Source: Candidatus Cloacimonadales bacterium (GTDB lineage Bacteria; Cloacimonadota; Cloacimonadia; Cloacimonadales; JAFGVF01). From it: a stretch of DNA of 64,000 nt. Both the position numbers and the translations under genes were made by a program. Shown piece after piece: positions 1 through 64,000 of this stretch. The DNA lies in NCBI GenBank assembly GCA_963677495.2, contig CAXXOU010000004.1, forward strand, positions 32,001-96,000, written 5' to 3'. The notes beneath the pieces are model-generated. The model was not told where the DNA came from. It was given only the letters and a program-made list of their open reading frames with translations, and ran no database searches. The number at the start of each line of letters is the position of its first letter. Position 1 is the first letter of the stretch.

Positions 1-802
1 CAGCAGATTGAACTATCGTAATCACAGGAAGATAATCGTGATTGATGGTGAAGTGGGTTTTGTAGGAGGATTGAATATTGGTGATAGTTATATGAGTAAA
101 AGCAGATACTTTGGTTATTGGCGTGACACTCATATGAAACTTGTTGGGGAAGCAGTACGCTCTTTGCAGGCAATCTTTGCACTTGACTGGGAATATACAA
201 CAAAAGAGAACCTCTTCAATGTAAGTAATTTCTATCCAACCAGAATCACTAATTATAACCCTATCCAGATAGTTTCTAGTGGACCTGACTCTGATTGGGC
301 TAGTATTATGCAGGTCTATTTTACGATGATAGCAGGGGCATCTAAATCGATTAAGATTACAAGCCCATACTTAGTATTGGATGATAGCTTATTGATGAGT
401 ATCAAAACAGCAGCTTTAAGTGGAATAGATGTTAAGATTATTATACCGGGAATCTCTGACCATCAGATAGTTTATTGGGGTACACAATCCTATATTCAGG
501 AGCTTCTGGAAGCCGGAGTGAAAATATATCGTTACAAAAAAGGCTTCATTCATGCAAAGGTTTTGATAGCCGATCATCTCTGTGCTTCAGTTGGAACTGC
601 TAATATGGATATAAGAAGTTTTAAGCATAACTTTGAAGTCAATGCATTGCTATTCGGAAAGGATGCAATTGGTAAACTTATAGACCAATTCGGACAAGAT
701 TTAATGGATTGCGAAGAGATAGATTTGGAAGAATTCAATAAAAGAGGAAAGATTAGAAGGTTGAGAGAGTCGATTTGCAGACTCTTTTCGCCTTTGTTAT
801 AA
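1..802 (+). CDS. cls: Cardiolipin synthase, 5'-truncated by the window edge
   Basis: Two PLD HxKxxxxD motifs (NHRKIIVIDG, HAKVLIAD) plus WRDTH and GTANMDIRSF. Confidence 0.93.
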   Translation, partial: SRLNYRNHRKIIVIDGEVGFVGGLNIGDSYMSKSRYFGYWRDTHMKLVGEAVRSLQAIFALDWEYTTKENLFNVSNFYPTRITNYNPIQIVSSGPDSDWASIMQVYFTMIAGASKSIKITSPYLVLDDSLLMSIKTAALSGIDVKIIIPGISDHQIVYWGTQSYIQELLEAGVKIYRYKKGFIHAKVLIADHLCASVGTANMDIRSFKHNFEVNALLFGKDAIGKLIDQFGQDLMDCEEIDLEEFNKRGKIRRLRESICRLFSPLL

Positions 803-804
803 AT

Positions 805-1962
805 ATGAAAGAATTGATTAGGTTTCTTAGCTCAGAAAGTAATAGTGAGTTGATAAAGTCAATAGAGTCCGAGTATCCACTCTCAATGAATAGGTTGGAG
901 TACTATACAAAGACTTTCTCTGATTTGCCGATTAAAGAGTTTCTCACTCTCCTTAGATTACGTAAGAAGGTGGAGAAGCGTATTCCTGATGCTCATAAGC
1001 TGGTGTTTACAGAAAAGGGTGCTATGCAGTCAAGTTCAACGGTGCTTGCACAATACCATGCGGAACTTCTTGAAGAATACAATACGATAGCTGATTTGTG
1101 CTGTGGTTGCGGAATAGATTTAATAGCAATTGCAAAAGGTAAGAGTCTGTGTTATGCTGTTGACTTAGATGAAAATACTCTTGCATGTGCAGTATATAAC
1201 TGCTCAATACATGCTCTTGATAAAGTCAGTTTTTTGCAAACAAAATCAGAAGAGTTTAACAGGTCTGTTGATGCCATCTTTGCTGATCCGGATAGAAGAC
1301 CGGGTAACAGCAGAAAACATTCAGCTGATTCTATATCTCCAAGCTTAAATGAGTTGCTTAAACTAAGAGCTCTGACACCTAATATGGCGATTAAGCTATC
1401 TCCGATTATGGATTATAAGAGCTTAGAACTACCGAAAGATTCAACGCTCATGTTTGTCTCAGAATCAGGAACAATGAAGGAGATACTCTTAACAACAGGG
1501 GAGTTATCACGAGAAGGAGTTGATAGAGTTGCTATTCAGTTACCTGAGAAAAGAGAATATATCAGGAATGAAAAGCTAGTATCTGTTACAGATATTAGTA
1601 AGTATTTATATGAACCTGACCCTGCAATTATCAGAGGAGGCATGGTTCAGGACTTAGCTTTTCAGGAGGAGATGACTCTCATAGACTCCCATTTAGCTAT
1701 CACAACTTCAGAGGAATCAAAGACAAGTAGTTGGTATAAAACATTTAAAGTGCTGAAGATAATGTCATACAATCGCAAGCAACTGCAAAAGTATCTTACA
1801 GCAAATCATATTGGTGATTTAACAATAAAGCCACGTGGATTCCCGGAAGAAACTGAGAAGTTCAAGAAGAAATTGAAACTTAAAGGAAATAACAAAGCTA
1901 CTTGTTTTATCCTACGAATCGGGACTGGTCATACACTTGTTTTCGTAGAGAGAGTTAACTAG
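805..1962 (+). CDS. Class I SAM-dependent methyltransferase with THUMP-like C-terminal domain
   Basis: DLCCGCGID SAM-binding motif, FADPDRR, YLYEPDPAIIR; ATG at 805 directly after the cls stop. Confidence 0.8.
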   Translation: MKELIRFLSSESNSELIKSIESEYPLSMNRLEYYTKTFSDLPIKEFLTLLRLRKKVEKRIPDAHKLVFTEKGAMQSSSTVLAQYHAELLEEYNTIADLCCGCGIDLIAIAKGKSLCYAVDLDENTLACAVYNCSIHALDKVSFLQTKSEEFNRSVDAIFADPDRRPGNSRKHSADSISPSLNELLKLRALTPNMAIKLSPIMDYKSLELPKDSTLMFVSESGTMKEILLTTGELSREGVDRVAIQLPEKREYIRNEKLVSVTDISKYLYEPDPAIIRGGMVQDLAFQEEMTLIDSHLAITTSEESKTSSWYKTFKVLKIMSYNRKQLQKYLTANHIGDLTIKPRGFPEETEKFKKKLKLKGNNKATCFILRIGTGHTLVFVERVN

Positions 1963-2019
1963 TTACTGATTATTTCTATTGACGCATAACCCGACATATA
2001 ATTTTATATTAGACCTTAT

Positions 2020-2613
2020 ATGAAAAAGTCAAAATTGTTTAGTAAGATTGCATTGATTATATTATTAGTATCAGGATTATCAGGTTGTGATATTTTCGAA
2101 CCAAGAGATGCTGAAGATCCTACTCAACCGCAGAAGTGGAATGAGTTCTTCACTGCTTGGGAGCTTACGCTTGAAAATCTTGAGTTTGCCTATGAAGACA
2201 AACGTAATAAAGATAATTATGTGCAGATATTGACTGATGATTTTGAGTTTCACATGGATGATAATGATGCCTTGGATTTAGGATTAAACAAGCAATACTC
2301 TTGGAACAGGCAATCAGAACTCAATCTTTTAGAGAATATGCATGCTTATCTCTCTGATAATGAGGGAGAGATAGAGATAATGTTTTCAGTAGAGAACTCA
2401 TCCAGTAGTGGAATTAATGAAGTTGAAGTAGATATCATTTATGATATTACTAGGATAATTGCTTCTGATTCTACTGCCACTTTCCGTGGTGATGCTACTA
2501 TCTTCTTTGAGGAGGATGGTGGATATTGGTATTTAAAGAAGTTTTATGATTATAGAGATGAAGAACTCGCAGAACCAACATGGGGAATGATGAAGTATGA
2601 ATATGTTCAATAA
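2020..2613 (+). CDS. Hypothetical lipoprotein (possible NTF2/SnoaL-like fold)
   Basis: Lipobox LSG-C; resembles the next ORF (LENLEFAYE...DDFEF vs IENLVRAYE...EEFRF). Confidence 0.65.
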   Translation: MKKSKLFSKIALIILLVSGLSGCDIFEPRDAEDPTQPQKWNEFFTAWELTLENLEFAYEDKRNKDNYVQILTDDFEFHMDDNDALDLGLNKQYSWNRQSELNLLENMHAYLSDNEGEIEIMFSVENSSSSGINEVEVDIIYDITRIIASDSTATFRGDATIFFEEDGGYWYLKKFYDYRDEELAEPTWGMMKYEYVQ

Positions 2614-3193
2614 GATGTTTAGAATACTAGTTATTGGAGTTAGTCTATTCGCTTTTGCATGTAGTGAGAATCCCTTTAATCCTGCGATGATAGACAATAT
2701 ATCAACTTCAACTGACTACGACTTTTCTACTCCAACTAAAGTAATCGAAAATTTGGTTAGAGCATATGAACAGAAGAATATAGAACTTTTCAAGCAATGT
2801 CTTGCCGAGGAGTTCAGATTTGAGCTTATAGCATCTGATGCAGATGATATAGGAATAGATATGGATGGTGATGGAATTAAGGATAGTTGGTGGGGATATC
2901 AGCAGGAGATACTTACTCATGAGAACCTTTTTGAGAATGGCTCAAACAGTTATCCTCCGCCTGATCAAATCTCTTTGGATATTCCAACCGGAATAATTAC
3001 CTGGTATGAGGATAATGAGTATGCTGATCTTGGTTATCTACATACTGATGTTCGTTTCAATCTGCTATTACAATTCAATACAGGGCAGACCTTCAGTGCC
3101 TCCGGCTATTCCAGATACTACATTGTCAATGTTGGCACAGATGTTGAACCGCACTGGAGTATCATCATCTGGCGCGACAACTCCTGGTTATAA
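2597..3193 (+). CDS. Hypothetical lipoprotein, probable paralog of the upstream gene
   Basis: Lipobox AFA-C; shared motif pattern with 2020-2613; exact start uncertain. Confidence 0.65.
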   Translation: MNMFNKMFRILVIGVSLFAFACSENPFNPAMIDNISTSTDYDFSTPTKVIENLVRAYEQKNIELFKQCLAEEFRFELIASDADDIGIDMDGDGIKDSWWGYQQEILTHENLFENGSNSYPPPDQISLDIPTGIITWYEDNEYADLGYLHTDVRFNLLLQFNTGQTFSASGYSRYYIVNVGTDVEPHWSIIIWRDNSWL

Positions 3194-3198
3194 GCTGA

Positions 3199-3615
3199 AT
3201 GTATAGTCGAATCATGGCCATAGATTATGGTGAGAAGAGAATTGGATTAGCCCTAACTGACCTAATGCAGATGTTTGCAAAACCCTTCGAAACTATCCCA
3301 AATGAAGGAAAGAAAAAGGTCTTTGCTAAGCTTAATGATCTAATCAAAGAGAAAGAGGTAAGTCTCGTTGTTCTTGGTTTACCATTAGGTTTAGAGGGTC
3401 AGCATACAGATAAAACCAGAGAGATTCTAAGATTCCATGAAGCTCTTGAGAAAGCTATAGAAACACCCATAGTGCTTTGGGATGAAAGGTTGACAACTTA
3501 TGAAGCTAAGCAGGAACTTATTAAGATGGGATACAATCCTATCAAGGGAAGGAAAGTCATTGATGCAGTAGCAGCATATATGATCCTGAGAAATTACTTA
3601 AAGGCAAATCAATAG
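3199..3615 (+). CDS. ruvX: YqgF/RuvX family nuclease
   Basis: AIDYGEKRIGLA, WDERLTT, IDAVAA motifs; adjacent to mltG as is typical. Confidence 0.93.
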   Translation: MYSRIMAIDYGEKRIGLALTDLMQMFAKPFETIPNEGKKKVFAKLNDLIKEKEVSLVVLGLPLGLEGQHTDKTREILRFHEALEKAIETPIVLWDERLTTYEAKQELIKMGYNPIKGRKVIDAVAAYMILRNYLKANQ

Positions 3616-4611
3616 ATGGATAATAAAAATAAACTTATCATTGCAACAGCCATTATTCTGGCTGTTTTTCTTATACTCGTAGCAGCATTAACAATTCCAA
3701 TGAAGATTGACCGTACAACCCTTGTAATTAACAGAGGTGATTCTGCAATACGTATCGCTGATAAGCTGAAAGATAAAGGCTTAATCAGGTATCCATTCCT
3801 ATTCAAGCTTGCGTCTGCTATAACCGGGAACGATAAGAATCTTAAACCGGGACGTTATATCTTCGAAGTAGAATCCAATGCTTTTATCGCTCTTGATAAG
3901 ATATGCACCGGTGATTATGAGCTCATCCATGTGACTATTCCGGAAGGACTTTCACTTACTAAAACACTTTCAATTGTAGCTTCTTCATTAGATTTATCAT
4001 TTGAGGAGATGAAGAATCTTGCTACTAATCCACTATTCTGTAAATCCCTTACCGGGCTAGAAATCGATACTTTAGAAGGTTTCCTTTATCCAGAGACTTA
4101 CCACTTTGAAGAGAGTACATCAGTTTCTCAAGCTTTAAGAGTAATGGTAAACTTAGCTAAGAAGAAGTTCAATGAAGTTGGCATTGGTAGTATTGAACAA
4201 CTTAATTACTACGAAACAGTCAATCTTGCTTCGATTGTAGAATTAGAAGCTAAAGATTCTTCTGAAATGCCTGTCATTGCTGATGTTTATCTAAAAAGAC
4301 TAAGGAAGGGAATCAAGCTTGGAGCAAGTCCAACAGTCCAATATCTACTCGAGAAGAAAGGTAAAAGGCGTAAGTTTCTATACTATAAAGACACTGAAAT
4401 TGAATCCCCCTACAATACATATCTAAACTATGGATTACCACCAACCCCAATTTGTAGCCCTTCCGCAAGAGCAGTTGAAGCTGTAATCAGTCCTGCTGAC
4501 ACGGATTTCTTGTACTTCTTCGCCGATGGCAGCGGTAAGCATATATTCACTAAGTCCTATAAAGAACATCTCAATATGCGTAAGAAGCATAAGATGAATG
4601 GGAGTAAATAG
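3616..4611 (+). CDS. mltG: Endolytic transglycosylase MltG (YceG)
   Basis: TIPEG, LEGFLYPETY, ASIVELE, SPYNTY..GLPPTPI motifs; N-terminal TM helix. Confidence 0.93.
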   Translation: MDNKNKLIIATAIILAVFLILVAALTIPMKIDRTTLVINRGDSAIRIADKLKDKGLIRYPFLFKLASAITGNDKNLKPGRYIFEVESNAFIALDKICTGDYELIHVTIPEGLSLTKTLSIVASSLDLSFEEMKNLATNPLFCKSLTGLEIDTLEGFLYPETYHFEESTSVSQALRVMVNLAKKKFNEVGIGSIEQLNYYETVNLASIVELEAKDSSEMPVIADVYLKRLRKGIKLGASPTVQYLLEKKGKRRKFLYYKDTEIESPYNTYLNYGLPPTPICSPSARAVEAVISPADTDFLYFFADGSGKHIFTKSYKEHLNMRKKHKMNGSK

Positions 4612-4677
4612 CAAAGGTCATCATCGGGCTTAGTAGAGTTATAAATTCTAATTATATAGGCATCTATAAAACATATA

Positions 4678-4706
4678 TTGACTAATTGTGCCCTCATAAA
4701 TCTAAT
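4678..4706 (+). promoter_or_regulatory. Putative sigma70 promoter for amtB
   Basis: TTGACT-N17-TCTAAT. Confidence 0.4.
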
Positions 4707-4820
4707 GCCGTACCTCTCCACAAACCAAAGTACGTAAATTGTGGCAGAGAGTTTTCGTGAAGCAAGCGACCCTAATAACTCCTTTAGTAGTTTGCTTTGA
4801 CGACATTACTTGGAGGAATT

Positions 4821-6032
4821 ATGCCTACATTTGACACAGGCTCCACTGGATTTATGCTTTTAGCAACCAGTCTCGTGATGCTTATGACACCCGGATTAGC
4901 CTTTTTCTACGGTGGTCTTGCATCAAAAAGAAACATTCTCGGAATCATGATTCAGAGTTTTGTATCTCTTGGAATCACAACAATGATGTGGTATTCAATT
5001 GGTTATACACTCTGTTTCAGCGGAACAGGTCCGATAATCGGTAACTTTGAACACATCTTCTTAAGAGGAATTGACTCATTAACACCTTTCGGTGATGGCT
5101 CTATCCCTCTGCTATTATTTGTAGCGTACCAGATGATGTTTGCAATTATCACTCCGGCACTGATAACAGGTGCATTTACCGGACGTGTATCCTTTAAAGC
5201 TTATCTAATCTTCCTCGTCTTATGGCAACTACTGGTTTATTACCCGTTTGTTCACATGATTTGGGGTGGTGGTATCTTAGCTCAATGGGGAGTTATGGAC
5301 TTTGCAGGAGGAATAGTTGTGCATGTTACAGCCGGTTTTGCTGCTTTAGCGTCCGTCTTCTTTGTCGGCTCAAGATTGGATAAGAATGCAAAACCAAACA
5401 GTATCCCACTGGTAGCTATTGGTACCGGGTTATTATGGTTTGGTTGGTACGGATTTAATGCAGGTAGTGAGTTACAAGTAGATAATATCACTGCTCTTGC
5501 TTTCTTAAATACAGACGTTGCAGCTTCTTTTGCAACAGTTACATGGCTAATAGTTGAATGGGCACGCGAAGGTAAGCCTAAGTTCGTAGGACTTATGACA
5601 GGTGCTGTTGCCGGTTTGGCAACTATCACACCTGCAGCTGGTTTTGTACCTGTTTGGGCTGCAGCTATTATTGGTATTGTGGCCAGTCTTGTCTGCTATG
5701 TCGCAGTTCACATTAAAAACAAGCGCGGTTGGGATGATGCTCTCGATGTATGGGGAGTTCATGGTGTTGGTGGTTTTATCGGTACAATAATGCTTGGTAT
5801 TTTTGCTTCAAATAAAATCAATGGCAGTATTACTGATGGACTTCTTAACGGCAATCCACGTTTCTTCTTGATTCAAGTTGCAGCAACTGTTGGGGCAGCC
5901 ATATATGCCTATTTCTTTACCTACTTTATGCTTTGGTTGATTAACAAAGTGACCCCTGTAAGAGTTTCAGAAGCAGAAGAGAAGCTCGGACTAGACCACT
6001 CTCAGCATCAAGAAAAAGCATATACTAATTAG
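4821..6032 (+). CDS. amtB: Ammonium transporter
   Basis: LMTPGLAFFYGG, DFAGGIVVH, LLWFGWYGFNAGS, DDALDVWGVHG; GGAGG RBS before ATG 4821. Confidence 0.95.
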   Translation: MPTFDTGSTGFMLLATSLVMLMTPGLAFFYGGLASKRNILGIMIQSFVSLGITTMMWYSIGYTLCFSGTGPIIGNFEHIFLRGIDSLTPFGDGSIPLLLFVAYQMMFAIITPALITGAFTGRVSFKAYLIFLVLWQLLVYYPFVHMIWGGGILAQWGVMDFAGGIVVHVTAGFAALASVFFVGSRLDKNAKPNSIPLVAIGTGLLWFGWYGFNAGSELQVDNITALAFLNTDVAASFATVTWLIVEWAREGKPKFVGLMTGAVAGLATITPAAGFVPVWAAAIIGIVASLVCYVAVHIKNKRGWDDALDVWGVHGVGGFIGTIMLGIFASNKINGSITDGLLNGNPRFFLIQVAATVGAAIYAYFFTYFMLWLINKVTPVRVSEAEEKLGLDHSQHQEKAYTN

Positions 6033-6127
6033 TTAATTCTGAGTAGGTAAGGGAGTTAACCCACTCAAAACAATTTACTGCACAGCAGGTTCAATCCTGC
6101 TGTGCCTATCTAATATAGGCTCATTAT

Positions 6128-7966
6128 ATGAACTTACAACACATGAAGATGCAGATATTCGAGTTGGGATTACTTATCCTAATGGCTTATGTCTGCGGTT
6201 TACTTGCTAAAAAAATCAAGGTGGGAGCTGTCATAGGTCAGATATTCGGTGGAATATTAGTAGGTCCACACTTTCTGGAACTACTACATAAACTCCTTAT
6301 GAATCATCCCCAATGGTCTCACCTTACACTAATAAAACCAATGTACCATTTCTATAGTAATGGTTTTTCGGAATATAGTGAAATACTGGAAAGCTATCAT
6401 TTCTTTGTATTCCTGTTTCTGGGGTTAATAGCTTTTTCTATAGGGGAAGAGCTACACAGAGATAGACTTAAACAGGTTGGATTCAAAGCCTTTATCATCT
6501 GTATGATCCAAGGACTATTAACTTTTTTCCTGATTGCTTTTGGGTTCAGGTTTATCTTTGGAATGACATGGATTGTATCGCTTATCATAGGTTCTATCGG
6601 TATCGCTACAGCTCCGGCTTTGACCTTTATTCTTATGGCAAAGTTAAAGATTACAGGTCGCTTAAAGCAGTTGCTAGCTAATATTGTTGTGCTTGACGAT
6701 ATACTTGAGGTTATCATGTTCTCGATATTCTTGAGTATCGCTATGGCACAACAATCTGCACATGACATCTCCGGTTTCCATATCTTCAAAGAAGTAGCAC
6801 TGGAATTAGTTTTAGCTGTTGGTATTGGAGTTGTCATCTTTATGATTCTAAAGGTAACGATAAGAGAGCGTAGTAAGGATAATGAGGAGGAAGAGGAGGA
6901 AGGTTCATTCCTTTCGACTGTTCTATCTCAGCATCCGACACCGTCAGTGGAGATTTTGTTGATTGTTTTAGCTATCGTTGCTATTGGTATTTCGATTGCC
7001 ATACACTTCAATTTACCGTTTCTTATTACTGCTGTAACAGCCGGTTTCTTAATCTCAAACCTGCATAACAATGCAATCTTTGATTCATTGAAAATAGAGA
7101 ATGTAATGCCAATAATGAACTTACTGTTCTTCGCCATTATTGGTGCAAGCGTCCGATTGGAAAGTTTCTCTGGAGAGACAATCCTTTATGTAATCGGATA
7201 TATAGCCTTCCGTTCAGCCGGTAAGCTAATCGGTAATTATGGTGGAGCTAAGATGACAGGTCAAGACCCCAAGATTACAGCTGCATTGCCAAAGCTCATG
7301 CTACCTCAAGCAGGTATGGCAGCAGTAGAAACTATTCTTGTTGCCTCTGTTCTGAAGGCTAATGGAGAGATTATCTTCAATACGATTATCCCTGCTTTGG
7401 TTGTGTTTGAACTTGGTGGAGCTTATCTTTCAGAAAAGACTCTTATCAAATGGAAGAATGTTTCATTAGGAGAAAAGGAAGCATTAAAGCAAACAGTTTC
7501 CGGTAATACTCCGGACAGTTTGTCATCTCTTATAGGTGATAGAGTTGTTCGCATGATGGCAAATACTAAGCATGAAGCTTTGTTCGAGCTCTCTCAAGTT
7601 TTTGTTCGCAAAGGAATTATTAATGAAACTGCAGATGTTACACCCGCTTTACAACAGCGAGAAAAGCTCTCCAGTACTGCAATTGGCAAAGGTGTTGCAA
7701 TTCCGCATTGTAGAGTTCCACATATCGAGAAAACCATGATTGTTTGTGGTATCTCTAGTCATGGGATTGATTGGAAGAGCCCTGATGGACAGGATGTCAA
7801 CGTGATGTTCTTAATTCTAACCCCTGAAAGTAGACCACAAGAGCATTTAAAAGCTCTCTCACTGATAGCTTCTGTAGCTAAGCGAAAAGACTTCGTAAAA
7901 GAACTATCTGATGCTGTGCTATCGAAAAATGAAGCGAAATGGTCTGAGATAATGACTATTTCATAA
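6128..7966 (+). CDS. Cation:proton antiporter fused to a C-terminal PTS EIIA domain
   Basis: Multiple TM helices with ATAPA, LDDI, PQAG; C-terminal REKLSSTAIGKGVAIPH EIIA phospho-His motif. Confidence 0.88.
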   Translation: MNLQHMKMQIFELGLLILMAYVCGLLAKKIKVGAVIGQIFGGILVGPHFLELLHKLLMNHPQWSHLTLIKPMYHFYSNGFSEYSEILESYHFFVFLFLGLIAFSIGEELHRDRLKQVGFKAFIICMIQGLLTFFLIAFGFRFIFGMTWIVSLIIGSIGIATAPALTFILMAKLKITGRLKQLLANIVVLDDILEVIMFSIFLSIAMAQQSAHDISGFHIFKEVALELVLAVGIGVVIFMILKVTIRERSKDNEEEEEEGSFLSTVLSQHPTPSVEILLIVLAIVAIGISIAIHFNLPFLITAVTAGFLISNLHNNAIFDSLKIENVMPIMNLLFFAIIGASVRLESFSGETILYVIGYIAFRSAGKLIGNYGGAKMTGQDPKITAALPKLMLPQAGMAAVETILVASVLKANGEIIFNTIIPALVVFELGGAYLSEKTLIKWKNVSLGEKEALKQTVSGNTPDSLSSLIGDRVVRMMANTKHEALFELSQVFVRKGIINETADVTPALQQREKLSSTAIGKGVAIPHCRVPHIEKTMIVCGISSHGIDWKSPDGQDVNVMFLILTPESRPQEHLKALSLIASVAKRKDFVKELSDAVLSKNEAKWSEIMTIS

Positions 7967-7971
7967 TAGAT

Positions 7972-8002
7972 TAGGGAGTTTCTTGTTAAAAGGAACTCCC
8001 TA
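7972..8002 (+). terminator. Hairpin, probable intrinsic terminator
   Basis: TAGGGAGTTTCTT-GTTAA-AAGGAACTCCCTA just after the stop codon. Confidence 0.6.
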
Positions 8003-8197
8003 TTATCATTAACCAATCCGACTTACCTGACCATGGGTAAATGCGTGGATAAACGGTACAGTCGCATTAAAGAACTATCCGTTTCGTAGTACTCACAATA
8101 GACAGGAAACGTATAAGTTATGACTTATATTAACTTTTCTCTTGCCACAACAAACGAGTTATTGTTAAATTGATTCCATAATCAAAAGGAGTTCAAA

Positions 8198-10498
8198 ATG
8201 AAACGACGACACCTATGGTGGTTGTTGTTAATAGCACCTCTCGTGCTATCAGCTACAACCATTCAGGTTCATCTTGAAGATGAACTGCAATTTTCTACTA
8301 TCCAAAATGCTATTAACTATGCTGCAGAAGGGGATACAATTTTTGTTGGTCCCGGTGTTTATCACGAAAACTTAGATTTTAATGGACGATCTAATCTAAC
8401 ATTAATGTCAGTTGCCGGTGAAGATATTACAGTTATTGATGGCTCTTATGATGCATCACCTTGTATTCGAATGACAAGCGGAGAATCGAATATAACAATA
8501 TCAGGATTTTCTATTCGTGGAGCAAGAGATGGTAACGAAGCCTATTTTCGTGGCTCAGGTATGCATCTTGATGAAACAAGTAATATCACCTTAGAAAACC
8601 TTATGATATATGACAATGTGGGTGGAGGATTACTCATATATGATTCACAAGATGTCTTCCTATCAAATCTTACTATTAAGAATAATATTGGAAGTTATGG
8701 TGGTGGTATTACTCTTGGGGATAATACAGATTTAGTTTTTGATCCAATCAATAGATGTAGCATTTATGATAACTACTCCCAATTTGGTATGGACATTTTC
8801 AGTAGAGATGACTTTGATATCTATTTAGATAAATACACTTTCCCATACTCGGATAGATCTACATATTACTATTACGAAAATGGAGGGTGGCAGTCATCGT
8901 ATACAACTCCTTCTGGAGTATTTGATGTACTACAACCTGTACATCAGTTTATAAATAGTGATGCCTATGTTAGTCCTACAGGTTCAGATGATAATGACGG
9001 ATTAACTCCAGGAACTCCTTTGAAAACACCATGGATTGCCTGTTTGAGAGCTAAACCATCTGATAATGATACACTGACAATTCACCTATCTGAAGGAACT
9101 CATTTCAATCAGGCCTTCGGGAAAGATGTAGGAATTTTAGTACGTGATCACACAATATTGCAGGGAGTAGATAAGCAAGAGACAAGAATTGAACTATCAT
9201 GTTTACCGAAGGATATAAATGCTATACATTTAGAGGAACATGCTGAATATACCTCTATCAGAGATTTCACACTAAGCAACTTTACTAACTGTTCTTTACA
9301 TGGCTATTGGCTTTCTAATATTGATGTTACTAATGTTAGCTTCGAAAATAGTGCTTATTCAGGAAGAGATGATCTGATTGAAATCTTGGGCGAAGATACT
9401 GTTGTTAGCTTTGAAAGAGTTGACTTTATCAACAATTTCAATAATAGAGATATAACTAAGTTAGTTGATATAAAGGCCGAAAATGTAACCTTAACTAATT
9501 GCTGTTTTCAGAATAATAGTTTTGAACATACAAGTCAGAGATATAATTCAATCGGTTTATTGAATGTTAAAGCAAGTGAGTTTGCAAGTGTAGTTAACTG
9601 CTCTTTTATCGGTAACAGGACTGATCATCCTTATTATTTACATTTTGATGGCATCAACACAGATGACAATTTACATATTTTAATCGATAATTGCATATTT
9701 ATTGATAACAATACATCACGAATAGTTCGAACAGAAGCAAATCATACATATATATATAACTGTACTTTTTATAATAGTGGAAATATGAAACCACATCTTA
9801 TTACTAGTTGGTTTAACTATCCTATTACCTTAAAGAATTGTCTATTCGATGAAGTCTTTCCAATGACGATTATAGGTGTGATAGACAGTTTAACTTTTGT
9901 AGATTATTGTGCTCATCCAAGAGATGAATGGAGATTGGGTGTTGAACCAAGCCAGATGGGATCACATGTTTGGCACAATGCAGACATCAGAACAACAGAT
10001 GGTGAAATGGACAGCATTGAATCATGCTTCTATGATGAGACCAACTCAATTCATTTGTCTGACCCAATTGATAACGGCACAATGGATCCCAATGATTTCT
10101 ATCCGGGTTATTCTCTCCCTGAATTTGATATTCTAGGGAACCCAAGAGTATATAATAACTCGATAGATATAGGAGCTATAGAGTATTATCCTCCCACAAG
10201 TACTCATGAAATTGTTAATTCTTCTACTATCTCTCTAACCAACTACCCTAATCCCTTTAACCCAACCACAACGATAGCATTCAACTTGCCTGAAAACGAT
10301 AAAGTTGAGTTATCTATCTACAATATCAAAGGGCAGAAGATAAACACACTGGTGAATGATATTATGCAATCAGGCAATCATACAATAGTATGGAATGGGG
10401 AAGACAGCAATGGTAAGTTGGTTGGTTCAGGTTTTTACTTCTATCAGATTAAGACAGGGAATGTAACTGAGTGTAAAAGAATGCTACTTATGAAATAG
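8198..10498 (+). CDS. Secreted beta-helix (pectin-lyase-like) protein with FlgD-Ig/Por-type C-terminal sorting domain
   Basis: Signal peptide, TIQNAI..GDTIFVGPGVYHEN, YVSPTGSDDNDG, DIGAIE, NYPNPFNPTTTI C-terminus. Confidence 0.8.
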   Translation: MKRRHLWWLLLIAPLVLSATTIQVHLEDELQFSTIQNAINYAAEGDTIFVGPGVYHENLDFNGRSNLTLMSVAGEDITVIDGSYDASPCIRMTSGESNITISGFSIRGARDGNEAYFRGSGMHLDETSNITLENLMIYDNVGGGLLIYDSQDVFLSNLTIKNNIGSYGGGITLGDNTDLVFDPINRCSIYDNYSQFGMDIFSRDDFDIYLDKYTFPYSDRSTYYYYENGGWQSSYTTPSGVFDVLQPVHQFINSDAYVSPTGSDDNDGLTPGTPLKTPWIACLRAKPSDNDTLTIHLSEGTHFNQAFGKDVGILVRDHTILQGVDKQETRIELSCLPKDINAIHLEEHAEYTSIRDFTLSNFTNCSLHGYWLSNIDVTNVSFENSAYSGRDDLIEILGEDTVVSFERVDFINNFNNRDITKLVDIKAENVTLTNCCFQNNSFEHTSQRYNSIGLLNVKASEFASVVNCSFIGNRTDHPYYLHFDGINTDDNLHILIDNCIFIDNNTSRIVRTEANHTYIYNCTFYNSGNMKPHLITSWFNYPITLKNCLFDEVFPMTIIGVIDSLTFVDYCAHPRDEWRLGVEPSQMGSHVWHNADIRTTDGEMDSIESCFYDETNSIHLSDPIDNGTMDPNDFYPGYSLPEFDILGNPRVYNNSIDIGAIEYYPPTSTHEIVNSSTISLTNYPNPFNPTTTIAFNLPENDKVELSIYNIKGQKINTLVNDIMQSGNHTIVWNGEDSNGKLVGSGFYFYQIKTGNVTECKRMLLMK

Positions 10499-10518
10499 AC
10501 TGATTGGCTATGACTTAC

Positions 10519-10990
10519 CGCATTTCAGGGAGTTTGCCGGACTGATAAGGAGAGCGGACTTCCTAAAATGCACTTCGAAGGAATCAGGCTTAGGTTTTCG
10601 TCATCGCCCCACACTTCGCTGCGGCCTGTCGGGGCGTAGCTTATAAGCGAAGATTGGTGCAAGTTAGAAAAGTATATACAGTCTCAGAAGCAGTCACCAG
10701 TGCGAGTTTACGAGCTTGGGGATATGTGGAAAAGATATGTTATCCGGTTACGCATTTCCCCGAACTCCCGCTAGTCGTAATGGTGACTGCTTCAGAATAC
10801 ATACACAGTGCAATTAGCAATGACTTACAACATTGGAGTCATAGTGAGTTTACGAGTTGGACTCATAGTGCTGTACCTTTGCCATTTTTCGCTATTCACC
10901 CATCTCCCTTCGGTCGCTATTGCGACAGCTTCAGAAAGATATACTCAGTGGCTTTTGCAATAACTTAGCTACACTTAATGCCCTTTTTAC
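10519..10990. repeat. Mosaic of REP-like palindromic repeats
   Basis: 10519-10575 is an inverted copy of 35458-35523; 10690-10722 of 31215-31247; 10756-10792 of 27205-27241; about 10880-10987 of about 32348-32450. Confidence 0.85.
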
Positions 10991-11000
10991 TCTCTTTTAC

Positions 11001-11129
11001 TGCTCTATCCATCAACGCACTGTGTCTGCACTGTGCACGCACTGTGAAGGCACTGCCAACCCACTGTTTCACTGGGTATACAGTGCGTGCACAGTGGGAA
11101 CACAGTGGGATGACTGCGTTTTGATAGAG
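11001..11129. repeat. 11-bp-phased palindromic array, core CACTG/CAGTG
   Basis: CACTG at 11018, 11029, 11040, 11051, 11062; centre TTT; right arm at 11070 (CACTG variant), then CAGTG at 11081, 11092, 11103; flanks CTCTATC...GATAGAG. Confidence 0.9.
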
Positions 11130-11297
11130 ACTTATAAGAAAGTGAGAAACAAATTACTTTATAGAGAAAGAAAAGTTTGGTTTAGTAAAGCTAGAGCTAA
11201 AAAATAACATGATGCTATAGAACCGAATAATCTGAAAGGATTAGGTTTAGAGCTTGAAGTCGGATATAGATAATTTAACTAACCTAAAAGAGTCTGA

Positions 11298-11810
11298 TTA
11301 TTTCTTTAACTCAGGACTCGGATAAAGATAGCCTAAAGATTTAGAACCTGTAGTTTTCAGATATGTTTCAGGACGCATCCATTCTGTAGTTCTTCCTAGA
11401 GCCGGGACTCCAATATAACCTCTTACATCAAGGTTCCCTTTCTTATTAAAGGTCATTTTACATTTATATGTTTTACCATTTTTAGGGTCATAGATAGTAC
11501 CGTTTTTCCATGTACCTTTTTTATGCTTGAAGCCTTGCATAATATTAAGACCTAATACGGGATTGTTTCTAAACTTCTCGTTAGGGTTGAATTTATCAAC
11601 TTTGGGTGCTCCGACTTTTCCTGCGGAAGCATCAGTATAAACCGGTTCTTTCAGGGCGACGATAGATGCTTCATATACTCCATCAACTTCTTTGATTTCA
11701 ACAACAGATGCAGCTTCATCAGTAACCCAATATCCGAGAATATCTTTTGCTGCAGAGAACAGAGCGAATGAAACGAGTAGTATTACAATTATGAACGTAG
11801 TTTTAAGCAT
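11298..11810 (-). CDS. DUF2147 family exported protein
   Basis: ILGYWVT, DKFNPN..RNNPVLGL, WKNGTIYDPKNGKTY, LDVRGYIG..LGRTTEW; GGAGG RBS before ATG 11810. Confidence 0.85.
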   Translation of the reverse strand: MLKTTFIIVILLVSFALFSAAKDILGYWVTDEAASVVEIKEVDGVYEASIVALKEPVYTDASAGKVGAPKVDKFNPNEKFRNNPVLGLNIMQGFKHKKGTWKNGTIYDPKNGKTYKCKMTFNKKGNLDVRGYIGVPALGRTTEWMRPETYLKTTGSKSLGYLYPSPELKK

Positions 11811-12022
11811 AAATACCTCCAAGTGATTAGAGTTCATTTTCTTCGAACCTAAACTCGTTTGTAAAGTAATAAATAATCTGTAACCTTTACGAAGTTTAGT
11901 GATTATTACATCAAAGATGTAAAAAGCAGGCTTGCGGATGGTTGTGAAGAATATTTTTATTGACACTTAAAATTTGACGAAGTTTGTGAAATAAGTAAAA
12001 TAATGACATTTATGGAGTGTAT

Positions 12023-13294
12023 ATGAAAAGGATTGCTTTCATTATCGCAATGGGGCTTTTGTTAATCAGTTTGAGAGCTGAAGGCTACAAATTAGAAGAG
12101 CTGATAGAATCAGGGATGAGTAAAGCATCATCCATTATAAGAAGTGAGATTAATCGCGATAATGCAGAATCTAGTCATGTATCCAGTTATCTTTCTTTCT
12201 TACCAGAAATTGGTGCTACATATAATCGATCAGGAAATGAAACTAATAATATTTATACAAACTCAGAAGGCTCATCTTATTATGTGAGTAAATCTGTTTC
12301 CTTGAATGAAGGTGATTATTTCCAATTCAGAAACACACTGATTGATACAGAAGTTGCTGATATTAACTATGAGATTGCCAAGAAGGAGTTAGCATATAAT
12401 ATCATTGAATCCTATCTAAATATTCTGCAAACCCAGAAGGAGCTTGAGATTCAACAAGAGAATTTAGCATTGCAAGAACGAGTTCTGGCTGAGATAGTGA
12501 TACAAGCAAAACAGGGTAGAAAGACATCCTTAGACTTGAATCAAGCAGAGATCGATAAGATTGATAGTGAAATTCAAATTGAGAATCTTACTAATTCATT
12601 GGTGAACATGAGAGCAAATCTCTTTAATCTGATACGTGTTGAGGATAGTGGAGCAAGCTTTTCAGATGTAACATTAAATATTATTGAAACTTCAAACTTA
12701 CCTGAATTCGAAGAGATAGAAGCTGATGGTAAAGGTAATCCATTGAGTTTTCAAGCAGACTATTTAAACTTAAAAAGTATGAAGATTAATGAATGGCAGT
12801 ATAAATTAAACTTCTTCCCTTCAATTAACTTAACTGCAAGTTATAATCAAACTTCAGTTGCAGATGAACCTTTTGAATATGATGAGACCGGAGAGTCCTA
12901 CTCAATTACCTTATCAGCATCATATTCCTTATGGAATCTATTGAATCAGAATGAGAATTACAGACGTTATAAGAATAGCATGAAACTTACAGAACTCAAT
13001 ATTGAAGATAATATTAACAGTCATAAAACGCAGTATGACCAGTTGATTAGAAATCTTGAGTACTTACATAAAGCAAAAGGTTTATATGAGCGAAAAGTAG
13101 CTCAAAGCTCAGAAAACCTTACAATAGCTAATGAAAAATATACATTAGGATTGATTGACTTGGTTGAGTTAGATAGATCTCGTATCTCTAACTTACAGTC
13201 ACGCATTTCACAAAATGATAATTACTACAGTATCCTGAAGACTCAGGAACAACTAAATAAGCTACTTTCACTCCCTATCATGGGACGTTGGTAA
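12023..13294 (+). CDS. TolC family outer membrane efflux protein
   Basis: Signal peptide, duplicated FLPEI/FFPSI motifs, helical repeats, YTLGLIDLVEL; upstream of an adaptor gene. Confidence 0.8.
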   Translation: MKRIAFIIAMGLLLISLRAEGYKLEELIESGMSKASSIIRSEINRDNAESSHVSSYLSFLPEIGATYNRSGNETNNIYTNSEGSSYYVSKSVSLNEGDYFQFRNTLIDTEVADINYEIAKKELAYNIIESYLNILQTQKELEIQQENLALQERVLAEIVIQAKQGRKTSLDLNQAEIDKIDSEIQIENLTNSLVNMRANLFNLIRVEDSGASFSDVTLNIIETSNLPEFEEIEADGKGNPLSFQADYLNLKSMKINEWQYKLNFFPSINLTASYNQTSVADEPFEYDETGESYSITLSASYSLWNLLNQNENYRRYKNSMKLTELNIEDNINSHKTQYDQLIRNLEYLHKAKGLYERKVAQSSENLTIANEKYTLGLIDLVELDRSRISNLQSRISQNDNYYSILKTQEQLNKLLSLPIMGRW

Positions 13295-13316
13295 TAGATT
13301 AAGAGGAGAGGTTTAG

Positions 13317-14420
13317 ATGAAAAGATTTATAACGGTATTGCTTAGCTTCCTAGTTCTTACAGCATGTAAGGTAGGAATGAAAAAGGGTGACTCACCTTTA
13401 GATACTAAGATACCAACTCATACTGTTAAACGGGGAGAGATTAAAACGAAATTAGATGTCACCGGTGAGATTCAACCAAAGAGCACAATTAAGGTTAAAT
13501 CCCGTGTGGCAGGGAAAATATTGAAGTTCTATGTAGATGAGAATGATTATGTAAATGAAGGTGATGTTATTGCTGATATTGAGCCTGATTACAATCAAGC
13601 TGAATCAATTTCCAGAACCAGAAGCAGTTTGAGACTTGCTGAGATCAGATTAACAAAAGCTGAGAAAGACTTTAATGATTACACTGAGTTATACAATAAA
13701 AACTATATTTCATTGAACGAGCTTACTAATGCATCAGATGAGTTTGAATCTGCCAGAATCAATCATGAGCAGGCATTAGAGCAGTATGAACTTGTAAAAG
13801 ATTTGGATTCAAAAGACTCAGTTACAAAGTTATATGCCACATCATCAGGAACAGTGATTTCACGTCTTGTTCAGGAAGGTGAAATGGTAACATCCAGTAA
13901 CGTAAGTTTTGGCGAGGGTACAGTTATTATGCATTTGGCAGACCTCACAAGAATGGTAGTTGAGTCAGAAGTTAATGAAGTAGATATTACTAAGTATCAT
14001 CGTAATCAGGTTGCATCAATCTTAGTAGATGCTTTCCCTTATGAAAAGTTTACGGGAAAGGTTAGTAAGATAGCTGCATCAGCGACAGATAAAAATGGAA
14101 CAAAGGTTTTCCCAATCCAAATCCATCTTGAAGGTAATATTGCGATGCTTAAACCCGGTATGACAGCGAATGTAAGTATTGAAGGAGAATCAAGAGCTGA
14201 TATTCTAATAATTCCAATCAGAGCAATATTCACAGACGAGAAGGGGCAGGATGTTGTATATCTCATGAAGGATGGCAAACCCGAGAAAGCAGTACCAATC
14301 AAAACAGGTATTAATGATTTCCAACAGGTTGAAATAATTGAAGGTGTTAACGAAAATGATATAATCACTCTTACAGAACCGGCGTCATTGGCACCGAAAT
14401 CTGAAGAGTTCGAATTCTAA
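13317..14420 (+). CDS. Efflux periplasmic adaptor (MFP)
   Basis: VKSRVAGKI, SGTVISRLVQEGE, VNEVDI, LKPGMTANV, IKTGIND. Confidence 0.9.
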   Translation: MKRFITVLLSFLVLTACKVGMKKGDSPLDTKIPTHTVKRGEIKTKLDVTGEIQPKSTIKVKSRVAGKILKFYVDENDYVNEGDVIADIEPDYNQAESISRTRSSLRLAEIRLTKAEKDFNDYTELYNKNYISLNELTNASDEFESARINHEQALEQYELVKDLDSKDSVTKLYATSSGTVISRLVQEGEMVTSSNVSFGEGTVIMHLADLTRMVVESEVNEVDITKYHRNQVASILVDAFPYEKFTGKVSKIAASATDKNGTKVFPIQIHLEGNIAMLKPGMTANVSIEGESRADILIIPIRAIFTDEKGQDVVYLMKDGKPEKAVPIKTGINDFQQVEIIEGVNENDIITLTEPASLAPKSEEFEF

Positions 14421-14435
14421 AAAAGGAGACAACTG

Positions 14436-15446
14436 ATGATTGAAGTCAGTAATGTAGTAAAAGACTATGGCACTCTCAGGGCAGTAGACAGCATTAGTTT
14501 CTCTGTCAATGAGGGAGAGATTGTCGGTTTTCTAGGACCAAATGGTGCAGGAAAATCAACTACTCTGAAAATGCTCACTGATTACCTGAAACCAACAGCA
14601 GGTAAGATTGAGATTAATGGTTTAGATATGGCTAAAGACTCTCTCAAAATCAGAGAATGGATTGGCTACTTGCCTGAACACAATCCGCTTTATGAAGATT
14701 TAACTGCTTATGATTACTTGAAGTTTGTTGCAAACATCAGAAACATAAGTGACAAAGATTTCAATTCCAGAATCGAAAGAGTTATCGAAGAATGTGGTAT
14801 TAAAAATGTAATAACACAGAAGATTGGTACTCTCTCAAAAGGTTACAGACAGCGTGTAGGGCTTGCACAAGCTATTCTGCATGATCCAAAAGTGATTATT
14901 ATGGATGAACCTACAACCGGTCTTGACCCTAACCAGATTCTAGAGATTAGAGAAGTTATCAGACGACTAGGTGAAAAGAAAACAGTTATTCTATCAAGTC
15001 ATATTATGCAGGAAGTTCAAGCAGTTTGTGACAGAATCATCATTATCAATAAAGGCAAGATTATTGCAGATGATAGGAAAGAAGTTCTTCAGTCTCAGCT
15101 AGCCGGTAAAACAGTACTTAGTCTTGAAATAATGGCAGATAATGCTAACTTCTATGATTTCAGAATGATTGATCCAACAATCAATATTTTCAATGAAAGT
15201 AAGATTAAAGGTAACATCTGGGAAGTAGTGCTTGAATACAGTAACAAGATTGATTTAAGAGAGAAGATATCTCGCTTTATCAATGAAAAAGGTTGGTTGA
15301 TTCTAAGTATGCAAAAACAGGAACGTTCTCTTGAGAAGATATTCCACGAACTTACTATGGATGGTGCACCAACAAGACAAGTTACAGATAATACTCAGTA
15401 CATTCCACAGTCTAACCCGGTTAATGCGGAGGAAGAAAATGAATAA
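14436..15446 (+). CDS. GldA-like ABC transporter ATPase
   Basis: GPNGAGKST, LSKGYRQRVGLAQA, MDEPTTGLDPNQI, SSHIMQEV. Confidence 0.9.
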   Translation: MIEVSNVVKDYGTLRAVDSISFSVNEGEIVGFLGPNGAGKSTTLKMLTDYLKPTAGKIEINGLDMAKDSLKIREWIGYLPEHNPLYEDLTAYDYLKFVANIRNISDKDFNSRIERVIEECGIKNVITQKIGTLSKGYRQRVGLAQAILHDPKVIIMDEPTTGLDPNQILEIREVIRRLGEKKTVILSSHIMQEVQAVCDRIIIINKGKIIADDRKEVLQSQLAGKTVLSLEIMADNANFYDFRMIDPTINIFNESKIKGNIWEVVLEYSNKIDLREKISRFINEKGWLILSMQKQERSLEKIFHELTMDGAPTRQVTDNTQYIPQSNPVNAEEENE

Positions 15447-16152
15447 TATCAAGTCAATTATCAAGAAAGAGCTTAATAGTTATTTAGTCTCTCCCGCCAC
15501 CTATATTGTGTTTGTTATCTTTCTTCTAATAACCGGTTGGTTCTTTAACAGCACTGTTTTCGTTATTGGAAGAGCAGAAATGAGATCCTTGTTCGGTACT
15601 TTACCAATGATATTCTTATTCTTCATACCAGCGATTACTATGGGTATGATTGCAAAAGAGAAAAACTCAGGTACGATTGAAATATTAGCAACATTGCCTT
15701 TGCAGGATAGCCAAATCGTTTTGGGCAAATTCTTTGCTGCTATTATTCTGATTGGTTCAACATTGCTTTTTACTCTTGTACACTTGTTCACAATAATGCA
15801 CTTTGGGCAGAACATCGATTATGGTGCAATTATATGGGGTTATGTCGGCTTATTCTTGGTTGCTTCAACATATTGTGCAATAGGAATCTTTGGTTCTTCG
15901 TTACATAGTAATCAGATTGTAGCTTTCATAATTAGTTTCGTGCTTGTGTTCTTTTTCTTTATTATAGATATGATATTGATTATATTCCCTGGTCCGGTTG
16001 CTGAATTCTTCCAATACTTAAGTATTAACTATCATTTCAGCAATTTGCAGAGAGGTGTTATAGATACACGTGATATTATATACTTTGCATCAATGATTAT
16101 CCTTTTCCTGAGAGGAGCTACTCTCTCTCTGGAATCAAGGAAATGGGATTAG
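15439..16152 (+). CDS. GldF-like ABC-2 permease
   Basis: KELNSYLVSP, FIPAITMG..AKEKNSGTIE, NQIVAF, GVIDTRD. Confidence 0.85.
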   Translation: MNNIKSIIKKELNSYLVSPATYIVFVIFLLITGWFFNSTVFVIGRAEMRSLFGTLPMIFLFFIPAITMGMIAKEKNSGTIEILATLPLQDSQIVLGKFFAAIILIGSTLLFTLVHLFTIMHFGQNIDYGAIIWGYVGLFLVASTYCAIGIFGSSLHSNQIVAFIISFVLVFFFFIIDMILIIFPGPVAEFFQYLSINYHFSNLQRGVIDTRDIIYFASMIILFLRGATLSLESRKWD

Positions 16153-16164
16153 GAGGTAAGTATA

Positions 16165-17772
16165 ATGAATAGAAAGAATGCTATAATAAACTTTGTTGTT
16201 ATCCTTGCTATCCTGATTGTTCTCAATCTGGTGTCATTGAATATATTCCATAGATTTGACTTCTCCAAAGACAAAGTGTTTACTCTCTCTAAATCCAGTA
16301 AAGAGATTGTAGGTGGACTTGAAGATAACCTTATTGTTAAAGCTTATTTTACAAAGAACCTTCCAAATCAGTATGCTGATTTAGGTCGCTATGTTCGTGA
16401 TATCTTATCTGACTACCAAACCTACTCACATGGACGTATGAAGTTTGATTTCATAAGCCCTAATGATGAAGATATGCTTAAGAATGAAGCCCGTATGAAC
16501 CAAATCCAACCTGCTCAGATTCAGATGCTGGAAAATGATAAAATGGAAGTTCGAGAAGTTTATATGGGACTCTATTTTGAGTATCAAGGTAACAGTGAAA
16601 GTATTCCACTTATCCAGGTTAAAGATGGTCTGGAGAATGATATTACCGGTATTATAAAGAGACTTTCAAGAGCTCAGATGGATAAAGTTACCCTTTACAC
16701 TGACCCTGAAGCAGAGAAAACAGATCATCAGTCAATCAGATACCTTTTGGGTAAGAACTATGAGATTAGTAGTAGTGACTTAATGACTCCAATTGAACCG
16801 GGTGTTAAAACACTTGTTATGGCTGGTGTCTCTGATTCACTTGATGTTGAGCAGCTTTATAACATCGACCAGTTCGTTATGAATGGTGGTAACCTTCTAG
16901 TTTTCCAGGATAGAGTGTCTATGGATGTACAAAAAGGTGAAGCTGAAGAGATTCATAGTAACTTCTTTGATCTTTTGGAGCATTGGAAGATAAATATTGC
17001 TCCAACACTTGTAGTTGATGAAAACTGTGGTCAAATCTCTGTTAGTCAGAGACAAGGACCATTTATAACTCAAGTTCCGGTTAAGTATCCATTGATTCCG
17101 GTTATCAACACTATGAGTAAAGAGAACCCAATAGTTAAGAAGCTTGAGAACTTAATACTTTTAGGTGCGTCTGAGATAGATGTTGAGATGGATTCTACTT
17201 CAACTGTAAACTTTACTCCATTATTTACTTCATCTAATCGTTCAGGTGCTATGTCCGGTCCAAACTATGGAATATCATTCCAACGTTTCCAGGGACAGAA
17301 GATTAACTCTCTGCTTAAAGATCCTTTTAGAGTTCTTTCAGGTCTCTTTGAAGGAGAGTTTACAAGTTACTTTACCTATAATCAAGAATTACAGAAAGCC
17401 GGTTTTGTACCTGCAAACAGTAATGGAAAGATAATTGTAGTAACTGACCAAGACTTCGTTAATGACAAAAGTGCCGGAAAGCAACCTAATAATTTAAACT
17501 TTGTTCTTAATTCTACAGACTTCCTTAATGGTGATTTATCATCTCTAGAGATTCGTTCAAGAACACTATCTTTAAGTGAACTGGATGTTAGGAAATATCT
17601 CCTAAGCAATGGAGTTAATCCAATGGATATTGACTCTGTAGAGAAGCGTACAAAACTTACTACTAAAACACTTAATATAGTACTTCCAAGCCTGTTATTG
17701 ATAGTGTTTGGACTAGCATACATTATCTATAAGCGTAAGCAAAGTGACAAAATCAGGAGGATATATGAATAA
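16165..17772 (+). CDS. GldG-like ABC transporter auxiliary component
   Basis: RFDFSKDKVFTLS, IDQFVMNGGNLLV, NLNFVLNSTDFL; N- and C-terminal TM helices. Confidence 0.85.
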   Translation: MNRKNAIINFVVILAILIVLNLVSLNIFHRFDFSKDKVFTLSKSSKEIVGGLEDNLIVKAYFTKNLPNQYADLGRYVRDILSDYQTYSHGRMKFDFISPNDEDMLKNEARMNQIQPAQIQMLENDKMEVREVYMGLYFEYQGNSESIPLIQVKDGLENDITGIIKRLSRAQMDKVTLYTDPEAEKTDHQSIRYLLGKNYEISSSDLMTPIEPGVKTLVMAGVSDSLDVEQLYNIDQFVMNGGNLLVFQDRVSMDVQKGEAEEIHSNFFDLLEHWKINIAPTLVVDENCGQISVSQRQGPFITQVPVKYPLIPVINTMSKENPIVKKLENLILLGASEIDVEMDSTSTVNFTPLFTSSNRSGAMSGPNYGISFQRFQGQKINSLLKDPFRVLSGLFEGEFTSYFTYNQELQKAGFVPANSNGKIIVVTDQDFVNDKSAGKQPNNLNFVLNSTDFLNGDLSSLEIRSRTLSLSELDVRKYLLSNGVNPMDIDSVEKRTKLTTKTLNIVLPSLLLIVFGLAYIIYKRKQSDKIRRIYE

Positions 17773-18712
17773 GAAGAATTTAATTCTCTTAGCAGGACTA
17801 ATTGTCTTACTTGTAATCTTCTGGTTTGCCAGAAAGAGAGACCATATTGAGACTGAGTTCAACTTCTTTAAGTTTGATTCTTTAACGGTAGATGTTATAA
17901 ATCTTACAACTGCTACAGATACACTAGAACTATCTAAGTTAGATGGTGAGTGGTGGATTACTCAACCTTTAAAGGCTGAAATTGAGCAACGTATGATTTC
18001 GAAGTTCTTTGCTGATGTCATTAAAGTCAAAGTTCCCAATCATCCAATGTCTGAGAATCCTGATTCATTCAACAACTACAATGTAGCAGACAATCAAGGC
18101 TATAATGTAAGTTTAAAGAATAAAGCTGGTCGAGCTGTTGCTGACTTCAAAGTAGGAGAAGGTTCAAATTACTCATATAGCTATATCAGAAGAACTAATG
18201 GAAACAAAGTCTATCAAGTAAAAAAGAACATCTTCCAGACTTGTAAACCTACATTGCGCTCATGGCGTTCAGGTTTAATCCTTGATATCAAACAAGATGA
18301 AGTTGATAAAATCATAATAGACAGACAGGATACTTCTTTTGAAATGATTCGTAAAGAAGGTGAAACTGAAGCGAATTGGACTTATAAAGATGCAACTGAG
18401 GAGTTTGTCATTGACCGTAAGAATACAGCAATGCGTAAATTCTCTAACTTTGTGTCAGGTCTAAGAAGTGGAGTCTACTATGATGGACAATGGGATGAGT
18501 TAAAACAATACTTTGAACTTCCTTTAGCTACAGTAACTATCATCAAGAAAGATGGTTCTCAAGAAAAGCTATATATATCTAAGAACGAAGCTGATGATAA
18601 GTTTATTATAAAGAAGAATAACTACACTGATACTATTTATCAAACCACACCTGATTTGTTTGGGAGAATTTCCTTCTCTAAGGAGCAATTCAAGGAGAAG
18701 AAAAGTAGTTAA
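17765..18712 (+). CDS. DUF4340-like membrane-anchored protein
   Basis: N-terminal TM; WWITQP, SYIRR..KVYQV, SWR; usual position after gldG. Confidence 0.7.
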   Translation: MNKKNLILLAGLIVLLVIFWFARKRDHIETEFNFFKFDSLTVDVINLTTATDTLELSKLDGEWWITQPLKAEIEQRMISKFFADVIKVKVPNHPMSENPDSFNNYNVADNQGYNVSLKNKAGRAVADFKVGEGSNYSYSYIRRTNGNKVYQVKKNIFQTCKPTLRSWRSGLILDIKQDEVDKIIIDRQDTSFEMIRKEGETEANWTYKDATEEFVIDRKNTAMRKFSNFVSGLRSGVYYDGQWDELKQYFELPLATVTIIKKDGSQEKLYISKNEADDKFIIKKNNYTDTIYQTTPDLFGRISFSKEQFKEKKSS

Positions 18713-18720
18713 CTATAACA

Positions 18721-18750
18721 AAAGAGTCTGCTAGTTTTAGCAGACTCTTT
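18721..18750. terminator. Bidirectional intrinsic terminator
   Basis: AAAGAGTCTGCTA-GTTT-TAGCAGACTCTTT between convergent genes. Confidence 0.85.
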
Positions 18751-18762
18751 CTTTAAATTTCT

Positions 18763-20121
18763 CTATCTATTCTTGATACTATGCACAAATGTTGCGAGCT
18801 GTGGCAGAGCTTGCCATTTCCAAAACTGAATCCCATCTATAATGTGCTCGAAATCATGATATGTCAGGTTCGTGGAATTATTCATAACAGAATAGGGCAA
18901 ATCAATTAGCATTCTAGGAGGAGTAAGCCCGGTAGCCTGGAATAAATTCGTTTCATCAACTCCGAGAGGAGTGCAGTTAATAACTAAGTCATACTTTCTA
19001 TTCAAATCCCCAGCTTCAATTGAATGTTTGCTACATATTTCATTCTGTTTTTTTCTATCTCTGCATCTTAAAAAGACTGAGCCAAAAACAGATGCTTCCT
19101 GAATTGATAGTTCAGCCATTGCCCCACTACCATAAATCAAGATAGAACTCATATCCTGCTTCTCGAGAATGAAGAGTGCTTTTTTTAGGGCAAAATGATC
19201 TGTATTATTTGTGATAATCGCATCTCTTTCGAAGTGTAAAAGGTTTACAGGCTTGGTTGAAGATGTAACTTCACGTACAGCACGTTTAAAGGGCATTGTA
19301 ACTGATAAACCATAGAACTTGTTTCGCTTCTTGAAGGTGTTTAACCAGCTCCAGAAATCTTCGAAATCATCGCAACTAAAAGGCAGATACATTGCATCGA
19401 AACCTTCTTGCTCGAAGTAGTCATTATAATACTGAAGTCCTATTGAACCCCAAACTTGCTGTCCTCCAAGCAATCCACCAATGACAGTATTCTTTGTGAT
19501 CTTCCTTAGTCTAAATTGTTCGATCTCTTCATATGTAAGTTGCTCAGGTACGACCTTTTCATGCCCATTACCAATATAGGTAGCTCTGGCATTTATGTGT
19601 TTATATAGGATTCTTGAAAGCTTTCCTAGTTTACCTAATCCAGCGAAGAGAACTTGTTTTGGACAAGCTTTAAACATAGTCTCTAACCAGGATAACTGCA
19701 TATATCTTTCAATTGGGATTGCCAGTTTTAGATAAGTGCAATCAAGTAATGCCCCTTCTTTGAGAAAGGCAGAAACTTCTTCTTCATTCAGATTATCAAA
19801 ATCATGATATGATAGAATATACCTTAATCCGGATAAGTCAGGTTTTTCTTGAATGTATTGCTTGTACTCAATATCTATCAAACAATTATTTCTTAGAGCA
19901 TACTCCCTCAATATACTAATTCTGTCTTTTAAAGAGAGCTTAGAGAGCCCACCCTCACTTGCATGCCTAAGGGTAAGAATTGTATTGGGAGTTAACTCAC
20001 ACTCTCCAAGATGTTTTTCAATTTTTGATTGCTCAATGAAGTCCAGTCTAATCTCATGGTATGTATAAAGCTCAGCGTTATCCGTGCACGGCTTACCACC
20101 CTTGAATGATGCTATTAACAT
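18763..20121 (-). CDS. Bifunctional type I 3-dehydroquinate dehydratase / shikimate dehydrogenase (AroD-AroE)
   Basis: N-terminal EIRLD, TLR..SEGG, IDIE, SYHDF, LKLA; C-terminal SVTMPFK, NTD, GSGAMA, INCTPLG. Confidence 0.8.
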   Translation of the reverse strand: MLIASFKGGKPCTDNAELYTYHEIRLDFIEQSKIEKHLGECELTPNTILTLRHASEGGLSKLSLKDRISILREYALRNNCLIDIEYKQYIQEKPDLSGLRYILSYHDFDNLNEEEVSAFLKEGALLDCTYLKLAIPIERYMQLSWLETMFKACPKQVLFAGLGKLGKLSRILYKHINARATYIGNGHEKVVPEQLTYEEIEQFRLRKITKNTVIGGLLGGQQVWGSIGLQYYNDYFEQEGFDAMYLPFSCDDFEDFWSWLNTFKKRNKFYGLSVTMPFKRAVREVTSSTKPVNLLHFERDAIITNNTDHFALKKALFILEKQDMSSILIYGSGAMAELSIQEASVFGSVFLRCRDRKKQNEICSKHSIEAGDLNRKYDLVINCTPLGVDETNLFQATGLTPPRMLIDLPYSVMNNSTNLTYHDFEHIIDGIQFWKWQALPQLATFVHSIKNR

Positions 20122-21422
20122 TGTGTTTTACCTTTTGTAATAATTAGGTCCCAAACTGGTGTAATAATATCCTTGGGGATTCCAAGGAGTTCTGCCTTCA
20201 CTTTAAGATTGTCTATCAGTTCCTGCTCTCGTTCAGGAATGCTAATATCAATCCCATTTTTGTTCTTAAAAGATATTACATCTTTTACAATGTTTAACCT
20301 TTTCTTAATCAGAATTAGTAAATCTTCGTCAATCTTGTCAAGACTTTCCCTAAAACTGTTAAGATTTAGATCAGTATCAGATAAAAGGGTTTGATAAGAA
20401 GCTGAATCAGCTAAGGCAAGCTTTGTCATTGCTATTATAACAGGAACTATCCTTGGTACTAGACAAACATCATGACGTCCTTTGACGTTAATCATCCTTT
20501 CTTCTGCTTCTAAATCAATTGTTTTTTGTGTCTTAGCTATAGAAGGAACAGGCTTAATCGCAACACGGAAAACAATATTCTCACCATTTGAAATACCTGC
20601 TTGTATACCACCTGCATTGTTTGAAGTGAATCCATCAGCGTCCATTCCATCATTTGCATCGATTCCTTTCAAAGCTGATAAAGAGAATCCACCTCCAAAC
20701 TCAATACCTTTCACTCCACCAATAGACATAACAGCTTTTGAGATGTTAGCATCCAGTTTCTCAAAGACCGGATCACCCCAGCCTGATGGTACGTCTTTGA
20801 TAGTTATTTGGACAACTCCACCAACGCTATCTCCTTCAGATTTAACGGAATCAAGATAACTCTCAAGCTCTTTTAGTGAGGAGGGATCAGGCCAAAAATA
20901 GGGATTATCCTTTGCAAAGAAGATGTCTTGATATTTAGGGACTTTCTGTCCAATAACCAAAGTCTGCACATCGAAGTGAATATCTCCTAGCACTGAGTTC
21001 AAAGTCTCACCGGCAATGACTCTTGCTATGGTCTCTCTTCCGGATACTCTACCTCCACCTCGCCAATCAAATATCTTGAACTTACTGAAAATGGCAAAGT
21101 CACCATGACCGGGTCTAAATATTTCTTTTAAGTGTTCATACGCAGAGCTGTCTGCATCCCTATTATGCACCAATAAACAGATAGGCATTCCGGTAGTTAT
21201 ACCATCCAGTACACCGGAAATTACCTCTACTTTATCAGGTTCTCGTCTTGAAGTTGAGCTACTAAGTGTTGATGGTCTTCGCTTCTCAAGTGCTATTTCT
21301 ATATCTTTTAACGGGAACTCTATTCCTGCTTTAACGTCTTCTATTACTACGCCCATTGCTTTTCCATGACTCTCACCAAAACAGGTAAAGCCATAGAGGG
21401 CTGAAATGTGATTTCCTCTCAC
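20115..21422 (-). CDS. aroC: Chorismate synthase fused to an AroQ chorismate mutase
   Basis: FGESHG, RPGHGD, RGGGRVSGRET, NNAGGIQAGISNG, GRHDVC; C-terminal LNSFRESLDKIDEDLLILIKKR...PERE; GTG start. Confidence 0.9.
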   Translation of the reverse strand: MRGNHISALYGFTCFGESHGKAMGVVIEDVKAGIEFPLKDIEIALEKRRPSTLSSSTSRREPDKVEVISGVLDGITTGMPICLLVHNRDADSSAYEHLKEIFRPGHGDFAIFSKFKIFDWRGGGRVSGRETIARVIAGETLNSVLGDIHFDVQTLVIGQKVPKYQDIFFAKDNPYFWPDPSSLKELESYLDSVKSEGDSVGGVVQITIKDVPSGWGDPVFEKLDANISKAVMSIGGVKGIEFGGGFSLSALKGIDANDGMDADGFTSNNAGGIQAGISNGENIVFRVAIKPVPSIAKTQKTIDLEAEERMINVKGRHDVCLVPRIVPVIIAMTKLALADSASYQTLLSDTDLNLNSFRESLDKIDEDLLILIKKRLNIVKDVISFKNKNGIDISIPEREQELIDNLKVKAELLGIPKDIITPVWDLIITKGKTQC

Positions 21423-21431
21423 ATCAACTCC

Positions 21432-22349
21432 TTAAGAATTGTTTATCTGATTGAATAAGTTTTCTATTAGTTCCGAATCTATATCTTTAGGATTCAGTAT
21501 AAGGTTGAAATCCTGTCTTCTATACCAGGTCTGTTGCCGTTTCGCATATCTGCGAGTATTCTGTTTTGCTTTCTCAATACATTCATCAAGCTCTGCTTTT
21601 TCATAGAAGTGGGGCATAAACTCTCTGTATCCTACCGCAGTTAATCCATAATCATCTTTTGAATAACCCATCTGTAGCAAAGCTTCTATCTCGATAAGTA
21701 ATCCTTCCGCAATCATTTCATCAAACCGTTTATTAATACGGCTATAGATTAGCTCACGTTCGTCAGATAGGAGTATCTTATAAGGTTTATATTTCTCTAC
21801 AATCTGCTGTTCTTGCCAGTGCACAGAAATCGGTTTACCTGTATGCTCAAATATCTCAAGAGCTCTAAGGATTCGATGCTTGTCTTGTTTATATATATTC
21901 CGGCCGGCATCCGGGTCAATTTGCATAAGTTTTTCATGCATCGCATCTAAGCCTAGAACCTCAGCATCATGCTCAAGCCTTGCCCTTAGTTCAAGCGGAA
22001 TATCAGGTGATTTAAAGATTCCTTCCAATAATGTTTTTATATAGAAACCCGTTCCACCTACGATTATTGGGACTCGTTTATTTTCATGTATTTTATTAAT
22101 TGCTTCTCCGGCATCTATAGCAAAATCACCTGCATTATATCTCACATCAGGATTGATAATGTCTATTATATGATGCTTTACAAGGCGAATATCCTCTTTT
22201 GTCGGCTTTGCAGTCCCAATATCCATGAACTTATATATTTGTCTTGAATCAGCTGATATAATCTCAGTTTCCATTCGCTGAGCAAGTAGCATTGCTAGCC
22301 TACTCTTTCCTGAAGCAGTAGAGCCCTCAATAGTTACTATGGGAATCAT
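21432..22349 (-). CDS. miaA: tRNA dimethylallyltransferase
   Basis: GSTASGKS, ISADSRQIY, DIGTAKP, VGGTGFY, TRRYAKRQ. Confidence 0.97.
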   Translation of the reverse strand: MIPIVTIEGSTASGKSRLAMLLAQRMETEIISADSRQIYKFMDIGTAKPTKEDIRLVKHHIIDIINPDVRYNAGDFAIDAGEAINKIHENKRVPIIVGGTGFYIKTLLEGIFKSPDIPLELRARLEHDAEVLGLDAMHEKLMQIDPDAGRNIYKQDKHRILRALEIFEHTGKPISVHWQEQQIVEKYKPYKILLSDERELIYSRINKRFDEMIAEGLLIEIEALLQMGYSKDDYGLTAVGYREFMPHFYEKAELDECIEKAKQNTRRYAKRQQTWYRRQDFNLILNPKDIDSELIENLFNQINNS

Positions 22350-24181
22350 TCAATCCTCTTAAAACGCTTCTCCAGCTCAGTGAGAGTCATTTTGATTATA
22401 AGTGGTCTTCCATGTGGACAGAAGTATGGTACACTACAAGCGAAGAGATCATTGATCAAGGCAAGCATCTCTTTTCTTGTGAGTTTTCTATTCGCTTTTA
22501 TTGCAGCTTTGCATGCCATTGTCTTAGCTAAACTGTCTCTGATGTCCTCTGTTTCCTCAAACTCATCCTGCAAGTTCTTCATGATATCAAGGAAGAACTC
22601 CTCACTATGCATATCATTAAGCTCAGGAGGTACTTCATCAATTACAACTGAGTTCCCGCTAAACGTCTTAATTGAGAAGCCAACCTGATGGAATATCTCA
22701 ATATTCTTTTCCAGCAGATCAGTAAGCACTGAGTTCAGGTAAGGAGGTATGTTCACAACCAGTGGGAACACAAGCTTTTGTCTAACAGGTGGTGCACCAT
22801 GGATTCTTTGCACCATCTTCTCATAAATGATGCGTTCATGAGCTGCATGCTGATCAATTGCCATCAAGCCATCTTCCGACTGAATGAAAATATATGTATC
22901 ATGCAGTTGCCAAGGATTTACTAATTCTTCCTCTTTGGGCAGTAGTTGTGAAGGGAAAGTCTGCTGTGGTGCTTGATCTTCCTCAATTGCCGGTGGTTTA
23001 ACCTCTTTCTTAAACACATCCGGTTGGAACACTTCTTCCAAGTCAGTTTTATACTCTGAATATCGTGGTTTAACAGGTTTTACGTAAACCTTCTGCTCAT
23101 AGTTAGTAAGTGGTTTACTCTTAGTTAAATCGGCAGTTTTCATCTCTGCTGTATGGAACTTTTCCTTCTCATATTCCATCAAGGCATTGGTAATACTATT
23201 CTTCACAAAACTATGAACAAAATGTGAATCTCTGAATCTTACTTCATGCTTCGCCGGATGCACATTCACATCTATCATCTCCGGATCGATATTAATGAAG
23301 ATGATGTAGGGGGGAAGCTGTCCTTTCTGATGAAGTCCACTCTTCTTTATGAATGGCTCATAAGCTGCTCGAATGGCATGTAAGATGATTTTATCTTTCA
23401 TGTATCTGCCATTCACAAAAATGTATCTATGGTCATAGATGTTGTGCTCAGTGTTCTCTAGACCCGATATGAATCCTTCCAGTTTCACTATCTTGTTTTC
23501 CATTTGCAATGAGATAAGATCATTATCAAAGAATTTGTTACCAAACACAGCACGCATTCTCTGCTCATTATCACCAATTGCAGGATAGTTCAGTCTCTCT
23601 CTTCCATTGGATATGAATTTGAAACTAACTTCAGGATAGACTATAGACTGATAATGAAGATAGTTTAAGATATGCTTAAATTCGACTTGATCAGACTTAA
23701 GGAATTTCCTTCTGGCTGGAACGTTACTAAATAGTCTTTTTACCGATATGTCAGTGCCCTTATTACCGGCAATACGGGATACATCTTTCAATGTACCACC
23801 ATAAAACTCAATACGGTTTGCAACTTCTGATTTTTCATCTTTCGTCACCATTATTAGATGACTGATAGAACTAATACTTGGGAGAGCTTCACCTCGAAAA
23901 CCGAGTGTCCCAATTTTAATTATGTCTTCAACATTGCGTATCTTCGAGGTTGCATGGCGTTCAAAACACAAGAGGGCATCGTTCTCATTCATTCCATGAC
24001 CATTATCAATCACCTGAATAAGGTCTTTGCCACCCTTCTCAATATTTACAGTTATAGATGTTGCACCTGCGTCAATTGCATTCTCAACCAACTCTTTGAC
24101 TACTGATGCCGGTCTGTCTATAACCTCACCGGCAGCAATCCTATTGGCAACTTCTTCTGATAAAACTTTTATTCTATTCAT
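22346..24181 (-). CDS. mutL: DNA mismatch repair endonuclease MutL
   Basis: IAAGEV, GFRGEAL, DVNVHPAK, DQHAAHERIIYE, ACK, CPHGRP. Confidence 0.98.
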   Translation of the reverse strand: MNRIKVLSEEVANRIAAGEVIDRPASVVKELVENAIDAGATSITVNIEKGGKDLIQVIDNGHGMNENDALLCFERHATSKIRNVEDIIKIGTLGFRGEALPSISSISHLIMVTKDEKSEVANRIEFYGGTLKDVSRIAGNKGTDISVKRLFSNVPARRKFLKSDQVEFKHILNYLHYQSIVYPEVSFKFISNGRERLNYPAIGDNEQRMRAVFGNKFFDNDLISLQMENKIVKLEGFISGLENTEHNIYDHRYIFVNGRYMKDKIILHAIRAAYEPFIKKSGLHQKGQLPPYIIFINIDPEMIDVNVHPAKHEVRFRDSHFVHSFVKNSITNALMEYEKEKFHTAEMKTADLTKSKPLTNYEQKVYVKPVKPRYSEYKTDLEEVFQPDVFKKEVKPPAIEEDQAPQQTFPSQLLPKEEELVNPWQLHDTYIFIQSEDGLMAIDQHAAHERIIYEKMVQRIHGAPPVRQKLVFPLVVNIPPYLNSVLTDLLEKNIEIFHQVGFSIKTFSGNSVVIDEVPPELNDMHSEEFFLDIMKNLQDEFEETEDIRDSLAKTMACKAAIKANRKLTRKEMLALINDLFACSVPYFCPHGRPLIIKMTLTELEKRFKRIE

Positions 24182-24295
24182 CTATAATGAGTTCCTTGAT
24201 AATATTCTTCTACCTTTAGTGATGAAATTGCCGTTCTTGTGTCAAGAAATCATTACTGCTATATTTCTATACTCCAATCAAAGCTGATTGTCTTA

Positions 24296-24997
24296 TCAAT
24301 AAGCAACTGTCTGGATACGGTATGAATAAGTAACACTGAATGTACCTACGACAACTTCCATGTTGCCATCAATGTACTCTTTATCTGTAGTATTTCCGAA
24401 ATAGTTCAGGCTTAGCACGTGATTTTTTTTGATTCTAAATCCACCCCCAAAATTATAACCAAACCCAAACAATTTATCACCTTCTTCTGCATCACTTCCA
24501 TACCATTCTGCCATTCCAAAACCCCCTTCGATAAACAATCCATTATTCACTGATTTTGGTGTTACATTAAATCTAGCTCCCATACCTAAATAAGCATTCG
24601 TAATTGTTATATTCTCCTCATATATGTTTTCCATACTATAGAAATTTGCTTTTATATGAGCAAATAAATCATACTCAGGTCTCGCAACTCCACCTTTTAT
24701 ATCAATCATAAAGCCTGATTCACTATCTGGCTCAGCTGTTAGAATGTATTCATTTGTTTCAATAGTTTGCTCATATTTTGTACTACTATATCCTGCACCA
24801 AATTCATTAAAGTAACACAATGCTGTTCTTTTTCGTTCCTTTCTCTTTACCCTTTCAGTACTAACCTCTGACTCTTCTTTAACTTTCCTGACTTTTCTTA
24901 CTCTCTTCTTAGTCTCCACTTTTGGCTCTGCTGTTTTATCAGCAAATAACCCTTGTGTTATCAGAATAGCCAATACAATAAACAATATCTTTTTCAT
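24296..24997 (-). CDS. Exported protein, probable outer-membrane beta-barrel
   Basis: Signal peptide, alternating aromatic/Gly strands, basic N-terminal linker. Confidence 0.6.
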   Translation of the reverse strand: MKKILFIVLAILITQGLFADKTAEPKVETKKRVRKVRKVKEESEVSTERVKRKERKRTALCYFNEFGAGYSSTKYEQTIETNEYILTAEPDSESGFMIDIKGGVARPEYDLFAHIKANFYSMENIYEENITITNAYLGMGARFNVTPKSVNNGLFIEGGFGMAEWYGSDAEEGDKLFGFGYNFGGGFRIKKNHVLSLNYFGNTTDKEYIDGNMEVVVGTFSVTYSYRIQTVAY

Positions 24998-25015
24998 TTA
25001 ATCCCCCTGTAAATC

Positions 25016-25594
25016 CTAGAATTTGTACATCAAACCGAGTTGTAAACTAATTGGTATTACCCCAATCATATCATCACTTAAAGCTGCAAACAAAGTGAAA
25101 GGAACATCTGCAATAAAATGTAATTTCCCTGCAATTTTATGCTCCATGCCGACACCTCCACCAAATGCAAGTATAGCCATCCTATCTTCATCACTTAAAG
25201 AAAATGGATCTCCTTTGTAATGATCATAATTATTGGAGATATTTGAACTTGCCATAAAACAACTTCCACCCACAAACCAGTAGTATCGACCTGTTTTATG
25301 CTTCTTAAATTCAGTCATTATCTGAAGACCAAAAGAGTAAAGCTCACGTTCTCGAATATAATCGCGTTCATATTTCACAATATCCTCTTCTAGTCCAAAA
25401 GCACCGAATGTAACCTGTACACCCCTTCTACTTTTGAACCATCGTGCAGAAAGCCCCATTCCACTTACAGCACCGGCATTTATTCCTAGACTAAACTCTT
25501 TTTTATCTGTTTGCTCTTCAATTGATTCATCTGCATTTAAGCAGGCAATAGATAGTATGATAGTGATAATAGTAATTAGAAATCTTTTTCCCAT
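25016..25594 (-). CDS. Exported protein, probable small outer-membrane beta-barrel
   Basis: Signal peptide, amphipathic strands, terminal QLGLMYKF beta-signal. Confidence 0.6.
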   Translation of the reverse strand: MGKRFLITIITIILSIACLNADESIEEQTDKKEFSLGINAGAVSGMGLSARWFKSRRGVQVTFGAFGLEEDIVKYERDYIRERELYSFGLQIMTEFKKHKTGRYYWFVGGSCFMASSNISNNYDHYKGDPFSLSDEDRMAILAFGGGVGMEHKIAGKLHFIADVPFTLFAALSDDMIGVIPISLQLGLMYKF

Positions 25595-25750
25595 ATTCCC
25601 CTTCTTTTTCAAACAGTATTGTAACTATTCTTTATGCTCCTTTTGATTAAGTTAACTATTGATAAAGTACAGAGTACATATGGTCAAGTATTTGTTTGAA
25701 TTTTCTTCCTAAGTTTTGAGCTATTGTAATTCGAAATGATTTTAATTAGT

Positions 25751-26107
25751 CTATAACTCCCTGAAAAATACTAACTTATTTCCAAAAGGATCTTGCACGC
25801 TCATCTCAGCAGTACCCCATGATGTTTTCATAATTCCGGGTCTATAGTATTTATAATTCTTACCGGTTATCTTCTTATGATAATCCTCTAAGTCCTCTAT
25901 CTCTAACCTAATTGCACTTCCTGGTGTCCCATCTCCATGATGTTCTGATAGATGGATAACAAAGTCACCCTTTGAAACTTGCATATATAATGGGGCAGAG
26001 GGATCAAATCTGTGTTCCCAATCAACTGTGAATCCCAGAAAATCTATGTAAAACTCTTTAGCTTTATTCTCATCAAACATTCTAAAGATCGGTGTTATAC
26101 AACTCAT
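25751..26107 (-). CDS. Glyoxalase/bleomycin-resistance (VOC) superfamily protein
   Basis: KAKEFYIDFLGFTVDWEH, HLSEHHGD, WG..MSVQDPFGNKL. Confidence 0.85.
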   Translation of the reverse strand: MSCITPIFRMFDENKAKEFYIDFLGFTVDWEHRFDPSAPLYMQVSKGDFVIHLSEHHGDGTPGSAIRLEIEDLEDYHKKITGKNYKYYRPGIMKTSWGTAEMSVQDPFGNKLVFFREL

Positions 26108-26202
26108 AACTACCTCCTTTTATAATAACATATCTGAAGATTGATCTTTTGCGACTATGAATATGGATTTCACTTCTTCCTGCTATCCACTTTGCTTCAA
26201 TT

Positions 26203-26383
26203 TTACAAGTATAACCTTCACTGCCTTATTACTCCCTTTCAATAGACACACTATACAATTAAATAAGTTATCCACAACTTGTGACTAACTTGCTGCTTAG
26301 AGTAAGAGAGAAGTAAGTGTCAAGTAAGTGTGGAGTAAGAGTGTAGTAGGAATTGATTGGGTGTGATTCATCAGACCAGTGAG
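26203..26383. repeat. 11-bp-phased palindromic array, core AGTAAG, with flanks
   Basis: AGTAAG at 26301, 26312, 26323, 26334 and AGTAGG at 26345; degenerate left arm CTTGTG 26278, CTTGCT 26289; left flank resembles that of the 48.3 kb array. Confidence 0.7.
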
Positions 26384-26420
26384 TTTTAGCAATTGTAACT
26401 CTTCATTCCCCCGATTTTCA

Positions 26421-26548
26421 CTGGAGTAACAATTACATAATCCCTATAAGTATCCTATATGACCCTTATATGAAACCTATATGAACATATAGGAATCTTA
26501 TCTGTTGGATATGGGATATTTTTACCCTTTATATGCTTATTGCTCCAG
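26421..26548. repeat. 11-bp-phased palindromic array, core CCTATA/TATAGG
   Basis: CCTATA 26443, 26454, CTTATA 26465, CCTATA 26476; centre CCTATATG-AA-CATATAGG; TATAGG 26488, TATCTG 26499, TATGGG 26510; flanks CTGGAG...CTCCAG. Confidence 0.8.
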
Positions 26549-26744
26549 GGCGTGGCGGGAGAAAAAGGAAAGAAAATAAAAAAAGATCCGGAAAACGTGC
26601 ACGAAAAATGGCATTTCGTGCACTTATATAAATAGGGGAGAAGTAAAATAGTTGTGAAAAACCAGAGTGAAAATGGCGAAAACCAGAGTTATATATTATA
26701 GGGACAGTCTATCGAGAAAACGAAAATTATAGAAAGGAGGAATT

Positions 26745-27197
26745 ATGAGACTGAGCTTATTACCCTTAATCACAGGCTTATCAGGCAGACTAGGCAAGCT
26801 TGTATTTTGTATCGAAAAGAAGTCCGGTGCCTGCTGGACAAGATTGTATGTAAAACCTGAGATAACTGAACACAACCATGAAATCGGTAGTGCTGCGAAG
26901 AACCTTAGTACTATCTATCATCAAGTAAATGAAGGTTACATGGATGATTTGAAAGATTATGTCGACCGCTTCAACTTGGAGTATCTTGAACACAAAGGTT
27001 ATATGAAGACTTTCCCCTGCTTCATGAAGATGATGTATGCGATGAAACGAAAGCACCCATCCGTGAACCTTAAGACTCTTACGATAGATCAAATCATGTC
27101 GGAAGACCTACCGGTTCGTTCAATCAGAGAAGCAGTAGAGCATGAACTACTCCCGGTTGTGAAACGGTATCAGGAGTTGAATGTCTCGATTGTGTGA
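26745..27197 (+). CDS. Uncharacterised protein with N-terminal GLSGRLGKLVF..R.YVKP motif
   Basis: AAGGAGG RBS, 150-aa ORF; N-terminus resembles SG(K/R)xGxxV uncharacterised FCB proteins (possibly DUF6266-like, tentative). Confidence 0.7.
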   Translation: MRLSLLPLITGLSGRLGKLVFCIEKKSGACWTRLYVKPEITEHNHEIGSAAKNLSTIYHQVNEGYMDDLKDYVDRFNLEYLEHKGYMKTFPCFMKMMYAMKRKHPSVNLKTLTIDQIMSEDLPVRSIREAVEHELLPVVKRYQELNVSIV

Positions 27198-27204
27198 TTG
27201 ACCT

Positions 27205-27620
27205 AAGCGGTCACCATTACGACCAAAGGGAGTTCGGGGAACCGACTGTTAGGAGCTCGTAAACGGATGTTTACAATTGCGTTTGCACGGAACTCGTTAA
27301 TGCTTGGCTGATGCGCTCAACAGGAAATAATCAATCCCCAGAACCCCTACTTTCAAGTAGGGGCTTGGAGAACTCAATATTGCATTTCTCCCCTTCCCAC
27401 ATTTCGTTTTGAAAGGTGGAGATGGGGATTTTATATTAGCGAAATGAATCATGCCACCGGATAAATCCGGTGGTTCTGGGGAGCATATTATGTGATAATC
27501 CCAATAATATGTCATAGGAGTAGTTGCCCCAATGAGAAAGCAGTGTTTATGGACTTTGTGGACAGAAGTAGACATAGTGTTTAAATACTCACTTCGTCCA
27601 CTAACGTCTACAAAGTCCAC
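27205..27620. repeat. REP-like mosaic
   Basis: AAGCGGTCAC.. unit 27205-27241; hairpins CCCCTACTT-TC-AAGTAGGGG (27344) and CCACCGGAT-AA-ATCCGGTGG (27454) inside the IR TCCCCAGAACC...GGTTCTGGGGA; inverted GTGGAC-type triplets 27549-27620. Confidence 0.75.
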
Positions 27621-27805
27621 TTTATACCTGATACAGAATAACGGGAAAGAATGTTCCTTCTCACATTCGCTCAGGTAAACTTCCTTAATTGCTGAGAAAA
27701 CACTCAAATTAACTCAAAAATAATGCAGGAATGCAAATAATTAGTTGTCAGAGAAATTGAAAGTGGAATATTAACAAAAATAAACAATAGAAGATGAGGA
27801 AAGAG

Positions 27806-29113
27806 ATGAAGAAACTAAGGGTATTGATAATAATCCTGGTTATTGCAGCAGTAGCATTTGGTGGCTACAAGATGTTATCAAAGAAAGGTGCTAGCAGTGA
27901 AGAGGGTGGATTTGAGTTCACAGCAGTAAAGCGTGGAAACATAGAGAACATTGTATCATGTACAGGAACAATTGAACCTTTAGGTTCTGTTGATGTTGGT
28001 ACTGAGCTATCCGGAACGATAGAAGATGTACTTGTTGACTTCAATGATGTAGTTAAGAAGAATCAGGTGCTTGCAATCCTTGATACTACTCAGTTAGCTA
28101 TAAACCTTAGAACATCAAAGGCAGATTTAATGCGTTCAAGAGCACAGTTTGAACTTAGTAAAATGACTTACGAAAGCGATCTTGAGCTTCATAAGAAGGG
28201 TTTTATCTCTGATATAGAGTTGCAAAACTCCAAGACAAGTTATCACTCATCAGAGGCATCACTTATCTCATCTGAAGCAAGCTATGAGAAAAGTTATAAC
28301 AATTTACATAAATATGCTATTATCCGTTCCCCGATAAATGGTACGGTAATCCATAGAAATGTGGACCCTGGGCAGACTGTAGCTGCAAGCTACTCCACCC
28401 CTACTCTATTCACAGTTGCTGAGAATCTTGCAAACATTCAGATAGAAGCACTTGTGGATGAAGGTGACATCGGTCAAATCAAAGAGGGAATGGACGTAGT
28501 ATTCTCAGTTGAAAGCTATCCTGACCTTGAGTTTGAAGCTAAGGCAAAACAGGTGAGACTGCAGCCACAAACAGTGTCTAATGTTGTTAATTACACTGTG
28601 ATTGTAGAAGCTGAGAACGATAAAGGCATCTTACTTCCGGGTATGACAGCTACAGTTGAGTTCATCATTGAACAGAAGCTTGATGTGCTTATGGTGCAAA
28701 CATCTGCTCTTAAATTCCAGCCAAGTCGTGAAATGATGATGGATGCTATGAAGAAACAGCATGAGAGTATGGACCCAAAGCAGAAAGCTGATATGGAAAA
28801 GCGTCGTAAAGAGTTCCAGAATATGAGCCAGTCTGAGCGGCAGGCAATGATGCAGAAGATGCGTCAGTCCGGTAGTGCCGGAATGGGACCTGGAATGGGT
28901 TCAAATGGTGGACAGCGTGGTGGCAAAGATATGACACGTGTTTGGTATGTTGATGAAAACGGTAGTCCACAGATGCTGAGAGTGAAGAAGGGTGTTACAG
29001 ATGGTGCAAACACTGAGATTTCAGGAAACGATGTGACTGAAGGCTTACAGCTAATCTACAAGCAGAAGAAGACTTCATCAGTACCAAGACATATGAAACG
29101 AGGACTCTTTTAG
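27806..29113 (+). CDS. MacA-like efflux adaptor
   Basis: VDVGTELSGTI, GQTVAASYSTPTLF, VDEGDIG, VVNYTV, LLPGMTATV; Met/Gly-rich insert. Confidence 0.9.
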   Translation: MKKLRVLIIILVIAAVAFGGYKMLSKKGASSEEGGFEFTAVKRGNIENIVSCTGTIEPLGSVDVGTELSGTIEDVLVDFNDVVKKNQVLAILDTTQLAINLRTSKADLMRSRAQFELSKMTYESDLELHKKGFISDIELQNSKTSYHSSEASLISSEASYEKSYNNLHKYAIIRSPINGTVIHRNVDPGQTVAASYSTPTLFTVAENLANIQIEALVDEGDIGQIKEGMDVVFSVESYPDLEFEAKAKQVRLQPQTVSNVVNYTVIVEAENDKGILLPGMTATVEFIIEQKLDVLMVQTSALKFQPSREMMMDAMKKQHESMDPKQKADMEKRRKEFQNMSQSERQAMMQKMRQSGSAGMGPGMGSNGGQRGGKDMTRVWYVDENGSPQMLRVKKGVTDGANTEISGNDVTEGLQLIYKQKKTSSVPRHMKRGLF

Positions 29114-29121
29114 GAAACACT

Positions 29122-29856
29122 ATGCCAAATAAAATTATCGAGATGTTTAATCTCAAGAAGAACTACTATGTTGGTACTCAGGTAGTGAAAGCTTTGCAAG
29201 GGATTGACCTGAATATTGAAGAGGGTGAGTTTGTTGCCATTATGGGCTCCTCCGGTTCCGGTAAATCAACTCTTATGAATATTATTGGTTGTTTAGATAA
29301 GATTACTGAAGGTACTTACAAGCTTGATTCAGTAGATGTTAAAGACCTTAGTAAAAACCAATATGCTGATATAAGAAACCAAAAGATTGGTTTTGTGTTT
29401 CAGGGGTTTAATCTACTCCCTCGTACAACAGCTTTAGAGAATGTTGAGCTTCCTCTTCTTTATGACAGACAGAATAGAATCAAGAAACCACTTGAGAAGG
29501 CTAAAGAAGCCTTAACGAAGGTTGGTCTTGCCGAGAGAATGGATCATGAACCTAACCAGTTATCAGGTGGTCAGCAACAGCGTGTGGCTATAGCCAGAGC
29601 ACTTGTAACAGAACCGGCATTACTGCTTGCTGATGAACCAACGGGTAACTTGGATACAAAGACTTCCAATGAAGTAATGGCCTTGTTTCAGGAACTTAAT
29701 GAACAAGGTATCACAATCGTGTTGGTTACACATGAGCCGGACATAGCACAGTATGCAAAACGTAATATTGTGCTTAGAGATGGAAAGATCATTGAGGACC
29801 ATATGGTCGAAAATAGATTAAAAGCAGATGAGGGAGTGCATTATGAAATGGTCTAA
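29122..29856 (+). CDS. MacB/LolD-type ABC ATPase
   Basis: GSSGSGKST, IGFVFQGFNLL, LSGGQQQRVAIARAL, ADEPTGNLD. Confidence 0.93.
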   Translation: MPNKIIEMFNLKKNYYVGTQVVKALQGIDLNIEEGEFVAIMGSSGSGKSTLMNIIGCLDKITEGTYKLDSVDVKDLSKNQYADIRNQKIGFVFQGFNLLPRTTALENVELPLLYDRQNRIKKPLEKAKEALTKVGLAERMDHEPNQLSGGQQQRVAIARALVTEPALLLADEPTGNLDTKTSNEVMALFQELNEQGITIVLVTHEPDIAQYAKRNIVLRDGKIIEDHMVENRLKADEGVHYEMV

Positions 29857-31063
29857 TCTGCAGAAAGTGGCTATCAAGAGCTTGATGAAGAATAAGATGA
29901 GAAGCCTTCTTACTTCTCTTGGTGTTATCATTGGTGTGAGTTCCGTGATTGTTATGGTTGCAATCGGAGAAGGCTCTCAGAAGAAGATAAAAGAGTCGTT
30001 CGCTTCGATGGGTACAAACATGCTGATGATTTCGCCTAACTGGCATAAATCCAGAGGTGTTAGCTCAGGATCAAGTGGTACTTCCTACCGCTTATCATAT
30101 GATGATATTGATTATATAAAAGCTACATGTCCAAGTGTCTCAGCAGTTTCAGCTGTTATCAGAGCTAGTGGGCAGATAATTGGTGGTACAGGTAATTGGA
30201 ATTGCTCAATTGAAGGTGTTGACCCGGGATACTTTGAGATTAGAGATTGGGATTTATCAAATGGCACTATCTTCTCAATGCGAGATGTGAACTCAAAAAA
30301 GAAGGTGTGCATTATCGGGCAAACTGTAGCTGATGAGCTCTTTCCTAATGACGACCCTGTCGGTCAGAGATTAAGGATTAGAAACATACCTTTCAAGATT
30401 ATTGGAGTATTATCGGAAAAGGGTGAAAACTCTTGGGGACAGGATCAGGATGATGTTGTCTTTGCTCCTTCAAAAACAGTTTTGTACAGACTAAAAGGTC
30501 GAAGAGATGTAGACAGGATTTATGCTTGTGCAGCATCGGAAGACTTGATGTCTGAAGCTGAAGAGGAGATTGATACAGCTCTCAGAACAACTCATAAGCT
30601 TTCTCCCGGTGAAGAAGCAGACTTCCGACTCAGAAATCAAACAGAGATGCTAGAGATGGCATCGGATACAAGTAAAACCCTTACAATGTTATTGGGTTCA
30701 ATAGCGGGAGTATCACTTCTAGTTGGAGGTATTGGCATAATGAATATCATGCTTGTGTCAGTGACTGAAAGAACGCGTGAGATTGGTATAAGACTCTCAC
30801 TCGGAGCACGTGGACGTGATGTGCTATTACAGTTCTTAACAGAGGCTATTGTACTAAGTCTAACGGGAGGATTGCTTGGAATTGCCCTTGCATTCGGGAT
30901 AGCAGAGATTGTACGCAATGCATCTGAGATGACACCATATATAAATCCGGCAATCGTGTTCATGGCATTCGGCTTCTCCGGTGCTGTCGGTATCTTCTTT
31001 GGATATTATCCGGCAAGGAAAGCAGCAAATCTTAATCCAATTGATGCTTTAAGATACGAATAA
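29843..31063 (+). CDS. MacB/FtsX-type ABC permease
   Basis: NKMRSLLTSLGVIIGV, VGGIGIMNIMLVSVTERTREIG, YPARKAANLNPIDALRYE. Confidence 0.93.
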   Translation: MKWSNLQKVAIKSLMKNKMRSLLTSLGVIIGVSSVIVMVAIGEGSQKKIKESFASMGTNMLMISPNWHKSRGVSSGSSGTSYRLSYDDIDYIKATCPSVSAVSAVIRASGQIIGGTGNWNCSIEGVDPGYFEIRDWDLSNGTIFSMRDVNSKKKVCIIGQTVADELFPNDDPVGQRLRIRNIPFKIIGVLSEKGENSWGQDQDDVVFAPSKTVLYRLKGRRDVDRIYACAASEDLMSEAEEEIDTALRTTHKLSPGEEADFRLRNQTEMLEMASDTSKTLTMLLGSIAGVSLLVGGIGIMNIMLVSVTERTREIGIRLSLGARGRDVLLQFLTEAIVLSLTGGLLGIALAFGIAEIVRNASEMTPYINPAIVFMAFGFSGAVGIFFGYYPARKAANLNPIDALRYE

Positions 31064-31106
31064 ATATGGAGTGCATTGACTTTGTCAATGTGATGATAAA
31101 TAGTTT

Positions 31107-31138
31107 AAGGAGTTCTTTAGAAAGAGCTCCTTTCTTTT
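31107..31138 (+). terminator. Intrinsic terminator
   Basis: AAGGAGTTCTT..AAGAGCTCCTT stem followed by a T-rich tail. Confidence 0.7.
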
Positions 31139-31362
31139 ATATGGGATAAGCTCGTAAGCCGATAGGAAACAACTTCCTGAGCGCTTGGTTGGCTATAGTG
31201 GATATCAGTAGCAGTCCCCAAGCTCGTAAACTCGCACAGGTGACTGCTAATATATTTGTAGATTGACTTATATTTTGTGTTATAGGCAGTGATAAGCTCT
31301 TTCCAAGCTGGGAGTCTAAAGCTATTGGAGATTTTCTAAGACTTCGATAGTATCCTCACTCT

Positions 31363-32097
31363 TTAAAAGCTTATCCCAATACCTGCATAAGGAACAAAAT
31401 CACGTAGTCCCGGATGTTCAGGTTCTTCATCAATTGGTACTGCATCAGAGTTGTTCTGGAACCAGCCATAATCATCTTCATAGTACCAATAACGTTTTTC
31501 ATCGTAATTATCTTTGTTGATATAAGCACCAAACTCAATTGTTGTGGAGACATACTTGTTTAGTTTCTTCTCAATTTCTATATGCATATCGAATGGTATT
31601 GTTGAACTATGCCAAATCCTTTTATCTTTTCCATCTTCAATAATCACAAGTTCCAGTCTCTCTCCGTTATGCTCGAAGTTGTAATTGAATGATGTCGCAA
31701 GCTTAAAGTCGGCTTCAATCATTACTCGTGCCATTCTGTCTTTGGAGTAAAAAGCATGTCCTAAGCTAACAGATGCAAAGGTAAACTGAGTAAACTCCGG
31801 TGAGATTGTGAAGTCATTAAGTCCACCAAACCCAATTGTCCAATAGTTGCGTTCTTTTTCATTTGTAGGTATAAACAATGTCCTTTTCAAAACAAAGGGT
31901 ATTCTAACCATAACATTGCTTTGATAACCTCCTATCAGAAAGGGAGATTTTGACCTTTCATTCTTTGAAAATAATCCCTGGAGTGTCTCTGTTTCCCAAA
32001 ATGAGCCATCATCTACGTTTGCTAAACTATCTGCAACTTCTGTTGCAAATACCGAAAATGATATGATTAAGATTGAAATAATTAAAATAGCCTTCAT
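31363..32097 (-). CDS. Exported probable beta-barrel protein, homologous to the C-terminal domain of the PEGA protein at 35599-38244
   Basis: Signal peptide; C-terminal PIDEEPEHPGLRDFVPYAGIGISF vs PIDGDPDHPMFDGFIPYVGGGIRF. Confidence 0.65.
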   Translation of the reverse strand: MKAILIISILIISFSVFATEVADSLANVDDGSFWETETLQGLFSKNERSKSPFLIGGYQSNVMVRIPFVLKRTLFIPTNEKERNYWTIGFGGLNDFTISPEFTQFTFASVSLGHAFYSKDRMARVMIEADFKLATSFNYNFEHNGERLELVIIEDGKDKRIWHSSTIPFDMHIEIEKKLNKYVSTTIEFGAYINKDNYDEKRYWYYEDDYGWFQNNSDAVPIDEEPEHPGLRDFVPYAGIGISF

Positions 32098-32205
32098 AAC
32101 TTCTCCCTTCACTCTCACAAATTCATAATGCAACTATTATCTGTTAAAATCATTATGTCAAATGTTTTGTAGATATGTAAACCGGTTCCCGCTTTTTCTT
32201 CAGTT

Positions 32206-32360
32206 TCTATCAAAATGCAATCATCCCACTGTTTTCCCACTGTGCACTCACTGTGCACCCACTGAAACAGTGGGTTGGCAGTGCCTTAGCAGTGGTGACA
32301 CAGTGCGAGTACAGTGCGTTGGTAAAAAGTTCAGTGAAAGGCAGTGGAAAGGGCATTAAA
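32206..32360. repeat. 11-bp-phased palindromic array, core CACTG/CAGTG (inverted homolog of the 11.0 kb array)
   Basis: CACTG 32227, 32238, 32249, 32260; centre AAA; CAGTG 32268, 32279, 32290, 32301, 32312. Confidence 0.9.
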
Positions 32361-32382
32361 TATAGCTAAGTTACTGCAAAAA

Positions 32383-32820
32383 GCGCTGTGTATGAATTCA
32401 GAAGCTGTCGCAATAGCGACCAAAGGGAGATGGGTGAATAGCGAAAAGAGGTAATAATCGATTTCGTGACAAGACGCACCAACGCAGATGGTGCACTCCA
32501 TAATTGTAAGTTGTTGCAAATCGCGCTGTGTATGAATTCAGAAGCTGTCGCAATAGCGACCAAAGGGAGATGGGTGAATAGCGAAAAGAGGTAATAATCG
32601 ATTTCGTGACAAGACGCACCAACGCAGATGGTGCACTCCATAATTGTAAGTTGTTGCAAATCGCACTGTGAATGTATTCTGAAGCTGTCGGAATAGCGAC
32701 CAAAGGGAGATGGGTGAATAGCGAAAAGTGGCAATAATCAAATTCGTGACAAGACGCACCAACGCAGATGGTGCACTCCATAGTTGTAAGTTATTGGAAA
32801 ATGCGCTGTGTATGTTATTC
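32383..32820. repeat. Tandem repeat: three 140-bp units plus a partial fourth (BIME-like)
   Basis: Units start at 32383, 32523, 32663 (partial at 32803); the first two look identical, the third is diverged. Confidence 0.95.
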
Positions 32821-32899
32821 AAACAAACTAACTTTTCACAAACCAATTGACAAGCATAGTTTACATGTCAACATTGAATCAAATGATAGAGGTAGGTGT

Positions 32900-33706
32900 A
32901 TGAGAGTAAGAATACTGATTTTGATTATACTTCTTTCTGTGTCACTTTTTGCAGAAGAGATGGATGACCCGATTTGGACAAGAGTTGAGCATGGTGCCCA
33001 TTATTCAAAGATGAAGATGCCTGTAGAATCATTTACAGGAGAAAACGAAGTTGATGTTTACAAGTTTAATCCGGATTCATTTGCGATAGGCATCTATAAA
33101 GCAAGTCATCCCGTGAATTCAGACTACTGGCATTGGCAGAAGGATATGCTTTGTATTATCAATGCCACCATGGTCGATGAAGACAATGTAACAGCTCTTG
33201 GTGCGATGAAAGGCATAGATTGGGAAGTGGGGGATTCACCAAGTCCCGACATGAACATGATAATGTTTCTGACACCTAGATTTGAAGGAGAGAAGTTTAT
33301 CTTTAGAACAGCTGATGAGAAGGATGTTGTTAAACAGGGGACACGTTATTCTTGTATGACTCAGGGCATTGGACTTATACGAAATGGTAAGAAACTTAAT
33401 TACCATAGTGATATGGTAGCCGGATTCTCTGCTGTTGGAAAAGATAGCCATGGAAACCTTATTTTTATGCTATGTAGGCAACCGTATAGGTTTTCGGAAT
33501 TACCTGGTATCATGGCAAGCTTCAATCTTGATTTAACAGACCTTATGCTTGTAGAAAAAGGGCCCAATGCTTATGTTTCATTTAACAACAGAGAACGAAT
33601 AATCTACCACGTAGGTAGCTATGAGTTCGGTAAATACATGGGGCTTGACAATAAAAGACCAGCACGTGTTCCTTACACAATTGGACTTAAAAGAGGAATT
33701 AAATAG
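32900..33706 (+). CDS. Exported protein, phosphodiester glycosidase (NAGPA)-like
   Basis: Signal peptide; IINATM, SAVGKDSHGNLIF, MLVEKGP (variant of the LDGGGS motif). Confidence 0.55.
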   Translation: MRVRILILIILLSVSLFAEEMDDPIWTRVEHGAHYSKMKMPVESFTGENEVDVYKFNPDSFAIGIYKASHPVNSDYWHWQKDMLCIINATMVDEDNVTALGAMKGIDWEVGDSPSPDMNMIMFLTPRFEGEKFIFRTADEKDVVKQGTRYSCMTQGIGLIRNGKKLNYHSDMVAGFSAVGKDSHGNLIFMLCRQPYRFSELPGIMASFNLDLTDLMLVEKGPNAYVSFNNRERIIYHVGSYEFGKYMGLDNKRPARVPYTIGLKRGIK

Positions 33707-35113
33707 ATGGAAAACTTGAGAATTGCAATCGTAGGAAACATTGGTGTAGGCAAATCAACTCTAGTAAAAGCTGCAAGTACAGAGCCTTTACAACAGCTTC
33801 TTTTGGATGTTTATCCGGAGAAAGATGACATGCAAGGAGTGTTTGCTTTTCAGGAGGAGTTTGACCCAATTGTACTAGATGCATTCTATAAAGATCCTGT
33901 CAAATATGCTTTTATGGCCCAGATTGAATTCTTTAATGGCCGTCTGGATAGGCAAATAAAGATTCAGGGATGTAAAGGTATTGTGCTTGAAGATAGAACT
34001 TTGCATGAGGACTATCACATCTTTGGTAAAGCCCAAAAAGTGCTTAAAAACATGACTGAAGCTGAGTTTAGAACATATTCCAGAACCTTCCATCTAATGA
34101 CAGAAAAAGTAAGTCCTCCTGATTTGGTAGTCTATTTAAGGGCAGATGTTGAGACTGTTTTAGAAAGGATTGCAAAACGTGGACGTGAAAGTGAAAAGCA
34201 GATTGAACCTGAATATCTTAGACTCTTACACGAGCTTTACGAAGAATATATAAACAGATTTGTTGAGTGTCCTGTGCTTGTAATTGATGCGAACAAGAAG
34301 AATGACCTTAGTAAGGAACGTTTCCTTAAAAAGACAATTAAGCAGATTGCAGAGAAGATAAAGAACCTCGAACTTAGAGTTAGTTCTCCAGGCATCGGAG
34401 AGTGGGTAAGATTACCTCAAACAAAAGCAACTTTGAAAGCTGTGGACAGTGAGAAAAGGCTTGAAGAATATCTTAGAGACAACCCGAAACTGATTACTGT
34501 AGCCGGGAATGTTGGGCTTGGCAAATCTACTCTAACTGCAATTATGGAAAGAACTCTTAAGTTAAAAGGTCTCTATGAAGCACCGGAAGAGAATCCACTC
34601 CTTGAAAAGTTTCTCGGTGATAAGAAGAAGTATTGCTTTGAACTGCAAAGGCATTTCCTCAGAATGCGTAGTGAACAACGTTTGCAAGGTAAGAGCGGAG
34701 ACGGAAGCTATATCAAAGACAGATCTTTTGCAGAGGATTTACTGGTCTTCTGCTATCAGTTTGAAAAAGATGGAATCCTCACAGCTGATGAGTTAAATCA
34801 GCTAATCACAGAATTTAAGCAAGTAAATATGACTCTCCCATCAGCAGACCTGATGATCATCCTAAAAGGAAATGCAAAACTCGCCTGGAGTCGAATCCAA
34901 CAACGGGGTCGTGAGATGGAAACAGAGGGTGGTTGGAGTCTATCTGATATCAGAAACCTCAATGAATGGTATCAAACCTATCACAACGATGTGCTTCATT
35001 ATGGTTTTCACAAAGGACCTATCTTAGAAATAGATGTTGAAAAAGTGGATCTTACAAATCGTATCCATTGTGGCTATATTTTTGAACAGATATATGATAT
35101 GCTGAAGGGATAG
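33707..35113 (+). CDS. Tandem two-domain deoxynucleoside kinase
   Basis: GNIGVGKST..EDRT..PDLVVYL..RIAKRGRESE, then GNVGLGKST..KDRS..RIQQRGREME. Confidence 0.88.
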   Translation: MENLRIAIVGNIGVGKSTLVKAASTEPLQQLLLDVYPEKDDMQGVFAFQEEFDPIVLDAFYKDPVKYAFMAQIEFFNGRLDRQIKIQGCKGIVLEDRTLHEDYHIFGKAQKVLKNMTEAEFRTYSRTFHLMTEKVSPPDLVVYLRADVETVLERIAKRGRESEKQIEPEYLRLLHELYEEYINRFVECPVLVIDANKKNDLSKERFLKKTIKQIAEKIKNLELRVSSPGIGEWVRLPQTKATLKAVDSEKRLEEYLRDNPKLITVAGNVGLGKSTLTAIMERTLKLKGLYEAPEENPLLEKFLGDKKKYCFELQRHFLRMRSEQRLQGKSGDGSYIKDRSFAEDLLVFCYQFEKDGILTADELNQLITEFKQVNMTLPSADLMIILKGNAKLAWSRIQQRGREMETEGGWSLSDIRNLNEWYQTYHNDVLHYGFHKGPILEIDVEKVDLTNRIHCGYIFEQIYDMLKG

Positions 35114-35118
35114 TACTC

Positions 35119-35578
35119 TACCTTTCGAATGGTCCCTAGACCTTCGAAATGGTGCTTTTGCATTGTGAAGTTTACTTCTTCGGGATTCACCATTTGCAAG
35201 GTTTACAACCATTCCAAAGGTGAGATTGTGTCCTACCTTTCAAATGTACTTAAGACCTTCGAAATGGTGCTTATATTCCCCTCTCGCAGAGGGGTGTCGT
35301 TTTAACGGTGGAGTGTTTTCTCCTAGAATATACTCTATTAATTCAAACCACGAAAGGCACAGAAAGCACGAAAAGGGATGAATTGATTTAGTGTCCTTTC
35401 GAGTATTTCACGGTTAATTAGTTCAGAGAACCGATTAACTGCTTCGAAAGTTCTACTAAGTGCATTTTAGGAAGTCCGTTCCCGCTACGCAAGCTTCGCA
35501 TCTGACAAACTCCCTGAAATGCGAGAAATTCCTTCGTGATTCACCATTTGCAAGGTTTACAACCATTCCAAAGGTGAG
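35119..35578. repeat. REP-like mosaic of four families
   Basis: Four ACCTT..AGGT-type units (identical 41-mer at 35184 and 35538); ATTCCCCTC..GAGGGG unit 35275-35318; CACGAAA-type IR 35346-35415; unit 35458-35523. Confidence 0.85.
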
Positions 35579-35598
35579 TGTCTAGAGGTGAAGGTAAA

Positions 35599-38244
35599 CT
35601 AAAATCTGATTCCACCACCTACGTAAGGGATAAATCCATCGAACATTGGATGATCTGGATCTCCATCAATTGGCTGTGGAAGGATATTTCCTGTTGACCA
35701 ATCTTTCAGGTCATCTTTATAGTAATACTTTCCTTCCGGACTTCCCATATCAGTAAACACCATAAAACCGGCTTCCAGAGTTAGGAAAGATGAACCCCAT
35801 AACTTTCTTTCAAGACTAACTGATGCGTTAATCGGATTCCAACAGAATAGTGTTGTTTGATCATATTTTAGTTCATTGTCTTCAAACTCAACTTCACCCT
35901 TCACAAATGAGACTCGTTGCCCTTCATATTCCATATTGTATGGGTAGAAGAATTTACCTGATATATCAAGTTCAATATTGAATCTATTGTTACGGTCTGA
36001 AGTCTCAGCAGTCCAACCTACTAATAATGAAGTCATATCTAATCTAAAGAAGTTGTCAGAGACAAGGCCATTTCCCAGTATACTTAAACCGATATAAAAT
36101 GAAGTTTTTTTGTTGTCTAAGAAATTGTCATTATAGGCATAGACTTTAAACAATAAAGGAATATTAACCATTGTATTGTTTTCAGAAACTAGGACTTTGA
36201 TAGGGGCATACATTCCCATGCTTTTATTAGTCATCATAAAAGGCTTCAAAATGCCAACAATGTTCTCATATTGTTCAACTGATCTGACTGTATCATCTTG
36301 GCAATCATAATAGTTCCACAAGTTCTCTTTGCTTAGCTCCATCTTTTTCTGTTTCGCAACTAGTATATCATTTACAACATCAATATCATAATTACCGTTC
36401 TGCTTAATATTTAATTGCTTCTTAAAGCTATAGCCATCAGCGTTATTAATCTCTATAGTATATCTACCTTTATAAGCTAAGGAATACTGAGATTTAAAAC
36501 TACCGTTATAGATGATATCAGATCCTTTCTTTATATTCATATCTAGATTCGACGCTTGATGCTGTAGATTGAAGTTTAAAATATATTGAGCCTTAGGTAA
36601 CTCAATACTCCTAGATAGATCATCTCCGGTGTTAAGTGTAATCGTTTCTTTATGTGTTATGTAGTCATCTTTACCTACAGTCATTTCATATGTACCATAA
36701 GGTATTTCTCTGAATCTGTGTCTGCCAACATGAGAGAACTCTTCTCCTAAATCACCAACCAGGGTTATGTTTGCATCAGCTGGAATTACAGCAACATTGA
36801 GTGTGGCTGTTTGCACCTTAGGATAAAGGTCAAGTGTAACGCGATTATTCTTTTCGATAAGAATTGATTCTTCAATTGATGATGCTTTTGATTGCTCTAC
36901 TTTTATATCGAGCATTTGGGGATTGATTCTATAATCTTTAAGTGGTCCGACATTAGTATAGCCGTTACCAAGGGTGATAGTAGCTCTATCACTAGTATTG
37001 ATAGTAATATATGCTGATACGTCCTCAGGATCATGATTTAATGTTTTGTTATCACCTTTCATCAAGGTAATAGTCTCTGTTATTGTTTCGCAGTATTCCT
37101 GTTCAACTCTAAGGGAATAAGTACCCGGAAGAAGTTTAAGGTCTTCTAAACCACCAATAAAGCTCATACCATTACTCATAAACACAGTTGCCTTCGGAGA
37201 AGTCTTAACTGTAAGCGTTGCAGAAATATCTTCAGGGAAAAGCTCTAGCTGCTTTACTTCTCCTTTTGTTAATACTATATCTTTTGTAATGGTCTCGCAG
37301 AACTCTTTTTCCACAACAATATGTAATGACTGAGGAAGATAAATTTGGTTCATTAGAGAACCTGTGAAGATTTGACCATTAACTGTGACTTTTGCATCAG
37401 GATAAGTGTTAATCGTCAGTGATGCTCTTATATCGCTGAGAACATAGTTCTTTTCAGTTACATCAGTGATAGTAATCTCTTCAACTATTGGTGTGTAGTT
37501 TTCTTTCTCCAATTTGATTGTGTACGTACCCTTAGGGAAGAAACCTGTTTTTGGTGTGTTTCCGAAGTAAGCATTTTTAATGAAGATAGTAGCACCTTCA
37601 GGTTCAGAAGTAATCGTAACGGTTGCGTCCATTGCTTTCTCTAGAGTATAGCTGAAGCTTTGTGAACCTTCTGAGACATTGATTGTCTTCCTTATAACAT
37701 CATAACCATTCTTACGGATTTCAATACTATGCTCACCTGAATTACTTGTAATGCTTAAATTACCTTTAGTTGTAATACCATGGGACTTGCCATCAATGAG
37801 CACCTCGGCATCTGATGGTGTAGTTGAGATCATGATTGGTACTGTTTGCACTTTTTTATCACCTGTAAGTTGGAGTTCATATACTTCACCGGAAGCTATA
37901 TTGTATATACCGTAAGTTGAAAAAACGACTTCAAACTCATTAAATCCTGCTGCATTAACAATGATTCTCTTCTCTTTAGGGGAAACAAATATCTCGTATC
38001 GTCCGGGAGTATTTTTTTTTACAGGACGCACTAACCCTTTAGATGAGCGGAATCTAAAATCAGTATCAAGATCTGTTAATAAGATGACAAGAGCAGCTTG
38101 CTCCATATTCTTATCAATTATACTATCTGATATAATCATTCCACTTTTGAGCTTGGCTTTCCCTTCAATTCTCAGCTCGTTAAGTTCCCCAAATAATATT
38201 GAAGTCAATAATACAAACAAAATAACAATACCAATTCTCTTCAT
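35599..38244 (-). CDS. Multi-PEGA domain exported protein with a probable C-terminal beta-barrel
   Basis: STTPSDAEVLIDGK, TSEPEGATIFI..GNTP PEGA motifs; terminal YVGGGIRF. Confidence 0.8.
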   Translation of the reverse strand: MKRIGIVILFVLLTSILFGELNELRIEGKAKLKSGMIISDSIIDKNMEQAALVILLTDLDTDFRFRSSKGLVRPVKKNTPGRYEIFVSPKEKRIIVNAAGFNEFEVVFSTYGIYNIASGEVYELQLTGDKKVQTVPIMISTTPSDAEVLIDGKSHGITTKGNLSITSNSGEHSIEIRKNGYDVIRKTINVSEGSQSFSYTLEKAMDATVTITSEPEGATIFIKNAYFGNTPKTGFFPKGTYTIKLEKENYTPIVEEITITDVTEKNYVLSDIRASLTINTYPDAKVTVNGQIFTGSLMNQIYLPQSLHIVVEKEFCETITKDIVLTKGEVKQLELFPEDISATLTVKTSPKATVFMSNGMSFIGGLEDLKLLPGTYSLRVEQEYCETITETITLMKGDNKTLNHDPEDVSAYITINTSDRATITLGNGYTNVGPLKDYRINPQMLDIKVEQSKASSIEESILIEKNNRVTLDLYPKVQTATLNVAVIPADANITLVGDLGEEFSHVGRHRFREIPYGTYEMTVGKDDYITHKETITLNTGDDLSRSIELPKAQYILNFNLQHQASNLDMNIKKGSDIIYNGSFKSQYSLAYKGRYTIEINNADGYSFKKQLNIKQNGNYDIDVVNDILVAKQKKMELSKENLWNYYDCQDDTVRSVEQYENIVGILKPFMMTNKSMGMYAPIKVLVSENNTMVNIPLLFKVYAYNDNFLDNKKTSFYIGLSILGNGLVSDNFFRLDMTSLLVGWTAETSDRNNRFNIELDISGKFFYPYNMEYEGQRVSFVKGEVEFEDNELKYDQTTLFCWNPINASVSLERKLWGSSFLTLEAGFMVFTDMGSPEGKYYYKDDLKDWSTGNILPQPIDGDPDHPMFDGFIPYVGGGIRF

Positions 38245-38326
38245 ACTTACCCTTTATGATTACAGTTTTCTTTATTTGTTAAGGTTTTGGTGTTATGTCA
38301 AGGAATGAGTGAAATATTCCTCTCAA

Positions 38327-40666
38327 TTACCAATGTACAGCTTTCTTAATCTCTTGCAACTCCTTATCAGAATCTTCCCTTTTTTCTCTGAGCTCTCTCA
38401 ATCCATCCAATAAGTTTTCTGAGTTCTGCTGAACGTTTGTTTGATTAATTGTTCTTACTATTCTGAAACCTTCTGAAGAGCTGGGACGAGAATAGGATCG
38501 ATGGAAAACTCGATTTTGATAACTATATTTTTCTCCCATAGCTAACCCCCCTCTTGCAACTCTTTCTTCACCCTCATCAGCACCTTTAGGATTTATGGTT
38601 TTAGGATTGTTGTTCCAATAGGAATAGTCGTACCAATCCCAACACCATTCCTCTTTAGAACCGCTCAAGTCATGAATCCCAAGTTCATTTGGTGTCTTTT
38701 GTCCTACCTCTATTCTACCATAGCTATCATCAGAAACAGCATCAAAGTCATTAGTCCCGGCATACAAATACCCATTACTTTTGTTCCCACCTCGTGCAGC
38801 ATACTCCCATTCAGCTTCGGTTGGAAGTCTATAACCATCTGCATCAAAGTCGCATGTTACAGTCCACTTTATCTTATCATGCTTACGTTTATTCTTGTTG
38901 TTCTTATCCTTTTTCTTTTTGTTAATGGAATAACATGGTGTTAGACCTTCTTTTTCGCTAAGAATGTTACAGAACTCTACAGCGCTATACCATGTGACCT
39001 CAACTGCATGATTAGGGTCATAAACAGGTTCATCAGGAACAAGGGTGTTATATCTTTCTTCAGTAATTTCATACTTGCTAATACAGAAATCTGAAACAGT
39101 AACTTCATGAGGCATATGATAGTTATGATCATCAATCTTATCACCCATAATAAAGGTGCCACCATCTACTACGACCATTTCATACCCTGTTGATGAGATG
39201 ATGTCTGGTATATCTTGTCCTTCGGTTAATTGGTAGTTTTGCTTGAAAGTATGGTTTGCATCTAACCTCAGATTCTCTTTGTGTGAAAGGTAACCCTGAT
39301 GCTGGATCACTAAATCATAATTTCCTATAGGGACATCAGTAAAGATAGCTTTGCCTATAGACTCATATCTTTCCCCACTATCTCCTTCACAAATAACTTT
39401 TGATTCAGTTGGGATCACATTGATGAGAATCGTCCCTGTTTCAATTTCAGGATAAAGGTTTTTAACAATATTAGCATTCTTTTCAAGCAGAACAGTGTGG
39501 TTAATAGTTGGTGCTTTAGGCATCTCTACTATCAACTCGACAACTTGAGGAGTTAGTTTCAATTCTTTGAATCCACCTTTGTACTGTTTGCTATTATTAA
39601 CAGTAACTGTGGCATTTGGATGTGTGTTTACTGATAGTGTACATGTAACATCATCAGGATACAAATCTAAAACTCTAGTTTCATTGTCTTTAAGAGTGTA
39701 TTCTTTTTCAATAGTTTCACAGTATGGGGCTTCAATTTTAACTCTCAATAAGCCGGGAGCAATTTTAAGACTATCTACTGCAGACTCTTGTTTAACACCG
39801 TTTATATAACAAGTAGCATTTTCTAGAGTATTGATTGTAATTATAGCTCGCGTATCGCTCAACTTGTATAGTTTTTTCAGACCATCAACAATCTCAATAT
39901 TCTCTTCAATCGTTGAATAGTTTTCTTTTTCAACTTTAACAGTGTATATCCCGGTGGGGAAGAAGCTTGTTTTGGGAGTAACACCGAACTTAACACCTTT
40001 TATCCAAACAGTAGCACCTTGAGGTTCTGAGTTAATAGTAACAACTGCATCGACAGCAGGGACTAAAGTGTAGTTAAAGTTCTGCTTTCCCCTCTTTATT
40101 TCTATCTCTTCAGTAATAGAACTATGTCCATCCAACTCAATTTTCAGTATCTGTTTCCCGGATTCTAATGATAAACTAAGACCATCACTTGTTGTATTAC
40201 CATAGCTTTTATCATTAACGAAAACTTTAGCATTTGCAGGTTTGGTAGTAATCAAAACAGGCAACTCAGTAACTTTACTATCTCCTGTAATGTTGAGAAC
40301 ATAGACTTCCCCACTAGTAATCCTTCGAATCCCATAGCTTGATAACACGACTTCAAACTCTTTAAAACCCGTAGCATTTACTTTGATTGTTCGTTCTCCA
40401 GGAGAGACATACACTTCGAATTTCCCAGGTACCGATTTATCTACATCTCGAACTTTACCATTTGAAGGTCTGAATACGAAATCTGTATCAAGGTCAGTGA
40501 GGAATACCAGCAAAGCTGCCTGTTCGAGATTCTTATCTACAATCTCCTTTGAAATAATAATCCCATCTTTGAATTCCGCTTTACCTTCAATTCTCAACTC
40601 ATTCATTTGCCCAAACAGAAGTGAAAATGATAATATATACATAAGTGCAATCACAAATCTTTTCAT
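38327..40666 (-). CDS. Multi-PEGA protein with C-terminal FGE-sulfatase (SUMF1-like) domain
   Basis: PEGA repeats; GGTFIMG, KYEIT, GYRLPTEAEWEYAARGG, PNELGIHDLSG..EWCWD, RGG, GFRIVR. Confidence 0.88.
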   Translation of the reverse strand: MKRFVIALMYILSFSLLFGQMNELRIEGKAEFKDGIIISKEIVDKNLEQAALLVFLTDLDTDFVFRPSNGKVRDVDKSVPGKFEVYVSPGERTIKVNATGFKEFEVVLSSYGIRRITSGEVYVLNITGDSKVTELPVLITTKPANAKVFVNDKSYGNTTSDGLSLSLESGKQILKIELDGHSSITEEIEIKRGKQNFNYTLVPAVDAVVTINSEPQGATVWIKGVKFGVTPKTSFFPTGIYTVKVEKENYSTIEENIEIVDGLKKLYKLSDTRAIITINTLENATCYINGVKQESAVDSLKIAPGLLRVKIEAPYCETIEKEYTLKDNETRVLDLYPDDVTCTLSVNTHPNATVTVNNSKQYKGGFKELKLTPQVVELIVEMPKAPTINHTVLLEKNANIVKNLYPEIETGTILINVIPTESKVICEGDSGERYESIGKAIFTDVPIGNYDLVIQHQGYLSHKENLRLDANHTFKQNYQLTEGQDIPDIISSTGYEMVVVDGGTFIMGDKIDDHNYHMPHEVTVSDFCISKYEITEERYNTLVPDEPVYDPNHAVEVTWYSAVEFCNILSEKEGLTPCYSINKKKKDKNNKNKRKHDKIKWTVTCDFDADGYRLPTEAEWEYAARGGNKSNGYLYAGTNDFDAVSDDSYGRIEVGQKTPNELGIHDLSGSKEEWCWDWYDYSYWNNNPKTINPKGADEGEERVARGGLAMGEKYSYQNRVFHRSYSRPSSSEGFRIVRTINQTNVQQNSENLLDGLRELREKREDSDKELQEIKKAVHW

Positions 40667-40764
40667 ACTTACCCTTTTGCTTACAGTTTTTGCTAATCAT
40701 CCAGCTTTTGGTGATATGTCAAGTAATGAATGATTCAAACTTATTCATACCTTTGCTATTTCAC

Positions 40765-40900
40765 TGCTCTATCATAATAACCATCACAAAATCATCAACT
40801 ACTGCTACTTTTCTTGTCAGTTTCTTATGCGCCAGCCAAGGGATTGCCCAAGAGACTCATAGGAATCGGATAGTTTTCTATGCTTTATTATGATAGAGCA
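40765..40900. repeat. Element bounded by a perfect 16-bp inverted repeat; probable degenerate member of the phased-array family
   Basis: TGCTCTATCATAATAA (40765-40780) / TTATTATGATAGAGCA (40885-40900). Confidence 0.75.
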
Positions 40901-40949
40901 TAGAAAGACTGAAGTGCTTGCTTTATTGGATTATATCCCTTAAAGAATC

Positions 40950-42767
40950 CTACTTCTTAATCTCATAATTAGTAAGATCATAAAGCATCTCTTCGTCCCA
41001 TTCCTGAGGTTGCCAGGTTCTTACATATATCATTGGTTCTTTACCTTTAAAATCGACCAGAAGGAAAAGGTATCCTTCATCAGAGTAACCGGTAGATGCA
41101 TATTGCTGACGCATGGAGATACCATAAACATCATCGTCATCATTCTTTTGCTTTATTTCTGAGGAGTTGAAACCAACATGAATGTCTTGTTGACCTTTGA
41201 AGATATCTGTCTGGCGAAGGATAAATTGTTCCTTATCCATTTTGGTGTACTCTATATCAGGTTGGTTTTCTCTTGTTGTTGTAACAACATCTTTATGAAG
41301 TCTCGTTTTAGGCATAGTTCTGCCAACAATGATAACAGCATCATCGGAGAATATCTTCTTTAAAGTGTTTATATCCTTATTTAAGTATGCTGAACGGTAT
41401 TTTTCAAGGAATTTAACGAGGATATGTCTTCTTTGGTAGATATCAATATAGTCTTGCTTGAACTTAGATGCATAATCGCTGAATAGTTCATTGAAAACTG
41501 TGAAATTAACGTCCTGCAGATTGCCTGAGTTATCAAAATCAAGAACTATGTATTCTGTAGTATGTTTATTGATAGTGGGGTAACTGCACATTACAGGTAT
41601 ACTTCTAACTTCCCAACCTTCAAATGTCTTAAGTATTTCTGCTTCTACTTTCTCATCAAGTACAGTAAGGTGGTTATTTTTGACCATCTCAGATAACTTT
41701 TTCTGAAGGAATGCATCATTAGTAAACGACTGAACATCAAGCCCTGATTTAAACCAGTTCACTAAATTGCCTGTTGAGTTAATGATTTCCCTTTCTACAG
41801 TACATTTCTCATCACAAACAAGTCTAACTTTTACATCTTTAGAATATGCTTTACGTCTTTTCTTCAAGTTTGTTTTGGAAAACCTTATGGTTTTGATTGA
41901 TTCATCATCATATACAGGTTTGTGTACTGCATACCAGAGTTGTTCAACATCTTTAAACTGCTGTTTCCTCTCACTAAACATATATTCGATTGAGACATCT
42001 AATGTTCTATAACTTGTTGCTGCACCTGTTAGATGACAAGTAGCGATTCCACCATTTGCAACAATAGTTACATCGTCATTGTCGTCTTCATAAGTAAATT
42101 CCAGCGATTCAACAGGTTTACCTTTATATAAAACACTAAACCTTACATCTCTAACATCATCTTGAGGGCACACATCATCTAAGTATTCGAATTTAATCCC
42201 GGAAAGTATAGATTTAATACGTTCAGGAATCTTTGTTGTGAGTTCATCTGCTTTGTATGTTACACTGCCTGTGGGTAATGAATTGATTAGAATTGATGCA
42301 TAGTAATACATCTGTAGTGCTGTTGACAAATTAAGCTCTTTCTCACTCTGCTTAGCACTGTCATAAATACTGCAAATAACTCGTTTTCTATCATCATAAA
42401 GAGTATTTAAGGAGTTTTTATGGATGTAGTAGAGCACGTAATAGTTCTTTTTTCTATTTCTCTCAATAATTGGAGTTAGGTTATTCAGTGTTATTGTAGA
42501 GTATGTACTGATAATTTTCTTGATACTCTCATCAGCATTTCCATTCTTTTCAACCGCTTTTGAGAAAGTATCTGTTTGTACATTGATGCTTATATTCTCT
42601 GATAAGTTTGCTAAAGCCATATCTTTAGCTTCTTTCTTATCTCGAATCCTTTCGTCGAAGGTCACTTCACCATAGAAATAGTTCCCGGATCTCTTAATCT
42701 CGTCAACAGAAACAGCTGATAATAGGCAAATTGATAATAACAAAAACAGAAAAAAAATTCTCTTCAT
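40950..42767 (-). CDS. Exported protein, LPP20-like N-terminus and NTF2-like C-terminus
   Basis: AKDMALANLSENISINV; YRSAYLNKD..IFSDDAVIIVG, YSDEGYLFLLVDF, IYVRTWQP; a type I associate with PEGA/FGE clusters. Confidence 0.6.
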   Translation of the reverse strand: MKRIFFLFLLLSICLLSAVSVDEIKRSGNYFYGEVTFDERIRDKKEAKDMALANLSENISINVQTDTFSKAVEKNGNADESIKKIISTYSTITLNNLTPIIERNRKKNYYVLYYIHKNSLNTLYDDRKRVICSIYDSAKQSEKELNLSTALQMYYYASILINSLPTGSVTYKADELTTKIPERIKSILSGIKFEYLDDVCPQDDVRDVRFSVLYKGKPVESLEFTYEDDNDDVTIVANGGIATCHLTGAATSYRTLDVSIEYMFSERKQQFKDVEQLWYAVHKPVYDDESIKTIRFSKTNLKKRRKAYSKDVKVRLVCDEKCTVEREIINSTGNLVNWFKSGLDVQSFTNDAFLQKKLSEMVKNNHLTVLDEKVEAEILKTFEGWEVRSIPVMCSYPTINKHTTEYIVLDFDNSGNLQDVNFTVFNELFSDYASKFKQDYIDIYQRRHILVKFLEKYRSAYLNKDINTLKKIFSDDAVIIVGRTMPKTRLHKDVVTTTRENQPDIEYTKMDKEQFILRQTDIFKGQQDIHVGFNSSEIKQKNDDDDVYGISMRQQYASTGYSDEGYLFLLVDFKGKEPMIYVRTWQPQEWDEEMLYDLTNYEIKK

Positions 42768-42853
42768 TCCTCACCCCTTGAATATATATAGTTCAAAATT
42801 AGAAAACAGAATTATTCAGGCAAGAAATAATGAAGCAAAATAAACAGAGAAAT

Positions 42854-42880
42854 AAAAAAAGGCCGACATTTCTGCCGACC
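42854..42880 (-). terminator. Intrinsic terminator of tatD
   Basis: Minus strand reads GGTCGGCA-GAAA-TGTCGGCC-TTTTTTT. Confidence 0.8.
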
Positions 42881-42906
42881 CTGGTTTATATTACCACATA
42901 GAAGAT

Positions 42907-43656
42907 TTATAATCTAAAGAACTTATTTGCATTAAGATATGTTATCTCAGCAATCTGTTTTGGAGACTGACCTCTTATCTCAGCAATCTTTTGTACAATA
43001 TACGGTAGGTAGGTCGGATCGTTTCTTTCACCTCGATGGGGAACCGGTGCTAAGTATGGGGAATCAGTTTCGACAAAGAAGGAGTCGTTGGGAACCATTC
43101 TAATTACATCAGCAAGGGTGCTCTTCTTGAATGTTATGTTTCCACCAAAAGCCATTTTCCAACCCTCTTTAAGAACCTCTTCTGCAAATATCACATCTCC
43201 ACTGAAGCAGTGGAAAAGTACGTCTTTAGCTTTAGTCTCTCTTAATATCTCAAGACAGTCATCATGAGAGTCTCTATTATGCACAACGATTGGTAAATCA
43301 TATTCCTGGGCAAGGAGTATCTGCTCTTCAAAAACACGTCTTTGAATATGACGTGGGGAGATATTACGGAAGTAATCGAGACCTATTTCACCGATAGCAA
43401 CCACTCTTTTATTACGGGCTAGTTCTTTAATCGCTTCAGCGTCATAATCTGTCGCATCGTGAGGATGAAAGCCCACAGTAGCATATATGAAGGGGTACTT
43501 CTCAGCTAGTGCAACTGAGTTTTCTGAAGTCTCTTTATTGAAACCAATATTTATGATTCTTGTAATTCCCGACTCTAGGCAGCCCTCGATGATTTCTTCT
43601 CTATCGTCATCGAAATCAGGTAAATCAAGATGGGCATGAGTTTCGAAAATTTCCAT
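42907..43656 (-). CDS. tatD: TatD family DNase
   Basis: THAHL, GFHPH, IGEIGLDY, VVHNR, HCFSG, ETDSPYLAP. Confidence 0.95.
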   Translation of the reverse strand: MEIFETHAHLDLPDFDDDREEIIEGCLESGITRIINIGFNKETSENSVALAEKYPFIYATVGFHPHDATDYDAEAIKELARNKRVVAIGEIGLDYFRNISPRHIQRRVFEEQILLAQEYDLPIVVHNRDSHDDCLEILRETKAKDVLFHCFSGDVIFAEEVLKEGWKMAFGGNITFKKSTLADVIRMVPNDSFFVETDSPYLAPVPHRGERNDPTYLPYIVQKIAEIRGQSPKQIAEITYLNANKFFRL

Positions 43657-43776
43657 TTATTCCTCCGAATTATTATTCTTTGCCCCAAAATTTTTTATAA
43701 TGGAAATCTGTCAAAACAAAAATAACTGTATTGGTAAAAGGTACCATTACAGTTAATTAGATAATGCCAAAAGTTC

Positions 43777-44175
43777 TTATTGATTTGCTACGATTTCTAC
43801 TTTAATACGATTAGGGTCTTCAAAGAAGAGGGCATAATAACCGATTCCACCTGCATATGGATGTTTATCTTCATATAGAATTTTCATCCCTTTCTTTCTA
43901 ACACTCTCAGTGAATGTATCAACATCTTTCCTGGTTGCAACATGAAATGCTATATGATTTAATCCGGCATGGCATCTATGATAAGAATTCTCTCTAAACC
44001 TATCTTCAGTTTGAACGAATACTATGTAAGTATCTCCAAGTTTGAAGCTAAAACCGGAATCCCAGTCTTGAAACAACTTGTAGTTTAGTTTAGAGAGAAA
44101 CCATGACCAGAAAGCTTTAGTAGACTTTAAGTCATTTACGTATATCTCAATATGGTGAATTGTTCCGTTAACCAT
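43777..44175 (-). CDS. VOC/glyoxalase family protein
   Basis: IHHIEIYV, GLNHIAF, YYALFFEDPNRIKVE. Confidence 0.85.
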   Translation of the reverse strand: MVNGTIHHIEIYVNDLKSTKAFWSWFLSKLNYKLFQDWDSGFSFKLGDTYIVFVQTEDRFRENSYHRCHAGLNHIAFHVATRKDVDTFTESVRKKGMKILYEDKHPYAGGIGYYALFFEDPNRIKVEIVANQ

Positions 44176-44635
44176 CCATTTTCCCATTTAACTCTGAGAG
44201 ATCAAACCAAGTATATACGCCCTGAAGTTTTTGTAACTCACCTTCTAAAATCTCTTCATGATAGCTTTCTTCACGTGCTAATTCAAGAAATGTTATCTCC
44301 TGCTCTTGAGCTTTATACATCTCTGCTAGTTCGCGATAGCTTTTTTGCATATCAGCTTCAACTTCCATCCCATATCTAATAACATCTGCAGGATCATGAA
44401 AATCTGTTCTACCTTTGAACTCCTCATTATCCTCAAAGTTCATTATTGTAAATTCAGGAAATTCATTAAAGTAGATTGTCTTCAATTTCTCAAAATGACC
44501 ATGCTCAAATTGTGCTAGTCTTTCAAAAGTTGATTTCATATCCTGACGAGTAGATAAATCCGCCAGTTTCTGATAAAACTTAGTTGCTTTTATTTCATTT
44601 CCCATTGCGAGCAATAGAACATCTTTCTTCGTCAT
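44168..44635 (-). CDS. Ferritin-like (rubrerythrin family) protein
   Basis: AMGNE..FY, LAQFEHGH, LAREESYH di-iron ExxH motifs. Confidence 0.8.
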   Translation of the reverse strand: MTKKDVLLLAMGNEIKATKFYQKLADLSTRQDMKSTFERLAQFEHGHFEKLKTIYFNEFPEFTIMNFEDNEEFKGRTDFHDPADVIRYGMEVEADMQKSYRELAEMYKAQEQEITFLELAREESYHEEILEGELQKLQGVYTWFDLSELNGKMDG

Positions 44636-44809
44636 ATTCGTCCCCTTGATGTCAAAGTAATAGTTATATATTAAGCAGTCTGTCTTTATCTGCAAAGATT
44701 AATCCTAATTATTTTTAACATTGTAAAAGCTATCATTTCAAAAGAAATAGTTAGTAATAAATGCTTATCAGTTTATACTGTTTAGTAATTCACTTAAAGG
44801 AGTAATGTT

Positions 44810-45313
44810 ATGAACATTTATGATAGAGTTATTGAACTGGAAAAAGAAACCGAGAAGTTCTATTTAAACTTATTTGATAAATGCAAAAGCTCACCTGGTA
44901 TTTCCCACATTCTCTCAATGTTGGCTAATGACCAGAAGAAGATAATAGTTGCTTACGAAAACATGAAGCTGGTTGATTCCGGTAAGAAGATAGATATTTC
45001 ATGTGAGACTCAAACCTGCATGAAAGATACTAAGCGTATATTCGAGAAGTTTAAAACTAATTTGGAGAACTTTGATTGTTCTATCAGGCAGATTAACTTC
45101 TACCAGACTGCTTTAGAGAAACAGAAAGAGATTATGAGATTGATCAAAAAGGAACTCAAAGATTCTAATGTAGATGATAGAAAAGTGATTGTTAAGAAGA
45201 TAATGCGTGAAAAAGAGAAGCATGTACTCATACTGGAAAATCTTGTTGAGATGCTTCTTAATACAGAACAATGGATTGAGAATGCTGAATTCAATCATTT
45301 CGACCAATTCTAA
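44810..45313 (+). CDS. Ferritin-like (rubrerythrin family) protein, partly degenerate ligands
   Basis: ELEKETEKFY, EKEKH, C-terminal WIENAEFNH; the first ExxH position reads DQKK. Confidence 0.65.
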   Translation: MNIYDRVIELEKETEKFYLNLFDKCKSSPGISHILSMLANDQKKIIVAYENMKLVDSGKKIDISCETQTCMKDTKRIFEKFKTNLENFDCSIRQINFYQTALEKQKEIMRLIKKELKDSNVDDRKVIVKKIMREKEKHVLILENLVEMLLNTEQWIENAEFNHFDQF

Positions 45314-45383
45314 GCTACTGATCTTATTCTTTACTCTCATTACTTTGAGTTGTAAAGGGATGGATTCTAACAAAGGAGAAGAG

Positions 45384-46019
45384 ATGAATCTTGTCGATAT
45401 TGAAACTAAATCAGATAAATCATTAGAACAACTAGATACTCCAATATTCTGGGCTGAAGGTCATCCTGGTGCTCTTGATAGAGAGAACTGGACAATTGAA
45501 GTTACCGGTGCCTGCGAAAATCCAAAAACCTTTACATGGGACGACTTGATGGCTATGACCAAAAGAACAGCTGATGCAAGACTCACAAGTGTTACCAGAT
45601 GGTCTGTAAAAGGTGATTGGGCCGGAGTCAGGTTATCTGATATTTTAGAAGCAGTTGAGATCAAAGATAGTGCAAAGCATATCAGATTCTGGTCGCATGG
45701 AATGATTTATGATACTTCAATCCCTCTTGATATTGCAATGAAAGAGAACACCCTCATGGCTTGGGAGTTCAACGGTAACTACCTAACAGAAGATTATGGT
45801 GGACCGGTAAGAGCTTTTGTACCTTACCTTTGGGGGTATAAATCAGCTAAAAGCGTTGTAAAGATAGAGATTATGGAATACTATATCCCCGGTTTCTGGG
45901 AAAAACGTGGTTATACTGATAAAGGTGAAATAGAACCTGGTGTAATGCGTGATGTTAATGATGACTTCAAACTTAAACAGATACCGGGTGGTGAAGTTAA
46001 AGGTTTCATAGAAGAATAG
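45384..46019 (+). CDS. Molybdopterin-binding oxidoreductase (sulfite oxidase/MsrP-like)
   Basis: WTIEVTG, VTRWS..WAGV, YGGPVR..VPYLWGYKSAK, GFWEKRGY; alternative start at 45282 would add a lipoprotein-like signal. Confidence 0.82.
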   Translation: MNLVDIETKSDKSLEQLDTPIFWAEGHPGALDRENWTIEVTGACENPKTFTWDDLMAMTKRTADARLTSVTRWSVKGDWAGVRLSDILEAVEIKDSAKHIRFWSHGMIYDTSIPLDIAMKENTLMAWEFNGNYLTEDYGGPVRAFVPYLWGYKSAKSVVKIEIMEYYIPGFWEKRGYTDKGEIEPGVMRDVNDDFKLKQIPGGEVKGFIEE

Positions 46020-46082
46020 ATATTTTAGTTTCGGACCTACCCCGGAGCTAAGGTTCTTGTGGCGGGATCGAAACACTGTTGC

Positions 46083-46239
46083 ATGATAAGACAAACCGAC
46101 GCAGTCGGTTAAGTTCATAATTTGGACTGCATCAACTGTGTAGATGCAACAGCGTATTGACGTATTACAGCACAGATATCTGGAATGAGCAAGATACTAA
46201 ACGTGACAAGACAAACCGACGCAGTCGGTTAAATCCATA
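46083..46239. repeat. REP-like units (TGGA-foot family), two direct copies 120 bp apart
   Basis: Identical AAGACAAACCGACGCAGTCGGTTAA at 46088 and 46208, with an oppositely oriented TGGACTGCATC..GATGCA hairpin between them. Confidence 0.8.
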
Positions 46240-46244
46240 GGTTT

Positions 46245-48200
46245 TTATATTTCCACCTGAATTGGATGATAATATCTATATCCATCTGCCCAATATTCTT
46301 GCTTCATCTGCTCTAAAAGGTATGAATCGAAAATAGTAAAGTCAGAGAGCATATCACCATGTTTAAGGAAGTCGAAGATGTATGCTTGTAGGTCTCCTTT
46401 AAAGAACAATCCATAACCTGCTGAGAGCAGTTGCTCAATATGTAAAGGCTCGAACTCAGTGATTATTAAGTAGATTTCTGCATATTCACTAAGTAACACA
46501 AAGGTTCTATCTGTCATGTATTTCTCAGGTAATACCAGAGTCAGGATAGTAGAAATCTGTCTATCATCTTCAGAAAAAGGTGATGCATCTAAGTTAACAT
46601 AATGATTCCAGTTTATATCAATCGCTGAGGTCAGATTTATCAAGAATTGAGGGTCAAACAGTTCTTCAGACTCCAGAATAATCTCAAAGCAGTTGTTTGG
46701 TAGGTTTGCAGTCAGTTTTTGCATAGATTTAATAATCTCATCAATTCTAGGATAAACAGAAGGGACTCTGAAGTGAACAGCGCAGCTTTCGGCAAGTTCA
46801 AAGACATGACGTTCTAAAGGATGGGAGAAGTCAGTGACTAAAAGCTTATGAACAGGAAAAACTTCACCATCAAAGAAGACATTATCCTCTTTTATTCCGA
46901 CAAAATCAGTTGAAAGCAGAGCAGGTGGTAAGGGATCGAAGTTTATGTCAAAACGGTCTTCAGCATAACGAAAAGCCTTTCTCATCTCTGCTTTTGAAAA
47001 GTTAGGGATATTTTGTACATAGTAGGGAGCCTTGGGGAGATATTCAATCTCTAACTCTTTTGAACGAAGAGAGAACTCTGTGCCTGAGAGAACTGACATC
47101 TGAAACACTTGTATGTTAGAATCCATTCCTTTTTCAGCAACATAATCACAAGAGTTCATAAATCCATCCAGCGTGTCGCCCGGCAGCCCGACGATTAAGT
47201 CAATCTTACAATCTATACCGGCTTTGAGCATCTTCTGAGTATTTTCTGTCAGCTTATCAAGGTTTTGGGAACGATTCATGAGCTCCAATGCTTTCTTATT
47301 CGTACTCTGCAAACCAATCTCTATGCCCTGAAAGTTCAATTCTACCAATCTTTGAATCTGCTTATCATTCAGTAAATCCGCCCTAAGCTCTGTATGTATC
47401 TCAAGCTTATTATCAGGGTTCTCTTCTTGTATTATATCCAATATCCTATCGAAGTTCGGTTGTACATTGAAGGACGGGTCTAGCAGGAATATTTCTTTAA
47501 ATTCCATCTCCCGAGCCTTTCTAATCATCGCTCTAATATACTCTTCCGGCATCTGAATCACAGTGTCATATAATTTATTGTAATAGCAGAAGCTACATCT
47601 GAAAGGGCATCCACGCACAGTCTCAAAGAAGAGTGTAATATCGGGTTTTGTTTCTATTAATCCAAGTATATAGGGATTCTGTTCCGCTTTCATAGGAGGA
47701 CGACAAGCTGTGATTGGATTAATAACGGCTTCACCATTCTCTTTGTAGATCAAGCCTGAGATCTCTTGATAATCTTTGCAATTCAAGAAATCAACAAATG
47801 GTATCTCACCTTCGCCACTAATACCTATTTTAAACTCCTCATGGTTTAGAAGATAACTATTCTCAGCATTAACTTCAGGTCCACCAAAGATAAACTGCAT
47901 AGAAGGGAAGATTTTATGCACTTCAGATGCTATATAGAGTGTTTTCTCAATATTCCATAAATAGGTAGAAAAGCAGACTAAATCCGCATTCGAAGAGCAG
48001 ATATAGCTTATAACAGCTCTGTTGTTTAAACTGTCTGTATAAACTCGTGGCATTATCTCAAATTCCCAATCAGGACATCGAGTTTGAGCATAAGCAACGA
48101 GATATCCCGGTGCGAGATGTATATTTGCCTTGAATTCCAAAGGATTCAAGCGTGGTATTGCAAGTTGAACCATTAAAGCTTTCTTCATAATCTTCTCCAT
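46245..48200 (-). CDS. B12-binding radical SAM protein
   Basis: FSTYLWN, FGGPEV, GEGE, ETVRGCPFRCSFC, DLIVGLPGD. Confidence 0.88.
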   Translation of the reverse strand: MEKIMKKALMVQLAIPRLNPLEFKANIHLAPGYLVAYAQTRCPDWEFEIMPRVYTDSLNNRAVISYICSSNADLVCFSTYLWNIEKTLYIASEVHKIFPSMQFIFGGPEVNAENSYLLNHEEFKIGISGEGEIPFVDFLNCKDYQEISGLIYKENGEAVINPITACRPPMKAEQNPYILGLIETKPDITLFFETVRGCPFRCSFCYYNKLYDTVIQMPEEYIRAMIRKAREMEFKEIFLLDPSFNVQPNFDRILDIIQEENPDNKLEIHTELRADLLNDKQIQRLVELNFQGIEIGLQSTNKKALELMNRSQNLDKLTENTQKMLKAGIDCKIDLIVGLPGDTLDGFMNSCDYVAEKGMDSNIQVFQMSVLSGTEFSLRSKELEIEYLPKAPYYVQNIPNFSKAEMRKAFRYAEDRFDINFDPLPPALLSTDFVGIKEDNVFFDGEVFPVHKLLVTDFSHPLERHVFELAESCAVHFRVPSVYPRIDEIIKSMQKLTANLPNNCFEIILESEELFDPQFLINLTSAIDINWNHYVNLDASPFSEDDRQISTILTLVLPEKYMTDRTFVLLSEYAEIYLIITEFEPLHIEQLLSAGYGLFFKGDLQAYIFDFLKHGDMLSDFTIFDSYLLEQMKQEYWADGYRYYHPIQVEI

Positions 48201-48269
48201 TTAGATTAATTCATCTTTCATTCAGTTACTCTTGGGTCAAGTTTAATGTTATAAATCATCTCTGCTTTG

Positions 48270-48434
48270 TTACAAGTATTTATATGCAACTGCTATGCTC
48301 TCTTTCAACAAACGGGACTTGCCCGGGATTTGTTCAGGAATTTAGTGGGACTTTCTCGGGCAAAGCCCCGAGTGATTCCCGAGAGAGTTCCGAGAGATTC
48401 CCGTGTGTGTCCCGAGGATTGAAAGGGGGCATAG
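48270..48434. repeat. 11-bp-phased palindromic array, core CGGGA/TCCCG
   Basis: Left units at 48313, 48324, 48335, 48346, 48357; right units at 48366, 48377, 48388, 48399, 48410; IR CTATGCTCTCTTTCAA / TTGAAAGGGGGCATAG. Confidence 0.9.
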
Positions 48435-48581
48435 AGGAAGCCATTGTATTGAATGCAATTTGAGGATCGATAAAACAGAATTGTGACTTGTTGCTTATCT
48501 ATGTTATTATTTCTTAATAATTAATCAATTGACAATAAATGCTTATCAAGCATAATATTACCCTAACGATTGGAGGTATAT

Positions 48582-51500
48582 ATGAAGAAAACGTTATTTC
48601 TATTTTTTATTCTATGTCTATTCTCTGCAATAATCGCAGTTCCTGCTTCACCATACCCTTTAACAAAAGCACTCCCGGATGGTTCTGAGCTTACGATTAG
48701 GTTAATGGGTGATGAGTATGTTCATTGGGCTCAAACTGTGGATGGATACACACTTATTGAAGAAAACGGGTTCTATTTTTATGGAGTTAAGAATGGAGAA
48801 GATCTTATTAATTCCGGGATTAGGGCACATGACTTTAAGGATGCTACTGAACAGGAGTTTTGTAGGACTCACAAAACTGATTTACGGTACTCACGTCGCC
48901 AGGTGGCGGAGAAACTAGAAGCATTCCCAAAACGAAACTACAATCAACGTGTTGGTGGTTTCCCAACAACCGGGACACGAAACCTTTTAATGATTCTAGC
49001 TAATTTTAGTGATACGTCAACACTTCATGGTCAATCATCTTTTAATAACTACATGAACCAGACTAATTACAATGGTACAGGCAGTTTTAAGGATTACTAT
49101 CTTGAAAATTCGCATAATCAGCTTACAGTTAATACAACTGTAACTGCTTGGGTAAATGTAACAGGTACTCACGATTCTTATGGACCAGAAGCTCAGTGGG
49201 ATGACTTTGCTTATCATGCGATACAAGCAGCTGATGCTGCTGGAGTAGATTTTTCAACATTCGATAATGATGGCGATGGTGTAGTCGAAGGTATAGCGAT
49301 TATTCATCAAGGACCTGGGCAAGAATCTACAAGTGATACTAGTGACATCTGGTCGCACAGTTATAGTTTAGCTTATTCATATTCCAGTGCTGCGAGAACT
49401 TTCGATGGAGTTCAGGTCGGTGAATACACTGTACAACCTGAGTTAGCAGGAACTGGAACATCTATGGCTACTATTGGTGTCATGTGTCATGAATTTGGTC
49501 ATAACCTCGGAGCTCCCGATTTTTATGATACTGACTACTCAACTGGTGGACAACAAAGTGGTACAGGTTACTGGGATCTCATGGGCAGTGGAGCATGGAA
49601 TAATAATGGAGCTACACCGGCTCATCACAATGCTTATTCAAAATGGAAATATTATAACTGGATTTCTCCAACTCTGTTGACTGCAGCTTTTTCTCCAAGT
49701 CTGAATAGTTCAGTTTCCAGTACTACTGATTATTACTACTACACAACCACTACGGCAAATGAGTTTTTCCTTTTGGAGAATAGACAGCAAACAGGTTTTG
49801 ACTCCTATATTCCCGGACATGGACTGATTGTTTACCATGTTGATGAAAACTACATTGCCACTCATTTGAACTCAAATGATATTAATGCATCCTCACATCA
49901 GGGAATGTACCTAAAAGCTGCCGGTGGGTCAGTCAATGCAAGTACTTGTCCTTTCCCGGGAACTGGTTTTAAGACTAGTTTCACAGATACAAGTTCACCA
50001 AACTCTCACTCATGGTTAGGAGCAAATACTAACAAACCTATCACAAATATTAGTGAGAGTGCCGGTGTTATTTCTCTCGATTTTATGGGTGGTTCCTATG
50101 TAACTACTGCAATAACCTCTCCCAACGATGGTTCAAACCACTTTGTTGGAGACACAATAACAGTCAATGCAACCTCAACAACAACTGTTGGCTTGGTAGC
50201 TTATACAACTATTGTTGTTGCAGATGCTATGGGTACACCGATTTGGAATGACCAGGATAATACGCAACCTTGGTCATTCGATTGGAATACTACTCTTGGA
50301 CTTAGCCCGGGTCGCTATACACTGAATGTTACCGGTTATGGGACAACAGGACATACCCATTCAGATATTATCTCAGTTTATGTTAATGATGAAGGTGTTA
50401 TATTATCAGAAGGTTTTGAAGTTGGAACTATCCCAGGTGGCTGGAATGAACTAATCATTTCAGGAACTGTGGGCTGGCAATTCCTTGCCGGTAATGGTGG
50501 TTCTAATCCTCCAATGTCATCTGAAGGTTCTTTAAATGCTGTGCTTCGAGATACTGATTCAGCTGATGACAAGACCAGATTGGTAACACCACTTCTCAGT
50601 TTTGGTCAGTATACAAATAACAAAGAGATAAGCTTTGACCTTTGCCAGCAATTCTGGCCAAATGATCAAGATGAGTTTGAATTATATATGAGCGTTGATG
50701 GTGGGGCTTGGGCACTTTTGCTTGGTGTTTATACAGACATCCCAAACTGGACAACTCAAAGTATTCCAATAAATACAAGCGGGACAACTTACCAATTTGC
50801 CTTCGAAGGTAATGCAAAATATGGTTATGGTGTCTGTATAGACAATATCCAGATTACAGGTGAAGATCCAAATCCTAAACCTGCAATCAATCCTTTGCCT
50901 GTAGATATGGCTAGTGATGTTGATCCAAGTATGACATTAACATGGAATCCTGATCCAACCGGCACTGCTCCTACTGGATACAGTGTTTATCTCGATACAA
51001 GTGTAAACCCAACTACTTTAGTTTCAGTCGCGAATAGTACAAGTTTAGATACAGCATTGAATCATGGTTCGACCTACTTCTGGAAAGTTGTACCTAACAC
51101 AAGTTCAAAAGGAGATGCTCCTAACTGTCCAATCTGGTCATTTACTACAGCTAACGTTCAGCCAACTGACAATACAGGTGCGGGAGATGTTGCTCCAACT
51201 AATGAAGCTGACATCCCCGAAGGAACTGTTATAGTTATTGATGATCCAACCGAAGAACCATCCGTGCCATCAGGTACAGTTTTGCTTGAAGATGTAGTAG
51301 TTTCAGTCACTTCTTCTTCACCGGTTACACTTAGAGTAACAATTGACTTCATTGGAAATGGTACTCATGTGTACCATGTTGAGGGAGATACAAACCTTGC
51401 AGATGGTATACTCAATTGGGGTGCAGGAACAGTATGGTTTGACTATACATTTAGTGGAGCAGCTAAGGGTGATGATACTTTTGTTGTGATAGATGAAGGT

Positions 51501-52127
51501 GACCCACTAGCTGTGACTCTTTCAACATTTAATGCAGCTGTCATTAGTGCTGAAGATGTAGAAATCCATTGGGTAACCGAATCTGAAACTTCAACTAACC
51601 ATTATAATATTCTTAGAAGTGCGGAAGAATCAGTTAATCTGGCAGATAACCTTACAATCAATTCTCCAATACTCGCACAACATAATGGCTCAAGCAATGA
51701 GTATTACTATACTGATAGTGAATTCATTTCCGGTGAGACATATTTCTATTGGTTGGAAGCAGTTGAATATGATGGTCAGATCTCTCTATTCGGTCCAATT
51801 GAGGTGATTTGTGAATATGAAGAAGAACCGGGTGATACACCTGACTTAGGAATCACAGCTTTGAATAGTGTATATCCTAATCCTTTCAATCCAAACCTGA
51901 CAATTAGCTTTAGTCTGAAAGAGGAACAGAACATCACAATAGATGTCTATAACTCCCGCGGTCAGTTTGTAGCTAATGTAGTATCAGAACGACTAGGGGA
52001 TGGTGATTACAATAGAACCTGGAATGGTATTGATAGTAATGGAAATACTGCTCAAAGTGGTATCTATTTCATAAAACTTAAAACAGTCGATAAAGTATTT
52101 ACAAGTAAAGCTGTATTACTTAAGTAA
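48582..52127 (+). CDS. M6 family (immune inhibitor A-like) metalloprotease with accessory Ig/MAM/FN3-like domains and FlgD-type C-terminal domain
   Basis: AVPA..GDE propeptide, IWSH, GVMCHEFGHNLGAPDFYD, WDLMGSG, LLENRQ, YPNPFNP. Confidence 0.9.
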   Translation: MKKTLFLFFILCLFSAIIAVPASPYPLTKALPDGSELTIRLMGDEYVHWAQTVDGYTLIEENGFYFYGVKNGEDLINSGIRAHDFKDATEQEFCRTHKTDLRYSRRQVAEKLEAFPKRNYNQRVGGFPTTGTRNLLMILANFSDTSTLHGQSSFNNYMNQTNYNGTGSFKDYYLENSHNQLTVNTTVTAWVNVTGTHDSYGPEAQWDDFAYHAIQAADAAGVDFSTFDNDGDGVVEGIAIIHQGPGQESTSDTSDIWSHSYSLAYSYSSAARTFDGVQVGEYTVQPELAGTGTSMATIGVMCHEFGHNLGAPDFYDTDYSTGGQQSGTGYWDLMGSGAWNNNGATPAHHNAYSKWKYYNWISPTLLTAAFSPSLNSSVSSTTDYYYYTTTTANEFFLLENRQQTGFDSYIPGHGLIVYHVDENYIATHLNSNDINASSHQGMYLKAAGGSVNASTCPFPGTGFKTSFTDTSSPNSHSWLGANTNKPITNISESAGVISLDFMGGSYVTTAITSPNDGSNHFVGDTITVNATSTTTVGLVAYTTIVVADAMGTPIWNDQDNTQPWSFDWNTTLGLSPGRYTLNVTGYGTTGHTHSDIISVYVNDEGVILSEGFEVGTIPGGWNELIISGTVGWQFLAGNGGSNPPMSSEGSLNAVLRDTDSADDKTRLVTPLLSFGQYTNNKEISFDLCQQFWPNDQDEFELYMSVDGGAWALLLGVYTDIPNWTTQSIPINTSGTTYQFAFEGNAKYGYGVCIDNIQITGEDPNPKPAINPLPVDMASDVDPSMTLTWNPDPTGTAPTGYSVYLDTSVNPTTLVSVANSTSLDTALNHGSTYFWKVVPNTSSKGDAPNCPIWSFTTANVQPTDNTGAGDVAPTNEADIPEGTVIVIDDPTEEPSVPSGTVLLEDVVVSVTSSSPVTLRVTIDFIGNGTHVYHVEGDTNLADGILNWGAGTVWFDYTFSGAAKGDDTFVVIDEGDPLAVTLSTFNAAVISAEDVEIHWVTESETSTNHYNILRSAEESVNLADNLTINSPILAQHNGSSNEYYYTDSEFISGETYFYWLEAVEYDGQISLFGPIEVICEYEEEPGDTPDLGITALNSVYPNPFNPNLTISFSLKEEQNITIDVYNSRGQFVANVVSERLGDGDYNRTWNGIDSNGNTAQSGIYFIKLKTVDKVFTSKAVLLK

Positions 52128-52142
52128 AAACGAATGATAATT

Positions 52143-52170
52143 TAAGGCTATGAGAATTCTCATAGCCTTA
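52143..52170. terminator. Bidirectional terminator (perfect 28-bp palindrome)
   Basis: TAAGGCTATGAGAATTCTCATAGCCTTA between convergent genes. Confidence 0.8.
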
Positions 52171-52614
52171 TTTATTTACGTAAAGCTCCATTATTACTTC
52201 ATCATTAGCTTTGTATGTCTCACCGGTTTCTTTAAACCCAAGCTTTTTATAAAGGGCTTCAGCTCTCTTGTTATCTCTATTGTAATTCAGAGTAATGACC
52301 TTGCAATCATCAAACTCAGATAGATATTCAATCAATGCTTTCATTGCCTCAGTCCCATATCCTTTGCCTTGAAGCTTCTTATCTATTACAATCACAAGGA
52401 TATCGTATGCAATCCTGGGTTCCGTATCTTTCTCATAGGAAGCAAACCCAATGACATGATCATCTCGATAAATCGCTAAAGGTATTTTGGATGGTAGCAC
52501 ATATGATAAAGCGATATTATTAACAACCGGGGCAAGAAACTGAGGATCAATTCCGGTGTCTATATTAATACATGCTTTAATGTTCTCAATAGTTATAGGT
52601 TTGATTGTAATCAT
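52168..52614 (-). CDS. GNAT N-acetyltransferase
   Basis: IDKKLQGKGYG, NKRAEALYKKLGF. Confidence 0.9.
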   Translation of the reverse strand: MITIKPITIENIKACINIDTGIDPQFLAPVVNNIALSYVLPSKIPLAIYRDDHVIGFASYEKDTEPRIAYDILVIVIDKKLQGKGYGTEAMKALIEYLSEFDDCKVITLNYNRDNKRAEALYKKLGFKETGETYKANDEVIMELYVNK

Positions 52615-52773
52615 AATCTCTCCTTATTCGGATTATTTAAGTAGAAGTAAATTCTTTTAGGTCTGGTTGACAAGTAAAAATTATCAAGTCCTGTCCCAGT
52701 GAATGCTCTATCGAGCTGTGGCCAAGCAGGCAGCATGCTCTACAATTCGACTTGCAATATTGATCAACCTTCC

Positions 52774-53190
52774 AGCTCTGAAAGAGCGATTGTTTAATAG
52801 CCCCATGCGACAACTTGTCGCTTGGGATTAAAGATCTCGGACATTGATTTAGCCCTGAAGGGGCGTAAGAGCTCAAACGTGTTAATCTTTCGCCCCTATA
52901 GGGCTACTATCTTCTTTTATTACATTACCACATGCCAAAGCATATGGCTATTGAACAGACGCCTTTTCAAGGCTAAAGCAATCTATGAGAGCTATGTGCA
53001 AGTGAGGGCACTTACACTACATTCCAGCCCTAAATGGGCTGTTTGTGAATAGCCCCGAGTTTTGTGAACCCGGGGTAATGTACTCCATAAGACCATTATA
53101 ACCCTGAAGGGGTTCAACGATTCCTTTGTATGCAAAAACGATTTCCCGATAGGGAAACATAATACTAGCCATTGGATCCACGACCCATGG
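52774..53190. repeat. Cluster of AGCCCTGAAAGGGC-type REP-like palindromes
   Basis: AGCTCTGAAAGAGCG, AGCCCTGAAGGGGCG, CGCCCCTATAGGGCT, GCCTTTTCAAGGCT, AGCCCTAAATGGGCT, ACCCTGAAGGGGTT, with ATAGCCC hairpins. Confidence 0.75.
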
Positions 53191-53400
53191 ACATGAAACA
53201 AACAATCCCCAATCCGATTAGGATTGCACTAATACAATTTCCAAACAGTGGTATAATGCAATCCATGAAGATGGATTAACAAGTCTTGATTTAACCCTTG
53301 ACACCGAGAAAATGTATGGAGTTAATAAACAAAACAGATTGACCCAATATTTTGAATCTGCAGAAGCTTCCAAATATTGTGTCCTTAAAAGGTCGTAACT

Positions 53401-55791
53401 ATGAAAAGAATCATTCTATTTATACTTCTACTGCTTCCATTATTCTTATTTGCAAATATAATAACAATACCGGATGTTTTCACAACTATACAAGATGGTA
53501 TTGATGTTGCTGCTTCCGGAGATACTGTTTTAGTGTTACCCGGTACTTATTACGAAAATATTGAGTTTAGTAATAAATCCAATGTTACATTGTGCTCATT
53601 GGAAGCTACCACCGGAGATTCATCATACATACATACCACAATTATTAATGGGAGCAATGAGCAGAATCCTGTTATTTTATGTTTGCAGAATGTATATGAT
53701 TCTACTTTTAGAGGATTATCAATCACTGGTGGAACAGGTTGTGCTTTTTCAAGTGAAGGTGTTTATGGATGGTATGTATATGGTGGAGGACTGTATTTTG
53801 CATATGGATCAGATGTGTTCATAATTAATTGCGAAATATATGGTAATTCTGCATCAAAAGGAGGAGGAATATTTTGGGGGCATGAAGATGTAAATTGTTC
53901 AATGAGCAATGTGAACATTTATAACAATGTTGCGAAGTTTAGTGGTGGGGGAGTGTGTTTTGAAAGCTCAGGTGATGAATATAGCAATGTTGTCTTCGAC
54001 CAGATTGATAGATGCAGTATTTATAACAATTATAGTCCCATTGGAGCTGATATCGCATGGAATTACAATGATATGAACACAATTGATATATATCTTGACT
54101 TGTTTACATGGTATGAGCCTGCGAAGTATTATGTAGATGCGTTCGAAGCTCAATATGTTTATCCCAATATTAACCCACACCCAATCTTTGATATTCAAAG
54201 ATCATGTATAACACCTGTGGAGAATAACCTTTATGTATCTATGAGTGGAGATGATTCAAATAGTGGTCTAACGGTTGATGAACCTCTTCGAACAGCTTGG
54301 AAAGCGTTTCAACAAATCAATCCTAGTGATGATAATCCATTAACAGTTTTTCTACTTGATGGAGATTTTACTGAAATCGTAAATAATGAATGTGTTCCAA
54401 TAGTGACAAAATCAAACACAACATTACAAGGTGTGTCTACAGAATCTACTCATATTTATGCTTCGAACTTAGTTAATGCTCCTGTCTCATCCTCTATATC
54501 ATTGGGAACACATCATACAAATACTACAATCAGGGATTTAGCTATCACTGTTGATCATGGTTCTGCAATTGGTGGTTATAGTCCGTTAAATGCTGTGTTA
54601 GATAATATTCTGGTTATTGACTCAGACATAGCTCATCACAATAGTGCTTTGAATTTTAACGGCACAAATGGCACATTGTCCCTTACTAACTCAAAGATTA
54701 TTAATAATACTTCTAGTATTGGAACTGCTTTAATTTGCACTATTAGTGAGATATTGATTGAGAATGTAGATTTTATTGGTAATAGTACTGTATGGGACGG
54801 TGGCTTTGATATAGCATTTGGGGTGCATAGAATCTATGCTTTAAACGAAGTCATTATAAGGAATTGCAGGTACATTAATAACAGCCTTTATAATGATTCA
54901 TATGTAGGTTTGATTGATATTTTTGCATTAGATAATTATCCCAAAGTTTTGTTTGATAATTGCTTAGTAGCCAACAATACTGTTTCTGGTGTTGGATATT
55001 CATTTGTTTGTAATAGTGATTATGAAGAGATAGTTGTCACTAACTCCACTTTTGCAAATAACACAGGTGTTTCGGACTACTTTTTATCATTCCATGATTC
55101 AGCCAATGTATCGAATTGTATTGTGTATAATAATATAGGCCATAATTATGATATTGGTATGCATGGAAACTCAAGTATCAACAACTGCTTATTTAGTAAT
55201 TCAACAGATATATATAATGTTTATTTAGATGAGCCCATAGAATTTGGTGCTAACAACCTAGTTGGAACCGACCCATTATTTGTAGGTGGAGATCCTGCAT
55301 TTCTTGAATACTATTATCTATCAGGAGATGATACCGAGATGGGACCTTCTCCTGCTATAGATGCAGGGACAATGGATTTATCACTATTCCCTGCAAACTA
55401 CGAGTTCCCTTTATATGATCTTGCAGGTGAGGATAGGATTTATGGCAGTAGCATCGATATTGGTTGCTATGAGTTCCCCGGGTATACAAATGCACAAGAT
55501 GAAGTTCCGAGTCTTGAACCTTACAGTTTAGCTAACTACCCTAATCCTTTTAATCCTTCAACTAACATCTCATTTACAATACCGGTGAAGACTAAGGTTG
55601 AACTTGCTGTCTATAATGTGAAAGGGCAGAGAATCAAAACTTTATATCATGATGAGATGGAGAGTGGGGAGCATCATGTTGTATGGGATGGTAAGGATGA
55701 TGATAACAGAACTGTATCATCAGGAATTTATTTTTGTAAGATGAGAAGTAAAGGTAAGAGTATTACTACGAAAATGGTGTTGATGAAATAG
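53401..55791 (+). CDS. Secreted beta-helix protein with FlgD-Ig/Por-type C-terminal domain; paralog of 8198-10498
   Basis: TIQDGI..GDTVLVLPGTYYEN, FDQIDRCSIYNN, YVSMSGDDSNSG, DIGCYE, NYPNPFNPSTNI. Confidence 0.8.
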   Translation: MKRIILFILLLLPLFLFANIITIPDVFTTIQDGIDVAASGDTVLVLPGTYYENIEFSNKSNVTLCSLEATTGDSSYIHTTIINGSNEQNPVILCLQNVYDSTFRGLSITGGTGCAFSSEGVYGWYVYGGGLYFAYGSDVFIINCEIYGNSASKGGGIFWGHEDVNCSMSNVNIYNNVAKFSGGGVCFESSGDEYSNVVFDQIDRCSIYNNYSPIGADIAWNYNDMNTIDIYLDLFTWYEPAKYYVDAFEAQYVYPNINPHPIFDIQRSCITPVENNLYVSMSGDDSNSGLTVDEPLRTAWKAFQQINPSDDNPLTVFLLDGDFTEIVNNECVPIVTKSNTTLQGVSTESTHIYASNLVNAPVSSSISLGTHHTNTTIRDLAITVDHGSAIGGYSPLNAVLDNILVIDSDIAHHNSALNFNGTNGTLSLTNSKIINNTSSIGTALICTISEILIENVDFIGNSTVWDGGFDIAFGVHRIYALNEVIIRNCRYINNSLYNDSYVGLIDIFALDNYPKVLFDNCLVANNTVSGVGYSFVCNSDYEEIVVTNSTFANNTGVSDYFLSFHDSANVSNCIVYNNIGHNYDIGMHGNSSINNCLFSNSTDIYNVYLDEPIEFGANNLVGTDPLFVGGDPAFLEYYYLSGDDTEMGPSPAIDAGTMDLSLFPANYEFPLYDLAGEDRIYGSSIDIGCYEFPGYTNAQDEVPSLEPYSLANYPNPFNPSTNISFTIPVKTKVELAVYNVKGQRIKTLYHDEMESGEHHVVWDGKDDDNRTVSSGIYFCKMRSKGKSITTKMVLMK

Positions 55792-55809
55792 TATCATAGT
55801 ATAATTAGT

Positions 55810-55839
55810 AAGAGTGCTCTAAGGTAGGGCACTCTTTTT
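55810..55839 (+). terminator. Intrinsic terminator
   Basis: AAGAGTGCTCTA..TAGGGCACTCTT followed by a T run. Confidence 0.75.
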
Positions 55840-55869
55840 ATTTGACAAGCAAAAAGCTCTTACTTAAAT

Positions 55870-57090
55870 ATGCGTATGAAAAAGGCATTAATCAACCCTG
55901 ATGTAACAATGGTGCTTTATATCTTGTTACTAATAATGACTCCGTTCCTGATGTTAATGAACTATCTTCAACAGTTTATTGGAGATTTTTCTAAGTTATC
56001 ATTCAGTCTTGGACCTGTGAATATTCCCTATAGTGTATCGATTGTTGTGGTTGTTTTAACTGCGACATTGATTGCATTTAGGAAGCAGATTACCCCACTA
56101 AAATTGCTGTTTTCACTAATTACAATCGGTTTGTTCTTTGTGGGGCAACAGATGAGTGACTGGTATTTTAATCACACTTACTATGACCTTCAGCATAATT
56201 GGCATTATGTTGCTTATGGCATCTTTGCGTTTATCGCATATAGAGCCTTCCGACGTAAGGGATATAGTGAAACGAAGATAATTTACTTAACTTTCATCAC
56301 TGCCATCATTGCCAGTAGTTTTGATGAATTTGTGCAAGTCTATATCTCTTCACGTATATTCGATGTGTCTGATATTGCAAAGGATACTTTCGGTGTATGT
56401 GTAGGTTTGTTCTTCTTACATTTCGTTCTCAAAGATAGATTTATTCTTAAGAATAGGGTAGAAGTAAAGACGTTAAAAGAGTACTTACATCAACCTATCC
56501 CTGCATTAAGAGTTTGCTTTATCTTTGCTTTTGTTATGCTTGCATTATCCTCATTACTTACAGACGAGAAGTACGTAGTTCATAACTTCGTGGGCTCGAT
56601 AATAGTTAGTAGTATAATCGTGTATTTAGTATATGCATGCAGAAACAAGATTGTACGATATGTGACGTTAGGATTGCTAATCTTGATATGCCTTTCAGGA
56701 ATAATCTCTTATCAGCTCAACAAGGATTATGGAGTGATGCAGGCAAAATATGGCTTCACTGTTTATCGTGGAATCCCAATTCCGTTTTTTGATATCTTCA
56801 TCTTCGAAGATGGTTCGTTCAGACTTGTTGATAAGAAGCATAGCTTTAATGCCAGGGATAGGAATAAGATATTATTTGAAGCATCAGATATTGTTATAAT
56901 CGGAGCAGGCTATAAGAATAAGGGTGGGAAAGGCTTTAACTTAGAGCGTAAGTCAGGTTTTATCTACAATACGGATAAGAAGATGGGGACACAATTTATA
57001 ATCCAAAGAACAGATAAAGCTGTAGAAACATATAACAAACTACGCAGGGAGGGAAAGAATGTCACGTTCGTCATCCATACAACCTGCTAA
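55870..57090 (+). CDS. Membrane protein with VanZ-like domain and C-terminal Mth938-like domain
   Basis: HYVAYG, DEFVQVYISSRIFDVSDI (VanZ); IVIIGAG, TDKAVETYN, IHTTC (Mth938/DUF498). Confidence 0.65.
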   Translation: MRMKKALINPDVTMVLYILLLIMTPFLMLMNYLQQFIGDFSKLSFSLGPVNIPYSVSIVVVVLTATLIAFRKQITPLKLLFSLITIGLFFVGQQMSDWYFNHTYYDLQHNWHYVAYGIFAFIAYRAFRRKGYSETKIIYLTFITAIIASSFDEFVQVYISSRIFDVSDIAKDTFGVCVGLFFLHFVLKDRFILKNRVEVKTLKEYLHQPIPALRVCFIFAFVMLALSSLLTDEKYVVHNFVGSIIVSSIIVYLVYACRNKIVRYVTLGLLILICLSGIISYQLNKDYGVMQAKYGFTVYRGIPIPFFDIFIFEDGSFRLVDKKHSFNARDRNKILFEASDIVIIGAGYKNKGGKGFNLERKSGFIYNTDKKMGTQFIIQRTDKAVETYNKLRREGKNVTFVIHTTC

Positions 57091-58000
57091 GAAGCATATT
57101 GAATCCTTGGAACTTCAAGATAAAGTATTGGGTATTATAGTTGTATCGTTTTGGGCATTTCTGCTAGTTTTTGGACTCCTTACACTTGTTTTAGGAGATT
57201 ACTGGCTAGGTAAAGCAGAAAAGACAGGACGATATACAGAAGCTAAAAGCTTCAAGAACCAAGCTGACTTGCTCATGCAAGAGCAAAAATATCAACAAGC
57301 GATACATATATATAATGACGTTCTAAAACTTAGTCCTGATTATCTGGATGCACTCGGTAACAGTGCTATCGCACATATGAATCTAAAGCAGTATGATAAA
57401 GCTATTCAACAATATAAAACGTTGCTAAAGAAGGGATATAAAGAACCTGAGAAGTGTTATGCAGGTATTGCAACTTGCTATCAGCATAAGAATGACATCA
57501 GTAAAGCGATTGAGTACTATACGAAAGCAGAGGAAGCATCACCAATTGAAGGAAAGAATAGTCTTTCTTTAGCTCATCTCTTGGCAGGACAAAGTAATTT
57601 CCCGGAAGCTATAAAGCATTATGAAGCCGGGATAAGAAGCATATCCTCATTTAAGGATGAGTATTTGAGAATGCTGGCCAAACTCAGGAACATCAATATT
57701 GTAGAGAATACTTTCTCAGATAAGAGCTCAGAGGACATCAGTAAGTTGTATCATGAACTTATGAATAGTGCTCCTTCTGATGAAGAGTTAAGTGCCAGAT
57801 ATAGTAAAGGTCACTTTAACAGTACTCTATATTACAATCGAGAGTTAGCAGATGCCTACAATAATCTTGGGCTTTGTTATGCCCAAATTGGTAGATTGCA
57901 AGAAGCTAAATCCAACTTCGAGTATGCTTTGAAGATACTGCCGGGATATAAAGGTGCGGAACGTAATCTAAGTTTAGTAAAGAAAGACCTAAATAAATAG
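57059..58000 (+). CDS. Membrane-anchored TPR protein
   Basis: One TM helix followed by TPR repeats (e.g. ADAYNNLGLCYAQIG). Confidence 0.8.
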   Translation: MSRSSSIQPAKKHIESLELQDKVLGIIVVSFWAFLLVFGLLTLVLGDYWLGKAEKTGRYTEAKSFKNQADLLMQEQKYQQAIHIYNDVLKLSPDYLDALGNSAIAHMNLKQYDKAIQQYKTLLKKGYKEPEKCYAGIATCYQHKNDISKAIEYYTKAEEASPIEGKNSLSLAHLLAGQSNFPEAIKHYEAGIRSISSFKDEYLRMLAKLRNINIVENTFSDKSSEDISKLYHELMNSAPSDEELSARYSKGHFNSTLYYNRELADAYNNLGLCYAQIGRLQEAKSNFEYALKILPGYKGAERNLSLVKKDLNK

Positions 58001-58009
58001 GGTTTTAAT

Positions 58010-59410
58010 ATGTATATAGAAGAAAAAGATCCATTAGTACGGGCTAAACTGGAAAAGTGGCAAGACTTGAAGTTTGGTTTAATGATGCACTGGGGTGCAT
58101 ACAGCGTTTGGGGTATTGTGGAGTCATGGTCGATTTGTCCCGAAGAGTATGAATGGTGCGAGCGGAAACATGGCTCGAATCCCAATGACTACAACACTTA
58201 TGTTCGAGATTATGAACAGCTACCAAAAGTCTTTAATCCAACTAAGTTCAATCCACAAAAATGGGCAGAGACAGCTAAGAAAGCCGGTATGAAATATGTT
58301 GTCTTTACAACTAAACATCATGATGGGTTCTGCATGTATGACTCTAATTTTACTGATTACAAAATCACTAATCCTAAATATCCTTTTAGTGACGATAAGA
58401 ATGCGGATATTAGCTTAGCTGTTTTTAATGCTTTTAGGGATGCCGGAATGTGGGCTGGTGTTTATTTCTCTAAACCTGATTGGCATAGTCCCCACTATTG
58501 GGATCCTAAGTATCCACCTAAAAACAGGAATGTTAACTATAATCCCGAATCTAATCCTGAGAAATGGCAAAAGTTTGTTGATTTTACTCATAATCAGATT
58601 TTAGAACTTATGAGTGGATATGGAAATATAGACATTCTTTGGCTTGATGGCGGTTGGGTAAGGAAGAAGAGTAATCAGGAGATACAGGAGTATTACAGTA
58701 ATATTCTTAACAATCCCGGTGATAACTACATTATTGAACACATGATTAATCAAGATATCAAGATGGATGATTTAGTGGAGAAAGCAAGAGTCAAACAACC
58801 GGGACTCATTGTAGTTGATAGAGAGGTTAAGGGTAAGAACCAAAATTATCTAACCCCGGAGAACACGGTTCCGGAAAAGGAACTACCCTATCCTTGGGAA
58901 TCATGCATCATTGCAGGTGGTGGTTGGTCCTATTCAGAAGATGCGAAGTATATGAGTGGTCGAGAAGCTATTCATCTGCTTATTGATATTGTCGCTAAAG
59001 GTGGGAATCTACTTCTAAACATTGCTCCATCACCGGAAGGGGAGTGGCAGGAAGGTGCATATAAACTTCTAGGTGAGTATGCAGACTGGTTAGCTGTTAA
59101 TGGTGAAGGCATATATGAAACCAGAGCTCTAGCTCCGTATAAGGAGAACAACATCTGTATGACACAAAAGAAGGATGGGACAAAGTATTTCTTCTATCTT
59201 GCTGATGAAGAAGAGGAACTTCCATCTGAGATTGTAATCAAGTCACATTGTCCAGAAGCAGGTTCTAAAGTCTATATGCTAGGGTATGATGCTGCTTTGA
59301 AATGGTACAAGTTAGATAAGGGTTTCAAAGTAATAATATCTGATAGTATAAGAAAGAATCCACCATGTAAATATGCCTGGGGAATAAAGATGTACACCGA
59401 TCACCCCTGA
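58010..59410 (+). CDS. Alpha-L-fucosidase (GH29)
   Basis: KFGLMMHWG, TTKHHDGF, ILWLDGG, GGNLLLNI, NGEGIY. Confidence 0.92.
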   Translation: MYIEEKDPLVRAKLEKWQDLKFGLMMHWGAYSVWGIVESWSICPEEYEWCERKHGSNPNDYNTYVRDYEQLPKVFNPTKFNPQKWAETAKKAGMKYVVFTTKHHDGFCMYDSNFTDYKITNPKYPFSDDKNADISLAVFNAFRDAGMWAGVYFSKPDWHSPHYWDPKYPPKNRNVNYNPESNPEKWQKFVDFTHNQILELMSGYGNIDILWLDGGWVRKKSNQEIQEYYSNILNNPGDNYIIEHMINQDIKMDDLVEKARVKQPGLIVVDREVKGKNQNYLTPENTVPEKELPYPWESCIIAGGGWSYSEDAKYMSGREAIHLLIDIVAKGGNLLLNIAPSPEGEWQEGAYKLLGEYADWLAVNGEGIYETRALAPYKENNICMTQKKDGTKYFFYLADEEEELPSEIVIKSHCPEAGSKVYMLGYDAALKWYKLDKGFKVIISDSIRKNPPCKYAWGIKMYTDHP

Positions 59411-59467
59411 TCGGTCTTAACATAGTGCAATTGTCCCCTCATGCAGATAGCTCAATAAGAGCTATGA

Positions 59468-59512
59468 ATTCCCCTCTTACAGAGAGGTGCCCTTTTAACG
59501 GTGGGGTGTTTT
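59468..59512. repeat. ATTCCCCTC-type REP-like unit, copy of 35275-35318
   Basis: ATTCCCCTCT..AGAG.GGTG..TTTTAACGGTGG.GTGTTTT at both loci. Confidence 0.75.
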
Positions 59513-59640
59513 ACTAGCGTTAGATTTTTACAGGACATTCATCAGCTTTAACTATGTTATAGCATATTACATTCAGTGTTAGTTGACTCCTACGTCACAG
59601 CAATTCAGGAGAATCAGTACAATGGAAATCTGAAGTATAA

Positions 59641-59740
59641 CCACGCATTTTCCACGGGTAAACCACGCCTAAACCACGGGAGCTGTGGTCAACCCGTGGA
59701 TTACCCGTGGTAAGGTTTGCCATTTGTATGTCGGATTGAT
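59641..59740. repeat. 11-bp-phased palindromic array, core CCACG/CGTGG
   Basis: CCACG 59641, 59652, 59663, 59674; TGTGG 59684; CGTGG 59695, 59706. Confidence 0.85.
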
Positions 59741-59816
59741 GCTGGCTTATTTCGATTTGAAATGCAGTGATATTCTACACTATTTATTCAATAATTCCAG
59801 TCACAATTGCTAGAAA

Positions 59817-60662
59817 CTATTTAAACTTATACTTTACAAGGAAAGTATGTTTCCTATCCTTCATCTCACTCATTGTGTAATATGATTGGTGATTAGGTCC
59901 CCACATTATTGCTTCTCCTTGGGGTTCGGATTCATATGGCAGAATTGCATTAGGTGTACGTGAACACATCTCTCCAATTGATTCACCGGGTTTACGTTTC
60001 CAGTAAAAAACATCTATATAGGTTCTGATCAAGAGGTGCTGACTATCTTCTGAAAGGTCTCCTCCTGTAGCGATGGCAATTGGTAGTGTCCCAACTAGTT
60101 TTGCTTTAACTCTTTCGGGTCCTAAGGAAGAAATGTTCTCCAGCTCAAATACTTTAGAAAAGTCACCCCATTTAGTTACAATGTAAAGATTGTCTGTTGA
60201 GGTGTCATAGAAGAGTGTCTCAGCATCATAACTGTTCTTATCCATCGAGAAACTTAATGTCCTTATACTATCTAACTGTACATAGTTTCGATCCGGTGTT
60301 GGAAGTGTGACATATACGAGATAAGCTTTATAGTCCTTCTTAAAGAACTTATTGTTTCCGATGTCCCCTACTAAAAGAAAACCTCTATCATCACCGATAG
60401 AAGCAGCTGTCATATCTTCCCAATCCCGATTCTTAAACTGACGTGGTAGCCCAATGGATTGTCTGATATTACCATTGTAATCAAGAACCTGAATCTCATT
60501 TGCGTTACCGGAATCATTGATTGCAAAGAGGAGAGAATCACAATTAGAAAATGTGTCAATACCGGAAACTTCCGTGACTCTGTCGGATCTATATTCAATC
60601 TTACTTTGAGCCCACGAATAGGTGAGAGTCATTAGCATTAGGAATGTTATAATTTTATTCAT
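59817..60662 (-). CDS. Exported hypothetical protein, probable beta-propeller
   Basis: Signal peptide; EVSG, NDSG, DWED, GDIGNN, DAE, TGGD, QGEAI motifs. Confidence 0.65.
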   Translation of the reverse strand: MNKIITFLMLMTLTYSWAQSKIEYRSDRVTEVSGIDTFSNCDSLLFAINDSGNANEIQVLDYNGNIRQSIGLPRQFKNRDWEDMTAASIGDDRGFLLVGDIGNNKFFKKDYKAYLVYVTLPTPDRNYVQLDSIRTLSFSMDKNSYDAETLFYDTSTDNLYIVTKWGDFSKVFELENISSLGPERVKAKLVGTLPIAIATGGDLSEDSQHLLIRTYIDVFYWKRKPGESIGEMCSRTPNAILPYESEPQGEAIMWGPNHQSYYTMSEMKDRKHTFLVKYKFK

Positions 60663-60704
60663 GATTATAGAGTAATCCTATTAGGAAGATTCCAAACAAT
60701 TAGT

Positions 60705-61331
60705 TCAACCCAATAAGATCTCTTCTCCCGGTTTACTGACACTAAGCATCTGGAAGTTTGATGAAAGTTTCGGCATAAAAAGATGTTTTAGTTCGTCATA
60801 TCTATGTTCACGTGACATCCAAAGATCTGCTTCTTCATCAGTTATAATAACCGGCATACGGTGATGAACTTGGGATACTAAAGAATTTGCTTGTGTTGTA
60901 ATAATGATGCAAGTATCAAGCTGAGTACCATCCGGAGAGTGCCAGCTATCATGCAAACCTGCAAGGTAGAATGGTTTCTTATCCTTACGTCTGAAATAGA
61001 AAGGTTGCCCCTTACGCCATTCGTAGAAGCCGTCAGCAGGGATAAGCGAACGTTTATACTTCAAACTTGTTTTGAAACTGGGTTTTTGGTGAAGTGTTTC
61101 AGACCGTGCATTTATCATTTTTTGTCCGATTTTAGGATCCTTTGCCCAATATGGTATAAGTCCCCATAACCTAGCTGTAAGAATAAGTTTATCAGCTTCT
61201 CTTGTAAGTTGTGGAATAGCCATTCCGGGGGATATATTATAGTGAGGTTGGAACCCTTTCAGTTCATCAATATAGATGAAGCGAGACATAATGTCAGTTG
61301 GAGCTGTGAATAGAGCAAATCTTCCACACAT
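60705..61331 (-). CDS. SRAP domain abasic-site protection protein (YedK/HMCES family)
   Basis: N-terminal MCGRF, INARSET, GFYEW, HHRMPV. Confidence 0.92.
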   Translation of the reverse strand: MCGRFALFTAPTDIMSRFIYIDELKGFQPHYNISPGMAIPQLTREADKLILTARLWGLIPYWAKDPKIGQKMINARSETLHQKPSFKTSLKYKRSLIPADGFYEWRKGQPFYFRRKDKKPFYLAGLHDSWHSPDGTQLDTCIIITTQANSLVSQVHHRMPVIITDEEADLWMSREHRYDELKHLFMPKLSSNFQMLSVSKPGEEILLG

Positions 61332-61340
61332 AATATTCTC

Positions 61341-63332
61341 CTATAATGTTAACTTTTGTCCGGGATGTATAATCACAACACCATTACGTTTCTTAAGGTT
61401 ATTCTTAGAAATAATGCTTGATTCGCTAAGACCATATCTCTTTGCAATTGAGTTTATTGACTCACCCGGTTTTACAATGTGGGTGGACGCTGAGCCTTTA
61501 GCTTTCGAAAGAATGATTTTCTGTCCCGGATGCACAACATCATTCTTAAGGTTGTTTAATCTTTTAAGCTCTGCAACCGGGATAAGGTAACGGTCAGCAA
61601 CATGGGATAGTGTTTCTCCACGCTTAATTACATGATAGTTGTCACCACTTTTAGTTACTCCTGTTTTAACACTGGTTGAGGTGCCTAAATAGATCTTCTG
61701 ACCGGGGAATATATTAGTTCCTGATATCCCATTAATAGCTTTAATTTTACGAACCGGGATTATATATTTATCCGCAATATGAGATAGGGTTTCACCTTTT
61801 TTCACAATGTGATAATCAGTACCTTTATCTGATGGTGAAGATCCGGAACTGGTACTAAGCATAAGCTTTTGTCCCGGGTAAATCATATTGTTCTTCATAT
61901 TGTTTATTGCTTTGAGCCGTGATACAGAGATACGGTATTTGTCTGCAATATGCGAGAGAGTTTCTCCTCTGCGTACTGTATGATAACCGGAACCGTCAAT
62001 ATCCCCATATGAACCACTATATAACTTAAGCTTTTGTCCCACACGAATTGTGTTTCTACTAAGTCGGTTAAGAGATTTCAGACTAGCAACAGATGTATTA
62101 TATTTTCTTGCGATATCATAGAGTGTATCACCGCGTTTAACGATGTGATAAGTGTAATATCCGGCATTTGCTTTACCGAACTTACTATTGATTTTAGCAA
62201 GTTTAACATCATCTTTGACCGCTTCTGATGATACTAAAACATCATATTCTCCCGGTGGAAGTACAACGTCATTTATCGCAGTATAACGTTTTCTTTTTCT
62301 CTTAGAGATTTTTATCCAGGGATTATCTTCCCAAAGTACACCCACTGATGTTCCTTGAGCTTTTGCCCAGTCATCAAGCTTATAATGACCTTTAAGCTTT
62401 AGATGCTCAACTCTGTGTGATTCATATATTGGTTTCTCTTTGATGAACTTCTTACCAAATAGTTTCTCTTCGTTTTGGAAGATAATCTTAAGAGCGATTG
62501 CACGCCAAACATAGTCATCAGTTTCTTCTACTCTCAGGATAAGGTCGAAGAAATCAGTAGAACCTTGTTCACGCATAACTCTGGCAATACTACCCGGTCC
62601 TGCATTATAAGCTGCCATTGCTAAAAGCCAGTCATTTGCACCTTTACCTTGAAGGTACTTATAGTTCTGGATTAGGAACTTAGCAGCTGCATCAGTAGCT
62701 TTGAAAAGGTCTCTTCGCTCATCTACGAAAGAGTTAATTTTCAAACCGAGACTTTTGCCTGTTTTTGGCATAATCTGCCACATTCCAACAGCACCGACTG
62801 ATGAATTGGCAAGATTACTAAGGTGACTTTCTGCTACGGCTAAGTATTTAGCATCAAGTGGTATGCTATACTCTGTGAAGACAGAATCAAAAACAGGGAA
62901 ATACTTTCCTGAACGAGGGATAACTTTGTAAGCATACTTGGTTTCACGTTTGAATATCTTTTCAAACTTAGCTCTGGTTCTTTCACTGGTAAGGTCAACT
63001 AATCTTCCAGCGAAAGTGATTGTATCTGGAATCACAAATTCATTACTTGCAACAACCTGGCTTTTAGCATCTTCAAGTGAGTTGTTAAGGATTTCCAATT
63101 CGTAATAGAGTGAATCAATTGTAGTGTATAATGTATCTATAACAGAGTAGAGCGAATCAACTTCTATTTCTCTGGCATTAAGCTCAATTATTAGCTCGTT
63201 GTTATTCAGTTCTGAGTAGTTGATTTCAGGTTTTGTATTCTTTTGCTCAATATTATCTAACTTATCAGTCTTAAAAACTGCACATCCATTTATTATGATT
63301 ATTGCCAATAAGGCTAAAACTTTGTAATTCAT
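61341..63332 (-). CDS. mltD: MltD-like lytic transglycosylase lipoprotein with five LysM domains
   Basis: AVAES, GAVGMWQIM, DERRD, AAYNAG; five HxV/IKxG(E/D)T/S LysM repeats. Confidence 0.88.
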   Translation of the reverse strand: MNYKVLALLAIIIINGCAVFKTDKLDNIEQKNTKPEINYSELNNNELIIELNAREIEVDSLYSVIDTLYTTIDSLYYELEILNNSLEDAKSQVVASNEFVIPDTITFAGRLVDLTSERTRAKFEKIFKRETKYAYKVIPRSGKYFPVFDSVFTEYSIPLDAKYLAVAESHLSNLANSSVGAVGMWQIMPKTGKSLGLKINSFVDERRDLFKATDAAAKFLIQNYKYLQGKGANDWLLAMAAYNAGPGSIARVMREQGSTDFFDLILRVEETDDYVWRAIALKIIFQNEEKLFGKKFIKEKPIYESHRVEHLKLKGHYKLDDWAKAQGTSVGVLWEDNPWIKISKRKRKRYTAINDVVLPPGEYDVLVSSEAVKDDVKLAKINSKFGKANAGYYTYHIVKRGDTLYDIARKYNTSVASLKSLNRLSRNTIRVGQKLKLYSGSYGDIDGSGYHTVRRGETLSHIADKYRISVSRLKAINNMKNNMIYPGQKLMLSTSSGSSPSDKGTDYHIVKKGETLSHIADKYIIPVRKIKAINGISGTNIFPGQKIYLGTSTSVKTGVTKSGDNYHVIKRGETLSHVADRYLIPVAELKRLNNLKNDVVHPGQKIILSKAKGSASTHIVKPGESINSIAKRYGLSESSIISKNNLKKRNGVVIIHPGQKLTL

Positions 63333-63510
63333 TTAGTACCACCTGCTATACAGGAAATTAGCTGATAGATTGAAGTCAAGTATTAAAGAAAAGATATGCT
63401 ATTATTAAACATCCCTACAAAGAAGATGAACCGCTTTCAATTATTATCTTGACAAGTCACGAATCAAGGTTTACTACTTGTACCTAATTTCATGTAAAAA
63501 GGAGGCTTAT

Positions 63511-64000
63511 ATGAAAAAGAGTTTATTTTTTTTGTTTCTATTTGTTGCACTTTTTTTGTCAGCTCAGTGGACTGACGATCTTTCTATGAATACAGTGATT
63601 GCTTCTGACTCTCAAGATCAGGAGTTTAATGACTATCTGGATATGCCTGCAGATTATACTGTCGTTGAGATTCCCGCAGGTACAGTTATTGTCTGGGATG
63701 ATGAAAATGGTAATGGTTATGACATAAGAGCACAACTTATTGATGAGATGGGCTACTTTCAATGGGGTGCTAACGGTGTGGCTGTTTGTGTTGATGCCGG
63801 AGATCAGAAGCTACCTTCTGTTGTTGCTGACGGTGATGATGGAGTCTTAGTATTTTGGCAAGATGAAGGTGGCTTAGATAGAGATATTTATGCACAAAAG
63901 ATTAACAGTAGTGGTGCCTTAGTCTGGGGGAGCAAACTGGCTATCGATAGCTCAGTAGGTAATCAGATATATCCGGTTGCTTGCTCAGATGGAGCAGGTG
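63511..64000 (+). CDS. Secreted repeat protein, 3'-truncated (absent from the ORF track)
   Basis: GGAGG RBS; MKKSLFFLFLFVALFLSAQW signal; repeats VWDD..DIRAQ and FWQD..DIYAQKI; frame open to the window end. Confidence 0.75.
   Translation, partial: MKKSLFFLFLFVALFLSAQWTDDLSMNTVIASDSQDQEFNDYLDMPADYTVVEIPAGTVIVWDDENGNGYDIRAQLIDEMGYFQWGANGVAVCVDAGDQKLPSVVADGDDGVLVFWQDEGGLDRDIYAQKINSSGALVWGSKLAIDSSVGNQIYPVACSDGAG

Follow-up and report, generated by a model that had tools for sequence, protein, structure and literature searches.

We describe here families of short intergenic DNA arrays in which a family-specific word recurs every 11 bp and is inverted between two arms, found in a 64,000-nucleotide stretch of bacterial DNA (the window, meaning the whole stretch analyzed) and across the 3.41-Mb genome around it. 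Tentatively, at a little short of an even chance, we read the arrays as MITE-like mobile elements of at least nine families whose phased words act as stacked protein-binding sites. Each element would be an imperfect palindrome with three to five copies of a family-specific 5- to 8-bp word per arm, and the exact 11-bp spacing would set these words on one face of the double helix, as putative stacked sites for a trans-acting protein, either a transposition or a host protein. Such a protein may bind cooperatively along each arm, after which the two inverted arms might be paired for excision and insertion. We infer this protein binding, cooperative assembly, and mobility from sequence patterns. 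If the phased words are binding sites, these genomes present at least nine short words in the same scaffold and would offer a ready-made natural system for studying how DNA specificity shifts within a protein family or in a single adaptable protein. No paper on such arrays was among those listed by full-text literature searches.

Array families and the elements of the window

A lag-11 self-match scan of the genome returned 266 matches, which merged into 238 loci; the same scan gave 0 to 2 matches at lags 8, 10, and 13 and none in shuffled sequence. Strict mirror arrays numbered 93 at period 11, compared with 0 at each of periods 9, 10, 12, and 13 and 0, 0, and 0 in three shuffles, which is far more than chance would give. 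Clustering gave 17 clusters, of 67, 46, 42, 32, 18, 17, 4, 2, and 2 members plus eight singletons. The CACTG family has 67 loci, CCACG 32, and CGGGA 18, and the AGTAAG and TATAGG families are smaller. The elements are about 100 to 190 bp long and non-coding, with 4 to 67 loci per family and median identities within families of 84 to 92%; 227 of the 238 loci (95%) lie outside genes in a genome that is about 86% coding. A wide pattern scan of genome contigs found at least 115 stretches, and most of the 80 loci examined were simple perfect 11-bp tandem repeats, which are unrelated to these elements.

These results agree with the proposal, in the preliminary description of this DNA, of dispersed non-autonomous elements with a common architecture; the families are non-coding and share the 11-bp period, inverted arms, and terminal inverted repeats. 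The core had also been thought to be re-specified at each locus; it is instead specific to the family, and for every array of the window there are 4 to 67 relatives elsewhere in the genome. The terminal inverted repeats, rich in pyrimidines on the left side and in purines on the right, appear in the consensus sequences of families F0, F1, F2, F4, F6, and F8, as well as in folds, with none evident in F3. In F1 and F5, the phased words stand on one side only. The 11-bp units, with words of 5 to 8 bp and linkers of 3 to 6 bp, differ from the 24- to 48-bp repeats and similar-sized unique spacers of CRISPRs, and the direct repeats at one-turn spacing that mark iterons are present in the arrays.

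All six window arrays named in the preliminary description were found where it had placed them, each in one exact 11-nt register across its center. Two arms fall short of the mirror symmetry ascribed to the arrays: the left one of the AGTAAG array and the right one of the CCTATA array are degenerate. CACTG copy A (10937 to 11128, plus strand; boundaries from an alignment of 64 full copies) begins with a 75-bp non-palindromic left module (10937 to 11010), followed by a hairpin array with, at 11-bp spacing, five CACTG words and one offset word and then three CAGTG words. Copy B (32205 to 32396, minus strand) is inverted relative to copy A, to which it is about 84% identical (BLAST match at C4:64194-64473, minus strand, 84.3% identity). 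It is adjoined by three tandem copies of a REP-type module of about 140 bp (32397 to 32790, minus strand), and modules related to it lie at 10654 to 10936, beside copy A; modules of these types also border RAYT-like genes in other parts of the genome.

The AGTAAG element (26232 to 26362, plus strand) contains five phased AGTAAG/AGTAG words in its right arm and a TTATCCACA word at 26269 to 26277, and it has about 7 to 11 BLAST relatives across the element, including the window copy. The CCTATA/TATAGG element (26428 to 26560, plus strand) consists of four phased CCTATA-type words and then a weak inverted arm; the strict scan places it in a cluster of 4, and BLAST gives about 8 relatives, including the window copy. 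The CGGGA/TCCCG element (48296 to 48440, plus strand; from an alignment of 18 copies) displays the terminal inverted repeat TGCTCTCTTTCAA / TTGAAAGGGGGCA and a central 6-bp hairpin. The CCACG/CGTGG array (59641 to 59716, plus strand) contains four words followed by three inverted ones and belongs to the cluster of 32 loci. A degenerate element (40757 to 40905, plus strand) has two CCAAG words and the terminal inverted repeat GCTCTATCATAATAA / TTATTATGATAGAGC, of a type also present in 6 of the 18 CGGGA copies.

The suggestion that flanks are related across arrays stands only as a general terminal-repeat theme and not for the flank words that had been listed, which are mostly weak. One of them, TGCTCTATC, does recur, as a word of the terminal inverted repeats of the CACTG family, of 6 of the 18 CGGGA copies, and of the degenerate 40757-40905 element. 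GGA(A)TTG occurs in most copies of only 3 of the 17 clusters, compared with 14% of random intergenic 200-bp windows, and TTACAAGTAT, with 24 occurrences in the genome, is adjacent to arrays only in the two window cases.

Word conservation and folding

Among diverged copies and between species, the words are invariant and the linkers vary without compensation, a pattern that would suit the protein-loading sites put forward as an alternative in the preliminary description. Hairpin folding is possible for most arrays, and most fold better than shuffles. For the CACTG array at 11018 to 11107, linkers had been reported mostly not to pair; about the true axis, however, this copy forms an 18-bp perfect stem and an 8-bp stem. 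Copy A folds at −74.3 kcal/mol as RNA (z −6.0) and with z −6.75 as DNA; the DNA folds of copy B and the AGTAAG element have z values of −3.67 and −3.37, respectively. The CCTATA stretch folds no better than shuffles (z −1.4, 20/200). Hairpin pairing is 85.5% versus 84.7% in shuffles, a level equaled by 60 of 500 shuffles, and the covariation is not significant. The 18 copies of the CGGGA family show a conserved TCCCG arm and, on the left, a degenerate CGGGA one, which argues against a purely structural hairpin.

The whole window yields no Rfam match at gathering score (Rfam 15); over positions 10500 to 60000, there are only two sub-threshold matches, of the miRNA-hairpin kind (E of about 0.008). 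No sigma-70-type promoter or terminator-like sites were found inside the elements.

Distribution, position, and orientation

The CACTG family was found in all three other genomes of the window's genus that were searched and in none of 37 genomes from other genera. Samples of 400 kb contain 31 lag-11 arrays in genome G000, 15 in G001, and 0 in G004, which belongs to another genus. On present sampling, the array families are restricted to one genus. Sphingobacterium carries comparable CACTGA arrays, at 10 to 12 loci per genome in three of four genomes and, in all four, with one located 165 bp upstream of a DUF6266 gene; this suggests that such arrays extend beyond a single genus.

Array position is little conserved between two species. 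The site of the CCACG array is empty at the orthologous gene junction of the sister genome G001, and of two G001 arrays with syntenic flanks, only one is matched by an array in G000. In the CACTG and CGGGA alignments the element edges are blurred, and the sole empty site compared (CCACG, G001) is too diverged to define them. The elements fill the long intergenic regions at which gene order is broken between species and may for this reason shape genome rearrangement in these little-studied anaerobic-digester bacteria. Of the 15 G001 arrays, 11 lie at synteny breaks, 2 are syntenic, and 2 have no match. Array-free long intergenic regions behave alike (n = 56: 37 breaks, 14 syntenic, 5 without a match), and a role of the arrays as special synteny breakpoints was rejected.

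In 24 of 30 tandem contexts, the CACTG element points the same way as the neighboring genes (p = 0.0014); it does not follow GC skew (38/64, p = 0.17). This co-orientation is a hint of a constraint on transcripts or regulation, as opposed to neutral insertion. In other families, the corresponding counts are 7 versus 10 (F1), 4 versus 0 (F4), and 5 versus 4 (F5), none of them significant.

Alternative readings and known systems

Multi-copy dispersion in clear families, exclusion from genes, restriction of the CACTG family to one genus among the genomes searched, the empty CCACG site, and terminal inverted repeats count for MITE-like elements, and the exact period and the conservation of words over linkers add to the case for stacked binding sites. 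Subterminal motifs are familiar from Ac/Ds and En/Spm. Emigrant/Lemi1 is reported as a MITE with subterminal transposase-binding repeats (PMC1636448). The arrays resemble such elements in being non-coding, with terminal inverted repeats and short motifs in each arm that are inverted between arms; unlike them, they have an exact spacing of 11 bp, a bacterial host, and no target duplication or autonomous partner that we could find. A search of G000 for an autonomous element with the same ends gave none, and no split left/right pairs; the multi-copy coding elements are one IS21-type and one IS3-type, with ends different from those of the arrays. The lack of a definable target-site duplication and of an autonomous element counts against MITE-like mobility, as do the one-sided words of F1 and F5. 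Reading at least nine different words would take many binding specificities or a single adaptable reader, which also weighs against our preferred reading, as does the gene co-orientation of the CACTG element.

A local role is suggested by a gene at 26745 to 27197 (plus strand) and its relatives, and this too speaks against MITE-like elements. The gene encodes a 150-amino-acid protein and is one of 22 paralogs, 13 of which have an 11-bp array within 1.5 kb, all 13 upstream (expected upstream fraction 0.62, p = 0.002); 12 of the 22 directly adjoin an array, versus 436 of 2,408 genes overall (p = 1e-4). It is conceivable, if unlikely, that the arrays are regulatory or architectural host binding sites, spread by duplication rather than transposition and read, like plasmid centromere or operator iterons, by diversified small DNA-binding proteins, possibly this family. 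The 11-bp phasing and word conservation fit this, as do the Sphingobacterium arrays, one of them upstream of a DUF6266 gene. However, just 13 of the 238 arrays are near paralog genes, these arrays belong to families common elsewhere in the genome, and the 84 to 92% identity includes non-word sequence, which fits whole-element copying. Nor does the protein have a recognized DNA-binding fold or Pfam match. Its predicted structure (pLDDT 85.5) gave nothing at an E value of ≤0.001 in a Foldseek search of the PDB, and VIA-align wide reached Z 4.4 at best, several ribbon-helix-helix matches scoring Z 3 to 4, below any useful threshold. The best E value in a PDB sequence profile search was 0.11, Pfam gave nothing at ≤0.001 for 24 family members (best, 0.006), and dimer prediction scored 0.05 against a mark of 0.42. 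Homology of the family to DUF6266 was not accepted (hhalign probabilities of 0.6% and 4%, over an N-terminal motif of 22 to 29 residues only). In plasmid R1, parC, the site of ParR, has 2 × 5 repeats of 11 bp. Iteron-type binding arrays include the omega-repressor heptads (PDB 2bnw) and the 11-bp direct repeats reported for CarH operators (PMC9304148). The present arrays share with them short words, one-helical-turn spacing, direct plus inverted sets, and, in some cases, a position upstream of a small gene; they differ in occupying about 240 chromosomal loci with at least nine word families and no recognized linked partition or regulator gene, and the likeness among their copies extends past the words, as in mobile elements. 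It is improbable, though worth stating, that the two ideas combine in mobile "iteron cassettes" of an undescribed protein-DNA system, in which a small-protein family, perhaps the 22 paralogs, would read family-specific words stacked at one turn, the cassettes would mark or organize variable, rearrangement-prone intergenic islands, and the Sphingobacterium CACTGA arrays would be a related form.

Three further readings were weighed. On the first, which we consider rather unlikely, the arrays are hairpins of the REPIN type that RAYT (Y1 HUH) transposases move in single-stranded form, and the phased words are only a trace of stem growth. The genome has 14 Y1_Tnp matches, 13 of them above the Pfam cut-off; most arrays fold better than shuffles, arrays adjoin REP-type modules, and a CACTG element lies about 120 bp upstream of one distant Y1 gene (C4:1048609-1048947). 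Like REP/BIME/REPIN-RAYT sequences, the arrays are short, extragenic, palindromic, and multi-copy and lie in mosaic islands with other repeats. Yet the Y1 (RAYT) genes, with the flanks of all 14 matches examined, are bordered by other, short classical REP hairpins and not by 11-bp arrays, in keeping with the earlier remark that the arrays are not recognizable as REPs. In addition, covariation is not significant, the CGGGA left arm is degenerate, and array orientation does not follow replication direction, CACTG tracking genes and not GC skew. We know of no internal 11-bp word periodicity in REPs. Structured RNA elements co-transcribed with neighboring genes, for example as stabilizers, attenuators, or protein sponges, are quite improbable. 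They would account for the low folding energies, the co-orientation of CACTG with genes (24/30), and the GUUUUG that follows the hairpin foot in the CACTG alignment, and A-form RNA has a helical repeat of 11 nt; set against this are the absence of an Rfam family at gathering score and of terminator-like or sigma-70-like sites within elements, the nonsignificant covariation, and the near symmetry, without orientation bias, of most families. We give least credence to a mutational by-product without a reader, in which slippage spreads an 11-bp unit within an arm, hairpin-templated repair copies it to the other arm, and the period is inherited from one ancestor. Different words do appear in an otherwise similar frame, and perfect 11-bp tandem repeats are common across bacteria, but words that stay invariant among diverged copies and species as linkers drift need selection on the words, and the degree of conservation differs between arms. 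Pneumococcal BOX and Neisseria Correia elements are modular intergenic repeats for which, to our knowledge, neither word periodicity nor families with different words have been described. The arrays are likewise modular, the CACTG hairpin here following one or more 140-bp modules.

Phased arrays in the window and across the genome

The six arrays, each a 5- to 8-bp word repeated every 11 bp and inverted in the second arm, are present in the window much as the preliminary description had them: printed in rows of 11, each word holds one column in both arms. They are CACTG/CAGTG (11019-11110 and 32227-32320), AGTAAG (26298-26350), CCTATA/TATAGG (26443-26515), CGGGA/TCCCG (48313-48419), and CCACG/CGTGG (59641-59711), all in 11-bp register; the architecture stands, but the left arm of AGTAAG and the right arm of CCTATA are poor. 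The surrounding genes are ordinary chromosomal ones, encoding type IX secretion substrates, efflux components, a radical SAM enzyme, and a fucosidase, and no tRNA genes were found in the window.

The window's own genome (G000; 3,408,260 bases in four contigs, C1 to C4; 37% G+C) was scanned for self-matches at fixed lags with a threshold of ≥28 matching positions out of 44. There were 266 matches at lag 11, against 0, 2, and 1 at lags 8, 10, and 13, 21 at lag 12, and 43 at lag 7; block-shuffled genomes, a control proposed at the outset, gave 0 to 2. A stricter setting returned 78 matches at lag 11 and none in shuffles. The proposed scan for mirrored arms (two inverted phased runs with a total of at least 5 exact 5-mer words) identified 93 loci with period 11; periods 9, 10, 12, and 13 yielded none, and neither did three shuffles. 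The arrays are real and highly nonrandom.

Merging the lag-11 matches yielded 238 loci, which BLAST grouped into 17 clusters. The arrays are thus members of repeat families, and the earlier idea of a core respecified at each locus does not hold. The families are F0 (CACTG, 67 loci), F1 (GTGACCCTCTC beside a palindromic pair of TTATCCACA words, 46 loci), F2 (CCAAG, 42 loci), F3 (CCACG, 32 loci), F4 (CGGGA, 18 loci), F5 (CCCGTTAG, 17 loci), and F6 (TATAGG, 4 loci), with two clusters of 2 loci each and eight singletons. Pairs of copies in each of the six large families have a median identity of 84 to 92%. Linkage assigned the AGTAAG array of the window to the CCACG cluster; itself included, it has about 7 to 11 relatives of its own. 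The F1 word TTATCCACA (e.g., at G000:C2:34380-34442), the textbook DnaA-box consensus, has 154 copies in the genome, 64 of them by F1 arrays, against an average of 54 copies for permuted 9-mers. Five such words cluster separately at C1:766199-766412, which may be the replication origin.

The CACTG element is approximately 190 bp long (10937-11128 in the window), with a 75-bp nonpalindromic module followed by the hairpin array, and has 64 full copies. Other repeat modules, REP-type and approximately 140 bp long, lie 5′ of many copies and at some are in tandem; in the window they occupy 10654-10936 and 32397-32790 (three in tandem at the latter), and their first ~20 bases are common to the start of the CACTG element. 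Elements of different families are often 50 to 400 bp apart. Family consensus sequences have a common frame, a pyrimidine-rich outer left arm (CTCTC or CCCTTC) with its purine-rich complement on the right, which by inspection is present in about 8 of 10 families examined and never reversed. The word GCTCTATC with its complement GATAGAGC closes the CACTG hairpin, 6 of 18 CGGGA copies, and a degenerate element at 40757-40905; the remaining CGGGA copies mostly have CTTTCAA/TTGAAAG. Two flank words proposed as common to the arrays fared less well: only 3 clusters of the 17 have GGA(A)TTG in most copies, and 14% of random intergenic windows contain it; 20 of the 24 occurrences of TTACAAGTAT are inside genes, with only the two window cases adjoining arrays.

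Placement and distribution

According to crude gene calls covering ~86% of G000, 227 of the 238 loci lie outside genes. The flanking genes of 226 classed loci are tandem at 106, divergent at 87, and convergent at 33, a split that roughly follows how intergenic bases are distributed among the three classes. The CACTG element was found in all three other genomes of the genus (72 to 81% identity) and in none of 37 genomes from other genera of the same family and order. Samples of 400 kb contained 31 lag-11 arrays in G000, 15 in its sister genome of the same genus (G001), and none in G004, from a different genus of the same family. The G001 words include CGGGA, CACTG, and GAGTAAG, along with new ones such as TATGCAAG and CCAAYGG.

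In G000, the CCACG array lies in an intergenic region approximately 400 bp long; the same gene junction in G001 is shorter than ~70 bp and lacks the array. Of 15 G001 arrays tested for synteny, 2 have flanks that are syntenic in G000, and for 1 of these 2 there is an array at the corresponding site; the flanks of the other 13 map far apart in 11 cases and have no match in 2. Arrays were rejected as special synteny breakpoints because long array-free intergenic regions break likewise (n = 56; 37 breaks, 14 syntenic, 5 without a match). Across G001:C1:1000001-1400000, gene order relative to G000 breaks at 37 of 51 long intergenic regions with matches and at a minority (19 of 58) of short ones.

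A pattern of four exact CACTG words at 11-bp spacing matched at least 115 stretches in a collection of species-representative genomes. Among the 80 matches listed, three loci of one MAG titled Candidatus Cloacimonadota have the mirrored arm, six loci are from Sphingobacterium, with a conserved 50-bp leader followed by CACTGA words with varying linkers, and most others are simple perfect 11-bp tandem repeats from many phyla. Perfect tandem repeats of CACTGA plus 5 bases (e.g., matched loci L103, L157, L170, L173, and L181) often lie at an apparent gene end; since 11 is not a multiple of 3, they repeat TGA in all three reading frames. When Sphingobacterium genomes were searched with a three-word CACTGA pattern, three had 12, 10, and 11 separate loci and a fourth had one; the reversed control found none. 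All four have an array 165 bp upstream of a DUF6266 gene (G042:C10:633943-633981, with counterparts in G041, G043, and G044); the other Sphingobacterium loci examined have different neighbors.

Hairpins, proposed binding sites, and candidate movers

The elements are best classed with the small dispersed palindromic repeats (MITE or REP-like), as a variant that differs from the known ones in the exact one-turn phasing of family-specific words. Our tentative first choice is that they are mobile elements whose words are putative stacked protein-binding sites. The CACTG copy at 11002-11128 folds as a long stem (DNA z, -6.75; RNA, -74.3 kcal/mol, z, -6.0), and its linkers TGCACG and CGTGCA pair on the true axis, so the initial remark on unpaired linkers is incorrect here. 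The other window arrays have fold z values of -3.7 to -3.0, except for CCTATA (-1.4); pairing in the CGGGA element is limited to the words and terminal repeats, with internal loops at the linkers. In 22 CACTG hairpins drawn from two species, no word varies; the linkers do, and are often unpaired. Pairing is 85.5%, versus 84.7% in shuffles (60 of 500 equal the real value), and two-sided changes are not enriched. The TCCCG arm, with its linkers, is conserved across the 18 CGGGA copies and nearly unchanged in G001; the CGGGA arm is degenerate. Taken together, conservation of the words is for their sequence, not for pairing, and one arm can outweigh the other, a pattern into which a reader of double-stranded DNA would fit better than a purely structural hairpin, a better fit and not proof. 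Concerted evolution without any reader is the least probable explanation that we weighed. Binding arrays belonging to the host come second and are unlikely.

As for movers, the elements carry no genes, and no pair of left and right halves split by a coding insert was found for six families, bar one IS insertion. Y1 transposases (RAYTs), of the type known to move REP hairpins, have 14 matches in G000 (e.g., C1:910675-911031 and C4:22181-22528), 13 above the cutoff. Nearly all of these genes are single copy with their own multicopy repeats on both sides, as in the known RAYT arrangement. What flanks them is a short classical hairpin repeat or 140-bp tandem modules and not an 11-bp array. The exception is one distant Y1 gene with a CACTG element ~120 bp upstream. 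RAYT-moved hairpins are a doubtful third reading. The CACTG element is oriented like its neighboring genes in 24 of 30 tandem contexts (p 0.0014) and shows no such agreement with GC skew (38 of 64, p 0.17); where genes and skew conflict, it sides with genes 6 to 2. No sigma-70-type promoter or terminator-like sites were found within the elements tested, and no Rfam family matched at gathering score; we regard RNA elements as improbable, in fourth place behind the RAYT reading.

Genes and insertion sequences beside the arrays

All called proteins were clustered and tested for excess adjacency to arrays, and the anticipated neighbor enrichment was found for one cluster, of 22 paralogs of ~150 amino acids (aa). 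Other array-adjacent clusters were set aside as artifactual reading frames inside repeats or an IS3-type gene. Twelve of the 22 adjoin arrays, versus 436 of 2,408 genes overall (p 1e-4), and 13 have an array within 1.5 kb, always upstream, at 167 to 1,170 bp (expected upstream share 0.62, p 0.002). These arrays come from seven different clusters; for the window member (26745-27197), the AGTAAG and CCTATA arrays are the ones just upstream. A large protein library contains 371 representatives of the family at an E value of ≤0.001. Pfam gave no match, sequence comparison gave no solved relative, and structural comparison of a confident model (pLDDT 85.5) gave no significant neighbor, so the link to the arrays is statistical only. 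A relationship to DUF6266 was considered and is unsupported. Upstream regions of these genes also contain 7-bp arrays, with AATGCTA/AATGCAA-like words and a recurring TATAGTTATAGAGG-like motif (e.g., G000:C1:775400-775600; 43 lag-7 loci genome-wide).

Outside the window, G000 has 17 copies, ≥99.7% identical, of an IS21-type insertion sequence of 2,361 bp (one of them at C4:1304911-1307271); its 501-aa and 243-aa products, named from family features, are presumably transposase-like and ATPase-like, respectively. Several copies lie inside hairpin repeats, namely, in a CACTG hairpin center, the left module of another CACTG element, and an F1 palindrome center, and one lies beside an F5 array. An IS3-type element of ~1.4 to 1.5 kb has 6 copies (G000:C2:359326-360836 and 5 other places), each joined at an identical position to the right-hand end of a CCAAG (F2) array, suggesting site-specific insertion into the F2 element.
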